Origin: a bacterium | GTDB lineage: Bacteria; Patescibacteriota; Minisyncoccia; UBA6257; JAUSGH01 | Reading direction: 5' to 3' | Assembly (NCBI GenBank): GCA_030649055.1 | Contig: JAUSGH010000013.1 | Coordinates: 1 to 60,505 of the forward strand | DNA: 60,505 nucleotides | Part shown: positions 1-60,505 of the stretch, piece after piece | Numbering within the stretch: the stretch's first letter is position 1 | How the letters are laid out: every line of letters begins with the position of its first letter | Made by a program: the position numbers and the translations under genes | Notes under the pieces: generated by a model | What the model saw: the letters and a program-made list of their open reading frames with translations, nothing else | Told to the model about the DNA's origin: nothing | Databases searched by the model: none

Positions 1-1143
1 CGGATCATATGTGAATTCAATATCAAGCGGGCAATCGCCGTTGGAGCATGTGAGCGGAAGCACGCGCGCGGCAGAAGGGGTGTTTGGGGTGAGGTGAAGG
101 GCAAGACGACGCTGTTGTTCGATAAATGAAAGCGGGGCGCGTGGATTTGAGGATGCGGATACCGACACGTTCGCTTGAGCGACAAATATGGAGACGTCAT
201 CGTCGGCCCCATTCCCCACCGCCAAATCAATAGTGCTGTCACCATTAAAGTCGGCAGCGAGCGCGGAGTATGGGCCGCCGCCCGTGGTATAATTCACCGC
301 TGCGTCAAAGGTGCCATTGCCGTTGCCGGTAAAAATAGAGACATTGTTATTACCGTCGTTTGTCACCGCTAAATCCGCATTGGAATCACCATCAAAGTCG
401 GCTGTTACCATGGCGTATGGGGATGATCCCGCGGAAGAATTCGCCGCTGCATCAAAAGTGCCATTGCCGTTGCCGGTAAGGATGGAAAAATTGTTTCCCC
501 CATTATTCGCCGTCGCCAAATCCGCATTGCCATCCTCGTCAAAGTCGGCGGTCACGATGAAGTATGGAATTAATCCTGTGGTATAATTTACCGCTGCGTC
601 GAAGGTTCCGTTGCCGTTGCCGATGAGAATGGAAACGTTGTCGGCGCCGCTATTTGTCACGGCCAGGTCTATATTATTGTCCTCATCAAAGTCGCCGGTG
701 ACGATAGCGTACGCGTTGAAGCTCGCAGCGTAATTCACCGCTGCGTCGAAGGTTCCATTGCCGTTGCCAAGAAGAATGGAGACGTTACCGGCATTGTAGT
801 TTACAACCGCCAGGTCTACATTGTTATCTTCGTCGAAGTCGGCGGTGACGATAAAATTTGGGCCATCGCCCGCGGCGTAATCAACCTTTGCGTCAAAGGT
901 GCCATTGCCGTTGCCGATGAGAATAGAGACGTTGTCGCTGTTGGCGTTCGCCGTCGCCAGATCTGCATTGCCATCTTCGTCAAAGTCAGCGGTAGCAACG
1001 GAGATCGGCTGATCGCCCGCGGCGTAATCCACCGCTGCGGGAAATGGAAAGGCGTACGCAAGTTGTAGTTGATAAGAAAAAGATGCGATTGATAGAATAA
1101 TCACGCCTAACGCAAAAACAATTTTCTTAAACTTTTGTGGCAT
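1..1143 (-). CDS. FG-GAP/VCBS-repeat secreted protein, partial (C-terminus lies beyond the window start)
   Basis: Absent from the ORF track because it runs off the edge. Manual translation from ATG at 1143 gives MPQKFKKIVFALGVIILSIASFSYQLQLAYA (signal peptide), then about six repeats of the form DFDEDGNADLA..N...NVSILIGNGNGTFDAAVNY. The frame stays open to position 1. The C-terminal part (CSNGDCPLDIEFTYDP) parallels CTSASCNAIVQFNSP in the neighbouring paralog. Confidence 0.8.
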   Translation of the reverse strand, partial: MPQKFKKIVFALGVIILSIASFSYQLQLAYAFPFPAAVDYAAGDQPISVATADFDEDGNADLATANANSDNVSILIGNGNGTFDAKVDYAAGDGPNFIVTADFDEDNNVDLAVVNYNAGNVSILLGNGNGTFDAAVNYAASFNAYAIVTGDFDEDNNIDLAVTNSGADNVSILIGNGNGTFDAAVNYTTGLIPYFIVTADFDEDGNADLATANNGGNNFSILTGNGNGTFDAAANSSAGSSPYAMVTADFDGDSNADLAVTNDGNNNVSIFTGNGNGTFDAAVNYTTGGGPYSALAADFNGDSTIDLAVGNGADDDVSIFVAQANVSVSASSNPRAPLSFIEQQRRLALHLTPNTPSAARVLPLTCSNGDCPLDIEFTYDP

Positions 1144-1174
1144 ATTATTTCAATCTACCGCGCAAGACGCCGCG
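1139..1174. repeat. 36-nt gene-junction repeat, copy 1 (identical to 3042..3077)
   Basis: ggcatattatttcaatctaccgcgcaagacgccgcg. It covers the last codons (..RRLAR stop) of the upstream gene, the spacer and the ATG of the downstream FG-GAP gene. Confidence 0.9.
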
Positions 1175-2999
1175 AAATGTCATTAAGCATGTTTAAAAGA
1201 TTCTTCCATAACGCATCAAGCTGTTGCGTATATACCCGCAACATCGGATCGGCGAGTAAATGTACGTCAAGCGGTATCGTGATCATCTCCCCAGCCTCTC
1301 CCGCGGCGTTCACGGGAGTCATGCGGATGGTGTGGCGACGGGGATCAAGCAATAATTTGATGATTTCCGGACGGTTTACGCTTTGCCTAAAAATAAGGCG
1401 ACTATCCGTGTCATATACTTCCACCAGTACAATACTTTTCCCGGAGGTGAAATATGAAAAATTATGAAATGATGGGATGCGCAGCGAAACAAGAAATTGA
1501 TCTTTCACGCGCCCCAGTTGTTCAATCGTGACCTCGCTTGCCGCGAACGCTGCCGGAGTCCAGATACGCGATTCCACACAGAACTCCGCGTTGTTTTGGT
1601 GCGTATAGCAAAGCTGTACGGGAAGTTCCGCGTTTGAGGCCCAGGGAAAACGGAGGGTGACTTGTTCTTCGTTTCGTTCGGCCGCAAAGGGAATACGGCG
1701 ATGATTCTCGCTATGACGCAAAGCAAACCGTTCAAGCTCGGCGTCCTTTGGCGAGTTGAACTGAACAATCGCATTGCAAGAAGCGGACGTGCACTGCTCG
1801 GCGCGCAGAGAAAGATCGCGCGGAATATACGCGCGGGCGGCATACCGCTCTGCGAATCCACCCTGCAGGCGGCGCACGAAATCAGAAAGACCGGCGCCGC
1901 CGGAGGAAGAAACGGAAGCGACGAAACTCTGGCTTAATAATATAGAAACATTGTCGTCAGTATTGTTCGTCACCGCCAAATCCTGGTCGCTATCACCGTC
2001 AAAGTCGGCGCCGAAAACATAGGCCGCGCCATCACCGGCACTATAATTCACCGCAGATGCAAATGTGCCATCGCCATTACCCAAAAGAATAGAGACATTG
2101 TCGCTGGTAAAATTAGCCACGGCTAAATCCACTCTGCCATCGGCGTTGAGGTCTGCGGCGTAACCGCCATACGCAAGTGTGCCGGCGGTATAGTTCACTG
2201 CCGAGGCAAACACACCACTGCCGTTGTTAAGCAGTATGGAAATATTACTGCTAGCCGTGTTAACCACGGCTAAATCCTGGTCGCTATCACCATCAAAGTC
2301 AGCAGCGGAAATGGTTTGCGGTTCACTTCCAACGGTATAATTCACCGCGGAGGCAAACACGCCGCTGCCATTATTGAGCAATATGGAGACATTTCCAGAA
2401 GTATAGTTCGTCACCGCCAAGTCCTGGTCGCTATCACCATCGAGGTCAGCGGCAACAATACCCATCGGAAGAGTGCCAACATTGTAATTCACCGCGGAGG
2501 CAAAAGTACCGCTGCCATTACCCAAAAGAATAGAAACATTGTTGCTGTCTGCATTCGCCACTGCCAGATCTAGCACACTACCACTGTTGAGGTTAGCGGC
2601 GAAAATGGCCTGCGGACCCGTGCCGGCGGCATAGTTCACCGCCGAGGCAAAAGTACCGGCGCCGTTGTTGAGCAGTATGGAGACGTTGCTATTAAAATAA
2701 TTCGGCGCTGCAAGATCCCTGTCGCCATCACCATCAAAGTCAGCAGCGAAAACAGCGTACGGATCGCCTGCGACAGCATAATTCACCGCAGCGGCAAAAG
2801 TGCCACTGCCACTATTAATGAGGACGGAGATGCTATCGGTGCCTATACTCGGCACTGCTAGATCCGACACGCCATCGCCGCTGAGGTCGGCGGCGAAAAG
2901 AAGCTGCGGGCTATCGCCTACGCTATAATTTACTGCCGCCCCATATGGATATGCGTACGCAACCCTTGGCAAAATAAAAACTTGCGCGAGCAATAACAC
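1155..2999 (-). CDS. FG-GAP/VCBS-repeat secreted protein, tandem paralog, with a ~230-aa non-repeat C-terminal domain
   Basis: 614-aa ORF with about 9 repeats of DxDGDxDxDLAV.N...NVSILLNNGSGxFASAVNY. The GTG start at 2999 leaves a truncated signal peptide. The canonical ATG at 3046 is out of frame across a 7-nt homopolymer (see findings). Confidence 0.85.
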   Translation of the reverse strand: MLLLAQVFILPRVAYAYPYGAAVNYSVGDSPQLLFAADLSGDGVSDLAVPSIGTDSISVLINSGSGTFAAAVNYAVAGDPYAVFAADFDGDGDRDLAAPNYFNSNVSILLNNGAGTFASAVNYAAGTGPQAIFAANLNSGSVLDLAVANADSNNVSILLGNGSGTFASAVNYNVGTLPMGIVAADLDGDSDQDLAVTNYTSGNVSILLNNGSGVFASAVNYTVGSEPQTISAADFDGDSDQDLAVVNTASSNISILLNNGSGVFASAVNYTAGTLAYGGYAADLNADGRVDLAVANFTSDNVSILLGNGDGTFASAVNYSAGDGAAYVFGADFDGDSDQDLAVTNNTDDNVSILLSQSFVASVSSSGGAGLSDFVRRLQGGFAERYAARAYIPRDLSLRAEQCTSASCNAIVQFNSPKDAELERFALRHSENHRRIPFAAERNEEQVTLRFPWASNAELPVQLCYTHQNNAEFCVESRIWTPAAFAASEVTIEQLGRVKDQFLVSLRIPSFHNFSYFTSGKSIVLVEVYDTDSRLIFRQSVNRPEIIKLLLDPRRHTIRMTPVNAAGEAGEMITIPLDVHLLADPMLRVYTQQLDALWKNLLNMLNDISRRLAR

Positions 3000-3041
3000 A
3001 ATCGCGCCGAGCGCGGAAGTTATTTTTGTGTAACTTTTTTT

Positions 3042-3077
3042 GGCATATTATTTCAATCTACCGCGCAAGACGCCGCG
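3042..3077. repeat. 36-nt gene-junction repeat, copy 2
   Basis: Exact copy of 1139..1174, located upstream of the second FG-GAP gene. Confidence 0.9.
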
Positions 3078-3162
3078 CAATGAATAAGTAAACGACGAAG
3101 CCAATACGATAACCACGCATAGCGTAGAAATAATTTTCCCGAAATTCCTTCGCCGCATGTAT

Positions 3163-4092
3163 TTAATCCGTCAACACCACTCTGTCCCAGCCCCTTGCGG
3201 CGCCGTTGCAGATATACAAGTTATTGCCGGTCGTATCAATGACCATGCGGCCGCGTTCGGCGTTATCGTTGCAGTCGGTGGCAGACGGGGCGCCGGCGGA
3301 GGTTCTATCAAACTGAAAATATCCCCCGCTGCCCACTTCCAATAACGTATTCGGTGCGGGAGAGGCAACGCCGACACCCACCTGCGAGCTTGCCCCGTTC
3401 ACGATTAAGTTGCCGGAAAAATATCCGTTCACCCAGCGATTAGCGGCGGTGCCCACGCTCCGGATGTTGTCCGCGCCGGGCAAAAGGTCGGAGTCAAATG
3501 TCGCGGCGCTCACGCGGCCAATGGCGCTTTGGATAGTGCGCGCCACCATGCCTTCCGGAGTAGGCGAATTGTAGACCAACGTCAAATCCACCTGCACCAC
3601 ATCGTGGCCCGGCGGATTAGCAAACTTTTTAAATTGGAGATTGCTCGCGGCACTAGCGACTCTATCCGTCGTGAGATCGGTGGTGGTCATATTGCCGCCC
3701 GAACCCTGCTGCAGCTTTACCACTTTTGTCACCGGGTCAAACCAAATAACCATCGGGTCGCGGTCGGTCGCGCCCCCGGCGCTGTCGCGCATGCGCAAAT
3801 GGAGGTAGGGCGCTGAAACGCCGAGCGGCGCGTCACTATTGTTATCGCTCAACGAATTGTTCACTATCACCACGCTTGCGTCGCGGGTTAAGCGCTGTAA
3901 CGTTTGCATCGTAAAATTCAGTTGCGTTGATACCTCGGCGGACGCTCCGCCGCGCACCTCAACCCTTGTCACCGTCGTCACTATGCCCGTAAGAAGCGTT
4001 CCCACCACCGCGAAGATAGCGATGTAAATGAGAATCTCAAGAAGAGTGAAGCCGGAGGGGGATTTCTTATTCATTATTTTATTATACATCAT
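3163..4092 (-). CDS. Type IV pilin-like protein (prepilin N-terminal cleavage/methylation motif)
   Basis: N-terminus KKSPSGFTLLEILIYIAIFAVVGTLL matches the G/FTLxE class III signal followed by a hydrophobic helix. The C-terminal region has two Cys residues (DCNDN...YICNG). The true start is probably MNKK at 4071. Confidence 0.75.
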   Translation of the reverse strand: MMYNKIMNKKSPSGFTLLEILIYIAIFAVVGTLLTGIVTTVTRVEVRGGASAEVSTQLNFTMQTLQRLTRDASVVIVNNSLSDNNSDAPLGVSAPYLHLRMRDSAGGATDRDPMVIWFDPVTKVVKLQQGSGGNMTTTDLTTDRVASAASNLQFKKFANPPGHDVVQVDLTLVYNSPTPEGMVARTIQSAIGRVSAATFDSDLLPGADNIRSVGTAANRWVNGYFSGNLIVNGASSQVGVGVASPAPNTLLEVGSGGYFQFDRTSAGAPSATDCNDNAERGRMVIDTTGNNLYICNGAARGWDRVVLTD

Positions 4093-4103
4093 CGCCTGCT
4101 ATA

Positions 4104-5024
4104 ATGAGCAGTATGGAAAAAGAAAATAAATCCGCAGTCACCTGGCTCGATTTTGAGCGACCGTCCAAAGCGGACATTGACGCCATTAAAAAAATTCACG
4201 ACTTCCATCCGATTATTTTGGATGAGCTGCTCCATTTCTCCACGCGGTCGCGGGTGGAACAGTACGATAGCTATCTTTATCTTGTGTATCACTTTCCCAT
4301 CTACGACGTAAAAACGCGCACCTCGCGCCGCGCCGAAGTTGATTTTTTGATTACCAAAGACACCGTTATCACCATTCGCTACGAGCCACTGGAACCGATT
4401 GAGTACATGCGGCACGCCATCGCGGAAACCCCGGTGTTGAAGAAAAAATATCTTTCAAGCGGGGCGATGTTTATGTACAGCTTCCTTCAGGCGGTGCATG
4501 AATTCTGTTTGCGCGAACTCCGACACGTTGACCAAAAAGTGACTGCCATCACCAAAGACCTTTTCTCGCACCAAGAGTATCAGATGCTTCAGCGCATTTC
4601 ATATATCAAGCGTGACATCTTGGATTACGGCGTCATCACAAAGCCCCAAGCGCTGATTCTCCATTCGCTGCGCGATGTCGGCGGAAAATTTTGGGGCGAA
4701 GAAGCGCGCATTTATCTTTCCGACCTCGCAAGCGATCACCTCAAAATCACCGAGCAGCTGGAAAACTACCGCGACACCATTGAGTCGTGCGAAGAAACAA
4801 ACGCTCAACTGCTGAACGCGAAAACGAACGCCGTCATGCAACGATTCACCATCCTCGCCTTCCTCACGTTCCCCTTGATGCTCTTCACCTCGCTCTTCAG
4901 CATTGAATTTGTATCGCGCGAAATCACCAATCCGCGGATATTTTGGTTCGGCTTCGGCGCGGTGCTGCTCATTACGTCTGTTGTTATTTATATCTTCAAG
5001 AGAAGAGGACTGTTAAGGGATTAG
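4104..5024 (+). CDS. CorA-family divalent cation transporter-like protein with a non-canonical pore motif
   Basis: 306 aa. Cytoplasmic alpha/beta plus coiled-coil domain and two C-terminal TM helices (FTILAFLTFPLMLFTSLF / IFWFGFGAVLLITSVVIYIF). The loop reads FSIEF where CorA proteins have YGMNF. Confidence 0.65.
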   Translation: MSSMEKENKSAVTWLDFERPSKADIDAIKKIHDFHPIILDELLHFSTRSRVEQYDSYLYLVYHFPIYDVKTRTSRRAEVDFLITKDTVITIRYEPLEPIEYMRHAIAETPVLKKKYLSSGAMFMYSFLQAVHEFCLRELRHVDQKVTAITKDLFSHQEYQMLQRISYIKRDILDYGVITKPQALILHSLRDVGGKFWGEEARIYLSDLASDHLKITEQLENYRDTIESCEETNAQLLNAKTNAVMQRFTILAFLTFPLMLFTSLFSIEFVSREITNPRIFWFGFGAVLLITSVVIYIFKRRGLLRD

Positions 5025-5241
5025 GAGATAGCTTCATTAGGGTTATTCGGCACAGCTTCATTGGCTTATAGCTTCTTAGCTTCGTTAGCTTGAGAAATGT
5101 CAAATGCCTCGATGGGAATAACGCCACCAAGGTCTTGTACATGGATTTGTTTTTTGGTTTATTGCCTGCTATGCTACACATAGTTCTTCACGGAATCGTT
5201 CTGTGAAGTTTTTCTTGTCCTCGTTTCACACGGAGGATGCC

Positions 5242-5679
5242 ATGAGTGCGCCCAGGCTCACCGGATTGCTGCTCACGATTTTCGGATTCATCGGAGTGGT
5301 CGTCTCTGCCGGCTTCATTTACAAGGACGAGGGCCTTTTCCTCATCGTGCTCGCCTGCGCCTTCGTAACCGCCGTCGGTGTCGTTGTCATCGCGTGTTCC
5401 TCGTATGGCTGGCCGACGGACAGCAATAGTCTTACCGCCAATGCCCGCTACCCAAACCCCGAACGCATTGACCTCGAACCGGAGACCTCCGCTCTCGTCA
5501 TCACACACGCAGGCAAGGGCTACACCATGCTCTTTGACCGTGGGGCATGGCGGCTGTTCGCCTTGTGGCCGGAGGGCGTGAAAGACGATACCGCGGTCAT
5601 CGTGGCGAACAACGACGGCACGAAGCTCGTGCCGCAACCCAAAACCGAAGATGCCAAGGACGAGGACACGAAGACGTAA
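5242..5679 (+). CDS. Hypothetical membrane protein (GC-rich cassette gene)
   Basis: SD ggagga lies 4 nt before ATG 5242. Two TM helices, then a soluble tail. Followed by the 5770..5799 hairpin. Confidence 0.55.
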   Translation: MSAPRLTGLLLTIFGFIGVVVSAGFIYKDEGLFLIVLACAFVTAVGVVVIACSSYGWPTDSNSLTANARYPNPERIDLEPETSALVITHAGKGYTMLFDRGAWRLFALWPEGVKDDTAVIVANNDGTKLVPQPKTEDAKDEDTKT

Positions 5680-5769
5680 TCGCTCATCGTGCCGTTACCG
5701 CAACCCATCACCAGCGCCCGCCGACTTCATACTCGGCGGGCGTCATTGTTTATTTTTTTATAAAAGGAA

Positions 5770-5799
5770 GGCCCCGATGGTGTTACCCAAAGGGGCCTT
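5770..5799. terminator. 3' hairpin, degenerate member of the GGCCTCGATGGTGTTACCCATCGAGGCC family
   Basis: ggccccgatggtgttacccaaaggggcc. It sits between the convergent ORFs 5242..5679 and 5821..6426. Confidence 0.5.
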
Positions 5800-5820
5800 T
5801 GCGCGTCTTCTTCCTGTTGA

Positions 5821-6426
5821 CTAAGCCTCCGGCGGCGCAGCCGGTGCCTTCGGTTCGGTGACGGCCTCCGGCACAGCCACGGCCTCGGCGCGGAACTTCG
5901 CGAGCTCCTCTTCCGCCTTCATCGCCCGAGCCTCCATAAACGTGAGCTGTATTCTCAGTTTCTGACCAGCTTCCACGATCCCTGCCGTGTGAAGCAACTG
6001 CCTCAACATCGCCTTCTCGTGTTCGGCCTTCAACTTGTCAACAACCGCCCATCCCTTCGCCATCTCCTTCTCGTGCTTGGCCTTTATGGCGTCAAACCTC
6101 TCGCCAGCGCGAGCTGCGACCTCGCTCACGCAGTCGTTGTAGACTTCGCAGAGAATCGCGCTCAACGCTCTCATGGCGTCGCACTCGTTCTTTGGGTCAA
6201 GTGTCGCGTTCGTCCGCTGACCCAAGAGCGACGCAAGGAGACCATTGCCATTCCCGACATGGTCATGCAGGACGCACAAAACCTCCGCCTTCCTACCGTC
6301 AGGCATGACATACTTGTCTCCAATGCCGTACGTCTCGCCATTGTTCTTCCGGGAGGATTCGTACCGTACTGGGAGCACCTTGCCCGCCAACGTCAGCACC
6401 AGGAACTGTCCGGACAACTGCGACAT
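5821..6426 (-). CDS. Hypothetical protein (GC-rich cassette gene), C-terminal coiled-coil/charged region
   Basis: SD aaggag lies 7 nt before ATG 6426 (MSQLSGQF...). The promoter region overlaps the 6501..6540 palindrome. Confidence 0.55.
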   Translation of the reverse strand: MSQLSGQFLVLTLAGKVLPVRYESSRKNNGETYGIGDKYVMPDGRKAEVLCVLHDHVGNGNGLLASLLGQRTNATLDPKNECDAMRALSAILCEVYNDCVSEVAARAGERFDAIKAKHEKEMAKGWAVVDKLKAEHEKAMLRQLLHTAGIVEAGQKLRIQLTFMEARAMKAEEELAKFRAEAVAVPEAVTEPKAPAAPPEA

Positions 6427-6500
6427 GACAGACTCCTTCAATGAGCGCCGTCCAAAATTGAACGGTGGATATATTATGCACAATTCGAACAAAAAGCACA

Positions 6501-6540
6501 ATGTCCACTATCATACTCGATCGGGTGTGATAGTGGACAT
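6501..6540. promoter_or_regulatory. Palindromic operator candidate (13-14-13): ATGTCCACTATCA-N14-TGATAGTGGACAT
   Basis: Perfect 13-nt inverted arms around a CGATCG centre. It lies just upstream of the presumed promoter of 5821..6426 and just downstream of the regulator gene 6564..7145. Confidence 0.6.
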
Positions 6541-6563
6541 TATTGTTTTCCCGCGTTTCACGC

Positions 6564-7145
6564 TCAACGCAGCTGGCGGAGCGTCCCTTGCTTTGTGACC
6601 GCAAGCACTTCAACATTATCCACAATCCCCCGGCGATGTAGTATGTCAAAAAAATCCTCGGGTAAGGCGAGCTTTCCTATCCAGAAACTTTTTTGAAGCA
6701 TGGCAAAGCCGGACTCTTTGAGGAATGTGCGGAGCCACTGACGATGCCCGGCTTTGCTTTCCGGTATATCAAACGCGACGATATTCACATTGCGTGACGG
6801 AGTTATCTTTTCACGCACCGTTGACGCTTCACATCGGCACTCCATCGCAAATATTTTTTTATTGCCCTTTGCGGTGAGCTCCAACGCGCGCCCGCTCTTC
6901 TGTTGAGCAACCAGACCTTCGGAGCGCAGCTTTGAAACGAGCTTAAGCACTCGTCGCCGTTCTTCGCGCGTTGCGATTGCGTGTTCCAAAATCGGTTGGC
7001 GATCCGGAAGTGGCGTCGACGCTCCTCGCAAACGCGCATAGTGCGCATCACGGCCATAATACGTGAGTATGTCGGCGACGCCAACCGCCGTCATCGCCGA
7101 AGCTTGAATAATTTTCAGGATCGCAAGCGTAACATCCCCTTTCAT
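6564..7145 (-). CDS. PaaX-like transcriptional regulator (winged-helix N-domain plus Cas2/VapD-fold-like C-domain)
   Basis: 193 aa. The central LKLVSKLRSEGLVAQQKSGRALELTAKG looks like a wHTH. The C-terminal NVNIVAFDIPESKAGHRQWLRTFLKESGFAMLQKSFWIGK matches the IVxYDIPE...R..L...L...GF..LQ.SVW pattern of PaaX/Cas2-like domains. No SD. A TATATT hexamer lies 6 nt before the ATG. Confidence 0.6.
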   Translation of the reverse strand: MKGDVTLAILKIIQASAMTAVGVADILTYYGRDAHYARLRGASTPLPDRQPILEHAIATREERRRVLKLVSKLRSEGLVAQQKSGRALELTAKGNKKIFAMECRCEASTVREKITPSRNVNIVAFDIPESKAGHRQWLRTFLKESGFAMLQKSFWIGKLALPEDFFDILHRRGIVDNVEVLAVTKQGTLRQLR

Positions 7146-7173
7146 AACTTAAATATATAACCCGGCGCAGAGG

Positions 7174-7213
7174 ATGTCCACTGCCATACCCGATCGGGTG
7201 TGATGGTGGACAT
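7174..7213. promoter_or_regulatory. Palindromic operator candidate, second copy (ATGTCCACTGCCA-N14-TGATGGTGGACAT), overlapping the -35 of the regulator gene promoter
   Basis: Same architecture and CGATCGGGTG centre as 6501..6540. In gene orientation, TGGACA-17 nt-TATATT-6 nt-ATG(7145). Confidence 0.6.
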
Positions 7214-7295
7214 TTCGAAAAACAATAAAATAATGTCAAAGGCCTCGAGATGGTGGACATTTCGAAAAACAATAAAATAATGTCAAAGGCCTCGA
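7202..7295. repeat. 47-bp tandem direct repeat x2 (operator half-site + TTGACA-containing module)
   Basis: gatggtggacatttcgaaaaacaataaaataatgtcaaaggcctcga occurs at 7202..7248 and again at 7249..7295. Confidence 0.9.
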
Positions 7296-7320
7296 TGGGA
7301 TGGAACCCATCGAGGCCTTT
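7286..7320. terminator. 3' hairpin of ORF 7331..7795 (GGCCTCGATGG...CCATCGAGGCC family)
   Basis: aaaggcctcgatgggatggaacccatcgaggccttt. Confidence 0.6.
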
Positions 7321-7330
7321 GCGCGAACTT

Positions 7331-7795
7331 CTACAGACTGATCTTGATCACGATCCGGTAGCCATCCGGACGGAAGTCCGGACACCATGTATCCTTCGCT
7401 CCGGGAGGGATGACGGGTTCCAATGCCGGGTACAGCACGAGCCCCGTGAGGTCCGCTCTCCGAAACACGCCTTTCCCGATCTTGACGATCGCTCCGCCCT
7501 CGCCCCTTGCACCGCGCGACTTCAGGAATTGCTCCATGCCATCGCACATGGACTTTACCTCCTCCCACATGAGGGAGGCCTGTCCGCGCAGCCACCCGGC
7601 CTTGCAGCGCAACCACTGCCGATTTCCTGTCGGACGAGCGACCTCGCTCATCTCCACGCAGGCCACACGGATCTGCTTTTCCCCGCTCTCGATCGCGGGG
7701 AGAATCTTCGCCGTTGCGCAGTCTACCAGATCCCAGATGAACTTCCGGTCCGCCTTGCTCACGGCCTCCGGAAACCGTTCCAGTGCAACCGCCAT
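7331..7795 (-). CDS. Hypothetical protein (GC-rich cassette gene)
   Basis: 154 aa. SD aggagg lies 6 nt before ATG 7795. Of four overlapping ORFs here, this is the only frame with both an SD and a 3' hairpin. Confidence 0.5.
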   Translation of the reverse strand: MAVALERFPEAVSKADRKFIWDLVDCATAKILPAIESGEKQIRVACVEMSEVARPTGNRQWLRCKAGWLRGQASLMWEEVKSMCDGMEQFLKSRGARGEGGAIVKIGKGVFRRADLTGLVLYPALEPVIPPGAKDTWCPDFRPDGYRIVIKISL

Positions 7796-7879
7796 GATCT
7801 TCCTCCTTCACATTGAACCACTAAGACTAACGACATTATAATTGAAATCCTTGCTGCTGTCAAGTCCTGTAAAATGCGG

Positions 7880-7907
7880 GGCCTCGATGGTGTTACCCAT
7901 CGAGGCC
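7880..7907. terminator. 3' hairpin of ORF 7939..8394 (same family)
   Basis: ggcctcgatggtgttacccatcgaggcc, an 11-bp perfect stem. Confidence 0.6.
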
Positions 7908-7938
7908 TTTGTCGCTGGTTGCGCGCACTAGATTGTAG

Positions 7939-8394
7939 CTACTCGCCACACACGCACCGATGATCATGGATGAGCTCGATGAGGTTTTTCAGCTTGCTCT
8001 CCACCATGGGAAGCGGAACTCTAGCATCGCCAACCGCCCAATCTCTTATCACGATCGGAATCGTGCTAAAGAGGCGCGCGACGAGTTCCGAGTGCTTCGG
8101 TGATTGCTCGAGAAACCCCGTAAGCATGTCTTGGAACCGCTCGGAGCACGCCATGCGGCCTTCAGGCACATTGCACCACTTTACGCACCGATGCCGGTTG
8201 ATGAACACGATGACCATCGGGCGCATCGGCTGATCCGGAATATGTGCTCCGGTGGACCACTTGTCCACCATGAGATGGTGGACACCAAACTCGTGCGCGA
8301 GAGCATCGCAGTGTCCCACGACGCGTTGCACAAACTCGGCAACGACCTTCTGAAACTCTTCCGCGGTGATTTCCTTATGCTTCTCCGCGTTCAT
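7939..8394 (-). CDS. Hypothetical protein with two XRE-HTH-like repeats (GC-rich cassette gene)
   Basis: 151 aa. SD aggaggagg before ATG 8394. Internal repeat FGVHHLMVDKWSTGAHIPDQPM / FSTIPIVIRDWAVGDARVPLPM resembles the V.RW..G...P helix-turn-helix signature. Confidence 0.55.
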   Translation of the reverse strand: MNAEKHKEITAEEFQKVVAEFVQRVVGHCDALAHEFGVHHLMVDKWSTGAHIPDQPMRPMVIVFINRHRCVKWCNVPEGRMACSERFQDMLTGFLEQSPKHSELVARLFSTIPIVIRDWAVGDARVPLPMVESKLKNLIELIHDHRCVCGE

Positions 8395-8575
8395 CGGCCT
8401 CCTCCTTTTACGAAACCGAGACTACGCACAGTGTAACACGGCGAAGGTTTTGTACACAATCTGCGTGCGTTGCGCATTTATTTTTGGGTCATTACAATGG
8501 AAGTACAGACGAGAATCTAGTATCTAGCGGTGAGTCACAATTCGGATTTTCATTTTTGCTGTCTAGTGGCTAATC

Positions 8576-8595
8576 CCTGCCTGCCGGCAGGCAGG
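8576..8595. repeat. Perfect 20-nt palindrome cctgcctgccggcaggcagg, flanked by ctagtggctaa direct repeats
   Basis: Seen directly in the cysS upstream region. Confidence 0.85.
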
Positions 8596-8619
8596 ACTAG
8601 TCGCTAGTGGCTAACTTCA

Positions 8620-10104
8620 ATGTTTTTGTACAACACCCTCACCGAAAAAAAGGAGGAACTCCAGAAACCCGCGGCGGGCGCATTGAAGATGTTTGTCTGC
8701 GGACCGTCGGTGTATGACTATCCGCACATCGGGAACGGCCGGACATATGTGACCTACGACATGTTCGCGCACTATCTCCGCAGCCGCGGCTTTGACGTGT
8801 TCTACCTCCAAAACATCACGGACGTTGACGATAAGATCATCGCGCGGGCGAAGGAGGAAGACGTAAAGCCGGAGGCAATCGCAAAAAAGTTTGAGAAGAT
8901 TTATCACGCAAACGAAAAAGCGTTGGGCATTGCGAGCGTCACGAAATATGCCCGCGCAACCGCATATATTCCAGAAATCGTAAAGCAAGTGGAGGCGCTT
9001 ATCGCCAAAGGACACGCATATAAGATAGAAGGCGACGGTTATTACTTTGACATTGCAACGTTCCCCGACTACGGAAAACTTGCGAAACGCACCATTGAAC
9101 AAGCCGAGGACGGCGTTTCGCGGATTGATGAGAGTATCAAGAAAAGGAACAAGGGCGACTTCGTATTGTGGAAGCTTCCACAAACGCAGACCAACGCGGA
9201 CTTGAACGCAGACCAACGCGGAAAACCTATCGGCAAAAAGTATCCGATAAAAATTATTGACGGCGAACCGCTCTGGAACACGCCGCTCGGGTGGGGGCGG
9301 CCGGGATGGCACATTGAAGACACCGCGATTACGGAAGCATTTTTTGGTCCGCAATACGATGTGCATGGCGGCGGCGTGGATCTGAAATTCCCTCACCATG
9401 AGGCGGAGATCGCCCAACAGGAATCCGCTTCCGGAAAAAAGCCGATGGTCCGGTTTTGGATGCATGCCGGATTTTTGCTGGTGAACGGAGAAAAAATGTC
9501 CAAGAGCAAGGGGAATTTCGTCACCGTGGAAGATTTCTTGCGCACGCACTCCCCGCTCGCCTTCCGCTATATGGCGGCAAGCCATCACTACCGCTCACCG
9601 CTGAACTATACCAATGAACTAGTAGGACAAGCTGAAGCCGCCATCCGCGGTATACAAGAATTTTTTGCCAAGCTCGCGCTGGTTACTGCGGCTGGATTCC
9701 GGATCAAGTCCGGAATGACAAACGAGGCGAACCGTCATCTATCGGATGACCTTGCGGCTGCCGAAAAAAACTTTTTCGCGGCGCTTGATGATGACTTTAA
9801 TACGCCGGAGTCACTGGGGGCGACATTCACGCTCATTCGCCGCTATGAACCAATGATGTGGCAACTTACCAAAGCCGACGCGAAAGCGCTCGCCACCACA
9901 TTCAAAAAACTCTTCGCTATGTTCGGTATGGAATTCAAACCAGAAAAAATTCCCGCAGAAATTGCGACGCTTGCCGATAAACGCGAAACGCTCCGCGCAA
10001 AGAAAGATTTTGCGGGTGCCGACGTCTTGCGGAAAACCATTGAAGGACTAGGATATAAGGTGGAAGATACCCCATTAGGACCTTTGGTCCTAAGGAATAA
10101 CTAA
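8620..10104 (+). CDS. cysS: Cysteine--tRNA ligase
   Basis: 494 aa. HIGH motif (HIGNGRTY), KMSKS motif (KMSKSKGN) and GWHIEDTA. No SD upstream. Confidence 0.95.
   Translation: MFLYNTLTEKKEELQKPAAGALKMFVCGPSVYDYPHIGNGRTYVTYDMFAHYLRSRGFDVFYLQNITDVDDKIIARAKEEDVKPEAIAKKFEKIYHANEKALGIASVTKYARATAYIPEIVKQVEALIAKGHAYKIEGDGYYFDIATFPDYGKLAKRTIEQAEDGVSRIDESIKKRNKGDFVLWKLPQTQTNADLNADQRGKPIGKKYPIKIIDGEPLWNTPLGWGRPGWHIEDTAITEAFFGPQYDVHGGGVDLKFPHHEAEIAQQESASGKKPMVRFWMHAGFLLVNGEKMSKSKGNFVTVEDFLRTHSPLAFRYMAASHHYRSPLNYTNELVGQAEAAIRGIQEFFAKLALVTAAGFRIKSGMTNEANRHLSDDLAAAEKNFFAALDDDFNTPESLGATFTLIRRYEPMMWQLTKADAKALATTFKKLFAMFGMEFKPEKIPAEIATLADKRETLRAKKDFAGADVLRKTIEGLGYKVEDTPLGPLVLRNN
9692..9719. repeat. CTGGATTCCGG..CCGGAATGAC palindromic element embedded in frame in cysS
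   Basis: ctggattccggatcaagtccggaatgac encodes AGFRIKSGMT. Same family as 13737, 14603, 25690 and 41490. Confidence 0.85.
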
Positions 10105-10220
10105 TTCCAAATGTCTAATTATTGTATTCCTTCGACTTCGCTCAGGAAATATATTATACGCTAAGCTTGTCGAAGCGCTACCGTAATTGGAAATTAGAAA
10201 TTTGATATTAGAAATTTATC
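10105..10220. repeat. Composite intergenic repeat (AATT-rich arrays flanking a CTTCGAC..CTCAGG / CTGAG..GTCGAAG hairpin)
   Basis: taattccaaatgtctaattattgtattccttcgacttcgctcaggaaat...gctaagcttgtcgaagcgctaccgtaattggaaattagaaattt. Homologous copies at 19184 and 47452. Confidence 0.8.
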
Positions 10221-10223
10221 CCC

Positions 10224-11576
10224 ATGCCTTCCCTCAAACTTCCCCCACAACACATTGAAGCCGAGCAATCCGTGCTGGGTGCTTTGATGATTGATAAGGA
10301 CGCCATCATCCGCGTTGCCGACATGTTGCTTCCGGATGATTTCTATAAGCCGGCGCACGCAAGCATTTACGGCGCCATCATGGGATTGTACGAGCGCCAT
10401 GAGCCCATTGATATTTTGAGCGTCACGACGCGCCTCAAGGAATCGGGTGCATTTAAGGACGCCGGCGGCACTTCATATCTCACCGAGCTCATCAACGGCG
10501 TTCCTTCGGCGTCGCACGTCGCCCATTACGCGAAGCTCGTAAAAGATAAGCACGTGCTGCGCGAGCTCGTTATTGCCTCGGCGGAAATCGCCGAAAGCGC
10601 CTTTGACCCGGGCGAAGATGTTGACGCGGTGATTGACGGCATTGAACAGCGGATATTCTCCATCGCCCAACGCTCAACCGCGCAAAAGTTCGTGCTTTTA
10701 AAAGACCAGCTTTCTGCTGCGTATGAACGCATTGAAAAAATTCACGCGGGAAAGGGCGCCATGCGCGGAGTCCCGACCGGATTTCCCGCGCTGGACGGTT
10801 ATCTTTCGGGACTGCAGAAGTCCGACCTCATCGTCATCGGCGCGCGGCCGTCGCTTGGTAAAACATCGCTCGCCTTAGACATTGCCCGCCACGTGGGCGT
10901 GAAAGAAAAGAAATCCGTGGCAATATTTTCGCTTGAAATGTCCATTGACCAGGTTATTGACCGCTTCATCGCGGCGGAAGCACGAGTGCCGCTGTGGCAA
11001 CTTCGTACCGGAAAGCTTTCCAATGACGTGGACTTCCAGCTGATTCAGGCATCGCTCAACACCCTTTCGGACTCCCGCATCTTTATTGACGACACCGCGA
11101 GCGCGAATATATTACAGATGCGTTCCGTAGCGCGGCGGCTCCAAGCGGAACACGGGCTTGACCTTGTCATCGTTGATTATTTACAGCTCATCACGCCGCG
11201 CACAAAAAGCGACAACATGGTCGCGCAAGTGACGGAAATCTCCCGCGGACTAAAGACGCTCGCCCGCGAACTGAACGTGCCGGTGCTGGCACTCTCACAG
11301 CTTTCACGCTCCGTTGACTCGCGGGAAGACAAGACGCCGCGGTTGGCTGACCTCCGAGATTCCGGCTCCATTGAACAGGATAGCGACGTTGTGCTACTTA
11401 TTTTCCGCAAAGACAAGCAACGGCAAAATCCGGAGCCGCAGGACTTGAACATGGCCGAAATTATGGTTGCCAAACACCGCAACGGCCCGATCGGATCGGT
11501 GAAACTCCGCTTCAATCCGGATGCGGTGAGCTTTGAGTCCATTGACACGCAGCACTCGGATCAGCCGTATGCCTGA
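10224..11576 (+). CDS. dnaB: Replicative DNA helicase
   Basis: 450 aa. N-terminal PPQHIEAEQSVLGALM, Walker A GARPSLGKTSLAL, Walker B LVIVDYLQL, SQLSR motif. Confidence 0.95.
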   Translation: MPSLKLPPQHIEAEQSVLGALMIDKDAIIRVADMLLPDDFYKPAHASIYGAIMGLYERHEPIDILSVTTRLKESGAFKDAGGTSYLTELINGVPSASHVAHYAKLVKDKHVLRELVIASAEIAESAFDPGEDVDAVIDGIEQRIFSIAQRSTAQKFVLLKDQLSAAYERIEKIHAGKGAMRGVPTGFPALDGYLSGLQKSDLIVIGARPSLGKTSLALDIARHVGVKEKKSVAIFSLEMSIDQVIDRFIAAEARVPLWQLRTGKLSNDVDFQLIQASLNTLSDSRIFIDDTASANILQMRSVARRLQAEHGLDLVIVDYLQLITPRTKSDNMVAQVTEISRGLKTLARELNVPVLALSQLSRSVDSREDKTPRLADLRDSGSIEQDSDVVLLIFRKDKQRQNPEPQDLNMAEIMVAKHRNGPIGSVKLRFNPDAVSFESIDTQHSDQPYA

Positions 11577-11675
11577 TCGGAAGAAATAAGATATAAGAAG
11601 TATGAAGTAAGTAACGATCCCAAACGTGCACTTAAACCTTAATTCCTACTTCTTATTTCATACATCTCGTCATCC

Positions 11676-12275
11676 ATGCTTCCCGCTCCGATAAAAACTT
11701 TAATTGACCTCCTGACGGAACTTCCCTCCATCGGACCGCGACAGGCGACGCGTCTTGCGTTTTATATTACGAACCTCGGCAAGGCGAAAGCCACCGAGTT
11801 TGCCGATGCCTTCGCCGGACTCGCCTCAGTCAAACCCTGCGCGCAATGTTTTCTTATCCACCAGAACGCCGGTAACCTCTGCGGCATTTGTTCTAATCCG
11901 AAACGCCGCGCGGATGTTATCGCGGTCGTTGAAAAAGAAACCGATTTGATGTCGCTTGAAAAAGCCGGCAATTTTATGGGCCGGTATCTGGTCATCGGCG
12001 AACTCACCAAAGGCGCCCTGCTCCAACCCGACCAAAAACTGAAACTGCAACACCTGAAATCAACTGCGCAAAAACTTCCCGGCGGCGTTGCTGAAGAAAT
12101 CATTCTCGCAACCAACCCCACGACCTACGGCGACTTAAGTGCCGCTATCATCGCGCAGGAACTGAAAGGCGCGGCGAAAAAAATGACCCGCTTGGGTCGC
12201 GGCATTCCGACAGGAGGAGAAATTGAATTTGCGGACGAAGAGACACTGCGGCAATCGCTGGAGCATAGGGATTAG
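11676..12275 (+). CDS. recR: Recombination protein RecR
   Basis: 199 aa. HhH (LPSIGPRQATRLAFYI), C4 zinc finger (CAQC...CGIC), Toprim region. Confidence 0.95.
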   Translation: MLPAPIKTLIDLLTELPSIGPRQATRLAFYITNLGKAKATEFADAFAGLASVKPCAQCFLIHQNAGNLCGICSNPKRRADVIAVVEKETDLMSLEKAGNFMGRYLVIGELTKGALLQPDQKLKLQHLKSTAQKLPGGVAEEIILATNPTTYGDLSAAIIAQELKGAAKKMTRLGRGIPTGGEIEFADEETLRQSLEHRD

Positions 12276-12405
12276 CTTCACTAGCTTTTTAGCTTCGTTA
12301 GCGAGTTAGCTTCATTAGTAACGCAGGCTGCGTTAGATTTTGGTACACTATTAAATAGTACGTCGCGGTTTATTCAGTCGTCGGCTTCATGTTGGAGGAA
12401 GACCA

Positions 12406-12741
12406 ATGGAGCGTCCCTACGAGGTGGTGCTGGTTTTCACCGCCGTCATTCTTGCCTTCGTCGGCGTTGGCGCCTACACCGTGGATTATGACGGTGCTTG
12501 CTGGTGGACGGTTTCCGGCTGCGCGCTCGTCGCCGTCGTACACGCGCGAAATTTCTGCGCCAAGACTGTATCGCTACCCGCCTCCGTCGCGACCATCGTG
12601 ATAGGCGCAGTGATGCTACTTGCCGGGATCGTGACTTACTTCACCGACGGCAACTTCAGCTGGGGATGGCCCATCGGGGGCATCGTCGCGATGGTCGTCG
12701 GCGCCATCACGGCGACCGAGCACGACGAAGGTCGCGCGTGA
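12406..12741 (+). CDS. Hypothetical small membrane protein (GC-rich cassette gene)
   Basis: 111 aa, about 4 TM segments. SD ggagga lies 6 nt before the ATG. Followed by hairpin 12760..12797. Confidence 0.6.
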   Translation: MERPYEVVLVFTAVILAFVGVGAYTVDYDGACWWTVSGCALVAVVHARNFCAKTVSLPASVATIVIGAVMLLAGIVTYFTDGNFSWGWPIGGIVAMVVGAITATEHDEGRA

Positions 12742-12759
12742 CACCCGCGAAAAAAACAA

Positions 12760-12797
12760 AAGAGGCGGTCGCCTATGGTGACTGCCTCTTCCTGTTT
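12760..12797 (+). terminator. Intrinsic terminator-like hairpin with T-run
   Basis: aagaggcggtcgcctatggtgactgcctctt followed by cctgtttt. Confidence 0.65.
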
Positions 12798-12828
12798 TCA
12801 TTATTCGTTATTCACTATTCACTATTCA

Positions 12829-13137
12829 CTAGAGCCCGACAATCTCCACTTCCGTATACTCCTGCCGATGTCCTTTCTTTTTACGCTGGCGGGTTTTGGA
12901 ATGATATTTGAACACGATTACCTTTTTTGACCGTGCCTGCGCTTTCACTTTTCCCTCCACTTTCGCTCCGGAAATATACGGAGCGCCAACGACAATGTTG
13001 TCGCCATCGGCGGTCAACAACACCTTATCAAACACCACCAAGGCACCCGGCTCGCCCAAAAGCTTCTCCACGCGGAGCTTAGTCCCCTTTTCCACTTTAT
13101 ATTGTTTGCTGCCCGTTTCAATGATTGCAAATGCCAT
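12829..13137 (-). CDS. rplU: 50S ribosomal protein L21
   Basis: 102 aa. MAFAIIETGSKQYKVEKG N-terminus and a KKKGHRQ tail. A TAGTAT hexamer lies 8 nt before the ATG; no SD. Confidence 0.9.
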   Translation of the reverse strand: MAFAIIETGSKQYKVEKGTKLRVEKLLGEPGALVVFDKVLLTADGDNIVVGAPYISGAKVEGKVKAQARSKKVIVFKYHSKTRQRKKKGHRQEYTEVEIVGL

Positions 13138-13175
13138 ATTGAACTATACTATCGCACCCTACGTAATAAAGCAAG

Positions 13176-13514
13176 TCAGTTATTCGCCACGATAAGTCCA
13201 AGCGTCAGGGCGACAAAAAGCGAAAACACCAACGTAGTTACGGCGATCACGGCGGCAAGAAACGGATAGCGCTTCCAAAATGCTCCGGCGAGAAACGCGT
13301 TCACCCCATTTACGGCAAGCGCCGTCGCCGCAATGCCGAACACATCTCTCGGCGTGCCCAAAAAATCAATGCCGCGGAACGCGTCAAAATGCACAATAAG
13401 CAAATGTTTGACGTCGGAAAACGCGTAATAGGCAAATGCGCCCGCGATTGCGATAATTGCGAAACTTGCCCCGAACGTACCAAGCAATAAGCGCCGATGC
13501 AACATATGTTCCAT
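13176..13514 (-). CDS. Hypothetical membrane protein
   Basis: 112 aa, 3-4 TM helices. Its start abuts the queA stop, suggesting translational coupling. Confidence 0.55.
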   Translation of the reverse strand: MEHMLHRRLLLGTFGASFAIIAIAGAFAYYAFSDVKHLLIVHFDAFRGIDFLGTPRDVFGIAATALAVNGVNAFLAGAFWKRYPFLAAVIAVTTLVFSLFVALTLGLIVANN

Positions 13515-13515
13515 A

Positions 13516-14571
13516 TTACCGCACTAACATCCCGTCGCCAAATGAAAAAAATCGGAAGCGCAAATGAATGGCGTTTTGATAAAGCTCCATTAGTTTTTTT
13601 CTTCCGGTAAGTGCGGCGACGAGCATCAATAAGCTTGATTGTGGCACGTGGAAATTGGTGATGAGTCCTTGCACAAATTTGAACTTGTCGCCTTCGCGAA
13701 TGAAGAGACGCGTACTTCCGGAAAGGACTTTTAGTTCTGGATTCCGGGTCAAGCCCGGAATGACAGAAGCGGCGGCGGATTCCAGCGTACGCGCGACGGT
13801 TGTACCCACGGCAATAATCGGCCTCCCCTCCTTTTTGCTTTTATTCAAGAATGTCGCCGTCCGCGCATCAATCATATATTCCTCCTCATGCAATAATCCC
13901 TTCCGCCACTGTGCCTCCGTAAGCGGCGCGAATGTACCGAGGTTCACATGGAGCGTCACAAACTTCACCGCAATGCCGGCGCGACGAATTTTTACAAGCA
14001 ACTCGCGCGTGAAATGCAACGACGCGGTTGGCGCCGCAACCGAACCACGATGCTTCGCAAACACGGTTTCATACTGCGCGCGCAGCGCCTTGCCTTTGAG
14101 CTTTGAATGTTTAATATACGGTGGGATAGGCGCCGTGCCATAACGCTCCAGCACATCGTACAGTTTTGCGAGCGGAAACGTGGGCCGGAGGAGATAGTAT
14201 TTATCGTCTTTTTTTTCCACAATAAAGCCGAGATTTTTTACAATCGTAAGCTCCGCACCGCTGTGCAATGGACGATTAGAAAATACGCGGATGCATTTTC
14301 CCACAATCGCAAGGTACAATATTTTGACCATTCCCCCGCTTTCTTTTTTGACCGAGAGCCGCGCGGGCAACACTTTTGTTTCGTTAAACACCAGCACCGC
14401 ATTTTTAGGCAAAAAGCTTACAAGGTCACGAAAGTGACTATATGACACTTCTCCGGTTTTCCGGTCATAGACCAGCAATCGCGCGCTGTCGCGGGGACTT
14501 ACAGGATCCTGCGCGATGAGCTCTTCGGGCAAGTCATAGTCGTATTTTTTTATTTCGCGTTGAAATGTCAT
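13516..14571 (-). CDS. queA: S-adenosylmethionine:tRNA ribosyltransferase-isomerase
   Basis: 351 aa. YDYDLPEELIAQDP N-terminus and TNFHVPQSSLLML motif. Confidence 0.93.
   Translation of the reverse strand: MTFQREIKKYDYDLPEELIAQDPVSPRDSARLLVYDRKTGEVSYSHFRDLVSFLPKNAVLVFNETKVLPARLSVKKESGGMVKILYLAIVGKCIRVFSNRPLHSGAELTIVKNLGFIVEKKDDKYYLLRPTFPLAKLYDVLERYGTAPIPPYIKHSKLKGKALRAQYETVFAKHRGSVAAPTASLHFTRELLVKIRRAGIAVKFVTLHVNLGTFAPLTEAQWRKGLLHEEEYMIDARTATFLNKSKKEGRPIIAVGTTVARTLESAAASVIPGLTRNPELKVLSGSTRLFIREGDKFKFVQGLITNFHVPQSSLLMLVAALTGRKKLMELYQNAIHLRFRFFSFGDGMLVR
13737..13764. repeat. CTGGATTCCGG..CCGGAATGAC palindromic element embedded in frame in queA
   Basis: ctggattccgggtcaagcccggaatgac. On the coding strand it encodes VIPGLTRNPE within a variable loop. 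Confidence 0.85.
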
Positions 14572-14602
14572 AGATGAAAACGTTTAACAAATTGTTCTCC
14601 TT

Positions 14603-14699
14603 GTCATTCCCGCGCCCTCCGGAGGAGGATCCGCCTCAGGCGGAAAAGCGGGAATCCAGAACTCCACGATACTGGATTCCGGATCAAGCCCGGAATGAC
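14603..14699. repeat. Composite of two GTCATTCC...GGAATCCAG-family palindromes (queA/tgt intergenic)
   Basis: gtcattcccgcgccctccggaggaggatccgcctcaggcggaaaagcgggaatccag + spacer + ctggattccggatcaagcccggaatgac. About 90% identical to the reverse complement of 25690..25784. Confidence 0.9.
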
Positions 14700-14710
14700 G
14701 GGGGGCTACA

Positions 14711-15847
14711 TCACAGCTTTCCGTTCTTTATCATGCGCCGCACCTCTGCAACAACGCCATTAAAATAATAAAGATTATGGAACGTGAGGAGGCGCAACGC
14801 GGTGATTTCGCCGGCGCGCAAAAGGTGCGTGATATAGCTGCGCGAATACGTGCCGCACGTCTCACAGTCGCACGCCGGATCAAGTGGTTTTCTGTCGGTC
14901 ATAAATTTCATCTTTCGCATGTCCAACCGGCCGCGGGAAGTGAACGCCACGCCATGCCGCGCATAATGCGTGGGCACCGTGCAATCAAACGTATCAACTC
15001 CTTCGCGAACAATTTTTTCAATATCTTCCAAATGCCCGATGCCCAAAAGATGCCTCGGTTTTCCCTCGGGCAATTCTTTCATCACAGTCCGGAGCATGGC
15101 ACTCATGGTCTTTTTATTGTCACCGAATTCCCCGCCGATTCCGACGCCGTCAAACGGGAGTGCCCCGATGTAGGCGGCGGACGCTTGCCGCAACTTCTTA
15201 AACTTTCCGCCCTGCACGATGCCGTAGAGCGCTTGCCGTGAACGCTTGGCCTCCAAACACACTTTTGCCCACCGATGCGTGCGTTCCATCGCGCTCCTTG
15301 TATATGCCTCGTCTGCTATTGGACTCGTGCACTCGTCAAAGGCGAAAATAATATCGGCGCCTAACGCTTCCTGAATCTTAATTGACTCTTTCGGACCGAT
15401 GAAAATCTCCCGTCCATCAACCGGCGAACGGAAGCGCACACCGTCCTCGGTGATTCTTATCGCCTTCGGCTGGTCGCCCCGCACAATTTTTTCCCCGCGC
15501 TTTTCTTTCAAAATTTTCCCCGTTCCGTAATCCCGGCCGAATCCCAAACTGAACACCTGATAACCCGCAGAGTCGGTCATGATCGGCTTCGGCCATTGCA
15601 TAAACTCATGCAACCCGCCGGATTTCTTCACTACTGCTTCTCCGGGCTTGAGGTGTAAGTGAAACGTGTTTGAAATAAGTAGCTGTGAGTTTGTGCGCAC
15701 GACTTCGGCAGAAGTCAAAGTTTTCACGACCGCCTGCGTCGCAACCGGCACCAAGGCCGGCGTTTCCACCTCGCCATGCGGCGTTTTTAAGATGCCCAAA
15801 CGGGCATTGCTTTTGGGGGATTTTTTGAGGATATGGAAAGAAATCAT
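14711..15847 (-). CDS. tgt: Queuine tRNA-ribosyltransferase (tRNA-guanine transglycosylase)
   Basis: Start chosen at MISFHILKK (15847). TPHGEVETPALVPVAT, GIGGEFG and the zinc site CDCETC..H. A TATAGT hexamer lies 9 nt before the ATG; no SD. Confidence 0.93.
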   Translation of the reverse strand: MISFHILKKSPKSNARLGILKTPHGEVETPALVPVATQAVVKTLTSAEVVRTNSQLLISNTFHLHLKPGEAVVKKSGGLHEFMQWPKPIMTDSAGYQVFSLGFGRDYGTGKILKEKRGEKIVRGDQPKAIRITEDGVRFRSPVDGREIFIGPKESIKIQEALGADIIFAFDECTSPIADEAYTRSAMERTHRWAKVCLEAKRSRQALYGIVQGGKFKKLRQASAAYIGALPFDGVGIGGEFGDNKKTMSAMLRTVMKELPEGKPRHLLGIGHLEDIEKIVREGVDTFDCTVPTHYARHGVAFTSRGRLDMRKMKFMTDRKPLDPACDCETCGTYSRSYITHLLRAGEITALRLLTFHNLYYFNGVVAEVRRMIKNGKL

Positions 15848-15890
15848 TGAAGTAACACTATAATACAACTTTACCTGCAAAATCACAATG

Positions 15891-15919
15891 TTGACACTGT
15901 TTACAGAATCATGTATGCT
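15891..15919 (+). promoter_or_regulatory. Near-consensus sigma70 promoter for the 15991-16606 cassette
   Basis: TTGACA (15891-15896), 17-nt spacer, TATGCT (15914-15919). Confidence 0.55.
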
Positions 15920-15990
15920 GTTTGCAGCACAAATCGCCAAAGCAACGGTGCGTTTGGCGAAGTCCGTAAACTTCTATTGGAGGGCAACCG

Positions 15991-16197
15991 ATGGACAACG
16001 CCATCGTGCAGTCAAGCAACGGCGTGAAGATCGTGACCGTTCCGATTTCCGGAACGCGGATTCCAATCGACCTTCTCGCGAAGATCGTGAGCGAATGGCT
16101 GACCGAGCTCGGAGCTGACGAGTTTTGCATGATCTCGGAGGTAGCGATCCACTGCAAGGCCACGGATGGTAAGCTCACCATCTCCATCCAGCGCTAG
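15991..16197 (+). CDS. Hypothetical small protein (GC-rich cassette gene)
   Basis: 68 aa. SD ggaggg lies 7 nt before the ATG. Confidence 0.5.
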   Translation: MDNAIVQSSNGVKIVTVPISGTRIPIDLLAKIVSEWLTELGADEFCMISEVAIHCKATDGKLTISIQR

Positions 16198-16243
16198 GGA
16201 CCAACCCACCCGCCACGGCAACGCCTTTTGGAGGAACTGACGC

Positions 16244-16606
16244 ATGCCAACTCCCGAAACGGGAACCGTCGAGCCTGAGGAACCCGCACAGCAGGAAGCA
16301 TCGCCACTGCCGGCCGAAACGACGGAAATGAACGGTCGGCTGACGAAGGTGGACGGGGACCTCATCTTCTTCTTCGACTGCGACGATCTTCCCACCGCCA
16401 TGAGGCGCTGCGCAGAGGCGCTGGGGACGTACTTCAAGCACGAAGACAACCGGAGGATCACAGTCCTCTCCTCCGGCAGCAGCTTCAAGTGGCGGAAGTA
16501 CCTGCATCCGCAAACCAACCAGATCTTCGAAGGGCTCGTCTACCAGGTGCTGATCGAGCTCCGGCCGAAGACCAAGCAGGAACTCACGGAGGAAGGAATC
16601 GAGTAG
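16244..16606 (+). CDS. Hypothetical protein (GC-rich cassette gene)
   Basis: 120 aa. SD ggagga lies 8 nt before the ATG. Acidic, Pro-rich N-terminus. Confidence 0.5.
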   Translation: MPTPETGTVEPEEPAQQEASPLPAETTEMNGRLTKVDGDLIFFFDCDDLPTAMRRCAEALGTYFKHEDNRRITVLSSGSSFKWRKYLHPQTNQIFEGLVYQVLIELRPKTKQELTEEGIE

Positions 16607-16657
16607 CCCGCAACCGACCCCGCTGTGCATGACGCATGGCGGGGTCAATTCATTTTA

Positions 16658-16686
16658 TTGACGCCCGCCATTCCCTTTGTTACGCT
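16658..16686 (+). promoter_or_regulatory. sigma70-like promoter for 16734..17702
   Basis: TTGACG, 17-nt spacer, TACGCT. Confidence 0.45.
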
Positions 16687-16733
16687 CTGGATAGCAACGC
16701 ACAAACAACCATTCACGCTACAGGAGGTGACCG

Positions 16734-17702
16734 ATGACCAGACCGATTACCGAAGATGAACTGGACATCGCCAAGATGGAAAAGGAAACCGGCATCCCCG
16801 AGTACAAAATCCGCCGAGCGCTGGACCTTCCGCTCTCCCCCGTTGAGCAGCACTTCACGGAGATGCTGAAGAACGCCAAGACGCCCGCCGCGATCACGAG
16901 AATCATTCTCATCGTTGAACCGGAAACCACGGTTGGGCGGAGCGCGGTGAGAAAGCTCATCCACAAGTCGCGCGCCCGCAAAGATGTTGTCCGGATCTTC
17001 AGGACGGTTCCGAACTACCACTCGGAAATGCACCGCGCCTATGAGAAGCTCGTAGAACTCTCCGGCAACGAAAACCCCGACGGCGAGGACGACAACGAAA
17101 ATAACGCCGACCCCGACCGCAACTCCGATCCCGCCGCCGCCGACAACAAACGCTGCCTTCGCGAGCTCGTGGAGGTCAGCACCATCGTGCCCATGTTCTC
17201 CGTCGCCGAAGAACTCCTCCTCGTGAAGATGGCAAAGTTCTTCCAGGACGAGAATGATCCCAGCAAGGTTGACGTTTCCGGAATGGCCGAGGAAACCAAT
17301 ATCGCCGAGTCATTCATCCGTTCCGCGCTCAAGCTGCCGACACTCGAGGATGAGCAGCGTATCGCGAACCTCATGGCGCTATGCGATACGCGCGATGCTC
17401 TACTCAATCTCTCCGGGGCGATTCAATGGCGGAGCATCCTCGGACTGCAGGCCGCGCGCCAATACATTCCGCTCTCCAGCCGCGATGAGCTCATTGCACT
17501 GGCAGGAACGCTTCCGGACGACTCCCCGGCGCGATCCGAGGTGTATGTCGCACTCCTTGCGCGCTCAACGACGCTGGAAGAAGTGTGGGAAGTCTATAGC
17601 GTGATTGCCGAAAACCGCGCGCTCGACGAAGACAAGGCAATCATCCGGCTCGCCGAGTTCTTCCTGAAGACAGCGACGGACGAGACGAAAACGAATCCCT
17701 AA
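16734..17702 (+). CDS. Hypothetical acidic protein with an internal duplicated HTH-like module (GC-rich cassette gene)
   Basis: 322 aa. SD aggagg lies 6 nt before the ATG. Repeat KETGIPEYKIRRALDLP / EETNIAESFIRSALKLP. Confidence 0.55.
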   Translation: MTRPITEDELDIAKMEKETGIPEYKIRRALDLPLSPVEQHFTEMLKNAKTPAAITRIILIVEPETTVGRSAVRKLIHKSRARKDVVRIFRTVPNYHSEMHRAYEKLVELSGNENPDGEDDNENNADPDRNSDPAAADNKRCLRELVEVSTIVPMFSVAEELLLVKMAKFFQDENDPSKVDVSGMAEETNIAESFIRSALKLPTLEDEQRIANLMALCDTRDALLNLSGAIQWRSILGLQAARQYIPLSSRDELIALAGTLPDDSPARSEVYVALLARSTTLEEVWEVYSVIAENRALDEDKAIIRLAEFFLKTATDETKTNP

Positions 17703-17716
17703 CACGAACGACGGAC

Positions 17717-17755
17717 GGTCCCGGGTAGCCATAGGCTACTCGGGGCCGCATCATT
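17717..17755 (+). terminator. Intrinsic terminator-like hairpin (apex GTAGCC-ATA-GGCTAC)
   Basis: ggtcccgggtagccataggctactcggggcc, a 14-bp stem, followed by gcatcatttt. Confidence 0.65.
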
Positions 17756-17819
17756 TTGTGATCCCATCGGGAAGTTGAACTACTCAGCCCCGCGCTACGG
17801 AGGCTGGTTTTTATTTTTG

Positions 17820-17894
17820 TGGTCCCATCGGGATTCGAACCCGAGTTTTTCCCGTGAGAGGGGAACGTCCTAGACCAGGCTAGACGATAGGACC
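17820..17894 (-). tRNA. tRNA-Glu (anticodon CTC)
   Basis: Hand-folded cloverleaf. Acceptor GGTCCTA/TGGGACC, anticodon arm TTCCC-CTCTCAC-GGGAA, T arm TCGGG-TTCGAAT-CCCGA, discriminator A. CCA is not encoded. Confidence 0.85.
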
Positions 17895-17941
17895 GTAGAG
17901 TAATCGCAAATAACGCGAATCATTCGGCTTAATAATGCGAA
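17895..17941 (-). promoter_or_regulatory. ATTCGC(R)TTATT...GATTACTC motif abutting the tRNA-Glu 5' end
   Basis: Gene orientation: attcgcattattaagccgaatgattcgcgttatttgcgattactctac|GGTCC. The same motif abuts five start codons elsewhere in the window. Confidence 0.5.
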
Positions 17942-19180
17942 TTAGCTCTTTGCGGACTCGCGCAAAGCATCAACAACGGTATCAAGCCCAATACCGCGTG
18001 ACGCCTTTATTAAAACCAAATCTCCGGATTTTAGCAAGTTTTTAATAACAGGAACGGCGTCTTTCGCGACTGAAACGCTGACAATATTTTTCTTTGCTAA
18101 TCCGGAATGCTCCGCGATGATGCGTGCTTTTTCACCGACGGTCACCAGCACATCAAGCACCTTGCCGGCGTATTCCCCAATACTCGCGTGCGCTTCGTCG
18201 GATGCGCCTCCTAACTCCAGCATATCACCGAGGACACCGACCGCGCGTTTTGGTTTTAACGACTTCACCACATCCAGCGCCGCCCTCATGGAAAGTGGCG
18301 ACGCGTTATACGTATCGTCAATAAGGTTCGCGCCATTCGCGCCGCGAACAATCGCCATGCGGTGCTTCGCGGGTACATAATTTTTTTCAACCGACGACGC
18401 CAATTGCGCCAAATTGCCGCCTAACGAAAGCCCCGCCGCAACGCCGAAAGCGGCCGCATACGCGTGTGATTTTCCAAGCACGCCCATAAGGCGCACCGAC
18501 ACACTGTTTCTCCGATATTCAAGTTTAAATGTTACTCCGACGGGACGCCCATCTTCAAGCTCCTGATTAACTACGCTTGTGACGCGCACGTCGGCATTTG
18601 CCTTTGTTCCGACCGTCATCACATGGGCGCGCGTACGCTCCTTCATCGCAAGAACGTTTTTATCATCGGCGTTCAGTATCACAACGCCGTTTGCAAGCAC
18701 AGCTTCCACTAGTCGCGCTTTTTCACGTATCAGGTCTTCCGCGCTTTTAAAAAACTCCAGATGCGCCGGCACCTCGCCCATGGCGGTCACAATACTGACC
18801 ACCGGTTTTGCAATCTCCAAAAGATATCTCATGTCACCGGGCTTTTGCACGCCGTACTCCAGCACAAGAATTTCGGGGTACGCCGTTTTCTGGACAATAT
18901 TCCAAAAGCCACGAACAACAACCTTCAGCCAAAAAAACACGCCTTCAATTTTTTTCCAATCGCCCAAAATCGCGAGCGGCGCGCCCAGTTCATTATTAAA
19001 ATTCCCACGCGAGCGGCGAACATTAGCCGTGTCTTTCAGCGCCGCGTATACCGCTTCCTTGGCCGATGTTTTCCCCACGCTTCCGGTAATAGCAATAACC
19101 CGCGGATGATATTTCGCAATTATCGCCTGCGCGAGCCACTTCAGAATACTCTGCAATTGTCTGATTAAAAAATCTTTCAC
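17942..19180 (-). CDS. murF: UDP-N-acetylmuramoyl-tripeptide--D-alanyl-D-alanine ligase
   Basis: 412 aa. Mur ligase P-loop ITGSVGKTSAKE and MurF-type C-terminal domain. GTG start. Confidence 0.9.
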   Translation of the reverse strand: MKDFLIRQLQSILKWLAQAIIAKYHPRVIAITGSVGKTSAKEAVYAALKDTANVRRSRGNFNNELGAPLAILGDWKKIEGVFFWLKVVVRGFWNIVQKTAYPEILVLEYGVQKPGDMRYLLEIAKPVVSIVTAMGEVPAHLEFFKSAEDLIREKARLVEAVLANGVVILNADDKNVLAMKERTRAHVMTVGTKANADVRVTSVVNQELEDGRPVGVTFKLEYRRNSVSVRLMGVLGKSHAYAAAFGVAAGLSLGGNLAQLASSVEKNYVPAKHRMAIVRGANGANLIDDTYNASPLSMRAALDVVKSLKPKRAVGVLGDMLELGGASDEAHASIGEYAGKVLDVLVTVGEKARIIAEHSGLAKKNIVSVSVAKDAVPVIKNLLKSGDLVLIKASRGIGLDTVVDALRESAKS

Positions 19181-19183
19181 AAT

Positions 19184-19248
19184 ATTGTATTCCTTCGACT
19201 CCGCTCAGGAAATATTATTTGCTGAGCTTGTCGAAGCATTACCTTAAT
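19184..19248. repeat. Composite intergenic repeat, copy 2 (murF/ftsI junction)
   Basis: attgtattccttcgactccgctcaggaaatattatttgctgagcttgtcgaagcattaccttaatt. Confidence 0.8.
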
Positions 19249-20902
19249 TCGTTGTTTGTGCGTCCGGCGGTACATCATAGTATTGCAACAAAAACTCCGC
19301 GAGCTCCCGAAACGCCGGAACAACCGTCGCGCCCGCGAGCGGCGCGCCTTTCGGCTTATCTAGTTTTATCAGAATAACGAAGCGTGGGTCAAATGCCGGG
19401 GCATACCCGGCATACGAATTAATGACGTCGTTCCCATAGCCGCCCTTTTTCAGATCCGCGACTTGCGCTGTTCCGGTTTTTCCCGCGACTTCATATCCGG
19501 GGATATCAGCGATTTTCCCCTCCTTTACGGCCGCAACCATCATGCGCGTCGTCGCCTCCGCCGCGGATTCCGACACCACGCGGCGCACCATCTGCGGTGG
19601 TTCATCGCCCAATATTCTCGGCTTCATCAGCGTGCCGCCGTTCGCGAGCGCCGAAACAGCTCCGATCATCTCCAGTGGCGTTACGGAAATTCCCTGCCCG
19701 AACGATGCCGTCGCGAAATTGATTTCCCTCGCGTTACGCACAAGGTTCCGCAGATTTCCCGCAAGTTCTCCGGGTAGTCCGATGCCGGTCGGATCATTAA
19801 AACCAAAATTGACCAAATAATTATAAAAGCGGTCATCGCCGAGCTTCCGCTCCGCGAACGCGGCGCCGGTGTTGATGGAGTGCGTGATGACATCGGTCAT
19901 CGTTGTTTTGCCATACGCCTTCAAGTCCCAATTCCGGATGGTTTTCCCGTTCAGCGTCAAAAATCCGACATCATAAAACGCGGTGTCCGGCGTGACCTTC
20001 CCTGCGTCCAACGCACCCGCCATCGTAAGAATTTTTGTAATGGAACCCGGCTCGTAGAGCGCCTGCGCCGCGGGATTCAAAAAGTTTCCCAGCGGAAACT
20101 TCGCGTATGTGTTCGGATCAAACGTGGGATAGTTTGCCAACGCGCGGATATTTCCTGTTTTCGGCTCCTGGACAATGATTGTTCCTCCGGTCGCTTCGTG
20201 TTCACTTACCAGCCGTTCAAGCACTTCTTCAACCCGCGCCTCAATGTTGCGGTCAAGCGTCAAATGCAAATCGTGTCCCGCCAGCGGCTTCTCAATTTTG
20301 TCACCCTCCACCGCCCCGGGCGAACCGGCGAGCAATGCATTATACTGCGCCTCAATGCCATAGCGCCCGACTTCCCGGTTATCGCTTCCTGAACCGACAT
20401 AGCCAAGCACCTGCGCCGCCAAACTTCCGAACGGATAATAACGATAATCCTCGCTATCAACGTAGACGCCTTTCACGTTCGCGTCCCGCACGCGCTGCAC
20501 CTCCTCGGCAGTCGCGCGCTTGACCAAAAGCTCATACGGGTCATTGCTTTTGGAAAGCATCGTTTTTATTTTTTCAATATCCACACCCAACGCGTTGCTT
20601 AACAACGCGCTTCCCTCTTCAACGTCTTCAATTTCTTTCGGCGCGACATATATCGTTGGGTATGCCTTATTAATTGCCGCCGGGATGCTGTTGCTGTACT
20701 TGTCCGTGAGATAGATGCCGCCCCGCGGCGGCGCGAGATATCCCGCCAGCCGGTGCTGCGCTTCGGCTCGCGCGGCATAATATTTCCCTTTGGCGATTTG
20801 GAGATTATACAGATTCGTGATGAGCGCGCCGTACATACCAAACAAAAAAACGATGACGCATACTAATCGCGCGGACGAAATTGATGAGCGGGAAATGGTC
20901 AT
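19244..20902 (-). CDS. ftsI: Penicillin-binding protein (FtsI/PBP2-type transpeptidase)
   Basis: 552 aa. N-terminal TM helix, SxxK (SITK), SxN (SIN), KTG (KTGT). Confidence 0.9.
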   Translation of the reverse strand: MTISRSSISSARLVCVIVFLFGMYGALITNLYNLQIAKGKYYAARAEAQHRLAGYLAPPRGGIYLTDKYSNSIPAAINKAYPTIYVAPKEIEDVEEGSALLSNALGVDIEKIKTMLSKSNDPYELLVKRATAEEVQRVRDANVKGVYVDSEDYRYYPFGSLAAQVLGYVGSGSDNREVGRYGIEAQYNALLAGSPGAVEGDKIEKPLAGHDLHLTLDRNIEARVEEVLERLVSEHEATGGTIIVQEPKTGNIRALANYPTFDPNTYAKFPLGNFLNPAAQALYEPGSITKILTMAGALDAGKVTPDTAFYDVGFLTLNGKTIRNWDLKAYGKTTMTDVITHSINTGAAFAERKLGDDRFYNYLVNFGFNDPTGIGLPGELAGNLRNLVRNAREINFATASFGQGISVTPLEMIGAVSALANGGTLMKPRILGDEPPQMVRRVVSESAAEATTRMMVAAVKEGKIADIPGYEVAGKTGTAQVADLKKGGYGNDVINSYAGYAPAFDPRFVILIKLDKPKGAPLAGATVVPAFRELAEFLLQYYDVPPDAQTTN

Positions 20903-21027
20903 ACAAACTAAAAACTGAAATCAAAAAATTAAAAACGACAATCGAAAACTAAAATTTGTTAACCGAAAAATGGAGTCCTTGCGACGCCCAAGTTTATTTT
21001 ACCATCACAACGACCCGCAGAGCGAAC

Positions 21028-21342
21028 TTACCGCGCCGCGAGCACGGGCGCCTTATCCTCCTCGACGTACTCCGGACGCGTGATGGGCGCGAACCCCAAA
21101 GCTTCCGCCGCGCGCCGAAGATTTTTCACGTCCGTTATGGTGTACAACGTATTTTTAAGTTCCGCGTTTTTTGCAAGCAAAGCTTGGTACTCTTGATCTT
21201 TTTCGCTGATGTCGTGCGTAATATTGACCGTTTTGTTGTAAAGCATGATGCTCCACGTCGCCACGCCAAGTAACGCCAAAAGACTCATCGCGAATACGAT
21301 GTTCGTCAAGCGGTTTGTTCGGTTGGGCTGGATGATGGTCAT
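21028..21342 (-). CDS. ftsL: Cell division protein FtsL-like
   Basis: 104 aa, a single TM helix then a coiled coil. Lies between rsmH and ftsI. Confidence 0.65.
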   Translation of the reverse strand: MTIIQPNRTNRLTNIVFAMSLLALLGVATWSIMLYNKTVNITHDISEKDQEYQALLAKNAELKNTLYTITDVKNLRRAAEALGFAPITRPEYVEEDKAPVLAAR

Positions 21343-21389
21343 TGGAGTAATCGCGAATAATGCGAATCTTCCGACTTAATAACGCGAAT
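21343..21389 (-). promoter_or_regulatory. ATTCGCGTTATT...ATTCGCATTATTCGCGATTACTCC motif abutting the ftsL start
   Basis: Gene orientation: attcgcgttattaagtcggaagattcgcattattcgcgattactccaATG. Confidence 0.5.
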
Positions 21390-22326
21390 AGAGGATAGAG
21401 GCGGGGCGGATGGCGAGCGCATCGCCCGATGCACCACTCTGTTTCACGCCAATAACGGCGGCGCGGAGTTTGGCGGAACGGGAACGCGGATTCGCAAGGA
21501 TTTCCTCGCGGGCGGGCACAATCACTTTTTTATTGATGAGCGTGAGTGTTCCGGATTTTGCGAGGTCACGCAGCACGTTCTTCGCGATGCGATCTTCTCC
21601 AGAATGGAATGTGATGACGGCGACTCTCCCGCCGTCACGCACGATATCCGGCAGATTCCGCAATATCGATTCCAGATTCTCGTATTCGTGGTTCGCGTAG
21701 ATGCGGAACGCCATAAACGTACGCGTCGCGGCGTGAATGCGCCCATGGGTGTACTGCACCGGCACCGCGCGGAGTACCGCGTCACGGAGGTCAAATGTTG
21801 TCTCAATCGGCTGCCGGCGCAAGGTGTTTTTGATTTCTCCGGCGATGCGACCTGCATAACGTTCTTCGCCGTATTTTTTAATGATGCCGGCAAGTTGTTC
21901 CTCGGAATGCGTGCGGAGTATTGCCATCACCGGCGTTGCCGCGGCATCAAGCGTCATCAGCAACGGCTCATTCACCTGAAACGAAAATCCCCTGCCGGAG
22001 GCCGCCAGCTCGTCCGAAGAAAGGCCAAGGTCCAGCAGTAGGCCGTCAGCGAGCCCAAGATTTTTTTCTTTCAAGATGTCGGGCAGTCGTACAAAGTTGG
22101 AGTTGACAGAAACAACATTTGACATTTGACATTTGACATTTGACGCAAAATTTTCAATCGCTTTTTGATCAGCATCAACGGCGAGCAACCGTCCCGTCTT
22201 CCCAATTCGTTCACAAATCAATTCGGCGTGTCCGCCGGCGCCCAATGTTCCGTCAATAAAAAACTCGCCCGGTTTTGGATCAAGCGCCGCGAGTACTTCA
22301 TTTTTAAGAACAGGTTTGTGAATCAT
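21376..22326 (-). CDS. rsmH: 16S rRNA (cytosine1402-N4)-methyltransferase
   Basis: 316 aa. HKPVL N-terminus, DGTLGAGGHA SAM-binding motif, LGLSSDELA. Confidence 0.92.
   Translation of the reverse strand: MIHKPVLKNEVLAALDPKPGEFFIDGTLGAGGHAELICERIGKTGRLLAVDADQKAIENFASNVKCQMSNVVSVNSNFVRLPDILKEKNLGLADGLLLDLGLSSDELAASGRGFSFQVNEPLLMTLDAAATPVMAILRTHSEEQLAGIIKKYGEERYAGRIAGEIKNTLRRQPIETTFDLRDAVLRAVPVQYTHGRIHAATRTFMAFRIYANHEYENLESILRNLPDIVRDGGRVAVITFHSGEDRIAKNVLRDLAKSGTLTLINKKVIVPAREEILANPRSRSAKLRAAVIGVKQSGASGDALAIRPASILYSRY
22116..22143. repeat. 7-nt tandem repeat x4 (TCAAATG on the coding strand) inside rsmH
   Basis: catttga x4 on the plus strand. Encodes SNVKCQMSNV. Confidence 0.95.
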
Positions 22327-22340
22327 TGGTTCTCACGAAG

Positions 22341-22772
22341 CTAAATTCCTAATTCCCCCAGCTTTTCCGCAATCTCATCGGACGCCAATTCGGTTTTGGT
22401 GCGATATTCTTTCCACGCTGTTTCATCCCATACTTCAATGCGATTGTACACGCCCGCCACTACCGCGACTTTTGAAAGTCCCGCGTATGCACGGAGATGT
22501 TCGGGAATCAAGACTCTCCCCTGCGCGTCAAATTCCACATCAGTCGCACCCGACATCATGAATCGCGAAAACGCGCGCGCGCCGGATTGCGAAATCGGAA
22601 GCGCGGTCACTTTTGCCGCAAGCGTTTCCCACTCCGCGGCATTAAATATGAAAAGACATTTATCAAGCCCGCGCGTGATAATGGCGCCGTTTCCCAGCTT
22701 GCCTCGAAACTTTGCCGGCACCGCCATGCGACCCTTCGCGTCAATATTGTGTTGATATTCGCCGATGAACAT
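22341..22772 (-). CDS. mraZ: Transcriptional regulator MraZ
   Basis: Start chosen at MFIGEYQHNIDAKGR (22772). Two SpoVT/AbrB-like halves (DAKGRMAVPAKFR / DAQGRVLIPEHLR). Confidence 0.9.
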   Translation of the reverse strand: MFIGEYQHNIDAKGRMAVPAKFRGKLGNGAIITRGLDKCLFIFNAAEWETLAAKVTALPISQSGARAFSRFMMSGATDVEFDAQGRVLIPEHLRAYAGLSKVAVVAGVYNRIEVWDETAWKEYRTKTELASDEIAEKLGELGI

Positions 22773-22820
22773 GGAGTAATCGCTAATAATGCAAATTGAT
22801 TTCAAAATAATGCGAATCGC
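22773..22820 (-). promoter_or_regulatory. ATTCGCATTATT...GATTACTCC motif abutting the mraZ start
   Basis: Gene orientation: gcgattcgcattattttgaaatcaatttgcattattagcgattactccATG. Confidence 0.5.
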
Positions 22821-22990
22821 ACACCCTCGAGTTATGCACCGTTTCGTGAGTTCTCCCCACAGTTATCCACAATTCCCCACTACCCTTTTATACTACCCCA
22901 CTTTTCTCACTTGTGCCAAATAGTAATCGGGACCATGCAAGCATGGTCCCGACCGCTGATTTCCTACATTTTTTTGACTACCGAGCCGTG

Positions 22991-23494
22991 TTATCCACAG
23001 CTCCCTTTTTGCGACGCCCGTCGCGCCGCATTTACCTTCCCCCACCATCGCCTCCGCCGCAGCCTAGCATCTCTTTTTGTGATCCACATTGCGAGTCCGA
23101 ACGCGACGCCGGTACCGAGTGCGATGATCATCACCGCCGGCATCGGTTCAATCCGCTTGTCGAGCGTGAGCCATGCGACGCCGACAAACACCGGAATCGC
23201 TCTGAACCCGAACGCCCACGCCATCATCAGAGCAAACCCGGTCACAAAGAAGGCGACCGGAAAGGTCACTGCGGCGACTGCGACGACCGAGGTCGCTCCA
23301 TAGAATCGCGCCTCGTCTTCCTCCATACCGCTCTCGTGACCGGTGGTCACGTCACGCGCCGCCTTCATCGCGCGGTCGTCCGTGCACGCCTGCCACGTCG
23401 CCCATGTCGCGCCGACCATGCAGATCGACAAAACAATCAGCGCCTTGACGATGAATTCGCGAAGCTGCTCGCGATCACACTTCTTGTCCAACAC
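22991..23494 (-). CDS. Hypothetical membrane protein (GC-rich cassette gene)
   Basis: GTG start at 23494, 6 nt after AGGAGG. Several TM helices. Promoter at 23586..23614. Confidence 0.55.
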   Translation of the reverse strand: MLDKKCDREQLREFIVKALIVLSICMVGATWATWQACTDDRAMKAARDVTTGHESGMEEDEARFYGATSVVAVAAVTFPVAFFVTGFALMMAWAFGFRAIPVFVGVAWLTLDKRIEPMPAVMIIALGTGVAFGLAMWITKRDARLRRRRWWGKVNAARRASQKGSCG

Positions 23495-23585
23495 GATGAA
23501 CCTCCTACGATGTTGCGGAGGCAACGCGACGCCACTCACCGCGAGCGGCGCCTAGCTGCTTCCTTGATCACTTTACGCTGGAAAA

Positions 23586-23614
23586 AGCATAGCAGTTTCT
23601 GTTTGAAATGTCAA
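23586..23614 (-). promoter_or_regulatory. Consensus sigma70 promoter for 22991..23494
   Basis: Minus strand: TTGACA (23614-23609), 17-nt spacer, TATGCT (23591-23586). Confidence 0.6.
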
Positions 23615-23655
23615 ATATTGCAAGCCGCGTCATTTTGATTTACATTATAGACACT

Positions 23656-23727
23656 GGGCGCATAGTTTAATGGTAAAACGTTGCATTCACATTGCAAAGA
23701 CTCTTGGTCCGATTCCAAGTGCGCCCA
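23656..23727 (+). tRNA. tRNA-Val (anticodon CAC) with a non-canonical T-loop
   Basis: Hand-folded. Acceptor GGGCGCA/TGCGCCC, D arm GTTT-AATGGTA-AAAC, anticodon arm TTGCA-TTCACAT-TGCAA, T arm CTTGG-TCCGATT-CCAAG (position 55 is C, not U), discriminator A. Confidence 0.7.
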
Positions 23728-23769
23728 CATATAAAAACAAGCGGATGCCCGCTTGTTTTTATATGTGGG
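23724..23769. terminator. Perfect 21-bp hairpin overlapping the tRNA-Val 3' end
   Basis: cccacatataaaaacaagcgg-atgc-ccgcttgtttttatatgtggg. Confidence 0.6.
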
Positions 23770-23887
23770 CGAATCGGACGGGAAAGGGGTCGGGGAAACG
23801 GGAGTTTCCCCGTGGCGGAAGTATTGAAACCGCTGGGTTTCAAGGAGGTCAGCCGAAGGCGACCGACGTTCGATTCCAGTGCGCCCA
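23767..23887 (+). other. tRNA-like 121-nt element: acceptor-like ends and a TTCGATT loop around three perfect hairpins (pseudo-tRNA or unknown small RNA)
   Basis: 5' GGGCGAA and 3' TTCGATTCCAGTGCGCCCA mimic the tRNA-Val ends. Internal hairpins GGGGAAAC-GGGA-GTTTCCCC, TTGAAACC-GCTG-GGTTTCAA and GGTCAGCC-GAA-GGCGACC. I could not fold it into a cloverleaf. Confidence 0.3.
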
Positions 23888-23888
23888 C

Positions 23889-23923
23889 AAATAATAAAAC
23901 CCCCTAGGGGGGTTTTATTATTT
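23889..23923. terminator. Bidirectional terminator hairpin (downstream of rplL and of the tRNA-like element)
   Basis: aaataataaaaccccc-ta-ggggggttttattattt. Confidence 0.7.
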
Positions 23924-23956
23924 TGCGCATCTTGGAATCGGACGGGAACGGGGACT

Positions 23957-24325
23957 TTACTGCAATTCCACCGTTGCACCAGCGGCTTCCAGCTTCTTCT
24001 TCAACTCTTCCGCGTCCTCTTTCTTCAATCCCTCTTTGACCACCTTCGGCGAGGCGTCCACCATGTCCTTCGCTTCTTTTAAGCCAAGACCGGTTACTTC
24101 GCGCAACACCTTGATGACCTGAATCTTCTGCTCGCCGCCTGTTTTGAGCATCACCTTCCAGGAGGTCTTCTCTTCGGCTTCGGCCACTGCCGCGCCTGCG
24201 CCCGCCGCCGCGACCGGCATCGCCGCCGAAATACCGAACTTCACCTCCATCGCTTTCACGAGCTCCGAGAGCTCCATCGCGTTCAACACTTCAATCTTTG
24301 ATAAGATTTCGTCGTAATTTGCCAT
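23957..24325 (-). CDS. rplL: 50S ribosomal protein L7/L12
   Basis: 122 aa. Ala-rich hinge ([14 protein letters not shown]) and C-terminal [12 protein letters not shown]...[15 protein letters not shown]. Confidence 0.95.
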
Positions 24326-24329
24326 ATAT

Positions 24330-24848
24330 TTATGCAGTTGTTTTTTCTAATTGTTCTTTTCGACCGTTGAGCCCAACCATTACTTTTTTGACCGGCATCG
24401 TGAGCATCATCGCGATCTGCGCCAGAAGCACTTCGCGCGACGGCAACTTCGCAATCGTAGCGAACTGTGGGGCATCGTAGAACTTTTTCTCGCCCGCATC
24501 ATACGCGCCCATCACTTTGAAGTCAACTTTCGCCTTCTTCAAAAGATCTTTCGCGAACTTATACACGGTGCCCGCGACATCGTATACCGCTTTTGGCGCG
24601 AACACGGTGCCAAGCTGACCCGGAAACTGTTTCAGATCAACCGCAACGCCCACGTCTTTCATCGCGATATTCAAGAGCCGCTTCTTAAACACTTTGTACG
24701 TCGCGCCAAATGCCCGCAACGCGGTTTTCAGATTCTTCACGTCGGCGGTTTTAACACCGGTGAAATCCGCGAAAATCAAACTCTTCGCGTTTTTGAGCTC
24801 TTTCGCGCCACGTTCAACCTGCTCTTTCTTTTGTATTTTTGTAAGCAT
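24330..24848 (-). CDS. rplJ: 50S ribosomal protein L10
   Basis: 172 aa, directly upstream of rplL, with an L10-like N-terminal region. Confidence 0.9.
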
Positions 24849-25045
24849 GATTTAGCTTCGTTAGCTGCATTAGCTTCGTTAGCTTCATTAGACAAAGAAG
24901 CGATAAGCTAAAGCACTAAAAAAAATAGCGACCTTTTGAGTCGCGCAGGGATTCGTCCATCGGCTACACTTTGGCCTACGAACAAATGCCATCCTCGATA
25001 GGTCTTGCGCCGCTTTATCGCGACCGCCTATTGTCTGCGGACTGT
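24849..25045 (-). ncRNA. Candidate rplJ 5' leader (possible L10-leader-type autoregulatory RNA)
   Basis: About 200 nt of non-coding sequence between promoter 25052..25081 and the rplJ ATG. It contains GC-rich pairing segments (ggcggtcgcgataaagcggcgc) and a 9-nt periodic AAYGMAGCT array next to the ATG. The assignment is by position only. Confidence 0.35.
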
Positions 25046-25051
25046 ATAAAT

Positions 25052-25081
25052 AATGTAGCAAAGTTGCACAGCGGTTGTCAA
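25052..25081 (-). promoter_or_regulatory. sigma70-like promoter for rplJ-rplL
   Basis: Minus strand: TTGACA (25081-25076), 18-nt spacer, TACATT (25057-25052). Confidence 0.5.
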
Positions 25082-25103
25082 ATGATGCGCGAATCGCTAT
25101 ATT
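25075..25103 (+). promoter_or_regulatory. sigma70-like promoter for 25134..25619, sharing its -35 with the divergent rplJ promoter
   Basis: TTGTCA (25075-25080), 17-nt spacer, TATATT (25098-25103). Confidence 0.5.
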
Positions 25104-25133
25104 GAAGTCAGTTTTGACACAAGGAGAATCGTC

Positions 25134-25619
25134 ATGAAACGCAGTTATACCACGCGAGAGTTGCTCCGTTCTCCGGAGCTCATCCTGCTTCCCGCGCTCG
25201 CGAACACGCTCATCCGAGAATCGTGCAGTCGGGACGCAATCGCGATCGCGCAACATCCCGCGCGGTGGATGCGCCGGCGCGTCACCAAGGAAACACGCGA
25301 CGGGGCGGGAAGAATTCTGCGCGAGACGCCGTTGCTCAGCAACATCGCAGCGCATCTCATCACCGTGGCGAAGCGGTTTGTCACGAACGTTCCGCGGCCG
25401 AAGTCAGAATCGTACAAAAAAATCGCGCGCGATGCCAAGCGCTACCTCGCGCTGCGCGTGCAGCAACACGCGTCCGACAATGAGCTTCTGGCAATCACTG
25501 TGTTCATTGAGGCGCTCGGCTACGAACGCGTATCGTGCCGCTTGAGGCAAGTCAAGAGCTTCCGGGACATGAAGCCCAAGAATGATGGGGCCTACATGAG
25601 TCGCGATTCCCGCTGGTAA
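25134..25619 (+). CDS. Hypothetical protein (GC-rich cassette gene)
   Basis: 161 aa. SD aaggag lies 7 nt before the ATG. Confidence 0.5.
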   Translation: MKRSYTTRELLRSPELILLPALANTLIRESCSRDAIAIAQHPARWMRRRVTKETRDGAGRILRETPLLSNIAAHLITVAKRFVTNVPRPKSESYKKIARDAKRYLALRVQQHASDNELLAITVFIEALGYERVSCRLRQVKSFRDMKPKNDGAYMSRDSRW

Positions 25620-25689
25620 ATCCCCACACAACGACGCACGGGCCCTTCGTCTCACGACTGAGGGCCTTTCGCATTTTATTCTCTATCCT

Positions 25690-25784
25690 GTCATTCCGGG
25701 CTTGACCCGGAATCCAGTTTGTTCACTCTGGATTCCCGCCTTTCCGCCTGAAGCGGATCCTCCTCCGGAGGACGCGGGAATGAC
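25690..25784. repeat. Composite GTCATTCC...GGAATCCAG-family element, mirror image of 14603..14699
   Basis: gtcattccgggcttgacccggaatccag + spacer + ctggattcccgcctttccgcctgaagcggatcctcctccggaggacgcgggaatgac. It abuts the trmD stop codon. Confidence 0.9.
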
Positions 25785-25785
25785 A

Positions 25786-26451
25786 CTAAAATTGCTTCCT
25801 CCACTCCTCTATTTTTTTATGATCGCCTTCTACGAGGACTTTCGGGACCTTCCACGGTTTTGCGCCACGCTTCGGGACAAACATTTCCGGACGTGTATAG
25901 ACCGGATAACTCCCCTTCACTTCTTCCAATGATGCATACTTCCCGAGTACACCGGGGATTTGCCTGGCAACCGCTTCAATAACCACTGCCGCCGGAAGCT
26001 CGCCGCCGGAAAGCACAAAATCACCGATGGAAATTTCTTCGTCGGCAACATGTTGCGCCACGCGCTCATCCACGCCCTCATAGCGGCCGCAAATGAAAAT
26101 CAACTGATCGTACTTCGCCAGCCGCCGCGCGGCAGTCGCGTCAAACGTTTTTCCGCGCGTTGAAAATAAAATCACTCTTGTTTTTTTCTTAGTCCCTGAG
26201 CTTGTCGAAGGGCTACCTTTACGTTTCGCAAATTCAACCGCCTTATAAATCGGCGCAACCTGCAATACCATCCCCGGTCCCCCACCGTATGGACTATCAT
26301 CAACTTTGTTATGGCGCTCGCTCGTGAAATCGCGAAGGTTGTGGCTGACAATTTTAATCAAACGCTTCTCTTGGGCACGCTTCAAAATTGACTCGCTGAA
26401 ATAGGAGTCAAGGATATGCGGGAAAATTGTGATGATGTCAAATCTTGTCAT
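25786..26451 (-). CDS. trmD: tRNA (guanine37-N1)-methyltransferase
   Basis: 221 aa. FDIITIFP, GGGPGMVL, CGRYEGVDERV. Confidence 0.93.
   Translation of the reverse strand: MTRFDIITIFPHILDSYFSESILKRAQEKRLIKIVSHNLRDFTSERHNKVDDSPYGGGPGMVLQVAPIYKAVEFAKRKGSPSTSSGTKKKTRVILFSTRGKTFDATAARRLAKYDQLIFICGRYEGVDERVAQHVADEEISIGDFVLSGGELPAAVVIEAVARQIPGVLGKYASLEEVKGSYPVYTRPEMFVPKRGAKPWKVPKVLVEGDHKKIEEWRKQF
26194..26217. repeat. CCCTGAGCTTGTCGAAGGGCTACC element embedded in frame in trmD
   Basis: Encodes GSPSTSSGT in a Lys-rich loop. Same family as 27484, 27748, 52356 and the intergenic hairpins at 10128, 19188 and 47497. Confidence 0.8.
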
Positions 26452-26495
26452 GTATTAAGTATAGAGTATCAAGAAGTACGTATGGGAAATTGAGT

Positions 26496-26526
26496 GTGGT
26501 CCGATGTCCGGCGGACATCGGACCAC
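26496..26526. terminator. 14-bp perfect hairpin downstream of 26536..27033
   Basis: gtggtccgatgtcc-ggc-ggacatcggaccac. Confidence 0.55.
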
Positions 26527-26535
26527 ATGTCTTCG

Positions 26536-27033
26536 CTAGCCCGCCACCGCGGCATACTTCGTGTCCCTTGAGACGCCGTAGTCGCGCCTCGGCGCGGGGT
26601 TGTCGGAGTCGCGATTCACGAGGCCAATGAAGTTCTTCGCATCGGCAATCCGGCGAAGCGCGCAGGCAACGTAGTTCCGGCCGAGTCCCAACTGGTCGGA
26701 AATGAACTGCGCGTCGAACCCACCGGTTTCCATGATGACGTCGAACTCGTGCTTCCGCATGAATTCCAGCACCACGGAGTCGATGTGAATGACGTCGGGA
26801 TTGTCCGCCGTCTTGAAGCGCAGCACGATGTGGTTTGTCGGATCCTCTGCCATCCGCTTCAACGAATCAGCCACAGCGACGGTGGTCCAGCCAATCTGGC
26901 TACATATCCACGCGGCATCAAACGGCACCACGCCACCACTCACCACCACCTCACCGGAACGAAACTTGTGTTCATTCGCCGCAAGGAGCTCCGCCAGCTT
27001 GTCTTCCAGGTAAATGTAGGCCTTGCCGCTCAT
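26536..27033 (-). CDS. Hypothetical protein with two tandem wHTH-like repeats (GC-rich cassette gene)
   Basis: ATG at 27033 preceded by ggaggg. Repeat FDAAWICSQIGWTTVAVADSLKRMAED...DNP / FDAQFISDQLGLGRNYVACALRRIADA...DNP. Confidence 0.55.
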   Translation of the reverse strand: MSGKAYIYLEDKLAELLAANEHKFRSGEVVVSGGVVPFDAAWICSQIGWTTVAVADSLKRMAEDPTNHIVLRFKTADNPDVIHIDSVVLEFMRKHEFDVIMETGGFDAQFISDQLGLGRNYVACALRRIADAKNFIGLVNRDSDNPAPRRDYGVSRDTKYAAVAG

Positions 27034-27183
27034 GCGCAACCCTCCGAAAAGACAACTGATTGCTTCTCTAACGCTGGGACTATAATAGCACGCCTCAAAA
27101 AGCAGTGCAAGCTTGTGCTTGAGCGATAATCATGTTCAGTTATTCCAACATTCTTGAGAATGTTGGAATGATTATTGGTGATT

Positions 27184-27864
27184 TTATACGACGAAATTCT
27201 TCACAAATGTCGCGCGATGGATTTCGGATGGGCCGTACTTTTTTATCGCGGCGATGTGGCGCTTGGTGCCATATCCTTTGTGTATTGCGAGCCCATATTG
27301 CGGGTAACGGACGTCTAACGTATGCATAAACTTGTCGCGCGCGACTTTCGCGACAATAGAGGCGAGTTTGATGGCGGTGAATTTTTCGTCGCCTTTGACG
27401 ATGGTAGAAGCGGAAAGACGCGGATAGCTACGCGGATTTACACGGAGATACAGACCGCCGTCAAGGAGAACTTTGATGTTACGCCCTGAGTTTATCGAAG
27501 GACTACCATTATGTACGCCTTCGACCCTCCGACGCCAAGGCTTTGGCGGGCAGGCAAGCTCAGGCAATAATCTATAGCAAGCGCGAGTTGCCGCAAGATT
27601 CGCGGCTTGGGAAATGTTCATGCGCTCAATCCCCCGCGGATATACGCGGGCAACCATAAAATGGATGTCCGGCTGCGTTTTCACCCACGCCGCCCAGCAC
27701 TCGCGTTGAGATGCGGAAAGCTGCTTGGAGTCGCGGAGTTTCGGTAACCCTTCGACAAGCTCAGGGAATATCCGAAAACCGTGCGGCATCGCCAGCGCGC
27801 AAACCATCACAGGACCGGCAAGGGAACCCCGGCCGACTTCGTCTATTCCGATAATCCATCGCAT
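27184..27864 (-). CDS. rnhB: Ribonuclease HII
   Basis: 226 aa. GIDEVGRGSLAGPV, DSKQLS, and a C-terminal KGYGTKRH motif. Confidence 0.92.
   Translation of the reverse strand: MRWIIGIDEVGRGSLAGPVMVCALAMPHGFRIFPELVEGLPKLRDSKQLSASQRECWAAWVKTQPDIHFMVARVYPRGIERMNISQAANLAATRACYRLLPELACPPKPWRRRVEGVHNGSPSINSGRNIKVLLDGGLYLRVNPRSYPRLSASTIVKGDEKFTAIKLASIVAKVARDKFMHTLDVRYPQYGLAIHKGYGTKRHIAAIKKYGPSEIHRATFVKNFVV
27484..27565. repeat. About 82 nt of repeat-family sequence embedded in frame in rnhB
   Basis: ccctgagtttatcgaaggactacc plus gccttcgaccctccgacgccaaggctttggcgggcaggcaagctcaggc. Encodes PELACPPKPWRRRVEGVHNGSPSINSG. A further copy cccttcgacaagctcagggaa lies at 27748..27768. Confidence 0.8.
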
Positions 27865-28044
27865 ACTTCATACTCTATACTTCCCGTATGTTATACTCAA
27901 ATTAGTGCTAAATAGGTTTCGCTATCGTGGCGTTTTTAGCGTTAAAGGAGGTGAATCAATCGCACTGCCGCGATAACTGCCACGCAAATGTTTTGCGCGG
28001 TAACCCGTTTTTTCCAATTTCCGTTCAGAGGAAAGGATACTCCG

Positions 28045-29562
28045 ATGAGTACCCGCACCAGTCTTGTGCTTGCGGGACTGGCGGTTGTTCTTATGACGCT
28101 TGGCGTCAAGGACTATCGTCAGAATCGCAAGTACGAGGAACTCCAGAACCAGATGGCGGCGCAAAATGCCGCGACCAAGAAGTTGGAAGGGCTTCAGGCG
28201 AAGTACGACGATGAGATCCGAGCGCTCTACAACGCGCAGCTCCAGCACATCAAGATGCTCGCGCGGATGACTGACGAAGCACTCAATGCGCTCGGTCAGG
28301 CTGCCGAGATGCGGCTCCGTGAGGTCACGGGCGTGTGGGAGCAGCGACTCGACGATCTGAAGGCCGCATCCGACGCCCAGCACGCCGCGGATGTCGCGCG
28401 CATCGCCGCGATGGAACGGGCGCTGATGGCTGCCGGAAGCGGAGCGCCGGATGGCTCCGATCTCGCGACGATCTGGAAGGAAAACAACGCCGTCGTGAAG
28501 ATCTACGTGTACTCCAGCTTTGAGTTTGACCGCCTCACGGGCATCTCCGTTGACGAGAACGGCAATCTCAAGTTCAACACGAAGAAGTTCAGGTTCGAAG
28601 GAGTCATCGGCCACCTCTCCGGGTTCGTGGAAGAGCAGAAGAAGAACGTGGACGGCTCGGACGAGGAGTACCAATACCTCTGGTCGGCGAGCCACATCAA
28701 GGACCGCGACAACAGCCAGCCCATCAAGGAGCTCTGGTGCGCGTTCCGCGATGACCTGAATCTGCAACCGGAGAAGGTGGAGATCGTCGGCTACGACTGG
28801 CGCTACGATCTCTCGCTGCTCCGATTCCGCAAGGGATTCAAGTTCCCCGGAAAGGCGTTCCGGCTGGGCAACATGGCCGACGTGCAACCGGGTGACAAGG
28901 TGGTGGCAATGGGAAGCCCGCTGGACGCGCAGTTCGCCATCACCGAAGGTGAGGTGATGGACGTGGACTATCTCGGCATTGAGCAGGGGCTCACCCAGCC
29001 GCGCATCCTCGTGCACTCGGCGCAGATCACCTTCGGGAACTCCGGCGGTCCGCTCATCCTGAAGCGTACGGGCGAAGTCGTCGGCGTGAACGTCGCGCTG
29101 ATGAACAAGCCCGGTGGGTACTTCATGTCTACCTCGGTCAGCGACATGAAGGACATGTACCCGCGACTCAAGAATGCGCGCGGTTTCGAGGTGCTGCACT
29201 CGCAGCTGGAACACGCGGCGTTCGTGAACAGTTGGCGCTTCAACCCTCCCGACTGGGCAGGTATCGGCATGAAGACCGTCGTGGAACGCTGCGTTGTCAC
29301 GACCGAGGTCATGAAGGACTCGGTGGCAGACAAGGCGGGTCTCGTGGCAGGCGACATCGTTCTCTCGTGGAACGGCGTCGTACCGAAAGACGACGCCCAT
29401 CTCTGGCGGATGATCACGAACGTCGTACCCTCCGCCGTGGGTACCATGATGGTGAAGCGTGGGGACGAAATGAAGGAACTGAAGATCGCGCTCGGCATCT
29501 TCAAGGGCAGCGTCTTCACCCACGAACGGTACAAGCTGGAAGAGGTACCGGAAAAGAAGTAG
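28045..29562 (+). CDS. Membrane-anchored HtrA/DegP-like serine protease with C-terminal PDZ (GC-rich cassette gene)
   Basis: Start MSTRTSLVLAGLAVVLMTLG, preceded by gaggaaagga. Coiled-coil segment. Triad candidates SASH, YDLSLL and GNSGGPLI. PDZ-like AGLVAGDIVLSWNGV. Confidence 0.75.
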   Translation: MSTRTSLVLAGLAVVLMTLGVKDYRQNRKYEELQNQMAAQNAATKKLEGLQAKYDDEIRALYNAQLQHIKMLARMTDEALNALGQAAEMRLREVTGVWEQRLDDLKAASDAQHAADVARIAAMERALMAAGSGAPDGSDLATIWKENNAVVKIYVYSSFEFDRLTGISVDENGNLKFNTKKFRFEGVIGHLSGFVEEQKKNVDGSDEEYQYLWSASHIKDRDNSQPIKELWCAFRDDLNLQPEKVEIVGYDWRYDLSLLRFRKGFKFPGKAFRLGNMADVQPGDKVVAMGSPLDAQFAITEGEVMDVDYLGIEQGLTQPRILVHSAQITFGNSGGPLILKRTGEVVGVNVALMNKPGGYFMSTSVSDMKDMYPRLKNARGFEVLHSQLEHAAFVNSWRFNPPDWAGIGMKTVVERCVVTTEVMKDSVADKAGLVAGDIVLSWNGVVPKDDAHLWRMITNVVPSAVGTMMVKRGDEMKELKIALGIFKGSVFTHERYKLEEVPEKK

Positions 29563-29596
29563 TGAACGTATCTGGCTACGCCAGACTTACGCGACG

Positions 29597-29630
29597 CGCC
29601 GCAGGCACTCAGTGCTTGCGGCGTGTTTCG
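29597..29630 (+). terminator. Terminator hairpin of 28045..29562
   Basis: cgccgcaggca-ctcag-tgcttgcggcg followed by tgtttcgtt. Confidence 0.6.
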
Positions 29631-29650
29631 TTACCTGTGCCAAAATTCGA

Positions 29651-29680
29651 ACACCCCCTTTGCCGAAACAAAGGGGGTGT
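29651..29680 (-). terminator. Terminator hairpin of 29691..30488
   Basis: acaccccctttg-ccgaaa-caaagggggtgt, a perfect 12-bp stem. Confidence 0.6.
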
Positions 29681-29690
29681 CGCAGTCATG

Positions 29691-30488
29691 TTACTTCTTC
29701 TTTTCCTTTTCCTTCCGCTTGCGCCGCTCATCCTCGAGCATAGCCTTGAGGTCACTGACGGGCGCAGCGACACTCATGCCGGAATGGTGTTTGTGATCGT
29801 CGGGATAACAAGAGATGTTCACCCCGATAACCAATCCGGTCTTGTCGAGTACCGGACCTCCGGACATGCCTGGCGCCGTCAAAGCGCTATGCAAAAAGCG
29901 GTTTGCTCCGCCCTCCTCTTTGCCGCGGAAGCTAAACTCTCCCTCCGTACGCATGAACAAATGGGAATGCGGCGCGCCCATCGCGACAACATCGTCTCCC
30001 TTTTCAAGCTCTTTCTCGTCGCCAAGGTTCAAGACGCTTCCCTGGTATTCGTAGTCCGGATCCTCAAAGTCCAGCACCACGATATCCGCATTCGCGTTGT
30101 AGCACGACGCGACGAGCGGCACGATCTCGTGCATGTTCCAGAGGTAGACCGCGAACAGCGTTCCGTTCCACTCCCGGAGTTCCGCGACGACATGCCACGC
30201 GGTGCAGATGCGCACGGGTGCCTTCCGATGCTCACGGAACGCGAACGCGGTGCCGCCCTGCACCATGAACCTTCGCGCGCGGTGCTCCTTCATCCCTTCA
30301 TCCACACCGGCCACGTGCATGTACATGAGCGCCTTATTCGCCGTCGACTCGTACGCCTCGTTGTCGCAGACGCTGCAGTCGTACGTTTTCTTTTCCTTCG
30401 GATCGTCGCGGCCTTCCACGCGGGAAGAGCTCACGATCATCACGGCAAACATCAGCGCCGCACAGAGGTATCCGGCAAACCTACGCAT
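29691..30488 (-). CDS. Secreted/membrane-anchored trypsin-like (S1) serine protease (GC-rich cassette gene)
   Basis: 265 aa. SD aaggag. Signal/TM segment YLCAALMFAVMIVSS. Triad candidates AWHVV, DIVVLD and GMSGGPV. Lys/Glu-rich tail. Confidence 0.7.
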   Translation of the reverse strand: MRRFAGYLCAALMFAVMIVSSSRVEGRDDPKEKKTYDCSVCDNEAYESTANKALMYMHVAGVDEGMKEHRARRFMVQGGTAFAFREHRKAPVRICTAWHVVAELREWNGTLFAVYLWNMHEIVPLVASCYNANADIVVLDFEDPDYEYQGSVLNLGDEKELEKGDDVVAMGAPHSHLFMRTEGEFSFRGKEEGGANRFLHSALTAPGMSGGPVLDKTGLVIGVNISCYPDDHKHHSGMSVAAPVSDLKAMLEDERRKRKEKEKKK

Positions 30489-30606
30489 GGCTCACTCCTT
30501 ACATAGAGCCCTTTCAATCTTATTTCACCATACACCCGACAATAAAATACGCAATAGCCCCACGCGGTATGGTGTATCATGGCAAGTTTTTGTATGCTGA
30601 AGTCGT

Positions 30607-33600
30607 ATGCGCTTCACCCACCTCCACACTCACTCGCACTATTCCCTGCTGGACGGCTTGGCGAAAATTGACGCGCTTGTCGCGCGCGCGAAGGAACTTG
30701 GCATGGATGCAATCGCCTTGACCGACCACGGCAACCTCTATGGCGCGGTGGAGTTTTATAAAAAAGCAACCGCCGCGGGCGTGAAGCCGATTTTAGGAGT
30801 TGAGGCATACATCGCCCCAAAGGACCATAAAGATAAAGACCCGCAGGCGAGCGAACGCTACCACCACCTCATCCTCCTTGTTGAGAACGAAACTGGCTGG
30901 AAAAATCTGTTGAAACTCACAACAATCGCCCACCTGGACGGCTTCTATTATAAGCCGCGGATGGACAAGGCCCTGCTTCGCGCGCATCACGAGGGGCTCA
31001 TCGCACTCTCGGCATGCCTCGCAGGAGAAGTCGCGCGCAACTTAATGGCCGACCGTTATGAAGAAGCGAAACGCGTGGCGTTAGAATATCAAGACATTTT
31101 TGGCGCCGGAAATTTCTTTTTGGAAATCGGCCATCACCCCGGAATCAAGGAAACCATCAAGCCTATGACGGAACTGCGTCGGCTCTCCAAAGAAACCGGC
31201 ATCCCGCTTGTGGCGACGCAAGACATCCACTACCTCAAAAAAGAGGATGCAGAAACACACGACATTCTGCTCGCGGTACAAACAGGAAACAAGTTGGATG
31301 ACAGCGACCGCTTGTCCCTTAAAGACGACGACTTTTCCATGCGTAGCCCCGACGACATGGCAGCGCTTTTTGCCGATGTTCCGGAGGCAATCACAAATAC
31401 CGCCGCGATCGCCGATCGCTGCAACATCAAACTCCAACTCAACACCATCCGTCTTCCAAAATTTCCGGTTCCCGAGGGAGGAGACGCAAAAGCGTATCTC
31501 CGCAAACTGTTAGATGAACGTATCGCCTCGCGCTATTCCCCTGTCACGCCCGCGGTCGCCGACCGCATGCAGTTTGAACTTTCGGTCATTGAGAAGATGG
31601 GCTTTCCTGATTACTTTTTGATCGTTCAGGACTTCATCAACTGGGCAAAAGAACGCGGCATTGTTGTTGGCCCGGGCCGCGGCTCGGCAGCCGGAAGTAT
31701 TGTTTCCTACATTCTCGGAATCACCGACGTTGACCCCATCACCTACGACTTGCTTTTTGAACGCTTTTTAAACCCCGAACGTATCCAGATGCCGGACATT
31801 GACGTGGACATCACGGACCGCCGCCGCGACGAAGTGTTTGGCTATTTGCAGGAAAAATACGGCATGGATCACGTGGCGCACATCATCACCTTCGGGACGA
31901 TGGCGGCGCGCGCCGCGGTGCGGGACGTGGGCCGCGCCTTGGGCATCAGCTATACCTTCTGCGACCAACTCGCAAAGCTTATCCCGATGAGTGAGAATCT
32001 GACGGACTCCATGAAAAACGTTACGGAGCTGAAAGAATTTTACGACAAGAACCCGGACGCAAAACGCATCATTGACGCGGCAAAACAAATGGAGGGCGTG
32101 GCGCGGCACGCATCGGTGCACGCGTGCGGCACCGTAATTTCGGAGGCGCCACTCACTGATTATCTTCCGCTCCAGCGAGCGCCACAGGATGACAGCGTTA
32201 TTTTGACGCAATTCGAAATGCACAGCGTTGAAGACCTGGGACTCCTCAAAATGGATTTACTGGGTTTGAAAAACCTCACCATTATCGAGGACGCGGTGCG
32301 ACTCATGAATGCAGCGCGGCCCGAAGGGGCGCCGCTGTTTGACATCCACGACATACCGCTCACCGATGCCGCAACATTTGCAGTGCTGAAGTCCGGCGAA
32401 ACCACCGGCATTTTCCAGCTAGAGTCATCCGGCATGCGGCGATACTTGAAAGAACTGAAACCCACGAGCATTGAAGACATCACCGCCATGGTTGCCTTGT
32501 ACCGCCCGGGTCCGATGGAACTTATCCCGTCGTACATTTTGAGGAAACATGGCAAAGAAGTCATCACCTACCTCCATCCCCAGCTGGAGCCGATTTTGAA
32601 AAACACGTACGGCGTCGGCATTTATCAGGAACAAATGATGCGCATCGCACGCGACCTTGCCGGATATTCGCTCGCGGAAGCGGACACCCTGCGTAAAGCC
32701 ATCGGTAAAAAAATCAAGAAACTTTTGGATGAGCAGCAGACCAAGCTCATCGGCGGCATGATCAAACGCGGCATACCCGAGGCAACCGCGAACGCCATCT
32801 GGGAATTGTTCCCGCCGTTCGCTAGATACGGTTTTAATCGTTGCTTAACGGGCGATACGCGCATCACCGATCCTCAAAGCGGAGCGCGCACGACGCTCGC
32901 GGAGATTTATCACTCACGTTGCCGTCCAAATGTTTTCACACTCAACAAACACCTGAACATAGAAGAGCGCGTCGCGCCCATCGTCTTCCACAACGGCAAG
33001 AAAAAAGTGTGGGAGGTCATGACGAGAAGCGGGCGGCGCATCAAGGCCACGATGAATCATCCGTTACTCACGCCTTCGGGATGGACCATGCTTGAGCAAA
33101 TCTCAAAGGGCGAAAAAATAGCCGTGCCCCGCCGCATACCGGAACCGACCAAACCTTTGCCGTTTGAACGCCACAAACTCGCCGTTTTAGGCTATCTCCT
33201 CGCTGAAGGCAATCTCTGCCATCCGCACGGCGTGTACTTTTATTCAACGCGAGAAGAGGAAATCAACGACTATCTTCGCCATCTTCACGCCTTTCATAAT
33301 ACCGTCGGCGTATTAAACCGTAGCAAGTCCGCAATCTCCGTCTATTCAAAACGAAAAAATCTCAAGGCGCCTTCCGAGGCCGTATCGTGGATTGAATCGC
33401 TTGGACTGAAATATAAAAAGGCGACGCAAAAGTTTTTCCCCGAATTTGTATTTCACCTTTCAAACGACGACCTCGCGGTGCTCATCGCTAAAATGTTTCA
33501 AGGGGACGGCTGCATCAACACCAAGCGCGACCCGCAAATCTTTTACGCAACCTCATCGCCGTTTATTGCCCGCGACCTGCAGCACCTTCTTCTCCGATTC

Positions 33601-35070
33601 GGGATATTATCAACGATCCACGCGAAACGATTCAAGTATCGCGGCGGGATTAAACCCGGCTACACCGTAACCCTCTCGCGCTATGACAACATCCAAAAAT
33701 TCATCTCTGCGTTCGGAAACCATTTAGTCGGCGAAAAACAGCATACGCTTCGTTCTATCTCAGCGACGCACCCAATTATCAACGGCTCACTTACGCCAAT
33801 GGCGGCGCGGGGAAGCTACGACACCATTCCCGTTTCACTCGTTGACCAAGTAATCAAGTCCGCGATTCGCGCGCGCGACTTCACAATCGTCGGTTTCGCA
33901 AAAACCAACGGCTTCGCCGAGCGGCTTTTTTATGACGACGCGAGGAAAATCGGATATTTAAGAGAAACCGTTGCATCGCTCGGATCGCTTTTGGAAGATG
34001 GGCGCCTCATCGCGCACGCGGGCTCCGATATATACTGGGACGAAATAGCGGATATCGTCTATGCAGGAGTTGAAGACACTTTTGACCTTACCGTCCCAAA
34101 GACTCACAACTTTATTGCCAACGATATGTTTGTGCACAATTCGCACGCCGTGTGCTACGCCATGGTGGGATACCAAACTGCGTATCTCCGCGCGCACTAC
34201 CCTGTTGAGTTCTTCACGAGCTTGCTGAACTCCGACTCCGGCGATATTGAACGGATGGCATTTTTGATCGCGGAGTCCAAACATGCCGGGCATGAGATTC
34301 TTCCGCCCGACATCAACAAAAGCTCGGCGACATTTACCCCCGATGGTCAGCACATCCGCTTCGGACTCGCGGCAATTAAAAACGTGGGGACGCATATCGT
34401 GGACGCCATCATTGAAGAACGCAACATGAAGGGCGACTTCAAAACGCTCGCCGACCTCTTGCAACGCGTCCAGCACAAAGACCTCAACAAAAAATCGCTG
34501 GAAAGTTTGGTGAAGTGCGGAGCGGTAGACGCGTTCGGAATTGAGCGGAACACTATCCTCGGCAACATTGAAGAGATTGTGAAATTCGCCGGCGCCATCA
34601 AACGCTACGGCAAGGAAAGCGGCAACGGGCTCTTTACACAAACCGTCTCCTCTTCTGCACTTCGCATCAAGGCGTTTCCTCCGGCAGAGATGAAAGACAA
34701 ACTGCTTTGGGAAAAGGAACTGCTCGGACTGTATGTGTCTGAACATCCGATGAACATCCATAAGGAAAAACTTGCCGGTTTTAAGGCAAAGCCAGTCGGC
34801 GCAGCGCTCAAGGAGCAATCCGAACAATTATATTTCCCGATGGGGGGTGTGGTGACACGCATACAAAAAATCGTGACGAAGAAAGGCGCGCCGATGCTCT
34901 TCGCGACGATTGAAGATTTGACCGACGCGATTGAAGTGATTGTGTTTCCCGAGGCCTTCGGCCGCACCATGAACATCTGGAAAGAAAACAACGCGGTGCT
35001 TTTGATGGGGAGGATGAATTGGAAGAATGGTGAAGCGAAGTTTGTGTGCGAGCAGGCACAGGAGTTGTAG
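30607..35070 (+). CDS. dnaE: DNA polymerase III alpha subunit, interrupted by an intein
   Basis: 1487 aa. PHP domain HLHTHSHYSLLDG, GFPDYFLIV, PGRGSAAGS, PDIDVD. The conserved YGFN(K/R)-SHA site is split by 433 aa. Confidence 0.95.
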   Translation: MRFTHLHTHSHYSLLDGLAKIDALVARAKELGMDAIALTDHGNLYGAVEFYKKATAAGVKPILGVEAYIAPKDHKDKDPQASERYHHLILLVENETGWKNLLKLTTIAHLDGFYYKPRMDKALLRAHHEGLIALSACLAGEVARNLMADRYEEAKRVALEYQDIFGAGNFFLEIGHHPGIKETIKPMTELRRLSKETGIPLVATQDIHYLKKEDAETHDILLAVQTGNKLDDSDRLSLKDDDFSMRSPDDMAALFADVPEAITNTAAIADRCNIKLQLNTIRLPKFPVPEGGDAKAYLRKLLDERIASRYSPVTPAVADRMQFELSVIEKMGFPDYFLIVQDFINWAKERGIVVGPGRGSAAGSIVSYILGITDVDPITYDLLFERFLNPERIQMPDIDVDITDRRRDEVFGYLQEKYGMDHVAHIITFGTMAARAAVRDVGRALGISYTFCDQLAKLIPMSENLTDSMKNVTELKEFYDKNPDAKRIIDAAKQMEGVARHASVHACGTVISEAPLTDYLPLQRAPQDDSVILTQFEMHSVEDLGLLKMDLLGLKNLTIIEDAVRLMNAARPEGAPLFDIHDIPLTDAATFAVLKSGETTGIFQLESSGMRRYLKELKPTSIEDITAMVALYRPGPMELIPSYILRKHGKEVITYLHPQLEPILKNTYGVGIYQEQMMRIARDLAGYSLAEADTLRKAIGKKIKKLLDEQQTKLIGGMIKRGIPEATANAIWELFPPFARYGFNRCLTGDTRITDPQSGARTTLAEIYHSRCRPNVFTLNKHLNIEERVAPIVFHNGKKKVWEVMTRSGRRIKATMNHPLLTPSGWTMLEQISKGEKIAVPRRIPEPTKPLPFERHKLAVLGYLLAEGNLCHPHGVYFYSTREEEINDYLRHLHAFHNTVGVLNRSKSAISVYSKRKNLKAPSEAVSWIESLGLKYKKATQKFFPEFVFHLSNDDLAVLIAKMFQGDGCINTKRDPQIFYATSSPFIARDLQHLLLRFGILSTIHAKRFKYRGGIKPGYTVTLSRYDNIQKFISAFGNHLVGEKQHTLRSISATHPIINGSLTPMAARGSYDTIPVSLVDQVIKSAIRARDFTIVGFAKTNGFAERLFYDDARKIGYLRETVASLGSLLEDGRLIAHAGSDIYWDEIADIVYAGVEDTFDLTVPKTHNFIANDMFVHNSHAVCYAMVGYQTAYLRAHYPVEFFTSLLNSDSGDIERMAFLIAESKHAGHEILPPDINKSSATFTPDGQHIRFGLAAIKNVGTHIVDAIIEERNMKGDFKTLADLLQRVQHKDLNKKSLESLVKCGAVDAFGIERNTILGNIEEIVKFAGAIKRYGKESGNGLFTQTVSSSALRIKAFPPAEMKDKLLWEKELLGLYVSEHPMNIHKEKLAGFKAKPVGAALKEQSEQLYFPMGGVVTRIQKIVTKKGAPMLFATIEDLTDAIEVIVFPEAFGRTMNIWKENNAVLLMGRMNWKNGEAKFVCEQAQEL
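32842..34140 (+). mobile_element. Intein (433 aa) with a LAGLIDADG homing-endonuclease domain, inserted in dnaE
   Basis: N-extein ends ...YGFNR. Intein begins CLTGDTRI. Block B is TMNHPLL. LAGLIDADG motifs are LGYLLAEGNL and LIAKMFQGDGCI. Intein ends FVHN, followed by +1 Ser (SHAVCYAM). Boundaries counted residue by residue: 1299 nt. Confidence 0.85.
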
Positions 35071-35080
35071 CTATTCGGTT

Positions 35081-35110
35081 GTCATCCTGAGGCAGCAGCC
35101 GAAGGATCTC
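35081..35110. repeat. GTCATCCTGAGG..CGAAGGATCTC element (single arm)
   Basis: gtcatcctgaggcagcagccgaaggatctc. Same family as both arms of 46023..46099. Confidence 0.7.
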
Positions 35111-35276
35111 TAGCCCGATTGTGGCACACTCCATGTCTTGCTTCACGGTGCCTGCTCGCTGAAGGTGGAGGGTGATGACAAGGTAGCGCTTACAGCGCCG
35201 GAGCTTAAATTCGAAAAGCTCCTCCACGGAATCCGTGAAGGAGCTCGATGCGATGTTTGCGCCACGTTAGACCCTC

Positions 35277-35516
35277 TCATAGCCAGTACAGGAACTGCAG
35301 GTGGTCAAACAGTTCGCGGCGCATGACGTACGCAATCACGGAGATGATGCCGCTCATACAGAGCAGCACCCACACGCCCAGTCGCAAGCCCGCGGCATGA
35401 TACTCCGTCATCCACGCGTTTCCGACCGCCTTCGCCTCGCAATACTGATCCACGGTGCGCAGAAACCCCAGCGCAACGTAGATGAAGAGCGGCACGTAAA
35501 GCCAAAGCACTTGCAT
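35277..35516 (-). CDS. Hypothetical small membrane protein (GC-rich cassette gene)
   Basis: 79 aa from MQVLWLYVPLFIYV. SD ggagga. Promoter TGGACA-17-TGTATAAT at 35548..35576. Confidence 0.5.
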   Translation of the reverse strand: MQVLWLYVPLFIYVALGFLRTVDQYCEAKAVGNAWMTEYHAAGLRLGVWVLLCMSGIISVIAYVMRRELFDHLQFLYWL

Positions 35517-35547
35517 TGTTCTTTCCTCCAACGGAACACTGTACTAC

Positions 35548-35576
35548 ATTATACACCATCAGAAATGATTTGTCCA
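35548..35576 (-). promoter_or_regulatory. sigma70 promoter with extended -10 for 35277..35516
   Basis: Minus strand: TGGACA (35576-35571), 17-nt spacer, TATAAT (35553-35548) preceded by TG. Confidence 0.6.
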
Positions 35577-35586
35577 GTTTTTAAAA

Positions 35587-35615
35587 TTGACGCAAGGACC
35601 ATTATACTCTAGTAT
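35587..35615 (+). promoter_or_regulatory. sigma70-like promoter for 35647..36039
   Basis: TTGACG, 17-nt spacer, TAGTAT. Confidence 0.55.
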
Positions 35616-35646
35616 TTTCAGCAGTGGTTCGTTTTGGAGATAGAAC

Positions 35647-36039
35647 ATGAGCACAGCCAAGAAGCCGGCGAATGTGCCGAGGTGCTACCTCATCGGCAAA
35701 TTCGGACTCATCCAGGCCTTCGTGCGCCTCGGTTGGCCCAAACAGACCGTCGTCGTGATTGACTACGCCGGCGTCACGACGGATTTGGACTTGGAACTCC
35801 GTGGGCGACTCCACGATCGGGACCACATCGGCGTCTCCTTCGGCGAACGCAATCGCCGCTACTGCAACCACGCCGGAGACATCGCAGTCGTGAAACTCTG
35901 CGGTGAACGTGCCGCCAAGGACTTCATCAAGAAGCTCAATCCCTACTGCCCCGTCTATATCTTCAGACACGGAAAGTGCGTCTACCACCAGGACCCGAAG
36001 GCCGGCATACACGAATCGGGCATGCGGGCGCACGACTAG
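35647..36039 (+). CDS. Hypothetical protein (GC-rich cassette gene)
   Basis: 130 aa. SD ggaga. Followed by hairpin 36061..36102. Confidence 0.5.
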   Translation: MSTAKKPANVPRCYLIGKFGLIQAFVRLGWPKQTVVVIDYAGVTTDLDLELRGRLHDRDHIGVSFGERNRRYCNHAGDIAVVKLCGERAAKDFIKKLNPYCPVYIFRHGKCVYHQDPKAGIHESGMRAHD

Positions 36040-36060
36040 CGCATCCCTGCACGCAACAGG

Positions 36061-36102
36061 ACCCGCGGGCGGTAGCCAAAGGCTACTGCCCGCGGGTTTT
36101 GC
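36061..36102 (+). terminator. Terminator hairpin (apex GTAGCC-AAA-GGCTAC)
   Basis: acccgcgggcggtagcc-aaa-ggctactgcccgcgggt followed by tttgc. Confidence 0.65.
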
Positions 36103-36135
36103 ATTTCACCTCTTTTTCTCATACAATAAGGAAAT

Positions 36136-37917
36136 ATGGAAAAAACTTCCGACCCGAAGGACGAGCAGCTCCATAAGGTTCGTCATTCACTCGCCCACCT
36201 CATGGCGGCGGCGGTGATGAAAAAGTTTCCGGGCACAGCACTCGGCATCGGCCCCACGATTGAGGACGGATTCTATTATGACTTCAAGCTTCCATCCGCA
36301 ATTACGCCGGATGACCTGAAAGGACTAGAGGAAGACATGCGCAAACTCATCGCGCAAAAACTGCCGTTCACAAGTTTTACAAGAACACCGACCGAAGCGA
36401 TTGAACTTCTCAAAGACCAGCCGTTTAAGTTGGAGCTCGTGGAGGAGCTCAAAAAAACCAACGAACCGATTTCGTTTTACACGACCGGAGATGTGTTTAC
36501 GGATCTTTGTGCCGGTCCGCATGTCACAAACACCTCGGAAATTGATCCGTCCGGATTTACCCTCTCGCACATCGCGGGTGCCTATTGGCGTGGTAGCGAA
36601 AAAAATCCGCAGCTCACGCGCATTTATGGCGTTGCGTTTCCGGATAAGGCGCAATTGGATACGCACCTCGCAATGTTAGAAGAAGCAAAAAAGCGCGACC
36701 ATCGCAAGCTCGGCGCGGCACTAAAACTGTTTGCCTTCTCGGATTACGTCGGCCCCGGACTTCCGCTGTGGCTTCCGAACGGCACCATCATCGTTGAAGA
36801 ATTAGAGCGGCTTGCGAAGGACACCGAGCGCGCGGCCGGCTACAAACAAGTGCGCACACCGCACATCGCGAAAGAGACAATGTATAAAACATCGGGGCAC
36901 CTCCCCTATTATGCGGAGACCATGTTCCCGCCGATGCAACTCAAAGAGGAAAACGACGAGACGACGACGTATTACCTCAAGGCGATGAACTGCCCGCATC
37001 ATCACCAGATTTATGCCGCGGAACCGCGGAGCTACCGCGACCTTCCGTTACGCCTCGCCGAATACGGCACCGTGTATCGCTACGAAAAATCCGGCGAACT
37101 TTTCGGATTGATGCGCGTGCGAATGCTCTCCATGAACGACGCGCACATTTACTGTACAGAAGACCAATTTGAAAGCGAATTCCGCGCGGTGAACGACCTC
37201 TACCTCAATTACTTCAAACTCTTCGGTCTCACAAAATATGTGATGCGATTTTCAACGCACGCGGCAAGCGGGCTCGGCAAAAAATACGTGAACGAGCCGG
37301 AGCTGTGGAAGAAGACGGAGGACATGGTGCGCGAGGTGTTGGATAAGAGCGGCATCAATTACGTTGAGGTGGCGGACGAAGCCGCGTTTTACGGACCGAA
37401 AATTGACGTGCAGGTATGGAGTTCCATCGGCCGGGAGTTTACCATCGCCACCAACCAAGTGGACTTCGCGGTTCCGGGGCGCTTTGGCCTTACCTACACC
37501 GATACCGATGGCAAACCACAAACGCCACTCGTCATCCACCGGGCACCCCTCGGCACGCATGAGCGATTCATCGGATTTTTGATTGAACACTATGCCGGCA
37601 ACTTCCCGCTATGGCTGTCACCCGTCCAAGCACGGGTCATCGCGGTATCGGATAAGTTCCAGGAGTATGGGAAAGAGGTTCGGGAAGCCCTTGCTGCTGC
37701 CGGCATCCGCGTAGAACTTGTTGACTGCACCGAGCGGCTCGGCAAACGCATCCGCGAAGCGGAAGTGGAACATATCCCCTACATTCTGGTTATCGGAGGA
37801 AAAGAAGTTGAGGCGCGCAGCGTGAGCGTACGGCACAGCGTCAAAGGCGACTTGGGAGCGTTGCCGCTTGCTGAACTTGTTGTGAAATTGAAAGGTGAGA
37901 TTCAGACACGGGCATAG
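36136..37917 (+). CDS. thrS: Threonine--tRNA ligase (no N-terminal TGS domain)
   Basis: 593 aa. Begins at the editing-domain HSLAHLMAAA motif. Class II core (YRYEKSGELFGLMRVRMLSMNDAH) and an anticodon-binding domain. Confidence 0.93.
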   Translation: MEKTSDPKDEQLHKVRHSLAHLMAAAVMKKFPGTALGIGPTIEDGFYYDFKLPSAITPDDLKGLEEDMRKLIAQKLPFTSFTRTPTEAIELLKDQPFKLELVEELKKTNEPISFYTTGDVFTDLCAGPHVTNTSEIDPSGFTLSHIAGAYWRGSEKNPQLTRIYGVAFPDKAQLDTHLAMLEEAKKRDHRKLGAALKLFAFSDYVGPGLPLWLPNGTIIVEELERLAKDTERAAGYKQVRTPHIAKETMYKTSGHLPYYAETMFPPMQLKEENDETTTYYLKAMNCPHHHQIYAAEPRSYRDLPLRLAEYGTVYRYEKSGELFGLMRVRMLSMNDAHIYCTEDQFESEFRAVNDLYLNYFKLFGLTKYVMRFSTHAASGLGKKYVNEPELWKKTEDMVREVLDKSGINYVEVADEAAFYGPKIDVQVWSSIGREFTIATNQVDFAVPGRFGLTYTDTDGKPQTPLVIHRAPLGTHERFIGFLIEHYAGNFPLWLSPVQARVIAVSDKFQEYGKEVREALAAAGIRVELVDCTERLGKRIREAEVEHIPYILVIGGKEVEARSVSVRHSVKGDLGALPLAELVVKLKGEIQTRA

Positions 37918-37938
37918 TTTCCTGTTGCATAAAAATGA

Positions 37939-37969
37939 AAGGGTCCCGATGCGATGCACCGGGACCCTT
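37939..37969. terminator. Bidirectional hairpin between thrS and 38029..38154
   Basis: aagggtcccg-11 nt-cgggaccctt. Confidence 0.55.
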
Positions 37970-38028
37970 GCGCGAGTTGCGAAGCCGGGGGTAGACCTGC
38001 TTCGCAACAGTAATCGGGTACACCCCGA

Positions 38029-38154
38029 CTACGAACCGAAGACGTGCGGGAGAGACTCGGCACAGAGAAACACGAGGAGTTTCAGCCCCACGCACGTGAG
38101 GGCGAGCGCGATCATCGCGCCCGTAAGCCCCACATCCGGCTCATCCTCCTCCAT
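38029..38154 (-). CDS. Possible 41-aa single-TM peptide
   Basis: MEEDEPDVGLTGAMIALALTCVGLKLLVFLCAESLPHVFGS. aaggtgaggg precedes ATG 38154. Very short, so low confidence. Confidence 0.3.
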   Translation of the reverse strand: MEEDEPDVGLTGAMIALALTCVGLKLLVFLCAESLPHVFGS

Positions 38155-38323
38155 CACCCTCACCTTGTCCGAAGGAGAGGAGGATGGCTTCGGGAAACGA
38201 AGAAAGTTCGGAAGCCGCCGAAAGTTCGCTACCATCACTCACCTCTTTCCTTGATTCGTGACTTAATACAGTATAGCGCATCCGCGCCAAAAAGTCAATA
38301 GCCCTCGGATGCACGTCGGAGGG

Positions 38324-39076
38324 CTATTCCCCTACGTTTTTTGACGCATCATCCTGCGCCTTCTTGCGCCGGATTTCTTCCTCCTGTTGCTCGTAGCGCA
38401 AAGCGGTGACGCAGGCGACATCAACGAATTCCATGATTTTCGCCGCGACCTTTTCCACAAAGCGCTGATAGCGTGGGTTTGCCTTGAGCGGCTCCCGCTC
38501 CGTCTTCACGATGCGCCGGGCTTCCTCCTCCTTGTCCGCGAGTATCTTCCAAAGCTCTTTCGGAAGTCGCCGGCTGACATGCCCACGACACCACTGATAG
38601 CTCCGGAGTTCCGCGGCAAGCTCACGGTAGTACCGATTAGCCATGAGCCGCCTGCGCTCCGTGGCCGCCATCGCGTGGATCTCCGCGTCCGTACGCACGA
38701 GCGCGATATGGATACCGTCGGGAATGCAGCGCCCGAACCGATCTTTGATGTCCGGCTCCTTCTGCTCCAGCTTCCACTTCACAAGGTCGTCTTCCAACGC
38801 GTTACTGAAGAGCAGAATGTAACGCACTGAACCGTACCGCCGCAGATGCTTGGAGAGCGTCCGGAACGGCTTCTTGCGCTCGGAGTATTTCACTTGCACC
38901 TTCATGGAAAGACCGTTGCGCAGCCCGATGATGAAATCAATTCCCGTTAAGAAATCGACTCCCTGCCCATCTGCCCCGCGAATAAAGCCGGGAATCTTTC
39001 CTCGCGCCTTAAGGAGCTCCACCGCGTCATTTGTCACCTCCTCCACCCAATGACCAAGATTATTCTCTTCCGACAC
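38324..39076 (-). CDS. Hypothetical protein (GC-rich cassette gene)
   Basis: 250 aa. GTG start preceded by ggaggg. An extended -10 (TGGTATAAT, 39117..39125) overlaps the stop codon of the upstream gene. Beta-rich N-terminal half and a helical, charged C-terminal half. Confidence 0.55.
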   Translation of the reverse strand: MSEENNLGHWVEEVTNDAVELLKARGKIPGFIRGADGQGVDFLTGIDFIIGLRNGLSMKVQVKYSERKKPFRTLSKHLRRYGSVRYILLFSNALEDDLVKWKLEQKEPDIKDRFGRCIPDGIHIALVRTDAEIHAMAATERRRLMANRYYRELAAELRSYQWCRGHVSRRLPKELWKILADKEEEARRIVKTEREPLKANPRYQRFVEKVAAKIMEFVDVACVTALRYEQQEEEIRRKKAQDDASKNVGE

Positions 39077-39117
39077 GCTTTGCCCTCCAAATCAAGAGCA
39101 ACCATTTGCTTCTTTTA

Positions 39118-39804
39118 TTATACCATCTCAAACTTCCGCTGGTCGGGATGAAACTCAAGTTCAACATCGGAAACAATAATTCGTGGCCTGAATTCCTTCG
39201 GAATCGCGCGCATGCTACGCTCAATTTTTTTCATCTGCAAAAAACGCAACATTCGTTCCATTGCGTTGCCCATCTTGCCCGAAAGCATCGCGGAAAGCAT
39301 GCGACCGACAATGTTTGCCCGATCCCCGATATGCCGCGCGTCTTCCGCGTATTGTGTTTCATCCCCCATCCAACCCGCGTTCGCCGCCCAAAACGCATTG
39401 ACCGCTTCGGGTCTCCCAAACACAGGCACAAGCGAGGAGTACATTGCCCGCCACGCATCGCTGTATGGCGGCTTTAAACAATACGCGCTTCGGGTGACAA
39501 AATGATTCAGACACACTTTATCCGCCGCCGTTTCGTGGCGGTCAAGGCGCGATCTGCGCCAGCCAAAAATCCCGAACACCAATGCGGCAAAAAACCGCGC
39601 GGTGAAGATCCGTCCTTCACGGCTTCCTATCAGCACATCAAAATCCGACGTTTGGTTAACATTCCCCGTCGCCATGGAACCGGAGGCAAGCGCAAACTCC
39701 ACAAACGGAATATAGCGCACGAGCCACGCGCGGCGCAAAAACTTCTTCCACTTTATATCGTAAAGCACTTGCTGCTGACGTTTTGCTCCGAGGGCGGCTT
39801 CCAT
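39118..39804 (-). CDS. Nucleotidyltransferase-domain protein (Pol beta superfamily)
   Basis: 228 aa. GSMATGNVNQTSDFDVLIG fits the hG[GS]x9-13Dh[DE]h motif. No SD. Its start abuts the rmuC stop. Confidence 0.65.
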   Translation of the reverse strand: MEAALGAKRQQQVLYDIKWKKFLRRAWLVRYIPFVEFALASGSMATGNVNQTSDFDVLIGSREGRIFTARFFAALVFGIFGWRRSRLDRHETAADKVCLNHFVTRSAYCLKPPYSDAWRAMYSSLVPVFGRPEAVNAFWAANAGWMGDETQYAEDARHIGDRANIVGRMLSAMLSGKMGNAMERMLRFLQMKKIERSMRAIPKEFRPRIIVSDVELEFHPDQRKFEMV

Positions 39805-39806
39805 AA

Positions 39807-40853
39807 CTATTCCTCGCTATCCGGTCCCTCGATAAGTTCCGGCTTAACCCCTACCGCTTCTCCGGTAATCTTCAACACATCTTTATCAATCTTTCCGAAT
39901 TCTTTATACGCGTGGTTATACATGGAAACCGTCGTTCCGAGATTTTTCCCCACCTTCTGCATATATTCATCAAACGTCAGGAGATGACGTCCCAAGTTTT
40001 CCACTTGCTTGGTAATTTCTTTTGCCTGTTCCGATATTTTTTGATTGCGCAAACCCTGCAGCACGGTCTGGAGATACGCGAGGAATGACGTCGGCGAAAC
40101 AATAATGACGTGCTTTGTTCCCGCGTAGTTAATCAGATTCCGTGTTTCTTCGGCAACGGCGCCGATTTTGTTAATGAGCAAGTCGTAATAAATCGCCTCT
40201 GACGGAATAAACATAAACGCAAAATCCATTGTGTTCTCCTGCGGCTTCACATATTTTGACGTTTCATCAATGCGGACCTTCAAGTCCGCGACCAGCGCTG
40301 CTTCGTAGCGCTTTTTTTCTACCGGATCGCGCGCTTCCAAGATGCGGTTGTAGTTTTCCAGGCTAAACTTTGAGTCAATGGGGATGACGCGCTTATCCAC
40401 AAACACGGCGGCGTCCACAATGACGCCGTCCGTAAACGCGTACTGCATCTGATACGAACCCGGCGGCAACACATTCTTCAATACCGTCTCCAAATAATAT
40501 TCGCCCAAAATGCCACGCTGTTTCGGGTTTTTCAAAATATCCTGCAGGTTTTTCAACTGATCGGCAAAACTCACGACCTGCTTGTTTGTTTCGTCCAGAC
40601 GCGTCAGTTTTTCCGTTACGTCACGGATGATGCCGGCGCTCTGACTAAACTGATGCTGCATCGCGCGCGCGGATTCGCCGAGCTTCACATCCAGCGTCTG
40701 CGCGATCTGGCTAATCTGCTGCTGCAGCATCAGCATGGACTGCGTATCGTCTTTTGGCTTAAGTGCCTCAAGCGTTTTCCGCAAAGCAAAATACAGCGCC
40801 GCGAAACCAGCAATAACAACCGCAAGAACAATGGCGAGCGTCGTGATGTTCAT
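39807..40853 (-). CDS. rmuC: DNA recombination protein RmuC
   Basis: 348 aa. N-terminal TM helix, long coiled coil, and a RmuC core (FAFMFIPSEAIYYDL ... HVIIVSPTSFLAYL). Confidence 0.85.
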   Translation of the reverse strand: MNITTLAIVLAVVIAGFAALYFALRKTLEALKPKDDTQSMLMLQQQISQIAQTLDVKLGESARAMQHQFSQSAGIIRDVTEKLTRLDETNKQVVSFADQLKNLQDILKNPKQRGILGEYYLETVLKNVLPPGSYQMQYAFTDGVIVDAAVFVDKRVIPIDSKFSLENYNRILEARDPVEKKRYEAALVADLKVRIDETSKYVKPQENTMDFAFMFIPSEAIYYDLLINKIGAVAEETRNLINYAGTKHVIIVSPTSFLAYLQTVLQGLRNQKISEQAKEITKQVENLGRHLLTFDEYMQKVGKNLGTTVSMYNHAYKEFGKIDKDVLKITGEAVGVKPELIEGPDSEE

Positions 40854-40898
40854 ATCTCCAGTATACGAGATTTTCCGATTTGGTGTAAACTAAGATTC

Positions 40899-41465
40899 AT
40901 GAGACTTCTCGCTGACATCATGCGTCTTGCAGCGGCGATTACCGCCCTCTATACGTTTTATATCGGCCACACCGGAGACGCGCTTATCGTCCTCGCGATT
41001 ACCCTTGGCACGCTTGGCTTTAAGCTGCGCCGCCATATTTTAATTGAAGAGTCGCGCGAAGCGGACCGGTGGGAGTTCGCGCTTACGCTTCTTTTTACCA
41101 CTAACATTATATTTGTCGCGCTCGAACTTTTTTATCAGCCCTCGCTTGCTTTCTTTGATACGTTGATGCATTTTGCCGGAGGCGCGGCCGTCGGATGGTG
41201 GGCACTCCTCGCGCTCACCAACAACCGCACCCTCGCGCTTGACCCCGCGCGAGCGCTCCTTTTTATTATCGGCGCCGCGGCATTGCTGGGCATTGGCTGG
41301 GAACTTTTTGAATGGGCGCTGGATAACACCGTGGGCGTTTGGTACACGGCCCAAAAAGCGCAACCAAGTTTAAATGACTCCATGGCAGACTTGGCACTGG
41401 ATGTCCTCGGCGGCTTTATTGTCGGAGCGTTATTGCTCCGCTTCCGAAAAAAACTACTAAGCTAG
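40899..41465 (+). CDS. Hypothetical integral membrane protein
   Basis: 188 aa from MRLLADIM, 5-6 TM helices. Confidence 0.55.
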   Translation: MRLLADIMRLAAAITALYTFYIGHTGDALIVLAITLGTLGFKLRRHILIEESREADRWEFALTLLFTTNIIFVALELFYQPSLAFFDTLMHFAGGAAVGWWALLALTNNRTLALDPARALLFIIGAAALLGIGWELFEWALDNTVGVWYTAQKAQPSLNDSMADLALDVLGGFIVGALLLRFRKKLLS

Positions 41466-41489
41466 AACTTACGCATTTCGCGCTTTTTT

Positions 41490-41564
41490 GTCATTCCCGC
41501 GGAGGCGGGAATCCAGTAATAAGCCGTTTTTAATGCTCTGGATTCCCGTTTTCACGGGAATGAC
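41490..41564. repeat. Two GTCATTCCCGC..GCGGGAATCCAG-family palindromes in head-to-head arrangement
   Basis: gtcattcccgcggaggcgggaatccag ... ctggattcccgttttcacgggaatgac. Confidence 0.9.
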
Positions 41565-41592
41565 GCTAATTGCGTAGGTCCCATAAGCGTAT

Positions 41593-41964
41593 CTACGATT
41601 CGTCCGGTGCAAGGACTACAAGCGCAAGCGCGGCAAGGCCAAGCGAAAAATCGCGGAACACCACGTCCATAAACCGCAGATTAAACACCGTCACCGAAAA
41701 GAGGAACAGCGCCGCAAACCCCGCGGCCCAACGCAGGTTACGGCCGGAGAGCAGCCACAATCCCAATCCGATCTGCGCGATTGATGCGCCATCCAAAAGC
41801 AGCGTCGGAGAGACGGGGCTCAACGCCACCACAAATCGCGGAATCCAATCTACCCACGCCTCCGGCACGCGGATACTCTGTATCGCCGCGTAAAAAAATA
41901 CAAATGCCAGCGCGACACGCAACAACCATCTCGCTTGAGTGATCTTTGACATTATATTCAACAT
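41593..41964 (-). CDS. Small membrane protein (DoxX-like topology)
   Basis: 123 aa from MLNIMSK, 4 TM helices. The family assignment is only a resemblance. Confidence 0.45.
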   Translation of the reverse strand: MLNIMSKITQARWLLRVALAFVFFYAAIQSIRVPEAWVDWIPRFVVALSPVSPTLLLDGASIAQIGLGLWLLSGRNLRWAAGFAALFLFSVTVFNLRFMDVVFRDFSLGLAALALVVLAPDES

Positions 41965-42092
41965 ATCCCCGCCTTCCGCGTGAGTCAATTACCGGTCTGG
42001 ACAGGATCCGTGTAAAAGTTTTATACTGAGCGCAGTAATAGGCGGATCATGCCGCCCCTTGTTCCTAACCTCAACACGAAGGAGATTGCATC

Positions 42093-42815
42093 ATGTTGCA
42101 CCGATTTGCTCTTGTGCTATTGGGGCTTTCTACGACATATGTGTTCGCGGAAGGCGGACCGACGCCGGAGGCGCTCGGCAAGGCATTCGACGCGCAGGTG
42201 GCGCGGCTCACGGAACGCGGCTATCCGAAGATGTTCGGGGAGTCAAAGATCTTTGACGAGACGATGGCAAAACTCCGGGCGGAGGCGGTGCAGTATGTGC
42301 CGGCAAAACCGGAATACACATTCCTCATCGTCATCCCCGAGAACGACGCTCCGCTTGCATGGCAAGTACGCCAAATTATCACGCCATCGGGCGAGGCGTG
42401 CAACATTCCGCTGGAGTTCGCATTCCGCGAGAATGTAGAAATGAAAAACAACGGAACATTCACGACGCCACGTGAGCCGTATCTCTGCTATGACATTGAT
42501 GCGGGCGATGCCACCGCGAACCAATGGATTTGCGACGTTGCCGTCGGACTCGCTACGGCGCATCGCAGAGGACTCACACTCCTCGAGTGCGTGTCGTTCC
42601 TTGTCCAGCATCCCGAACTCCTCTCAAAAACGAAGGTTGCCGCGTTCGGCACCATGATCGACGACCCCAAGCGCGGCACTATGTGCGCGTATTGGAACTT
42701 GGAAAATGCTCGTCCGTACCACCCGTATGTGAGCATGACGGATTGGACACTACTCAACAATCCCAGAAGCGGCGATTGGTACAGGCACATCCAGTTCCCT
42801 ACATGCCGGGAGTAG
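42093..42815 (+). CDS. Secreted hypothetical protein, paralog A (GC-rich cassette gene)
   Basis: 240 aa. SD aaggag. Signal peptide MLHRFALVLLGLSTTYVFA. Shares AQVARL..GYP.MFG, PL.WQ, HRRGLT and C-terminal FP(T/S)C with 42820..43635. Confidence 0.6.
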   Translation: MLHRFALVLLGLSTTYVFAEGGPTPEALGKAFDAQVARLTERGYPKMFGESKIFDETMAKLRAEAVQYVPAKPEYTFLIVIPENDAPLAWQVRQIITPSGEACNIPLEFAFRENVEMKNNGTFTTPREPYLCYDIDAGDATANQWICDVAVGLATAHRRGLTLLECVSFLVQHPELLSKTKVAAFGTMIDDPKRGTMCAYWNLENARPYHPYVSMTDWTLLNNPRSGDWYRHIQFPTCRE

Positions 42816-42819
42816 AACC

Positions 42820-43635
42820 ATGCATTACAACATGCGATGCGCGTTTATGCTCTTCATCGCGATGATAGGCGTAAACGCCGACGAAAGACCCAGTGGCCGT
42901 ATGTGGGAGGCCGAGGATCTTAAAACGCGCTATATCGCGCAAGTTGCGCGACTGCGCGCGTTGGGATACCCCGCAATGTTCGGCGGCGACTCCCTCTTCG
43001 AAGAGCGGTTCAAGGCGGATCGGCAACCATGGAGTCCCTACAAATCCGTCTACGAGGAACTCTTCAAAACAACGCCGGTGTGGGTAGACGACGGGAACAT
43101 TCCGATGCTCATCGTCGTTCCGCGGAACTGCGCGCCGCTCCGCTGGCAAGCGACACGCGTGATGATTGACGGCGTGAAATCGGATGCGCCGCAATTTGAA
43201 CTCTCCCGCGTCCAAGACATCGCCGATAGCCCAGCGCTGCAACGTCCGTACATCCTCTTCAACGTGAATCCGGGAGCGGATACATACACCACATCGGTGC
43301 ATGGCGCGGAAAATGACTTGAAAAACATGCATCGGCGCGGACTCACCTTCGCCGAAGGTATCGCGCTTCTCGCCCAGTACCCCGATGTCATGAAATGCAA
43401 TCGTGGCATAAACGAGGACTACCGCGAACGTTTCGCTTTCGGTCGCGTCGTCTTCCTCGGGGCGAGCTACGGCGGTGCGTGTCCCTGTGACAACACCGCG
43501 GAGGAATTTATCACGTTCAAGGTGCGCAAGCACCAGGGAGACGGATTCGCCCGCGGCTACTTCACCCCCGTCATCCGACGGGACATGACACCAAACTACT
43601 CGCGATTCTTGTTCCCCTCGTGCGAAGCGGAATGA
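42820..43635 (+). CDS. Secreted hypothetical protein, paralog B (GC-rich cassette gene)
   Basis: 271 aa. Starts 5 nt after paralog A ends. Signal-like N-terminus and the same conserved blocks as paralog A. Confidence 0.6.
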   Translation: MHYNMRCAFMLFIAMIGVNADERPSGRMWEAEDLKTRYIAQVARLRALGYPAMFGGDSLFEERFKADRQPWSPYKSVYEELFKTTPVWVDDGNIPMLIVVPRNCAPLRWQATRVMIDGVKSDAPQFELSRVQDIADSPALQRPYILFNVNPGADTYTTSVHGAENDLKNMHRRGLTFAEGIALLAQYPDVMKCNRGINEDYRERFAFGRVVFLGASYGGACPCDNTAEEFITFKVRKHQGDGFARGYFTPVIRRDMTPNYSRFLFPSCEAE

Positions 43636-43657
43636 AACTAGAGTCGCGCGTAAAACG

Positions 43658-43696
43658 AAAATTCCCCGAGTCGCCTGAGGCGACCCGGGGAATTTT
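43658..43696. terminator. Bidirectional terminator hairpin (apex GTCGCC-TGAG-GCGAC)
   Basis: aaaattccccgagtcgcc-tgag-gcgacccggggaatttt. Confidence 0.65.
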
Positions 43697-43713
43697 GCTT
43701 TCCGGCGCGGTAG

Positions 43714-44538
43714 CTATTTCTTCTTTTCGTCACCAAGCGCCAGCACGATGACCTCAAAATGCACGGGGTGAAGACTCTGTTCGTCTGCTTCGGAGCACAA
43801 CTGCAACGCATGCGGCTCTCCGAAGTACACATCAAGGTGCGCGACGTTTCTCTTCACGGGACAAAACACCCCCGACCCCGAATCGCCACGACTTTCCGGC
43901 GCGAAGAGCTCTGCGCCAACTTCACCGGCTTTCTTGGTGAAACGGCGCTCCATCCGCGCAACTTCCCGCACTGCCGCAGCGTCCATGGACCGCGACCAAC
44001 GCTGTGACATGTTGTTATGCGGCGTCCGACAGATAGGACACTGGTTGAATCCAAGCTCCCACACCAGGAACGCGGTGAATGCGAGCGACATACGCCGGTG
44101 ACAGAAGAACCGCGCGTCAGCTCCCCTGGCGGTTGCCGCATAACGGAAACACACCGCGAGCAGCGTCGCGTCCTTTTCGCTCTGCAAATCCAGCGCAGAA
44201 GCAAAGAGATCGCGATGCCGTAAGTCACCGACCGGGATGACGTCACCAACCGCGACGCACCTCTTTGGCGCATCATCATACGCCAAGTCCGGAAAGTGCG
44301 TCCAGTAATGGCATTCATCGCTATAGGTACGGAGGACATTCTCGGCGATGTTAAAGAGCTCATGCAACGACTTCTTCCCTGTCATGTCGAGCAACTGTTG
44401 CACGCCGCCCTTCACCCTCCACCACGAATAACGCGCGTAGAGGTAGATGTTCCAGAGCGCTACCCTTCCCCAAAACGACGCGATGAGAAATATGCTAATC
44501 GCGCCGAGGATGAGATACGTCTTATCGACATCCACCAT
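43714..44538 (-). CDS. Hypothetical membrane-anchored protein (GC-rich cassette gene)
   Basis: ATG at 44538 preceded by aaggag. N-terminal TM helix (YLILGAISIFLIASFWG). Cys/His-rich soluble domain. Confidence 0.55.
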   Translation of the reverse strand: MVDVDKTYLILGAISIFLIASFWGRVALWNIYLYARYSWWRVKGGVQQLLDMTGKKSLHELFNIAENVLRTYSDECHYWTHFPDLAYDDAPKRCVAVGDVIPVGDLRHRDLFASALDLQSEKDATLLAVCFRYAATARGADARFFCHRRMSLAFTAFLVWELGFNQCPICRTPHNNMSQRWSRSMDAAAVREVARMERRFTKKAGEVGAELFAPESRGDSGSGVFCPVKRNVAHLDVYFGEPHALQLCSEADEQSLHPVHFEVIVLALGDEKKK

Positions 44539-44641
44539 AACTCGCACTCCTTTGCAATTTTGATGCCACGCTAAACTGCCTCAACTATCGCACAGAAACA
44601 ACAAAAAATCAACGCGCCAACAGCGGCAGAATGCCGTCGCG

Positions 44642-44881
44642 CTATTCTTCTCCGGTCAACACGTCAAGCGCCGACGCCGTGTAATCCGCGGAGTTACTTT
44701 TCTCATCAGAGCCGAGCAACGCCGCTTCATCCTGTAATCCGGAGCCCAAGTCAATCTCGTCAAGTTCCGCGTACGGTTGAACGTCTTCGGCAAGATAATG
44801 CGCCGGCACGTATGTGTATAAAAAACTCGCCCCCAGAAGAAGCAACGCGGTCATAAATGTGATGCGCTGACGCCGTTCCAT
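44642..44881 (-). CDS. Hypothetical small membrane protein with an acidic tail
   Basis: 79 aa from MERRQRITFMTALLLLGASFLY. Lies 28 nt downstream of the dinB stop. Confidence 0.4.
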   Translation of the reverse strand: MERRQRITFMTALLLLGASFLYTYVPAHYLAEDVQPYAELDEIDLGSGLQDEAALLGSDEKSNSADYTASALDVLTGEE

Positions 44882-44909
44882 GTCTTCATCATAGCGCCAA
44901 TATTTTTTT

Positions 44910-46016
44910 TCACAAACTATTTCTGTGGAAAAGGTCTTGCGGTGAAACAACCAGATGCTCCACGCGCACGCCTAAAAGCCGAATTAGTTTTTTCTTCGGG
45001 TTCTCACGCGCGTCCAAAAACGGCAAAAATAATCGCACCGCTTCAAGTTCCAGCGTCTTTGCGTTAGATGCATACCGCTTCATAGTATATGCACGGCTGA
45101 CAGTCTTAAAATCCCCGAATCGCACCGTGATTGAAACCGTTTTCCATTGAAATCCCTCGCGCGTCGCGCGCGTCGCGACCGCAAGACACATCGCCCTCAA
45201 CCGGCCGAGCAATAACGTCGCGTCGCGCGTATCAACCTCAAATGTTTCCTGTTCGCCGATGGATTTTGTTTCATATCCCTCTACCACCGGACTATCATCG
45301 CGGCCGTTTGCTTTTTCATTCATCTCACTCCCCCACTTACCGAACCAGTCCGTCAGTTTCTCCGCGCCGACACCGCGGAGTTCAGCGATGGTTCGGATGC
45401 CACGTTGCTCCAACATTGCCGCGCTCTTCGGCCCGATACCCGGGATTTCTTTTGCGGGCAATGGGTCTAAAAACTTTTGCGCCTCTACTTCTGTTATGAC
45501 CGTAAGGCCGTTGGGCTTATGGCTTCCCGCCGCGATTTTTGAGATAAGTTTATTCGGCGCGATACCGACGGAACACGTCAGCTTTTCTTTCGCGGCAATT
45601 TCTTTTTTTATTTTTCCCGCGATAGTTTTTGCCTTCGCGTAACTTCCGGCGCTTGAAACGTCGGCATACGCTTCATCTATGCTCGCGGGCTCCAGCTTAT
45701 CTACGTAGCGGCGCATGATATCCATAATCCGCGCGGATGTTTCGCTGTATTTATGATATGTACCCGCCAAAAAAACCGCCGGCGACTTACCTTCGCTCCT
45801 TGCCTGTTCGGAAAGTCGCCACGCCGTGGAAATCGGCAACGCGGAATGAATGCCGTATTTGCGCGCCGCGTAGTTTGCGGTTGAAACAACACCGCGTCCG
45901 CCTCCATCTTTCGGATCCGCGCCAACGACGATGGGTTTCCCTTTGAGCCACGGCTTATCGCGTTCTTCCACCGACGCGAAAAACGCGTCCATATCAAGGT
46001 GTAAAATAATTCTCAT
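44910..46016 (-). CDS. dinB: DNA polymerase IV (Y-family)
   Basis: Start MRIILHLDMDAFFASVE (46016), SIDEAY motif, HhH GIGPKSA. Confidence 0.92.
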   Translation of the reverse strand: MRIILHLDMDAFFASVEERDKPWLKGKPIVVGADPKDGGGRGVVSTANYAARKYGIHSALPISTAWRLSEQARSEGKSPAVFLAGTYHKYSETSARIMDIMRRYVDKLEPASIDEAYADVSSAGSYAKAKTIAGKIKKEIAAKEKLTCSVGIAPNKLISKIAAGSHKPNGLTVITEVEAQKFLDPLPAKEIPGIGPKSAAMLEQRGIRTIAELRGVGAEKLTDWFGKWGSEMNEKANGRDDSPVVEGYETKSIGEQETFEVDTRDATLLLGRLRAMCLAVATRATREGFQWKTVSITVRFGDFKTVSRAYTMKRYASNAKTLELEAVRLFLPFLDARENPKKKLIRLLGVRVEHLVVSPQDLFHRNSL

Positions 46017-46022
46017 GCTCAT

Positions 46023-46099
46023 GTCATGCTGAGCATAGCGAAGCATCTCTCATCAGGCAACAAGAGATTCTTCGCCAGCCGCTGCGGTCTCAGAATGAC
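46023..46099. repeat. Inverted pair of GTCATNCTGAG..CGAAGNATCTC elements (long hairpin between the HAD gene and dinB)
   Basis: gtcatgctgagcatagcgaagcatctc ... gagattcttcgccagccgctgcggtctcagaatgac. Confidence 0.85.
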
Positions 46100-46692
46100 A
46101 ATCCTAAAAACTTCTTCAGCACCTCCCGCGTGGCGGCAATACCCTCGAAAAAGAACGCGTTGATGCCCAAACTCTTCGCGACCGCGATGTTTTCTTTACC
46201 GTCATCAAAAAAGAGAACTTCTGAAGGTTGCAGGTTGAAATCCGCAAGAACCTTTTGATACGCGCGCGCATCGGACTTCACGAACCCCGTTTGCCATGAG
46301 TAATAGACGGCATCAGTCAATGACCGTAAAAACGGGAATTGATGATCGTAGTAATCCGTGCGTTCCTTAAAGTTATTGGAAAGTATGACAACTTTCGCGC
46401 CGTGTTCGCGCACCGCCTCGACAAGCCCCACAATTTCCGGCACCGCCTCCTCGGGGTCAAACCAAAAATTCCAAAACAATTTCGGCGGAAGTACCGTGCC
46501 CCATGCCTTGAGGTGCGGCTCAAAATACGCGTACCCGTCGCCCGCGCCCGGCAACCGCATCTTCCCAAGCGACTCCTCAAGCACCGGCAAAAATTGTGCC
46601 TCCGGTACGCCCAAATAATCCCGAAACCGCTCTGAAAGTTTCTGACTCGTGACGAAGACCCCGTTTAAGTCAAGGATGACTGCTTTAATCAT
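46090..46692 (-). CDS. HAD-superfamily hydrolase-like protein
   Basis: 200 aa. Motif I reads VILDLNGV (DxN rather than DxD). Motif IV FFDDG. Confidence 0.7.
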   Translation of the reverse strand: MIKAVILDLNGVFVTSQKLSERFRDYLGVPEAQFLPVLEESLGKMRLPGAGDGYAYFEPHLKAWGTVLPPKLFWNFWFDPEEAVPEIVGLVEAVREHGAKVVILSNNFKERTDYYDHQFPFLRSLTDAVYYSWQTGFVKSDARAYQKVLADFNLQPSEVLFFDDGKENIAVAKSLGINAFFFEGIAATREVLKKFLGLSF

Positions 46693-46740
46693 GTATAGTA
46701 TTCACGAATATCGCGAATCGCAAATAGAAATAACGCGAAT
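46693..46740 (-). promoter_or_regulatory. ATTCGCG...GAATACTA motif abutting the HAD gene start
   Basis: Gene orientation: attcgcgttatttctatttgcgattcgcgatattcgtgaatactatacATG. Confidence 0.45.
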
Positions 46741-46743
46741 GGG

Positions 46744-47415
46744 CTAAGTCACCTTCTCTCGCGCTTCCACGTACGGGCAATAGTCGCATTCCGCTCCGGC
46801 TGGGGGCATACCTCCATCATACAACTTCCGCGCGTTTAAAATCGCGCCCTCCACCCACGAGCTATCCCCTTTCATCGGTTCCAGGTATACATCAAACGAC
46901 ATTTTTGTATCGGCAAAACCTTTTTCTTTATTCACTTTGCAAAAAAGAAAATAGCCGGTGTCAGAAACTTTCTCGCCGCGCGTCCGCAAAAGCCACTGAT
47001 AAATCTCCATTTGGCGGCGATAACTGTCATAAATAGAATGCTCTTTTGCACCAGTGGCCTTGTAGTCCACCACCATCAACTCTTTCTTGGAATTAATCCA
47101 GATGTCGTCCACCGCGCCGTAGACCAAAAAATCCGTGGCTTTGTGCTCCACCTGCACGCCGGTAAAATTGTGTCGCCATGTGTTAATCTCCGGACAATTG
47201 TACGGAATCGCGTCAATGTTATTTTCTTTGATGATGCGGTGCGCGGTGCCCGCCTCGCGGTGTTCATCAAACTCGCGCTTCAGCATCGTGTCAACGGCGA
47301 GATTTAACGTAAACGGAAATCCCGGCGGGCGTTTCACGCCTTTTGTCATATCCAGCCAAAAACAGCGCGGACACTCTAGGGATAATTCTATCTTTGATCT
47401 AGATAATTTAGTCAT
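46744..47415 (-). CDS. PD-(D/E)XK nuclease, Cas4/RecB-like, with four Cys
   Basis: Start MTKLSRSK. N-terminal CPRC, VDYK core (D..(D/E)xK), C-terminal CDYC. Confidence 0.65.
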   Translation of the reverse strand: MTKLSRSKIELSLECPRCFWLDMTKGVKRPPGFPFTLNLAVDTMLKREFDEHREAGTAHRIIKENNIDAIPYNCPEINTWRHNFTGVQVEHKATDFLVYGAVDDIWINSKKELMVVDYKATGAKEHSIYDSYRRQMEIYQWLLRTRGEKVSDTGYFLFCKVNKEKGFADTKMSFDVYLEPMKGDSSWVEGAILNARKLYDGGMPPAGAECDYCPYVEAREKVT

Positions 47416-47451
47416 GAAGTTATGTGATATTTTGCGAGGAATAGCTGCCTC

Positions 47452-47597
47452 CAATTTCTAATTTCAAATATCTAATATCTAATATCTAATTATTGTATTC
47501 CTTCGACTCCGCTTCGCTTCGCTCAGGAAATAAAATATTTTTTACTCGCTGAGCTCGTCGAAGCGATACCTTAATTAGAAATTGGAAATTAGACATT
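47452..47597. repeat. Composite intergenic repeat, copy 3 (AATT arrays flanking a CTTCGAC..CTCAGG hairpin)
   Basis: ccaatttctaatttcaaatatctaatatctaatatctaattattgtattccttcgactccgcttcgcttcgctcaggaaa...ctgagctcgtcgaagcgataccttaattagaaattggaaattag. Confidence 0.8.
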
Positions 47598-48371
47598 TCG
47601 CGGTTCTGCCTTAAGCGCGAGGAAAAGTGGGATTTCTTTCCGGGCGCGGTCTTCGGCTTTTGCGCGAGGCCCACGTTCACTCACTTTATGCGAAATCCAT
47701 TCCTGGCAATCGGTCACCGCGAAGCCGGCGTTACGCAATGCCTTCACGTATGACTGCAGCGGACGGTGGAATGACCATGTGACTTCTTTTGTACGCTCGC
47801 CCGGGTGCATTTCAATCGGCACTTTCAACTCTGTCATGTACGCGTTCATTCGGCGGTACTGCAATTTTTGCGCCTCATCCCATCCCCAAGCGGAAAGCTT
47901 CGGGATGCGAAACGTGGGATGATTGAGCACGATAACAAGCCGACCCTTAGGCGCCAACACGCGGCGGGCTTCTTTCAGCACTGCGTCCATGCGCTCCATG
48001 TTCTGCAACGCAAGAATCATCACCGCCGCGTCAAACGCGCCGACGTTTAAGAAACTCAAATTTGCCGCGTCGGCAACTTTATAGAGCGCTTCCGGAGGAG
48101 ATTTCTTTTTCGCGATGGCAATAAGCTCGGGCGAGGCATCAACACCCAGCACGTTCGCGCCTAATCTATGAAATTCGCGCGCAAAAAATCCTTCGCCACA
48201 GCCGATATCCAAAATGTCTTCACCTTTATGCAAATCTAACAGCGTCAACACACCGGGAAGAATGACTTCCTTTTGGTAACTACCAGACTCTTCAACCACT
48301 TTAGAGTACCACTTGCCGTGGCGTTCCCAGGAGGTTTTTGCGGCGGGTTTTCCTATCTGTTTACGAAACAT
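47589..48371 (-). CDS. Class I SAM-dependent methyltransferase
   Basis: 260 aa. Motif I ILDIGCGEGFFA. Confidence 0.8.
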   Translation of the reverse strand: MFRKQIGKPAAKTSWERHGKWYSKVVEESGSYQKEVILPGVLTLLDLHKGEDILDIGCGEGFFAREFHRLGANVLGVDASPELIAIAKKKSPPEALYKVADAANLSFLNVGAFDAAVMILALQNMERMDAVLKEARRVLAPKGRLVIVLNHPTFRIPKLSAWGWDEAQKLQYRRMNAYMTELKVPIEMHPGERTKEVTWSFHRPLQSYVKALRNAGFAVTDCQEWISHKVSERGPRAKAEDRARKEIPLFLALKAEPRNV

Positions 48372-48530
48372 ACTTCTACAATACCGAAATACACCCCAAA
48401 ACGCAAAACAGTCTCCGGAGGCGACCGTTTTGGTTTTAAAGGCAAAACGTCGCGGATGCCCGAAGGCAACCGCGACGTTCTTCTTTTTACCCGCGCGACG
48501 CGCGGATTACTTCATCTTTCAGCTTCATCC

Positions 48531-48809
48531 TCAGCTGGCGCTTGCCGCCTGCGCATCCTCCTTCTTTGCCCACTTTCCGACAAGCATAGCGACAACCGTC
48601 GCAAAGATCGCGTACCCGACAAGCACTGCAGGCGTCGCCTCAGCACTGAGGAACAGGGCAAAGATGGCTTTCATCGCCTCGTTCCACCCCAGCGCCGCCA
48701 CAACGCCAATCGCCGCCGCAATAGCAAGCGCCGTGCTATTACTTACCTTACGCACTTCTCCGCCCAGACGCTTCACGCCATCCACGAGATCGTCCTTCTT
48801 TTCATTCAC
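48531..48809 (-). CDS. Hypothetical small membrane protein (GC-rich cassette gene)
   Basis: 92 aa. GTG start preceded by aaggag. Two TM helices. Confidence 0.5.
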   Translation of the reverse strand: MNEKKDDLVDGVKRLGGEVRKVSNSTALAIAAAIGVVAALGWNEAMKAIFALFLSAEATPAVLVGYAIFATVVAMLVGKWAKKEDAQAASAS

Positions 48810-48886
48810 AATAAACTCCTTTCAATAGCATCGCCCCACACACGACCGAAGTCATGAGGGGGCGATGAAGATGTGCGGGCACATAG

Positions 48887-49198
48887 TTACTTGCCCGCGG
48901 GAACGGACTCGGCCGGCGCCGGAGCCGTTGCGGAGGAAACCGCCTCCAGGAGCTTCGTGAGTTCGGGCTTCGTGCGGCAGAGCAGCCACGCACCCGCACT
49001 CAAGGTCCCGACGAGCGCGAGCACAAGCATGGCACTCGTGAGCATCGTGTCCCACGTGCCCACCGACGCCTTGAAGACCTTCACGCCCTTCGCGATGAGG
49101 AAGCCGAGAAGCACCGCCACGAGGACCAGAACGACTGCGACGGCCCACTCGCCCGTACCCAGCGTTACGGCGGCGAGGAAAACCATGGTGCTATTCAT
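48887..49198 (-). CDS. Hypothetical small membrane protein (GC-rich cassette gene)
   Basis: 103 aa. SD aggagg lies 7 nt before the ATG. Three TM helices. Confidence 0.55.
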   Translation of the reverse strand: MNSTMVFLAAVTLGTGEWAVAVVLVLVAVLLGFLIAKGVKVFKASVGTWDTMLTSAMLVLALVGTLSAGAWLLCRTKPELTKLLEAVSSATAPAPAESVPAGK

Positions 49199-49308
49199 TG
49201 AAGTACCTCCTTCTGAATAGCGGTTACGACTTGCAAAACATCAGACCACCTGCGCTTTGCGAACTTTCTTTAATATAACAGACCTACAGTCCGAGGATAG
49301 TGGGGGTG

Positions 49309-50028
49309 TTAATAACCCGAAAACTCTTCGGTTTTTATCGCGCCATCATCAACGCCCATCGCTACCAGCATCTGCCACGTTGCAGCGACCATTGCCGGCG
49401 GACCGGCGATGTAAAAACGCGCGGTTGAAAAATCCGGCGCATACTTTGCAACCATTTTTTCATCAATGCGGCCGCGCTCCCCCTTCCATGTCGGATCAAA
49501 TCCCTCCGTCAACGTCGCAATGAGTTTGAAATTTTCATTTTCCCATGCGCGCAGTTCATTTAAAAACGCGGACTCGCCGGCGGTGCGGTTGGAATAAAAA
49601 AGCGCGATGCGATGGGACAACTTTTCATGCGTCGCCCATTCAATCATGCCCCGCATTGGCGCGATGCCGATGCCGCCCGCAATCATGATAATAGGACGGT
49701 CTGATTTTTCCGGAAGCACAAATGAACCGCCGATGCCGGTGAGCCGCACTTCCGCGCCAATGGCAAGATCGCGCAAGTTGCGCTTAAAGGCACTCTTGCC
49801 ATTGCGTATCACGATCATAAATTTCTCTTTATCATGTGGCGAGCTGGCAATAGAAAGCGTGCGCGTCACTCCTCCATCGTCCCGATATTTGGGGTTCATC
49901 AACGTGATGTCTACCCATTGTCCGGCGTGAAATGAAAACTCTGCCGGCACCTCAAACCAAAACACCGTCGTGCCGTCGGCAACTTCTTTGCGTTCCCGTA
50001 AAACGATTTTTGTATCTCCGGCTTCCAT
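49309..50028 (-). CDS. Ferredoxin-NADP reductase-like FAD/NAD(P)-binding oxidoreductase
   Basis: 239 aa. RTLSIASSP (RxYS-type FAD motif) and GGIGIAPM (NAD(P) motif). A TATAAT hexamer lies 6 nt before the ATG; no SD. Confidence 0.8.
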   Translation of the reverse strand: MEAGDTKIVLRERKEVADGTTVFWFEVPAEFSFHAGQWVDITLMNPKYRDDGGVTRTLSIASSPHDKEKFMIVIRNGKSAFKRNLRDLAIGAEVRLTGIGGSFVLPEKSDRPIIMIAGGIGIAPMRGMIEWATHEKLSHRIALFYSNRTAGESAFLNELRAWENENFKLIATLTEGFDPTWKGERGRIDEKMVAKYAPDFSTARFYIAGPPAMVAATWQMLVAMGVDDGAIKTEEFSGY

Positions 50029-50050
50029 ACATTGATTATATCCTCTTTAC

Positions 50051-50492
50051 AAAAAGAAAAGGGCCCGTCATCACAAGGACAACGGGCCGCTTTCATGCTA
50101 GGGTGGCATCTCTGCCGCCTCCTAATTGAGAACCAAAGAATGAGTTGAAAGCGAGGGTAGGTCGGGTGGCAGATCTGCGCTCTGCGGTAAAGCGCGGCGC
50201 GATCAATGCTCTTCCCGGCCTACCCTTGGGCTGGCACTCTATCGTCTAAGAAGTCTGACATTCCTCTCACGAGATCTGATGAATCCCGCAAGAAGTTTGC
50301 CGTTCCGCTTAAACAACAGCGTGTGCGCCCGAAGCTTGGGGAGGCAGACGTGCGCGTTGGCTGCTCTCAGCACATCAGCGATATTGAACCACCATGCTTT
50401 CGCCGGTGGCTACACCACCAAATGTGCCTGGCAATACCCGCCACAATCGCCTGCCTCCCATAAGCACTCGTTTTTCCCTTTCACTCTTACTA
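50051..50492 (-). ncRNA. Orphan ~440-nt transcript unit with no credible ORF (unclassified structured RNA candidate)
   Basis: Consensus promoter at 50499..50527. Intrinsic terminator at 50051..50089 (GGCCCGT...ACGGGCC followed by TTTTCTTTTT). Long-range helices 50338-50347/50451-50460 and 50154-50166/50214-50226. Only short, implausible ORFs on either strand. Confidence 0.5.
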
Positions 50493-50498
50493 ACAGCC

Positions 50499-50527
50499 AG
50501 TATAGCAGAGGCGGGCGAGGTTGTCAA
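50499..50527 (-). promoter_or_regulatory. Consensus sigma70 promoter driving the 50051..50492 transcript
   Basis: Minus strand: TTGACA (50527-50522), 17-nt spacer, TATACT (50504-50499). Confidence 0.65.
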
Positions 50528-50550
50528 TACCCCCCTGAAGTCAACGAGGA

Positions 50551-50581
50551 AAGGCCGTACCACACTTGTGGTACGGCCTTT
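50551..50581. terminator. 13-bp perfect hairpin downstream of the aminotransferase gene
   Basis: aaggccgtaccac-actt-gtggtacggcctt. Confidence 0.6.
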
Positions 50582-50597
50582 GATACGAACGTGTATG

Positions 50598-51887
50598 CTA
50601 CTTCGCCATGCAGCGACGAAGAATCTTGATGCCTTTCGCAAGGTCCTTCGTACTGATGTTCACCGGCACCATACACCGAAGCGCTAGTTCCCCCGCGGAA
50701 ATGATGGACACTCCGAGCTCCGGGTGCTTCCGCGCCCGTTCCGCCACAGCATTGCGCTCTTCTACCGTCCGGAACACGATGCGCCGCATGAGCCCGAGTC
50801 CTTCCGGAGCGAACTCCGCAAGCAGTACGATGCGCCTCGTGAGGTCTTCCCTGTTGAGCGCTTCCAACTGCTCAATGATGTTGAATGCCGCTTCCGTGGC
50901 AAAGGCATTCCCACCAAAGGTATTGGAGTGCTCCCCGGGAATCGGGAAGTCAAACTCCGCCCGCGCAATCGTTGCGCCGATGGGAGCACGCCCTCCCCCC
51001 AACGCCTTGCTGAGGCAGATGATGTCCGGTTCCAGGAAGCCGTCTCCGACCCTGAAGTACTCGCAGGCGAACATCCTGCCGGTCCTCATCATGCCGGTCT
51101 GCACTTCGTCCACCACGAGGTAAACATCGTGCTTCCGGCACTCCGCGACGAGCAGTTGCAGGCAGTCCTCGTCCATAACGCGGATGCCGCCCTCGCCCTG
51201 AATGAGCTCCACAAACATCGCCGTCGCATCCGCGAAGGGCTGCAATTTCAGCATCTCCTTGAATGCGGCGATGCTCTCCGGATTGTTACGCTCGGGGAAC
51301 GGGAGGTGCCGAACAGGAATTGCCCGATCCTCTTTCACCTTCATACCCACCGAGAGGTCGCCGCGGTCCAGGAAGAACGCCTCGGTGTGCTTCTTCTTGC
51401 TGCAGTTGAGCGACAGCGCGAAGCCCGTGCGTCCGTGGAACGCTCCTCCGAACGCGCAGAACACCCGCTTCCCCCGGAGACGCTCTTCCGCTTCGTCGCC
51501 GTACACCGCCATGTACTCATGGTAGCGGCGTGCCAGGCACATCTTCACCGCCGCTTCCACGCTCTCGGCGCCCGAGTTGCCGAAGAACACCTTTTTCGGG
51601 TGCTTGCCGGGCGTGATAGCGCAGAGCTTCTCTGCCAGCTGCACCTCGGCGTTGTTGAACCACTCGTTGCCGGGAATCATGAGGAGCTTCCCGTCGTGCC
51701 CAAGCGGCGTCACACCGATGCCGGAGCAGAAGTCAATGAGCTCCACCTGCTGCCCGCTTTCCGCGAGCACGCCCCAGATGCGCGACCCTTCCCCATAAAG
51801 CGGAACGAGGTCGCTGTCGATCGTCGTGTTCACGACGTGCTTCTTGCCGAGGCGATAGATCTCGGCGGGACTGAGCTGACGCAGCAT
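50598..51887 (-). CDS. Class III pyridoxal-phosphate-dependent aminotransferase (GC-rich cassette gene)
   Basis: Start MLRQLSP (51887) preceded by aaggag. DEVQTGMMRTGRMFACEY and LSKALGGG (PLP lysine). Promoter at 51938..51966. Confidence 0.8.
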   Translation of the reverse strand: MLRQLSPAEIYRLGKKHVVNTTIDSDLVPLYGEGSRIWGVLAESGQQVELIDFCSGIGVTPLGHDGKLLMIPGNEWFNNAEVQLAEKLCAITPGKHPKKVFFGNSGAESVEAAVKMCLARRYHEYMAVYGDEAEERLRGKRVFCAFGGAFHGRTGFALSLNCSKKKHTEAFFLDRGDLSVGMKVKEDRAIPVRHLPFPERNNPESIAAFKEMLKLQPFADATAMFVELIQGEGGIRVMDEDCLQLLVAECRKHDVYLVVDEVQTGMMRTGRMFACEYFRVGDGFLEPDIICLSKALGGGRAPIGATIARAEFDFPIPGEHSNTFGGNAFATEAAFNIIEQLEALNREDLTRRIVLLAEFAPEGLGLMRRIVFRTVEERNAVAERARKHPELGVSIISAGELALRCMVPVNISTKDLAKGIKILRRCMAK

Positions 51888-51937
51888 TGCGCGTCTCCTT
51901 AATGGCGCCGCCACAATTAGCGGCGTGAACTGCCTAT

Positions 51938-51966
51938 ATCATATAAAAATAACGGCTAAAATGCAA
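51938..51966 (-). promoter_or_regulatory. sigma70 promoter for the aminotransferase gene
   Basis: Minus strand: TTGCAT (51966-51961), 17-nt spacer, TATGAT (51943-51938). Confidence 0.6.
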
Positions 51967-52034
51967 CAGTATATACAAATTCGCGCGGTAGAGATATGTT
52001 TATGATAGAATGGTTTCCTGTTGGAGGATAACTC

Positions 52035-52265
52035 ATGAACGACGCAATCGAGGAGCCGACACTGCTTTGTCCGCCGGAACAGTGCGGAAATTGCGGCACT
52101 CCAGCTGATCTTAGCAGCAGCACGCATACGAACGTAGAAAACTGGCGCTGCCCTGGGTGCATGAAGAAATGTTGCAACGCCTGCTTCAAGCCCAACTACG
52201 ACGGCGACGGCAGTACATTCTTCTGCCCCAACCCGAGCTGCAAGAAGCTGCTCAAGTTCCCGTAG
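52035..52265 (+). CDS. Cys-rich zinc-ribbon-like small protein (GC-rich cassette gene)
   Basis: 76 aa. SD ggagga. CPPEQCGNC, CPGC, CCNAC, CPNPSC. An extended -10 (TGATAGAAT) lies upstream. Confidence 0.55.
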   Translation: MNDAIEEPTLLCPPEQCGNCGTPADLSSSTHTNVENWRCPGCMKKCCNACFKPNYDGDGSTFFCPNPSCKKLLKFP

Positions 52266-52272
52266 ACCGCAA

Positions 52273-52309
52273 CGACCCAGTCGCCTTAGGCGACTGGGTC
52301 GCAGCATTT
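52273..52309 (+). terminator. Terminator hairpin (apex GTCGCC-TTAG-GCGAC)
   Basis: cgacccagtcgcc-ttag-gcgactgggtcg followed by cagcatttt. Confidence 0.65.
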
Positions 52310-52323
52310 TAACATAAGGTTGT

Positions 52324-52373
52324 CCTTCAACAAGTTCAGGAACTCAAATCATAGTCCCTGAGTCTATCGAAGG
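52324..52373. repeat. CCTTCAACAAGTTCAGG / CCCTGAGTCTATCGAAGG inverted pair downstream of fusA
   Basis: Same family as the elements embedded in trmD and rnhB. Confidence 0.75.
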
Positions 52374-52380
52374 GCCACAA

Positions 52381-54489
52381 TTACTTTTTTGCTCTGCCCT
52401 CAATAATGCCAAGTGCTATATTCCCAGGGACTTCCTCATAATGATCAAACTCCATCGTAAAGTTGCCTCTGCCTTGCGTCATGGAGCGAAGTTTCGTGGC
52501 GTAACCGAACATTTCGGCGAGCGGCACCATGGAGTCAATCACTTTGATGTTGATGCGGTCGCTCATGTTTTCAATTTTGCCACGCTTCGAGCTGATGTCG
52601 CCGGTGACGTCACCCATGTAATTCGCGGGGACAAGCACCTGCACTTTCATGATCGGCTCAAGCAAAATCGGGCTCGCACGCCTCACAGCCGACTGGAACG
52701 CCATGGAACCGGCAATTTTAAACGCGGCCTCGCCTGAGTCCACTTCGTGGTAGGAACCGTCATAAAGCTCAACTTCCACATCCACAAACTTGTAGCCGGC
52801 GATGACACCGCGATCAATGGCTTCCGAGATGCCTTTTTCCACTGCCGGAATAAACTCCTGCGGAATGGAACCTCCCTTGATGGCGTTTACAAATTCAAAT
52901 CCCTTGCCGCGCTCCAATGGCTTGATTCGGATGCGCACGTGGCCGTACTGACCGCGGCCTCCGGACTGCTTGATATATTTTCCTTCAGCTTCGGCTTCGG
53001 CTTTGATGGTTTCTTTATACGCCACCTGCGGCCGGCCGACGTTGGCGCCCACGCCAAATTCGCGCTTCATGCGCTCCACGAGCACCTCAAGATGCAGTTC
53101 ACCCATACCGGAGATAATCGTCTCACCGGTTTCCGGATCGCCCGCCACGCGGAACGTCGGGTCTTCTTCCGCCAAGCGGTGCAAGGCAAGTCCCATTTTT
53201 TCCTGGTCGGCTTTCGTGTTCGGTTCAATGCGGATGCCGATGACCGGCTCAGGGAAAATTATTTTTTCCAAAAGTACCGGATGCTCTGGGTCGCACAACG
53301 TATCACCGGTTGTCGTATTTTTCAAACCCACAAACGCGCCCAATTCTCCGGCATGAATGTCGTCAATGTCTTCGCGATGATTGGCGTGCATGCGCACCAT
53401 ACGGCCGACGCGCTCTTGGGCGTCTTTCGTTGAATTCAAAATGTAGCTGCCTTTTTTGAGCACGCCGGAATACACGCGGAAATATGTCAGCGAGCCGACA
53501 AACGGATCCGCGGCGATTTTAAACGCCAACGCCGTGAACGGCTCTTCATCTTTCGGATGACGCTCAATGGGCAGGTTGGTTTTCAAATCGGTCGCTCTTG
53601 TCGGCGGCACATCGCTCGGCGCCGGAAGGTAGTCAATGACTGCGTCAAGCATCAGCTGGACTCCCTTGTTTTTTAAGGCAGAGCCGGTCACAACCGGAAT
53701 AATGGTTCCTTTGATGGTCGCGATGCGCAACATGCGCTTCAATTCTTCCAGCGGCGGAACTTTTCCTTCCAAATATGCCGCCATCATCGCGTCTTCCTGC
53801 TCCACGATTTTCTCCACTAATTCGCCGTGGCGTTTCTTCGCCTCGGCTAGAGAATGCTCCGGAATTTCAGATTCAATAATATTCTCACCGCGCTCACCCT
53901 CAAAGTGATAGGCCTTCATCTTCATCAGATCAATAAGCCCCTCAAACGCGCCCTCAAGACCGATCGGCAGCTGAATCGGCATCGCGTGCGGATTCAACCG
54001 TTCACGAATAGACGCCAAGCTTCCTTCAAATGAGGCGCCCATGCGGTCCAGTTTGTTGATAAAGCAAATGCGCGGCACGGCATATTCGTCCGCATAGCGC
54101 CAGTTAGTTTCGGATTGCGGTTCAACGCCGGAAACGCCGTCAAACACGACGACGGCGCCGTCCAAGACGCGCAAGCTGCGCTTCACCTCCACGGTGAAGT
54201 CAATGTGACCGGGAGTGTCAATGAGGTTGATGCGGTGTTCAAACGCCTTGTCGCCGTTACGATACGTCGCAGTCCAAAAACAGGTCGTCGCGGCGGAGGT
54301 GATGGTGATGCCGCGCTCCCGCTCCTGATCCATCCAGTCCATGACCGTGTCGCCCTCGTGCACTTCGCCGATTTTGTGCGACACGCCGGTATAAAAAAGA
54401 ATACGCTCAGAGACGGTTGTTTTTCCTGCGTCGATATGCGCGATGATGCCGATATCTCTAACTTTGTCGATGGGATATTGTCGGGACAT
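52381..54489 (-). CDS. fusA: Elongation factor G
   Basis: 702 aa. [18 protein letters not shown]. Confidence 0.97.
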
Positions 54490-54578
54490 AACGATAAAAG
54501 CTTCTTTAGCTTATCAGCTTCATTAGCTTTTTAGCGCGTCGCTCTAAGGAAGCTAATAAGCTAACGCAGCTAGCAGTT

Positions 54579-55046
54579 CTACCAGGAGAAGTGGGCGAAG
54601 GCCCTGTTCGCTTCCGCCATACGATGCGTATCAAGCTTCTTCTTCATTGCGCTGCCTTCGTTCTTTGCCGCGAGGATGAATTCCTCCGCCAATCGCGCCG
54701 CCATCGGTTTTCCTTTCTTTGATTTCGCCGCCTCAATCAGCCACTTTGCCGCAAGCATAAATTTGCGCGTGGGCCTGACCTCGCGCGGCACCTGGTAGTT
54801 CGCGCCGCCAACGCGGCGAGTTGAAACCTCCACGAGTGGCGTGACGTTCTCCAGCGCTTTTTCAAACACCGGCAACGGCTCCAGCTTGGTTACTTTCTGA
54901 ATTTCGGCAAATGCATCGTACATCACCTTCTCCGCGGTCGTCTTTTTTCCCTTCTTCATTAAATAGTTAACGAAGCGTCCGACGACGGCGCTCTGGTATT
55001 TCACATCCGGCTCATGTTCGCGCTGATAATTTCTTTTGCGTCTCAT
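54579..55046 (-). CDS. rpsG: 30S ribosomal protein S7
   Basis: 155 aa. S7 sequence in str-operon context. Confidence 0.95.
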   Translation of the reverse strand: MRRKRNYQREHEPDVKYQSAVVGRFVNYLMKKGKKTTAEKVMYDAFAEIQKVTKLEPLPVFEKALENVTPLVEVSTRRVGGANYQVPREVRPTRKFMLAAKWLIEAAKSKKGKPMAARLAEEFILAAKNEGSAMKKKLDTHRMAEANRAFAHFSW

Positions 55047-55090
55047 AATTTCTTCTTATCTCTTACTTCTTATTTCTTACGTCTTGCTTT

Positions 55091-55513
55091 TTACTTCTCC
55101 CCTGCCTTCTTCCGCTTTGCGCCATATTTACTCCGTTGCTGTTTGCGCGCTTCAACGCCAACAGTGTCCAATTTTCCGCGCACAATGTGGTAGCGCACAC
55201 CCGGAAGGTCTTTCACGCGGCCTCCACGAATGACCACCACCGAGTGTTCCTGCAAGTTATGCCCTTCGCCCGGAATATAGGCAGTGACCTCCATACCGTT
55301 CGTCAAACGCACGCGCGCGACTTTGCGCAAGGCGGAGTTTGGCTTTTTTGGAGTCGTGGTAAACACCTTTAAACACACGCCACGCTTAAACGGCGAGGGC
55401 GTAAAAAGCGGACGGTTTTTCACGTAGTTAAAATATTTCTGCAAAGCCGGCGATTTTGATTTTTTAGACAACGGTGCACGACCGCGCTTCAATAATTGAG
55501 AAATTGTAGGCAT
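55091..55513 (-). CDS. rpsL: 30S ribosomal protein S12
   Basis: 140 aa. [13 protein letters not shown]-terminus and [10 protein letters not shown]. Confidence 0.96.
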
Positions 55514-55587
55514 GAGTTAGCTTTTAGCTGATAGCTTATAGCTTATAGGAAAACCTTGAAGTAAGTCAAGGGCTGATTCGGTGGGTT

Positions 55588-56214
55588 CTATAATAATGCC
55601 TGGCCGCCCACAATCAGCTGATACAAGCCGTAGATCAGCGGCTCAATAAGTTGGAAGCCGAAGAAAATAAGCAGCAGCAATATCGTGAAACCGTAGCGCT
55701 CCAAAAAATCGCGAATGTTGTTATATCGTGGCGGAAGGAACGCAAACAGCACTTTTGAACCGTCGAGCGGCGGCAATGGCACAAGATTAAAAATCGCAAG
55801 CAGGATATTAATCAATACGATGGTGTGGAAAAAGAGCGGCAACGGCGTTGAGGCAAGCACGCCAGAAAATGACGCAAGCCGGATAAAAACGCCGAAGATG
55901 ACCGCCACAATGATGTTACTCAACGGTCCCGCCGCGGCAATAAGGCCCGCTCCACGCTTCGGTTCGCGCAACCGACGCGGATCATACGGCACGGGTTTTG
56001 CCCAGCCGAAGACCACGGTGCCGCTTGTCGCGACATATAAGAGCAGTGGCAACAGAAACGAACCAAAAAGTTCCAGGTGCTTTAAGGGGTTCAGCGTCAG
56101 GCGGCCCGCATCTTTCGCGGTAGTGTCGCCCAAGCGCAACGCAACCACACCGTGCGAGACCTCGTGCACGATGACCGAAAAAATAAATACAATGAGTTGA
56201 AAGAGTTGGAACAT
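55588..56214 (-). CDS. Site-2 protease family (M50) membrane metalloprotease
   Basis: 208 aa. HEVSHG (HExxH) in the first TM helix. Multiple TM helices. Confidence 0.8.
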   Translation of the reverse strand: MFQLFQLIVFIFSVIVHEVSHGVVALRLGDTTAKDAGRLTLNPLKHLELFGSFLLPLLLYVATSGTVVFGWAKPVPYDPRRLREPKRGAGLIAAAGPLSNIIVAVIFGVFIRLASFSGVLASTPLPLFFHTIVLINILLAIFNLVPLPPLDGSKVLFAFLPPRYNNIRDFLERYGFTILLLLIFFGFQLIEPLIYGLYQLIVGGQALL

Positions 56215-56315
56215 GGGAGTATTCGCGAATAATGCTAATCTTCTTCAAAATAATGCGAATAGGGAGCGATTATTTGCGTTATTTCGTCTTCATTCGCATT
56301 ATTAGCGATTACTCC
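56215..56315. promoter_or_regulatory. Inverted pair of ATTCGC(R)TTATT..(C)GATTACTCC motifs between two minus-strand genes
   Basis: ggagtattcgcgaataatgctaat ... aataatgcgaat ... attcgcattattagcgattactcc. The left arm abuts ATG 56214. The right arm supplies the last codons (YRSNR stop) of 56302..57378. Confidence 0.5.
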
Positions 56316-57378
56316 TATACGATAACATCAGCGGCCAGGACTGCATATATGAAAGACCGAGTTTGTCGCCCAATCCTTTCCAAGTGGGCATGCCCAAGGC
56401 ACAGCGTTTTTTGTTCAAGATGGCCACGCCGCCGGAACTACCGTTGTCAATAATCGCGGACCCTTCATAAATTGGCCCCGCGTCTTCCTCAAAAATGTTC
56501 GCGACGTACCCAACAGAGACCGCGTTCTCCGGTCCCGTAAAACGCGGGTAGCTGACGATGGTAATTCGGTCGCCGATCTCCACATCCGCCACTTCGCAAA
56601 ACCCGATGCCCAGGTCGTCATACGACACGGGCTGAACCGCGACGCGCGATTTTGTGGCGCCGAGTTTTAAGAGCGCGAAGTCATATGTATCGTCAAACAC
56701 GCGCCTTACGACCTCCGCGGCGTACACCGTGTTATCTCCAAAGACCACTTCGCACTGCGGCGTGCCCGTTATCTCGTTATCCGCAATCACGTGCGCGTTC
56801 GTCATCACCACAAATTCGTCGCCGACCGCCGGATAACGCCCTAACAGCGAACCCGAACCGGCGCGAAAATTTACCGTGTTCCCCGAGCGAGCGATCGTGC
56901 ACCGAATCCGCGCCGTTGCCTGCAAGAGCGAATTAATAAAATCCTTCGGCAACGGCTCGCCGCCGATTTTTTTGAGCCGTTCAAGTTCAGTGCTCACGGT
57001 TTCCACTTTCGTCTCTAGCGTCCCGATGGTTTTCCCTTGCTCGCCCAATTTCTGCTGCTGCACCGTGGATAATTGCCCTTGCACATCCAATAATCTTGAC
57101 TGCGCGCCGAGTGTTTCGCTCAATTTCGCGCGATCATTTTCCAACACTGACTTTGTTTTTGCCAACGCATTATTCTCGCCCTCCAATGTTTTGATACGCC
57201 GCGTAAGCGTGGTTTGTTCTTTTTCGAAACGATAGAGCGTTTCAAGCGCCCGCTGCTCCGCCGCGCTGGCACGCGCCGCGGACTCTTGGTACAGCGTAAA
57301 TATGCGAAACGACAATGCGCCGCTTCCGGCGAGCGCGACGGCAAAAACAACCGCTAATGATACGCCGAAATTCCTCAT
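56302..57378 (-). CDS. Membrane-anchored trypsin-like (S1) serine protease with an N-terminal coiled coil
   Basis: 358 aa. TM helix, long coiled coil, TNAHVI (His), DFALLKL (Asp), GSSGG (Ser). Confidence 0.7.
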   Translation of the reverse strand: MRNFGVSLAVVFAVALAGSGALSFRIFTLYQESAARASAAEQRALETLYRFEKEQTTLTRRIKTLEGENNALAKTKSVLENDRAKLSETLGAQSRLLDVQGQLSTVQQQKLGEQGKTIGTLETKVETVSTELERLKKIGGEPLPKDFINSLLQATARIRCTIARSGNTVNFRAGSGSLLGRYPAVGDEFVVMTNAHVIADNEITGTPQCEVVFGDNTVYAAEVVRRVFDDTYDFALLKLGATKSRVAVQPVSYDDLGIGFCEVADVEIGDRITIVSYPRFTGPENAVSVGYVANIFEEDAGPIYEGSAIIDNGSSGGVAILNKKRCALGMPTWKGLGDKLGLSYMQSWPLMLSYRSNR

Positions 57379-57380
57379 TG

Positions 57381-58325
57381 CTATATCCCAAACTTTTCCT
57401 TCTGTAACACGGGATAAAACTGCGGATCAATAACGCGCGTGAAACATACCCGGCCCGCATCATGGTCCCAGTTTGCGCCATAGGGCTCATAAACAGCCCG
57501 CGGCTTTACCGCTCCCGTCAAAACAGCGCCGGTTGAAGGGAGGTCGAACGCCGCGCAGAGTTCAAACGCCAACTCGCCGGTCGTCCGATACTCATAGATC
57601 GCGACGGTTGAAGGGTCTGTCGGCGCGCGGAAACCAGAAATGGGATCTTCCAGGTCCGCCAGTGCTTGCGGCAATTTCCCTTTGCTCTGCCAATAGTAAA
57701 TAATCTGCCCTTGCGTCATCTGCAAATCGTTCACGCGACGCTCATCAAAACGATATAATCGCGCGCGGAGCGGTGATCCGGCGGTGAAGAATCCGCCGAT
57801 AACCGCAACGAGTATAATGGCAATAATCGCGCCGACAAATAACCGTAAGGATTTCTCATTCCACTTATTTTTCAGATCGCGCAGATAAAACATGAATATC
57901 GCGCCCGTGGTCAGAAACACCGTCACGATTTTAAGCGCGAACCGCACCGTGAGCTCTCCACCCAAAAAGTTGTACACGAGCGTCACCAAATCGCCGATGA
58001 TGACGATTGCGGTCACGAACAACGTAAAATGCACAAGCCACTTCCTGACGCGCAATTCGCGCTTTTCAGGGATCGCCGCATAGTCGCGATAGAGCAAACG
58101 CATCACATAGCAATGCACCGGATACACGATGATAAGTGATGCCATCGCAAAACGTATGGTTCCGGCGTAACCCGAAAAATACTCCGGCTGGAGTTGGTCG
58201 GGAAAATAGATGTTGATGTATTGCCAAATCAGCGTAATAAAATTCACCGCGACGTAATACAGCGTACCGATGGATAATATATGCAGAAAGACGTCCTTTG
58301 GGGTGCTTTTAATGTTGGTGTCCAT
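57381..58325 (-). CDS. Integral membrane protein (N-terminal domain resembles the DUF5671 type common in CPR genomes)
   Basis: 314 aa, 5-6 TM helices, then a soluble C-terminal domain. The family name is from memory and was not searched. Confidence 0.5.
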   Translation of the reverse strand: MDTNIKSTPKDVFLHILSIGTLYYVAVNFITLIWQYINIYFPDQLQPEYFSGYAGTIRFAMASLIIVYPVHCYVMRLLYRDYAAIPEKRELRVRKWLVHFTLFVTAIVIIGDLVTLVYNFLGGELTVRFALKIVTVFLTTGAIFMFYLRDLKNKWNEKSLRLFVGAIIAIILVAVIGGFFTAGSPLRARLYRFDERRVNDLQMTQGQIIYYWQSKGKLPQALADLEDPISGFRAPTDPSTVAIYEYRTTGELAFELCAAFDLPSTGAVLTGAVKPRAVYEPYGANWDHDAGRVCFTRVIDPQFYPVLQKEKFGI

Positions 58326-58411
58326 AATTCTATTCTAGAAAACTTTTACATAAATGGAAAGGAGGCGCTCTGCGGTGCAGATGCGCCTCCTTTTGCGTAC
58401 CGATGCGATCG

Positions 58412-59131
58412 TCACGCGACGATGACGCGCCAGTCTCCCAACGACGCGTCGTTATCCGCACCGACAACGATGACATTCGCGGTCATCTGCATGGACGATG
58501 CGAGCGACTTTGCCATCGTCGCGTCGCCGACGATGACGGCGCCGGCGTAAAGGAACGGAACGATGTAGATGCTATACCTGAACCGCCCCTTGAGCTCATT
58601 CCCGACGCGCTTCGGAAAGCCCTTGCCCAGCGCGTCCATGAGATGCTTGTTCAGAGCGTCGCAGAGGGGAATGCGCAGCGACGACTCATCGAGACGTTTG
58701 CCGATGACGTTGCCGAGCGCGCCGTAGAACAAGGCATCGTAGTACGGCCTGCCCCAGCAGATCTCGTTCTCCATCGCCTCATTCCACACCTCCTCATCGA
58801 AGAAGAGATCCGCATCAAGAGGCGCGATGGGAACATCGCCGATAACGGCGACGATCCTCCGCGACGCAATGTAACTTCCCATGGAGACGAAGGTCAACTG
58901 CCGGACGTACAACCCGGACGCCTTGAACGCCTCCGCGATCGCGTTCGCGTCCACCGCATCCGCGCTCGAAAGGTCGTACTTACCAACCTCCGCCTTCAGG
59001 AACAGCGGCTCGAAGAGCTCCCTTGCCTGAAGGACAAGCTCCGGATTCTTCGACTCCTTCGCGAGATATGCGAAGAATGCCTCGCGGTTCACCGTCGGCT
59101 CCGCCACGGTCCTACTCATAACGACCTCCAT
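58412..59131 (-). CDS. Hypothetical protein (GC-rich cassette gene)
   Basis: 239 aa. SD ggggagga lies 4 nt before ATG 59131. Confidence 0.5.
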   Translation of the reverse strand: MEVVMSRTVAEPTVNREAFFAYLAKESKNPELVLQARELFEPLFLKAEVGKYDLSSADAVDANAIAEAFKASGLYVRQLTFVSMGSYIASRRIVAVIGDVPIAPLDADLFFDEEVWNEAMENEICWGRPYYDALFYGALGNVIGKRLDESSLRIPLCDALNKHLMDALGKGFPKRVGNELKGRFRYSIYIVPFLYAGAVIVGDATMAKSLASSMQMTANVIVVGADNDASLGDWRVIVA

Positions 59132-59293
59132 TTTGTCCTCCCCAACCGAAACGTACCTTGCAAACTACACGTCTGCAATTGCAAAAAGCATAGCACGACG
59201 TCCGCTGTATGTCAAAATCACGCGCGAAAAGTCGGACGTTTTATTATTCGCCTATTCGCGCGAATAAGGGGCATAAGAATGAGGAATGCGTGG

Positions 59294-59518
59294 TTACAAT
59301 CCAATTATCTCCACCACCTTTTCCTTTGAGGTTTGGCCGCTGACGATGGAAACAAGCGAAGGCGCGATGCCAAAATATTCGGCGAGTGCGTCAATGATGG
59401 CGAGGTTCGCGCGGTTGTTCACCGGCGGGTCTTTCACGGCAACGATGAAGTGCGTATCATCAACTTTTTCTACGAATTCTTTGCGGGATTTCGGTTTTGC
59501 GTGGACAAAGATTTTCAT
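59294..59518 (-). CDS. DUF167/YggU-like small protein
   Basis: Start MKIFVHAKPKSRK. ...ANLAIIDALAEYFGI...VSIVSGQTSKEK pattern. Confidence 0.65.
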   Translation of the reverse strand: MKIFVHAKPKSRKEFVEKVDDTHFIVAVKDPPVNNRANLAIIDALAEYFGIAPSLVSIVSGQTSKEKVVEIIGL

Positions 59519-59564
59519 AGAGTAATCACGAATAACGCGAATCGGGCTCGGCAATAATGCGAAT
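59519..59564 (-). promoter_or_regulatory. ATTCGC...GATTACTC motif abutting the 59518 start
   Basis: Gene orientation: attcgcattattgccgagcccgattcgcgttattcgtgattactctATG. Confidence 0.45.
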
Positions 59565-59570
59565 AGCTCG

Positions 59571-60146
59571 CTAACGCGAAGCGCGCGGGTTTCTTGCGAT
59601 GTGCAACGCGCCGACGGTATGCTCGCGGATCAAATTGATCCTGCCTTCGTCAAAAAACTTTTGGGCAATATCTTCCACGGCCGCCGCCACTTCGGGACGA
59701 TTTTTTTCAAACCACGCAACTGCGATATCAAACGCGCCGAGTTTTGTGTGCGTGCTACCCTCGGCTCCCGGGTACCCCTTCACGCGGAGTTCCTCTTGAT
59801 ACGCGGCAGTTCTGGCAAGCGAAGAAATGACCAAAAATAACCCTTCCGGATTGATATTGCGACGCTGCAGCTCCGCGCCCCACTCGGCGGCGAATTCATC
59901 CAACAACTTTTTTGTTTCTTTATCCAATACGCGAAAATGTTCCGGCACGTTTGCTGAAACGCGAAAAAATGCGCCGTTAATAACCCGTTCCGCGCGGCCA
60001 CTCCCAAGCGCGTGCTCAATATCCGCTTCGGTCTGCATCACCGGCGCGTCCTTCCACCATTCGGCCTCCAATTTTTGCGCCGCTAAAATTTCCGCAAGTT
60101 CTTCCGGCGGAGTTTCGGGCACGGCGGGCTTCAACTGTTCATTCAT
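59571..60146 (-). CDS. LAS/M15-type metallopeptidase-like protein (VanY-like)
   Basis: 191 aa. SSLARTAAYQ...GSTHTKLGAFDIAV fits the S.R....Q / SxHxxGxAxD pattern. Confidence 0.5.
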   Translation of the reverse strand: MNEQLKPAVPETPPEELAEILAAQKLEAEWWKDAPVMQTEADIEHALGSGRAERVINGAFFRVSANVPEHFRVLDKETKKLLDEFAAEWGAELQRRNINPEGLFLVISSLARTAAYQEELRVKGYPGAEGSTHTKLGAFDIAVAWFEKNRPEVAAAVEDIAQKFFDEGRINLIREHTVGALHIARNPRASR

Positions 60147-60154
60147 ACGATCGA

Positions 60155-60505
60155 TTACTTCGCCGCTGCTTTTACAAACGCAAGGAACAATGGATGCGGA
60201 GCGAGAGGACGGGATTTAAATTCGGGATGAAATTGCGTGCCAAGAAAAAACGGGTGCTTTGATTTCGGAAGCTCGGCGATTTCCATCAACTCGCGGTTCG
60301 GGGACGAACCGGAAAAGACCAACCCATGCTTTGCCAGCGCATCAACATATTCAGGATTTACTTCATAGCGATGGCGATGTCGCTCGGAGATTTTCTGCTG
60401 CCCGTACGCCTCATACGCAACTGTTTTCTCCGCGAGCACGGCCGGATAAGCACCAAGCCGCATGGTTGCGCCATAATTTTTCTCCAGCATGTTTTTCTTT
60501 TGCTC
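60155..60505 (-). CDS. pyrG: CTP synthase, C-terminal glutamine amidotransferase part (N-terminus beyond the window end)
   Basis: [27 protein letters not shown]. The ORF is open to the window edge. Confidence 0.9.

Follow-up and report, generated by a model that had tools for sequence, protein, structure and literature searches.

The question raised by this locus is whether the GC-richer genes lying among its housekeeping genes form a class of their own and, if so, whether that class was acquired horizontally, as a first-pass annotation had suggested as possible. The window (the whole 60,505-nt stretch of DNA analysed) was studied together with short loci of relatives. In dnaE comparisons the closest matches came from MAGs of Harrisonbacteria, Wolfebacteria and Jorgensenbacteria type, and the window comes from the chromosome of a Paceibacteria-type CPR bacterium, probably with two native gene classes that follow different expression rules. 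The reading we favour, with a probability of roughly 0.6, is that the GC-richer genes (hereafter cassettes) are a native, vertically inherited, fast-evolving class translated through Shine-Dalgarno (SD) motifs within an SD-independent housekeeping backbone (core).

Two gene classes and their signals

A codon-model gene call of the window yielded 66 genes, and one that it had missed was added at 40896-41465. Of these ~67 genes, 25 cassette and 40 core genes were counted in class comparisons; core genes make up ~60% of genes, and cassettes ~40% of genes and 27% of codons. All 24 cassette coordinates listed previously are real ORFs with coding signal, and the addition of 38029-38235, absent from that list, gives 25 cassettes. 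Hence the class proposed by the first-pass annotation exists, while its count of about 27 does not hold in the independent gene call, nor does its periodic architecture: cassette and core genes are simply interleaved. The classes were separated by four post hoc thresholds, chosen after seeing the data, of which core genes meet 0-2 and cassettes 2-4.

GC3 ranges from 0.66 to 0.84 in cassettes vs 0.53 to 0.72 in core genes, in line with the earlier impression that cassettes are GC-richer than their neighbours. By itself GC3 is weakly bimodal, a mixture of two components (means 0.60 and 0.75) modestly beating one (delta BIC ~5). A sharper index, the GC3 of codons with A/T in the first two bases, spans 0.63-1.00 for cassettes against 0.32-0.68 for core genes, with a gap at 0.55-0.60. 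Expression-driven codon bias was rejected as the source, since the genes for ribosomal proteins share the codon dialect of the core (AAA.57, TTT.61, TAT.60).

SD motifs were scored by the same best-of-candidate-starts rule for every gene. It was found that GC3 and SD energy are correlated (Spearman -0.70, p 1e-10), as are high GC3 and presence of an SD (Fisher odds ratio 26, p 1.8e-7). GGAG or GAGG occurs within -4 to -18 of the start in 25/25 cassettes vs 3/40 core genes (p 5e-15), confirming both the SD close before each cassette start and its lack on core genes; the possibility that SD motifs are equally common on the latter thus finds no support. The median cassette spacing is 7 nt, and the SD lies 3-9 nt before the start in all cassettes except 28045 (weak AAGGA), two starts having been re-set beforehand. 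Downstream, the 60 nt past the stop fold with a median minimum free energy of -27.1 kcal/mol in cassettes vs -11.6 in core genes (p 4e-7), and perfect stems of at least 10 bp follow eight cassettes and two core genes, consistent with the GC hairpins described before. GC3, SD and 3' hairpin are therefore associated in the window, as expected of two separately signalled gene classes.

The promoters present a less uniform picture. Those previously named at 15891, 23586, 25075, 35548 and 50499 were recovered with 17-nt spacers and 10-11 of 12 consensus matches, whereas 35587 reaches 9/12 only and 51938 is absent from the scan output. A 12/12 consensus promoter was located at 7863-7835. The best upstream promoter score is not significantly higher in cassettes than in core genes (p 0.13), and the 50499 promoter is predicted to drive an ORF-less RNA and no cassette gene. 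Two further elements were observed: a structured, conserved RNA ~430 nt long and a promoter-like repeat that recurs.

We propose that the second class consists of autonomous units of one to three genes, in which a sigma-70-type promoter ~25-40 nt upstream would be followed by a GGAGG SD at ~7 nt, an ORF whose codons end uniformly in G/C and, as terminator, a GC-rich hairpin. The SD is presumably read by a canonical anti-SD; the CCUCCU anti-SD is reportedly missing from about half of Parcubacteria (PMC9297842). Neither the window nor any of the relatives' loci contains the 3' end of the organism's 16S rRNA.

Initiation of the core genes

The first class comprises SD-less genes of wide conservation, for example those for replication, translation, the cell wall and tRNA modification. 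In 11/40 core genes, against 0/25 cassettes, a -10-like TAnnnT ends 5-9 nt ahead of the start (binomial p 6e-7), which agrees with the earlier remark that several core genes carry such a hexamer just before the ATG. Among these are the intein-containing, SD-less dnaE (30607-35070, +; TATGCT ending 8 nt before the ATG), thrS (36136-37917, +; TACAAT, 8 nt) and the SD-less trmD (25786-26451, -; TATACT, 7 nt), with the same trmD geometry in relative L084. A -10 box as the only element at this distance, as is often the case in first-in-unit genes, implies a leaderless transcript or a leader of a few nucleotides, and thrS has leaderless geometry. Operon-internal core genes likewise lack an SD; other core genes abut the preceding gene or have A/U-rich, sometimes tandem-repeat leaders, as in the SD-less rpsL-rpsG-fusA operon (52381-55513, -), where A-rich leaders are built of AAGCTAA and TAAGAA units.

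Core start windows fold with -6.7 kcal/mol vs -14.1 for internal windows (p 6e-7), while the cassette values (-15.5 vs -16.9) do not differ significantly. Since the -25 to +35 region of core genes stays unstructured, initiation there would proceed through accessibility and not SD pairing. Core mRNAs thus appear to be leaderless or SD-independent; here it is sequence geometry from which leaderless starts, the lengths of UTRs and the use of terminators are deduced.

Cassette units along the window

The cassette products are a predicted mixture of membrane, secreted and cytosolic proteins, among them S1 proteases, DUF5701/DUF5654, small membrane, predicted tandem winged-helix and helical-repeat proteins and an aminotransferase. 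The 145-aa product of 5242-5679 (+) has two predicted TM helices and no Pfam family (GC3 0.77; GGAGG 5 nt before the ATG; GC hairpin 5714-5743 with 11 pairs, 9 GC). The 201-aa orphan at 5821-6426 (-; GC3 0.74; AGGAG at 6 nt) matches no Pfam, PHROG or PADLOC family. Promoter, SD, ORF and terminator are all present in the unit at 7284-7863 (-), where the 12/12 promoter precedes ORF 7331-7795 (154 aa; AGGAGG, -11.7 kcal/mol) and a 16-bp terminator stem at 7321-7284; its protein matches only itself among 1.84 billion representatives. A 151-aa orphan (7939-8394, -; GC3 0.70; AGGAGG; 11-bp perfect stem downstream) and a 111-aa membrane protein (12406-12790, +; GC3 0.78; GGAGG at 7 nt; hairpin 12760-12790) follow.

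The three-gene cluster at 15891-17748 (+), adjoining tRNA-Glu(CUC), has a promoter at 15891-15919, a GGAGG SD before each ORF (15991-16197, 68 aa; 16244-16606, 120 aa; 16734-17702, 322 aa, helical repeat) and hairpins at 16616-16646 and 17716-17748. An AF2 model of the 322-aa protein is all-helical (pLDDT 83.9) with no fold match in the PDB. In L082, homologues of the 120- and 322-aa genes (72-74% identity) accompany a 75-aa ORF in place of the 68-aa gene, and all three retain an SD and GC3 of 0.73-0.77.

Cassette 22991-23494 (167 aa, four TM helices; unit 22991-23614, -) adjoins tRNA-Val(CAC) and has its promoter at 23614-23586 (TTGACA-17-TATGCT). Two cassettes lie near trmD: 25134-25619 (161 aa; unit 25075-25619, +; promoter 25075-25103), whose L084 homologue (60% identity) likewise adjoins trmD at the corresponding position, and, upstream of trmD, 26536-27033 (165 aa, -; GC3 0.79; GGAGG; 15-bp stem). 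The latter is a predicted tandem winged-helix protein, its AF2 model (pLDDT 82.9) weakly matching SelB, ESCRT-II and MarR winged-helix structures. Its syntenic L084 homologue (53-59% identity) retains GC3 0.79, SD and hairpin beside a trmD that is 83% identical with GC3 0.57.

S1 proteases are encoded at 28045-29562 (+; 505 aa; Pfam Trypsin_2 and PDZ; GC3 0.81) and 29691-30488 (-; 265 aa; Pfam assignment), the L091 orthologue of the latter being 48% identical (dN/dS 0.39); S1 proteases with strong SD also lie upstream of dnaE in L005, L006, L007, L011 and L039. Between dnaE and thrS, a divergent pair (35277-36039) is formed by 35277-35516 (-, 79 aa, TM) and 35647-36039 (+, 130 aa) with back-to-back promoters at 35576-35548 (-, 11/12) and 35580-35608 (+). 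Their L091 orthologues are 50% and 28% identical, in a slot with one extra cassette gene. The unit at 37939-39076 (-; promoter 38298-38270; terminator 37969-37939) holds 38029-38235 (68 aa) and 38324-39076 (250 aa), whose orthologues in L091 and L165 (45% and 76% identical) retain SD and GC3 of 0.73-0.79.

The paralogous secreted DUF5701 (Pfam) cassettes 42093-42815 and 42820-43635 (unit 41998-43635, +; promoter 41998-42027) have hydrophobic N-termini; their orthologues (53% and 48% identical) form a single 552-aa ORF in L091 and L165. The start of 43714-44538 (-, ~274 aa) was placed at 44538 by an AAGGAG 8 nt upstream, and the 30% identical L165 orthologue has the same SD. At 48531-49198 (-), the SD-bearing cassettes are 48531-48809 (92 aa, Pfam DUF5654), which L168 has and L165 lacks, and 48887-49198 (103 aa, three TM helices, GC3 0.84, AGGAGG at -13.0 kcal/mol), with orthologues 36-38% identical in L165 and L168. 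The 429-aa class-III aminotransferase (50598-51887, -; Pfam; GC3 0.80; SD; 14-bp stem) is 86% identical in L165. A 76-aa Cys-rich, zinc-ribbon-like protein (52035-52265, +; GC3 0.74; GGAGG; 13-bp stem) has an L165 orthologue with dN/dS 0.10. For 58412-59131 (239 aa; unit 58412-59215, -; promoter 59215-59187), no orthologue was seen at the corresponding L165 place, and three weak homologues only were found in the representative library.

Synteny, rates and origin of the cassettes

Cassettes have positional orthologues in close relatives that were assembled independently (L091/L085, L165-L167, L084, L082, L168), and those in L091, L165, L084, L082 and L168 retain SD, hairpin and GC3. The synteny comparison called for by the first-pass annotation thus places the same cassettes in the same slots, with slight variation in content and some gain and loss. 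Between the window and L091/L165, median amino acid identity is 92.5% for core genes and 51% for cassettes (p 1e-4), with dN of 0.054 and 0.42 (p 1.4e-4) and dN/dS of 0.065 and 0.31 (p 3e-4); dnaE is 94.7% identical in L091 (dN/dS 0.05). Protein divergence is ~8 times higher in cassettes, and their dN/dS of 0.10-0.87 (median 0.31) indicates purifying selection. Median dS is 0.95 in core genes and 1.24 in cassettes (p 0.08).

Recent horizontal import finds no support, given the shared slots, the core-like dS, purifying selection, conserved SD cores and unchanged GC3. Furthermore, the aminotransferase, the one cassette enzyme of wide distribution, has exclusively CPR bacteria among its named homologues down to ~36% identity; neither phage (PHROG) nor defence (PADLOC) families were matched, and no integrase was found among the genes scanned against Pfam. 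What stands of the proposed accessory pool is its slightly variable slot content and its restricted distribution: 18/25 cassettes have no Pfam family, eight concatenated orphans found no match among 5.8 billion proteins, and the 1.84 billion representatives gave 0-6 homologues for each of five cassettes. These searches support the notion of lineage-restricted, near-orphan proteins. Because dS near or above 1 is close to saturation, divergent alleles may nevertheless have been imported into fixed slots through recombination.

A three-taxon count gave a core equilibrium GC3 of 0.62, matching the ancestral value (0.63), while the aminotransferase, on which the polarised cassette estimate essentially rests, has an equilibrium GC3 of 0.74; S-to-W changes amount to 5.4% vs 8.6% (p 0.019). 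The cassette codon dialect is probably actively maintained and not a fading import scar. Under the favoured reading of a native class, cassettes would be inherited with their neighbours, their proteins evolving ~8 times faster and their slots turning over at deeper distances. Among 80 more distant loci (dnaE at most 72% identical), S1 proteases recur and 25134, 26536, 35277, 35647, 38029 and 38324 have no match. In more distant relatives the two codon dialects are weakly separated or not at all, and the split may be restricted to this genus.

Across 119 related loci, SD genes account for 16%; their 3' hairpins are stronger (p 8e-15) and their codons end in G/C slightly more often (p 7e-10). 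In 199 locus pairs, which are not independent, conservation of SD genes is lower than that of non-SD genes by 15 identity points (p 4e-20).

Two gene classes and their initiation signals

A self-trained codon model called 66 genes in the window, and one more (40896-41465) was added later. Pfam searches identified the core genes cysS, dnaB, recR, rplU, queA, tgt, murF, ftsI, rsmH (MraW family), mraZ, rplJ, rplL, trmD, rnhB, dnaE, thrS, rmuC, fusA, rpsG and rpsL, among others, as well as a dinB-like family-Y DNA polymerase. The window has a G+C content of about 53%, and its dnaE protein is closest (56-72% identity) to those of MAGs labelled Harrisonbacteria, Wolfebacteria, Jorgensenbacteria, Paceibacterota or Patescibacteria, identifying the source as a Paceibacteria-type member of the Candidate Phyla Radiation (CPR). 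An exact-sequence look-up with rpsL for strain-level contigs returned a 1.2-kb contig only.

The first-pass annotation had described visibly GC-rich ORFs lying among housekeeping genes as a class with its own expression signals, possibly acquired horizontally. Its list agrees with the independent gene call and, with 38029-38235 added, gives 25 cassette genes, which are rich in third-codon-position G+C (GC3) and carry a Shine-Dalgarno (SD) sequence; the SD-less housekeeping class, here termed core, comprises 40 genes. Genes lacking a name are referred to by window coordinate. The two-class observation was confirmed. GC3 spans 0.66-0.84 in cassettes and 0.53-0.72 in core genes, a two-component mixture being preferred by a delta BIC of about 5. 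The bimodality expected of GC3 is thus weak within this 60-kb window when GC3 is taken alone, and it was replaced as classifier by the third-position G+C of codons starting with two A/T bases. This measure separates the classes better (0.63-1.00 in cassettes, 0.32-0.68 in core genes, with the bin 0.55-0.60 empty), using class thresholds set post hoc on 60 kb and short loci from relatives.

SD sequences on cassettes and their absence from core genes were borne out, with GGAG or GAGG located within -4 to -18 in 25/25 cassettes and 3/40 core genes (p 5e-15), at a median spacing of 7 nt in the cassettes. When an identical start-choice rule was applied to all genes, the best anti-SD pairing energy was found to correlate with GC3 (rho -0.70, p 1e-10), a strong SD being 26 times likelier in high-GC3 genes (p 1.8e-7). 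The 60 nt 3' of the stop codon fold with -27.1 kcal/mol in cassettes compared to -11.6 kcal/mol in core genes (p 4e-7), and perfect stems of at least 10 bp number 8 and 2, respectively. As had been claimed for cassette 3' ends, the strongest terminator-like hairpins in a scan of 1-20 kb are all located 3' of cassette genes.

The proposed sigma70 promoters fared less evenly. Five of seven are present with a 17-nt spacer and 10-11 of 12 matches, while the site at 35587 reaches 9/12 and that at 51938 is not in the scan output; the site at 50499 is the promoter of a non-coding RNA, and a perfect 12/12 promoter is found at 7863-7835. The best TTGACA-N16-18-TATAAT score within 120 nt upstream shows no significant difference between the classes (p 0.13), and better promoters were therefore dropped as a feature of the cassettes. 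It is the position of the -10 box that differs instead. A TAnnnT hexamer ends 5-9 nt upstream of the start in 11/40 core genes (dnaE, thrS, trmD, rnhB, rplU, rmuC, 6564, 47589, 49309, 57381 and 1-1143) and in none of the cassettes (binomial p 6e-7, with about 4% per gene expected by chance), substantiating the -10-like hexamer previously noticed before core ATGs. The cassette hexamer is found 24-40 nt upstream in 10/25. A -10 box placed this close to the start is the arrangement from which GeneMarkS-2 recognises leaderless transcription (PMC6028130).

Core gene starts are also poorly structured, the region -25 to +35 folding with -6.7 compared to -14.1 kcal/mol in gene interiors (p 6e-7). Cassette starts, by comparison, are as structured as their interiors (-15.5 vs -16.9). 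About 12 core genes lie no more than 50 nt 3' of a same-strand gene; their SD energies range from +1.6 to -6.4 kcal/mol and none contains GGAGG. Hence, the split follows gene class rather than operon position. Searches of the literature turned up no description of CPR bacteria with leaderless initiation or with gene classes divided by SD.

Two types of repeat occur in front of SD-less core genes. Tandem repeats with a period of 7-9 nt (units AAGCTAA, TAAGAA and ATTAGAAAT/ATTAGAT) extend as far as the start codon at 55514-55560 (rpsL), 54490-54540 (fusA), 24849-24895 (rplJ), 55047-55090 (rpsG), 10180-10223 (dnaB) and 47455-47500. Relatives have leader repeats of other units, TCAATAG x4 before dnaB in L104 (a dnaE-neighbourhood locus) and GGTTAT[C/A] x5 before fusA in L061, another locus from a related genome. 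The frequency of such repeats is 2.1% among non-SD genes, compared to 0.6% among SD genes and 0.1% among shuffled controls. When its unit is not self-complementary, a repeat cannot fold. These leaders may serve as structure-free ribosome landing pads.

The second is a composite direct-repeat element, consisting of ATTCGCATTATT, about 10 nt, then ATT[C/A]GCATTATT[C/A]GCGAWTACTCC. It has six copies where none are expected by chance, at 17897-17942, 21344-21389, 22773-22817, 56216-56260 and 59519-59564 (all on the minus strand) and 56292-56315 (plus strand). At the SD-less core genes 21028 and 55588 (M50), 1-2 nt separate the end of the element from the ATG; at mraZ and a YggU-like gene it overlaps the called start, and at tRNA-Glu it stops 2 nt short of the 5' end. 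In five related loci (L037, L061, L144, L145 and L147), two copies spaced 20 nt apart are located ~12 nt upstream of dnaE, and L113 has a similar pair. The element is probably a lineage-wide promoter or regulator site (for MraZ, perhaps) of short-leader core genes.

The classes also differ in codon usage, with AAG (.82 in cassettes,.38 in core), TTC (.76,.35), TAC (.74,.40), ATC (.72,.43) and CTC (.47,.23) all raised in cassettes, while codon families starting with two G/C bases show near-identical usage. Cassette GC3 is flat over codon contexts (0.76, 0.74, 0.75), whereas core GC3 depends on the G+C of positions 1-2, climbing from 0.46 to 0.73 as this increases. Cassette proteins contain 2.1% Cys compared to 0.6% in core proteins, and Trp is also higher.

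Among the cassette products, seven have Pfam domains, including two S1 proteases (one with a PDZ domain), two DUF5701 paralogues, DUF5654 and a class-III aminotransferase; one weak sub-threshold match was disregarded and the remaining cassettes have no Pfam family. Transmembrane or signal segments are predicted in about half of the products. Eight concatenated orphan proteins gave no match among 5.8 billion proteins (best 8000 candidates, with sensitivity possibly lowered), and an exhaustive HMMER search of five orphans against 1.84 billion representatives found 0-6 homologues each. Confident AlphaFold models (pLDDT 83-84) were obtained for two orphans, predicting a tandem winged-helix protein for 26536 and a two-lobed helical repeat with no PDB match for 16734. 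The structural check suggested for these proteins thus provided hints at the level of fold, a tandem winged helix and a generic helical repeat, and nothing more specific.

Inheritance and divergence of the cassettes

To follow the cassettes through related genomes we used loci L085/L091 and L165-L167, which represent one organism from independent samples with dnaE 94.7% identical to that of the window, the relative L168 (fusA 89% identical), and the short-contig relatives L084 (trmD 83% identical) and L082. The cassette slots in all these relatives hold cassette-type genes, mostly positional orthologues of those in the window. They retain GGAGG at the same spacing, the 3' hairpin and high GC3, next to core genes with low GC3 and no SD. 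The presence/absence polymorphism that the first-pass annotation proposed to look for was largely not found in close relatives: positional orthologues exist in L091/L165 for all but two (48531 and 58412, neither with a counterpart in L165) of ~16 covered cassettes, those of 35647 and 38029 being weak. L091 and L165 have one extra cassette-type gene each that is missing from the window.

Nei-Gojobori estimates for 15 core and 10 cassette pairs, with dS near saturation, gave a dS of 0.95 for core genes and 1.24 for cassettes (p 0.08), the ten cassettes being similar to their neighbours in this respect. In contrast, dN is 0.054 for core and 0.42 for cassette genes (p 1.4e-4), dN/dS is 0.065 and 0.31 (p 3e-4), and amino acid identity is 92.5% and 51% (p 1e-4). 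Synonymous changes between A/T (W) and G/C (S) are roughly symmetric, at 173 vs 136 in cassettes and 678 vs 618 in core genes. Three-taxon parsimony yields a core equilibrium GC3 of 0.62, equal to the inferred ancestral 0.63. For the aminotransferase, the one gene from which the cassette estimate essentially derives, the equilibrium is 0.74, as S-to-W changes are rarer (5.4% vs 8.6%, p 0.019).

These data bear on the suggestion that the cassettes are promoter-SD-ORF-terminator modules imported horizontally from a GC-richer, SD-using donor, with high GC3 as an un-ameliorated scar. Several properties speak for it. The products are near-orphans with raised Cys and Trp and a distinct codon dialect, composition deviating from that of the host genome (AAG, TTC and TAC) as expected of an islet or moron. 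Two cassette groups adjoin tRNA genes, and there is some presence/absence variation among close relatives. Six cassettes around dnaE (25134, 26536, 35277, 35647, 38029 and 38324) have no match in 80 genome loci with dnaE at most 72% identical. The module anatomy is similar to that of phage morons, reportedly described by Juhala, Hendrix and colleagues in 2000, which are likewise autonomous promoter-ORF-terminator units of deviating base composition between conserved core genes. The cassettes also resemble the atypical, horizontally transferred gene class undergoing amelioration that Lawrence and Ochman are said to have described in 1997, in being a minority of genes that differ in codon usage and include many orphans.

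Nevertheless, an import origin appears unlikely. Unlike morons, the cassettes occupy sites between the housekeeping operons of a cellular chromosome, are passed on vertically along with the flanking genes and show no phage-family matches. They make up about 37% of genes, compared to an average of 8-9% reported for atypical genes in the GeneMarkS-2 account (PMC6028130), and they are GC-richer, not AT-richer. Positional orthologues with a dS similar to that of flanking core genes occur in five independent relative assemblies, and GC3, SD and hairpins are unchanged after a dS of ~1, with roughly symmetric W/S changes, which is unlike amelioration. At a per-lineage dS of about 0.5-0.6, a simple amelioration calculation suggests an import scar should have about halved; for a 0.2 GC3 excess to survive in both lineages, the ancestral GC3 would have had to be implausibly extreme. 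The named homologues of the aminotransferase, down to about 36% identity, are all CPR. Closest homologues from foreign organisms or mobile elements were not found, most other cassettes having too few homologues. DUF5701, DUF5654 and syntenic S1 proteases recur in relatives, and the S1 proteases upstream of dnaE persist, with strong SDs, in several of the distant genomes. No integrase was found among the genes searched against Pfam, and PHROG and PADLOC scans of 10 cassette proteins gave no match, so that a phage or defence origin is not supported. Furthermore, GC-rich relatives lack general SD use. Judged from these sequences, we concluded that, over the divergence covered here, the cassettes are native to the genome and have been inherited vertically. 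Of the original interpretation, a separately signalled, lineage-specific class stands, while recent horizontal acquisition does not.

A second possibility is that cassettes are the highly expressed genes, the promoter, SD, C/G-ending codons and terminator all reflecting selection for output. Their C-ending NNY codons (TTC, TAC, ATC, AAC, GAC) are indeed the classic optimal ones, rplL has a GC3 of 0.72, and AAC, GAC, CAG and GAG are somewhat raised in ribosomal-protein genes too. However, the ribosomal-protein and EF-G genes have no SD and share the codon preferences of the core class at Lys, Phe, Tyr and Ile; for Leu they prefer TTG, as opposed to the CTC of cassettes. Translational selection was therefore rejected as the main cause, and the cassette dialect is not ordinary selection for high expression. 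Highly expressed genes usually evolve slowly; cassette proteins evolve about 8 times faster, the opposite of this pattern, and ~40% of genes cannot all be top-expressed. High expression is thus a quite improbable explanation of the class.

It is similarly hard to credit that the cassette slots are recombination hot spots, where GC-biased conversion or repeated allele import raises GC3 and divergence, with the expression signals incidental. This would fit the extreme protein divergence at fixed junctions with some content turnover, the slightly higher cassette dS, and the slightly higher GC of codon positions 1-2 (about 0.50 in cassettes, about 0.48 in core genes). A uniform bias predicts equal shifts, yet the third-position delta logit is 1.34, 0.66 and 0.13 for 0, 1 and 2 G/C in positions 1-2. 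Uniform GC-biased gene conversion was rejected on account of this dependence on codon context. In addition, W-to-S rates are equal between the classes and S-to-W alone is lower, while the co-occurrence of SD and hairpin and the conservation of the SD core amid variable flanks are left unexplained. Finally, an artefact (a chimeric contig, or GC-rich ORFs that are not genes, such as shadow ORFs) is effectively refuted. Many cassette ORFs do lack a homologue or Pfam family and several are overlapped by long antisense ORFs, but the same interleaved order is seen in independent assemblies from different samples (L085, L091, L165-L167, L168), dN/dS is <1 in every testable cassette, as expected of real, constrained genes, SD sites are correctly spaced, seven cassettes have Pfam domains and two orphans have confident AF2 folds.

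The pattern extends beyond close relatives. Strong SDs were found in 16% of the 1875 genes on 119 related loci, where SD genes have more stable 3' flanks (-13.4 vs -8.1 kcal/mol, p 8e-15) and slightly more G/C-ending A/T-start codons (p 7e-10). Across 199 non-independent locus pairs, SD genes are less conserved by 15 identity points than the non-SD gene typical of the respective pair (p 4e-20). Fast evolution is thus linked with SD and terminator throughout the lineage, whereas the large codon split appears confined to the genus of the window.

A possible division into two translational regulons

On the geometry of the sequence, we propose two translation regimes. Core mRNAs would initiate without an SD, being leaderless, very short-leadered or equipped with unstructured repeat leaders. 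Genes of the variable class would each give a discrete mRNA ending in a hairpin, and a strong SD would be required at their structured, GC-rich starts. A further-reaching reading, to which we give a probability of roughly 0.15, is that the proteome is split into two translational regulons: an SD-independent maintenance set with leaderless or unstructured starts, and an SD-dependent, fast-evolving, GC3-rich set with hairpin-stabilised mRNAs. The availability of the 16S anti-SD, or a codon/tRNA-modification-dependent step, could then act as global switch of a lineage-specific, possibly host-interaction, programme, with the dialect maintained by selection for differential translation or mRNA stability. 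The dialect may be held apart by mRNA stability, by decoding tuned through tRNA modification (the window contains tgt and queA) or by a need to avoid spurious promoters, for which a -10 box alone would suffice.

In orthologues, the GGAGG core is kept although the bases around it change, which would imply a working anti-SD. This point is relevant given that the anti-SD motif is reportedly missing from about half of Parcubacteria (PMC9297842). A 16S rRNA 3' end was sought in the window and the relative loci and is present in none, and rpsU is not in the window.

Mixtures of leaderless and SD-led genes form group C of GeneMarkS-2, as described by Lomsadze et al. 2018 for Actinobacteria and Deinococcus-Thermus (PMC6028130). 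As in that description, a Pribnow-type box is located 6-8 nt from the start of many first-in-operon genes and an SD ~6-8 nt before others. Group C is there split by operon position, with internal genes SD-led, whereas operon-internal core genes of the window have no SD and its genes divide by class, evolutionary rate, codon dialect and type of terminator. In Bacteroidia such as Flavobacterium johnsoniae, ribosomes are SD-blind and few genes bear an SD (PMC7797042, PMC9976891, PMC13000453). Most genes there, housekeeping genes included, similarly have no SD, and starts are A-rich and accessible. The anti-SD is retained, and an SD-bearing rpsU mRNA is translated faster by ribosomes without bS21 (PMC9976891, PMC7797042). 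The Bacteroidia arrangement concerns one or few SD genes compared to ~40% of genes with a strong SD in the window, and bS21 is reported to be often absent in Parcubacteria (PMC9297842), unlike in the Bacteroidia system. Neither precedent couples initiation mode with gene class, evolutionary rate and codon dialect.

That the variable gene set alone uses the SD, while ribosomal and replication genes do without it, inverts the textbook arrangement and suggests a simple global expression handle in bacteria with very few regulators. A dialect that stays distinct within one genome at a synonymous divergence of ~1 is also hard to fit with amelioration theory. Gene finders with one SD-assuming model will misplace core starts in such CPR genomes and may under-call the atypical class as well. 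Conversely, the SD, GC3 and hairpin signals provide a homology-free flag for fast-evolving, lineage-specific genes, natural host-interaction candidates where most such proteins are orphans. For future CPR genetics, the cassettes offer ready-made promoter, SD and terminator parts, and the core genes leaderless promoters.

A structured RNA and variable content

Rfam searches of two apparent gene gaps gave no match; one contains a missed protein gene and the other an unclassified structured RNA. The latter, at 50055-50527 on the minus strand, is ORF-less and about 430 nt long (MFE -205.6 kcal/mol, z -9.3), with no Rfam match even at E <=1. It has an 11/12 promoter (50527-50499, minus strand; TTGACA-17-TATACT with TG) and an intrinsic terminator (50088-50062, minus strand), directly preceded by an SD and a mini-ORF of 3-5 codons, upstream of the FNR-like gene 49309-50028. 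The RNA is kept at the same place in L165, with 0/102 predicted pairs broken and 6 compensatory changes, and in L168 the 3' domain is retained together with the promoter and the terminator. The element may represent a long cis-regulatory leader or else a new non-coding RNA.

The gene missed by the caller (40896-41465, plus strand) encodes a membrane protein, its L165 counterpart being annotated DUF2238. It is divergent from rmuC, and the bidirectional promoter region common to both is 100% conserved. Adjacent to this gene (41446-41592), an insert of ~125 nt specific to the window, and absent from L091, holds two hairpins with the common stem ATTCCCG..CGGGAAT.

Core-like content varies as well. 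A PD-(D/E)XK nuclease (46744) and the family-Y polymerase (44910) are found in the window and L168, but not L165, whereas a cupredoxin gene present in L165 and L168 is absent from the window (window 44642-47454 compared to L165 11837-13270 and L168 9042-14773). The dnaE gene (30607-35070, plus strand) contains an intein with a LAGLIDADG endonuclease domain at residues 759-1178, giving a protein of 1487 aa compared to about 1050 aa in most relatives. Matches of ~4.4 kb, consistent with the same insertion, are found in the close relative L085/L091 and the related loci L001, L002, L007 and L031.

The window has two tRNA genes only. tRNA-Glu(CUC) (17819-17894, minus strand) is next to cassette group 15991-17702, and tRNA-Val(CAC) (23656-23728, plus strand) is next to cassette 22991-23494. 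Both decode G-ending codons, of which GAG is raised in cassettes (.60 vs.39) and GTG is not.

Follow-up and report, generated by a model that had tools for sequence, protein, structure and literature searches.

A putative long structured RNA with conserved ends and exchangeable hairpins upstream of an FNR-like reductase gene in Vogelbacteria-like Parcubacteria

In the 60,505 nt stretch of Patescibacteria DNA analyzed here (the window), a near-consensus promoter on the minus strand is followed by about 440 nt without a conserved ORF and then by a strong intrinsic terminator (50527-50051), raising the question of whether this segment specifies an RNA in its own right, the leader of the next gene, or a remnant of some other gene. 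To our knowledge, almost nothing has been established about regulatory or structural RNAs in Patescibacteria (candidate phyla radiation), and RNA annotation in these bacteria depends on Rfam models built from other phyla. An earlier, sequence-only reading interpreted the segment as a stand-alone structured RNA. This interpretation is supported, as there is neither an Rfam match nor a loss of conservation accompanied by a decayed ORF, and the comparison of related sequences points to a genuine family of RNAs, narrowly distributed and missing from Rfam. The reading we tentatively prefer, with a probability of roughly 45%, is that of an independently transcribed RNA that binds a protein or the ribosome. 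The features of the locus are collected in Table 1.

Table 1. Features of the RNA locus and its flanks (window positions)
Feature	Position	Strand	Details
Perfect 15-bp palindrome	50550..50581	-	Ends the upstream class-III aminotransferase gene
Promoter	50499..50527	-	TTGACA-17 nt-TATACT with TGC extension; score 11/12
Purine-rich 5' leader	50460..50493	-	UAGUAAGAGUGAAAGGGAAAAAC...; candidate 5' strand of closing helix
Hairpin H2	50338..50459	-	Basal stem GGGAGGCAGGCG/CGUCUGCCUCCC; inverted repeat and covariation
Hairpin H3	50228..50330	-	~100 nt, irregular, symmetric A-rich internal loops; covariation
Hairpin H4	50154..50226	-	Basal stem AGGGUAGGCCGGG/CCCGACCUACCCU; inner GAUCGCG.. hairpin
Pyrimidine-rich 3' segment	50123..50153	-	CGCUUUCAACUCAUUCUUUGGUUCUCAAUUA; candidate 3' strand of closing helix
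SD and mini-ORF	50098..50122	-	GGAGG 50122-50118, 8 nt, AUG CCA CCC UAG 50109-50098; read from sequence
Intrinsic terminator	50051..50094	-	A-rich lead-in, stem 50088-50062, U tract to 50051
Leaderless-type promoter of FNR-like gene	50026..50040	-	TATAAT 50040-50035, 6 nt, ATG; belongs to the neighboring gene, not to the RNA
FNR-like flavoprotein reductase gene	49309..50028	-	FAD_binding_6 and NAD_binding_1 (Pfam); always directly downstream of the RNA

The promoter and the terminator had both been recognized from the letters of the window, and both were confirmed, the former with an additional TG extension. Transcription is likely to start at 50492-50490, and all homologues keep a TTGACAA..GCTAYACT..N6..TAG promoter. 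Promoters of this type (at most one mismatch) occur seven times in the window, compared with 0.45 expected, and each of the other six drives a leadered mRNA with a 5' UTR, an SD and an ORF; within the window, this promoter class otherwise serves SD-led mRNAs, a usage that sits uneasily with a stand-alone RNA. The terminator stem has 11 pairs, seven of them G-C, followed by CTTTTCTTTT. Terminator-like sites in the region are not above chance in number (four, against 3.9 expected), and a hairpin with a U tract is found at the equivalent position in all homologues, where four different stem sequences are used. In the window, the terminator places the end of the RNA about 25 nt short of the gene that follows.

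That gene, which encodes an FNR-like protein, had been suspected of having its own promoter, and the corresponding -10 box is confirmed in the sequence. The TATAAT-N6-ATG arrangement recurs at the FNR-like gene in three relatives (L001, L016 and L017), with TATGAT or TACGAT-N7-ATG in two others (L015 and L003), and starts with a -10 box 6–7 nt ahead of the ATG are the norm in this genome, most of whose genes lack an SD. The argument for a stand-alone RNA rather than a leader is strengthened, as the FNR-like gene has a normal gene start and no RNA antiterminator is detectable. Both classes of promoter and translation start, leaderless and leadered with an SD, are represented in the window, a point of use to gene calling in genomes of this kind.

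The segment contains only short ORFs, as originally noted, although the 28-codon ATG ORF singled out on that occasion begins at 50461 instead of 50462, and is unconserved in relatives. No reading frame is common to the homologues, since insertions and deletions of modules disrupt every longer frame, and there is no shared ORF remnant, so a protein-coding gene or pseudogene was rejected. The same applies to ORFs behind the SD-like 5' leader (GUG, CUG or UUG starts, 7–31 codons), which are conserved neither in length nor in sequence. At the other end of the RNA, an SD-led ORF of three codons (Met-Pro-Pro-stop) adjoins the terminator and lies inside a local hairpin (GGCGGCA/UGCCACC). The GGAGG-N6-8-AUG is invariant in all six homologues, and the ORF reads MPP-stop in four of them, with stop codons UAG, UAG, UAA and UGA, and proline codons CCA/CCG and CCC/CCU; the other two have MRPRNA-stop and MHLKR-stop. 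These mini-ORFs are 3–6 codons long and end 0–10 nt before the terminator stem. The four MPP-stop versions vary at four sites, where all changes are synonymous or stop-preserving (about 0.2 by chance for each and about 0.002 overall, a rough post-hoc estimate), and two of these changes break pairs of the hairpin. In ensemble folding, the SD is mostly paired. Ribosomes probably engage this 3' mini-ORF, and in doing so may tune the stability or activity of the RNA.

Six further versions of the RNA, 390–750 nt in length, are present on contigs of related Vogelbacteria-like Parcubacteria. The homologous contigs come from environments sampled under SRR27730036/39, SRR22388033/39/59, SRR22216448/51, ERR2108714 and ERZ27245622. 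They share the promoter, the purine-rich 5' leader, the pyrimidine-rich 3' segment, the GGAGG-N6-8-AUG, the terminator and the downstream FNR-like gene, so that the ends of the RNA are conserved while the central body is very different between relatives. For example, L017 and L003, whose FNR-like proteins are 68–77% identical, have unrelated hairpins in place of H2–H4; an RNA built around a specific three-dimensional core would not usually show such a replacement, which in this respect speaks against a stand-alone RNA. Module gains and losses between close relatives are large, duplicated CAAAUCCACGG.. hairpins flank inserts in L001 and L017, and several assemblies break within the element. In the 60-kb window no segment of the RNA recurs, and the hairpin-module patterns find no match even when mismatches are allowed; the hairpin module is confined to the RNA in the loci of all relatives (about 9 kb searched for each). 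On this basis, a dispersed REP- or MITE-like repeat was rejected.

Wider searches added little to this set. There was no BLASTn match in a phage collection, a search of a genome contig collection with the FNR-like protein gave only two unrelated Pseudoalteromonas loci, and a DNA pattern of the promoter plus 5' end returned two phage false positives from viral contigs. A tightened version of the pattern re-found only L001 and L008 among metagenome contigs, two internal motifs of the RNA matched nothing in viral contigs, and searches of the literature brought up no account of an RNA like this one from either Patescibacteria or Parcubacteria. As far as sampled, the distribution of related sequences appears to be restricted to the Vogelbacteria-like Parcubacteria lineage.

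The window was compared to Rfam 15 at gathering thresholds, which returned two tRNAs only, and ARAGORN likewise detected tRNA-Glu and tRNA-Val but no tmRNA. A permissive scan (E up to 10) of positions 49900-50700 gave no match inside the RNA, its sole weak matches being on the palindrome that lies between the aminotransferase gene and the RNA's promoter, and the six homologous loci also had no match. The sequence-only reading had recognized no RNase P RNA, tmRNA, SRP RNA, 6S RNA, T-box or cobalamin, TPP or FMN riboswitch. It did point to a segment resembling RNase P CR-I, and this proved to be the 3' strand of the covarying hairpin H3, not a P4 element; as neither the window copy nor the six homologues match the Rfam models, bacterial RNase P RNA was rejected. 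Also rejected were tmRNA (ARAGORN and Rfam), 6S and SRP RNA (no Rfam match, and a multi-branched fold), known riboswitches and T-boxes (no Rfam match, no antiterminator in competition with the terminator, and a family that is most variable in the body, where an aptamer would lie), and OLE, ROOL, GOLLD, raiA and HEARO RNAs (no match to any of these models). It is very improbable that the RNA is a highly divergent member of one of the known families (RNase P RNA, tmRNA, 6S, SRP RNA, riboswitch/T-box or OLE/ROOL/GOLLD/raiA), because besides the negative searches its core is unconserved even among its own homologues, and the likenesses are superficial, consisting of the GAGAGGAAUGUCAGAC segment, T-loop-like UUCAAAU strings and size. 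A sponge RNA of the CsrB/Rsm type was discounted since GGA is not enriched (5–13 per RNA, compared to 8–16 expected from composition), as was a type III toxin-antitoxin RNA, for TRF finds no tandem repeat and the downstream gene specifies FAD_binding_6 and NAD_binding_1 domains.

The minus-strand RNA is predicted to adopt a multi-branched fold with a minimum free energy of -208.7 kcal/mol (z -9.55), and none of 100 shuffled sequences folded as well. The z value for the plus strand is -4.46, and this strand asymmetry, along with the G-U pairs, points to selection on the RNA. Two of the homologues gave values of -8.89 (L016) and -5.39 (L003). A long-range helix, GGGAGGCAG/CTGCCTCCC, had been proposed and corresponds to the basal stem of H2, with 12 nt arms at 50339-50350 and 50448-50459 that are 92% complementary. 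Across the homologues, the 19 pairs of this stem are 92.9% paired and seven have changed on both sides; the covariation score was reached by none of 500 shuffles, and slid controls were about 50% paired. The H2 tip is variable, with a GCGAAAGC tetraloop hairpin and the alternative pairings that had been foreseen there, which read GGUGG/CCACC/GGUGG on the minus strand (50389-50393, 50405-50409 and 50415-50419). H3, which includes the CR-I-like segment and two copies of a GGAAYGKCRAACYUCUU quasi-repeat, has 39 pairs that are 97.4% paired, six of them changed on both sides, and a covariation score of 0.385 (0.277 in shuffles; reached by 0/500, with slid controls 36–53% paired). Both H3 and the H2 stem are thus seen to keep their pairs in relatives by compensatory changes. 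The 13-bp helix at the base of H4 (50154-50166 with 50214-50226) was recovered by an inverted-repeat search; among the 10 pairs of the basal stem, one is altered on both strands and several on a single strand, and relatives carry an additional branch of about 50 nt at H4.

The two ends of the RNA may pair with each other. The 5' leader is conserved as UAG-N-AWGWG..GG.GAAAA in eight sequences, and in four of the six homologues its predicted partner is the stretch immediately 5' of the GGAGG (p 0.6–0.86, ensemble folding). A closing helix between the ends had been suggested, and a shorter form of it is predicted (50146-50154 with 50475-50483), as is pairing of the leader with 50154-50142 in the ensemble, while the full extent proposed was not seen. 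We infer the closing helix from ensemble folding and duplex prediction. At the position of the pyrimidine-rich 3' segment, relatives have one or two additional CAAAUCCAYGGYGUGYGCCRUGG hairpin modules. Hairpins with YGUGUR loops number 1–4 per RNA, and most homologues have 2–4 where at most one is expected. The window's RNA has a single hairpin of this type, an observation that weighs against a stand-alone RNA.

In all seven loci, the RNA is co-oriented with the FNR-like gene and lies about 25–40 nt upstream of it, even where the upstream neighbor is EamA or another gene and not the aminotransferase. This constant linkage fits cis regulation and not so readily a stand-alone RNA. Genes for small membrane proteins (103-aa protein and DUF5654) follow in the locus. 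More distant FNR-like orthologues (49% identity, L019–L022) are without the RNA and have a Rieske gene in its place, and an aminotransferase locus at 57% identity (L005) lacks such a spacer.

Because of the linkage to the FNR-like gene, the SD and three-codon ORF beside the terminator, and the unconserved body, a cis-regulatory role is a serious rival, although we think it somewhat unlikely. The RNA would then be the leader of the FNR-like gene and a translation-sensing attenuator: transcripts would normally end at the terminator, a ribosome loaded on the GGAGG that paused at Met-Pro-Pro-stop would lie against the terminator and permit read-through, and the folded upstream domain and closing helix would gate the masked SD. 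Pro-Pro and Pro-stop are intrinsically slow and EF-P-dependent, and a precedent exists in Salmonella, whose mgtA and mgtCBR leaders carry the proline-codon ORFs mgtL and mgtP. Such a mechanism would account for conservation at the ends of the RNA and not its body, for the invariant GGAGG and AUG, for the synonymous or stop-preserving changes, and for ORFs that, in every version, stop within 10 nt of the terminator stem, and it agrees with the mRNAs driven by the other six promoters of the class. However, the MPP stop lies 9–10 nt before the G-C stem, where a ribosome would only abut the hairpin, and among homologues the spacing is anywhere from 0 to 10 nt. The SD is buried in a stable hairpin, two of the six homologues do not encode MPP, and the orthologues at 49% identity manage without the leader. 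In addition, a conserved leaderless-type promoter belongs to the FNR-like gene itself, which lacks an SD, so that read-through transcripts may translate poorly. Of the hallmarks of a leader-peptide attenuator, the SD-led short ORF near the terminator can be read in the sequence, but mutually exclusive terminator and antiterminator structures were not found: the best duplexes with the 5' arm of the terminator were no better than those of shuffled arms, and their positions were non-homologous.

The evidence from the SD, the AUG and the synonymous changes would apply equally to a riboregulated minigene, in which translation of Met-Pro-Pro-stop is itself the function, for instance in sensing or titrating EF-P, tRNA-Pro or peptidyl-tRNA (compare the bar minigenes of phage lambda), and the long structured 5' UTR controls that translation with no effect on the FNR-like gene. 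The strong promoter and a closing helix that ends beside the SD would suit this, but L015 and L003 encode other peptides, the SD lies masked in a hairpin and the long covarying hairpins are left unexplained, and we consider it improbable. Similarly doubtful is a transcribed spacer of no specific function, either a permissive stretch in which stable hairpins accumulate and are exchanged, or what is left of a small gene that has decayed. The large module gains and losses (including the duplicated hairpins flanking inserts), the assembly breaks within the element and the narrow distribution could be explained in this way. A spacer would not be expected to preserve a near-consensus promoter, or the 5' leader, 3' segment and SD/AUG across all versions, nor to maintain H2 and H3 pairing by compensatory changes; its modules are not dispersed elsewhere, and the homologues have no ORF remnant in common. 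A further, speculative and rather unlikely reading would combine several of these elements in a new modular RNA class of candidate-phyla-radiation bacteria, in which a frame (closing helix, masked SD, Met-Pro-Pro-stop and terminator) couples the state of the ribosome to the fate of the hairpin cargo or to read-through into the leaderless redox gene, the minigene being the minimal EF-P-dependent peptide. If true, this would amount to ribosome sensing by an RNA device that has no RNA antiterminator, in a bacterium that otherwise mostly translates leaderless mRNAs.

In the preferred reading, that of an independent protein- or ribosome-binding RNA, 50527-50051 would be a gene complete in itself, with a long, non-coding and very stable structured RNA as its product. 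Transcription would begin at the strong sigma-70-type promoter and end at the intrinsic terminator, leaving the next gene to its own leaderless-type promoter. The conserved frame would consist of the leader/3'-segment pairing that closes the molecule, then the hairpin-masked GGAGG and AUG of the Met-Pro-Pro-stop mini-ORF, and then the terminator, and would enclose a fast-evolving cargo of long hairpins, 1–4 of them with YGUGUR loops. The RNA may bind a protein, the ribosome or both, in the manner of a scaffold or decoy, as the recurring YGUGUR-loop hairpins and the invariant SD plus AUG suggest; a ligand-sensing leader is not favored.

A covariation-supported RNA of 0.4–0.75 kb that lies outside Rfam and is fixed beside one redox gene offers an entry point to several questions: whether reduced-genome bacteria employ large RNAs of their own, how an RNA retains a conserved frame yet swaps its internal hairpins, and whether a three-codon Met-Pro-Pro-stop ORF can act as a ribosome sensor. 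The importance of this predicted RNA is tempered by how narrowly it is distributed among the sequences found to date.

Among known systems, the raiA motif RNA, OLE, ROOL and GOLLD are also structured RNAs of several hundred nucleotides with their own promoter and terminator (PMC5737381, PMC10861870, PMC12286853). The raiA RNA, like the one described here, consistently adjoins one particular gene without clearly being its leader, and OLE loci are likewise followed by small membrane-protein genes. The present RNA matches none of their Rfam models, and differs in having about seven sequences from one Parcubacteria lineage, compared to hundreds or thousands, in a central body that is not conserved between relatives where theirs is an intricate conserved core, and in its SD-led three-codon ORF. 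The mgtL/mgtP attenuators resemble it in having a long, structured leader-like RNA, an SD-led short ORF with consecutive prolines and a terminator before the gene; here, however, there is no alternative antiterminator, the ORF is just three codons long and comes after the structured part, at the 3' end, the body upstream varies between relatives, and a leaderless-type promoter of its own precedes the FNR-like gene. The order of promoter, non-coding RNA, terminator and protein gene is that of ToxI-ToxN (type III), although tandem repeats are absent and the downstream gene encodes an FAD/NAD-binding reductase and not an endoribonuclease. CsrB/RsmZ and CrcZ are stand-alone RNAs of 350–450 nt that likewise have a terminator and a strong promoter, evolve fast and consist of hairpins, variable in number, with a recurring loop motif; in the window's RNA, GGA is not enriched (7 observed, 8.6 expected), and the recurring motif of the family is a YGUGUR loop that occurs only 1–4 times. 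Lastly, 6S RNA is an abundant rod with a central bubble, whereas this RNA is multi-branched, 2–4 times as long and without a match to the 6S model, but the ssrS-ygfA pair provides a parallel for its genomic setting, a stand-alone ncRNA gene kept directly upstream of one protein gene.

The RNA, a predicted structured non-coding transcript of about 440 nt (50527-50051, minus strand), lies between the genes for a class-III aminotransferase and an FNR-like flavoprotein reductase. Its promoter, and the TATAAT box of the reductase gene, were found as described in the sequence-only reading, and every helix named there is present on the minus strand, the 5'/3' closing helix in a shorter form; the 28-codon ORF also exists, with its ATG at 50461 instead of 50462. 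The minus strand of the RNA has a minimum free energy of -208.7 kcal/mol (z = -9.55 against dinucleotide shuffles) and the plus strand -169.3 kcal/mol (z = -4.46), and homologous RNAs are as strongly folded as the window copy (z = -8.89 in L016, -5.39 in L003). This asymmetry, which is consistent with many G-U pairs, identifies the minus strand as the predicted functional strand.

Features of the window (positions without a locus name) and of contig loci from relatives (L numbers)
Feature	Position	Strand	Details
Aminotransferase gene, class III	50598-51887	-	Pfam Aminotran_3; upstream of RNA
Aminotransferase terminator	50581-50550	-	perfect 15-bp palindrome
RNA promoter	50527-50499	-	TTGACA-17-TATACT; score 11/12, TG extension
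RNA body	3' of promoter	-	~440 nt; short ORFs only
Mini-ORF	50109-50098	-	AUG CCA CCC UAG
RNA terminator hairpin	50088-50062	-	11 pairs, then CUUUUCUUUUU
-10 box of FNR-like gene	50040-50035	-	TATAAT; 10 nt past RNA terminator, 6 nt before ATG
FNR-like reductase gene	ATG at 50028	-	239 aa; Pfam FAD_binding_6/NAD_binding_1
Membrane-protein pair (~100-aa, DUF5654)	48531-49198	-	also L003, L015-L017
TAnnnT-N6-ATG starts (examples)	26451, 40853, 58325, 7145, 48371, 50028	-
Uncalled small gene	38298-37931	-	in gap between two larger genes
Second small leadered gene	35576-35277	-	promoter TGGACA-17-TATAAT, SD TTGGAGGAAAG
Cysteine-rich ORF	52035-52265; L001 3216-3443	+ (window)	75-76 aa; conserved
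RNA, L001/L002/L014			~700 nt; GCA_900218215.1 and others
RNA, L003			~390 nt
RNA, L008/L013			3' end lost at contig end
RNA, L010			5' 50 nt only
RNA, L015 and L016			~570-580 nt
RNA, L017/L018			~750 nt
Mini-ORF, L001			AUG CCG CCC UAG
Mini-ORF, L016			AUG CCG CCU UAA
Mini-ORF, L017			AUG CCG CCC UGA
Mini-ORF, L015			MRPRNA-stop; 1-nt deletion
Mini-ORF, L003			MHLKR-stop
~80-nt inverted-repeat element	L010 1775-1860; L009 1868-1933; L017 1-23

Homologous loci were obtained as contigs via homologues of both flanking proteins; those closest to the aminotransferase are unnamed metagenomic proteins, and the nearest named ones belong to Candidatus Vogelbacteria and other Patescibacteria. The RNA is single-copy in the window and in each locus, and its hairpin modules have no copy elsewhere in either. 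A seventh lineage was seen indirectly through a homologous protein (P0125), in which the FNR-like gene was miscalled and extended through the 3' domain of the RNA; its surplus residues back-translate to CAAAUCCACGG..GUACCUUGUUGG..CAAUUCGGAGG..AUG. The RNA is absent from the aminotransferase locus L005 (57% identity) and from the loci of FNR-like orthologues L019-L022 (49% identity), where a Rieske gene precedes instead. Since it is found in relatives and missing at more distant loci, this is a genuine family, limited to one lineage as far as sampled. Miscalled starts beside the RNA cut the FNR-like protein to 171 aa in L001/L002 (L001 6317-6832) and prolong P0125 to 301 aa, across the 3' domain and terminator.

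Besides the promoter (TTGACAA-N14-GCTAYACT-N6-TAG), two stretches recur in all versions: a 5' leader rich in purines (UAG.AWGWG..GG.GAAAA) and a segment rich in pyrimidines ((GUACC)UU..UUG.UY..CAAUUN). The latter is followed by GGAGG and, after 6-8 nt, by AUG, both of them invariant. The terminator is constant in position, with four different stem sequences, and the FNR-like gene lies 25-40 nt beyond it. Variable parts include an additional 5' domain, missing from the window and made up of CCGGUGUGUAGCCGG and a GC-rich hairpin, the tip of hairpin H2 (50338..50459), an additional branch of hairpin H4 (50154..50226), and a CAAAUCCAYGGYGUGYGCCRUGG hairpin module, present in 0-2 copies per RNA with inserts between copies. 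In L017 and L003, hairpin H3 (50228..50330) and H4 are wholly replaced by unrelated hairpins, and the L003 RNA has long A-rich loops.

In two lineages (L001 5821-5960 and L017 561-680), paired CAAAUCCACGGYGUGYGCCGUGG hairpins flank unrelated hairpin inserts of ~100 nt at one and the same site within the RNA, and the window carries an 'empty' site (GCUUUCAA joined to CUCAUUC, ~50146), which suggests a recurrent hotspot of insertion with duplication. Contigs of several independent assemblies stop inside or at the edge of the RNA (ends of L008, 2064; L010, 1938; and L009, 1933; start of L017), as would be expected if its modules vary between strains and so disrupt the assembly graphs. Directly upstream of the -35 box in the L009/L010/L017 lineage is an ~80-nt inverted repeat (CGTTAGAAGTCGCCC...GGGCGGYCTACTTCTAACG, with TTGAC at both flanks) that resembles a small insertion of the MITE type whose target was duplicated.

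Conservation and covariation in relatives, one of the tests named in the sequence-only reading, were found for two stems. H3 (four distinct sequences, 39 pairs) has 97.4% of cells paired, with six pairs changed on both sides and 15 on one side only, and slid controls are 36-53% paired. The basal stem of H2 (six sequences, 19 pairs) is 92.9% paired, with seven pairs changed on both sides, as in AGGCAG/CUGCCU of the window and AAGUCGG/CCGACUU of L008, and slid controls are ~50% paired. None of 500 shuffles reached the score of either stem. Pairing is likewise kept in the basal stem of H4 and in the terminator despite sequence changes. Because the sequences are few and related, these statistics support, but do not establish, selection on RNA structure where it can be aligned. 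In ensemble folding of the RNA cut off before its terminator, the 5' leader pairs with a segment 1-20 nt 5' of the GGAGG (p 0.6-0.86) in the window, L001, L015 and L003; in L016 and L017, whose 3' segment is that of L015, this pairing faces competition from local alternatives. In the window, AAAGGG or GAGUGAAAG pairs with CUUUCAACUC; in other lineages the partners are GAGGUR..GAAWG and YGKUUY..UACCUU. A 5'/3' closing helix is likely but not proven.

An SD is missing from most genes of the window, and at many genes a TAnnnT box precedes the ATG by exactly 6 nt; the prevailing type of mRNA thus seems to be leaderless. TTGACA-17-TAYAMT promoters, which serve a minority of genes, number seven against 0.45 expected, and the six besides that of the RNA each drive a 30-95-nt 5' UTR, a strong GGAGG-type SD and an ORF; two promoter/translation classes therefore coexist. 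Because of these six, the RNA looks by promoter class like a leadered mRNA.

Several other features of the window were noted. The uncalled small gene has a promoter (TTGACT-17-TATACT, 38298-38270), SD AAAGAGGTGAGTG, a 68-aa ORF (38235-38029) whose C-terminal half is hydrophobic, and a terminator at ~37968-37931, all on the minus strand; the second small gene (ORF 35516-35277, minus strand, 79 aa, hydrophobic) lies just downstream of a 1487-aa gene on the opposite strand. The cysteine-rich ORF, which runs on the opposite strand in the gap separating EF-G from the aminotransferase, has CxxC pairs, no Pfam match in the window and a faint IBR match in L001; its product looks like a zinc ribbon. 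An AAGCT-based repeat (TATAAGCTATAAGCTATCAGCTAAAAGCTAACTC, 55514-55560, minus strand) directly precedes the ATG of ribosomal protein S12, similar AAGCT-rich stretches precede EF-G, and genes of the str operon may thus have a regulatory or initiation signal in common. Where sequence is available, the FNR-like gene, the ~100-aa membrane protein and the DUF5654 protein are kept as a block downstream of the RNA, and the two small membrane proteins could have a functional link to either the RNA or the reductase.

The sole SD-led ORF common to the RNA versions is a tiny mini-ORF; in every version 0-10 nt separate its end from the terminator stem. Four versions encode Met-Pro-Pro; they differ at four sites, and all changes (4/4) are synonymous or stop-preserving. 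Since only ~20% of single changes keep Met-Pro-Pro-stop, the pattern is unlikely by chance (~0.002 overall, calculated post hoc). Two changes, CCG to CCA and CCU to CCC, weaken a local hairpin masking the SD. Ribosomes are slow both to form Pro-Pro bonds and to terminate after Pro, and depend on EF-P for these steps; in Salmonella, leader ORFs with proline codons regulate the leaders of mgtA and mgtCBR. Direct blockade of the terminator by a ribosome on the mini-ORF is possible but not compelling, because at the stop codon of the Met-Pro-Pro versions the ribosome would reach only to the edge of the G-C stem, and ensemble folding shows the SD as mostly paired. A minigene whose function is translation itself would fit the preserved peptide; two lineages (L015, L003) do not retain it, and we regard this reading as improbable.

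A ribosome-dependent cis attenuator of the FNR-like gene is possible, if doubtful. The promoter class of the RNA favors it, as does the linkage to the FNR-like gene, which persists where the upstream neighbor is EamA (L015) or another gene (L016), with homology of these two loci beginning exactly at the -35 box. However, the FNR-like gene has its own leaderless-type -10 box (TATAAT-N6-ATG in the window, L001, L016 and L017; TATGAT/TACGAT-N7-ATG in L015 and L003), the RNA terminator is strong, and no upstream sequence pairs with the terminator 5' arm better than with shuffled arms, the best pairing sites not being homologous between versions. A functionless spacer accreting hairpins would suit the exchanged modules, would sit poorly with the covarying stems, and is improbable. 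Our tentative preference (probability about 0.45) is for an independent, probably abundant structured RNA with a conserved frame and fast-evolving hairpins, most plausibly protein- and/or ribosome-binding; YGUGUR-loop hairpins number 1-4 per RNA against one or fewer expected.

That this structured RNA is a divergent member of a known family is very improbable. At gathering thresholds, Rfam 15 returned two tRNAs only in the 60-kb window and no family at the RNA locus; when 49900-50700 was scanned permissively (E up to 10), solely the aminotransferase terminator hairpin was matched, and scans of six homologous loci gave no match within the RNA. The tmRNA candidate was rejected (none detected by ARAGORN), as was RNase P: the segment once thought to resemble CR-I proves to be the 3' strand of the covarying H3. 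The RNA has no tandem repeats, no enrichment of GGA motifs and no match in the phage collection, and literature searches found no report of such an RNA. As a bacterial structured RNA it forms a new family, outside Rfam 15, but because no new mechanism is demonstrated we rate it among the already known orphan structured RNAs and leaders, not as categorically new. For the RNA biology of the candidate phyla radiation it is of moderate to high interest, bounded by its narrow distribution. The ornate RNAs OLE, ROOL and GOLLD (PMC12286853) are analogous, but the RNA does not match them, and with CsrB-type sponges it has the architecture in common but not the motif. Among its closest analogies are proline-codon leader ORFs and the raiA motif RNA, which is independent although gene-linked (PMC10861870, PMC5737381).
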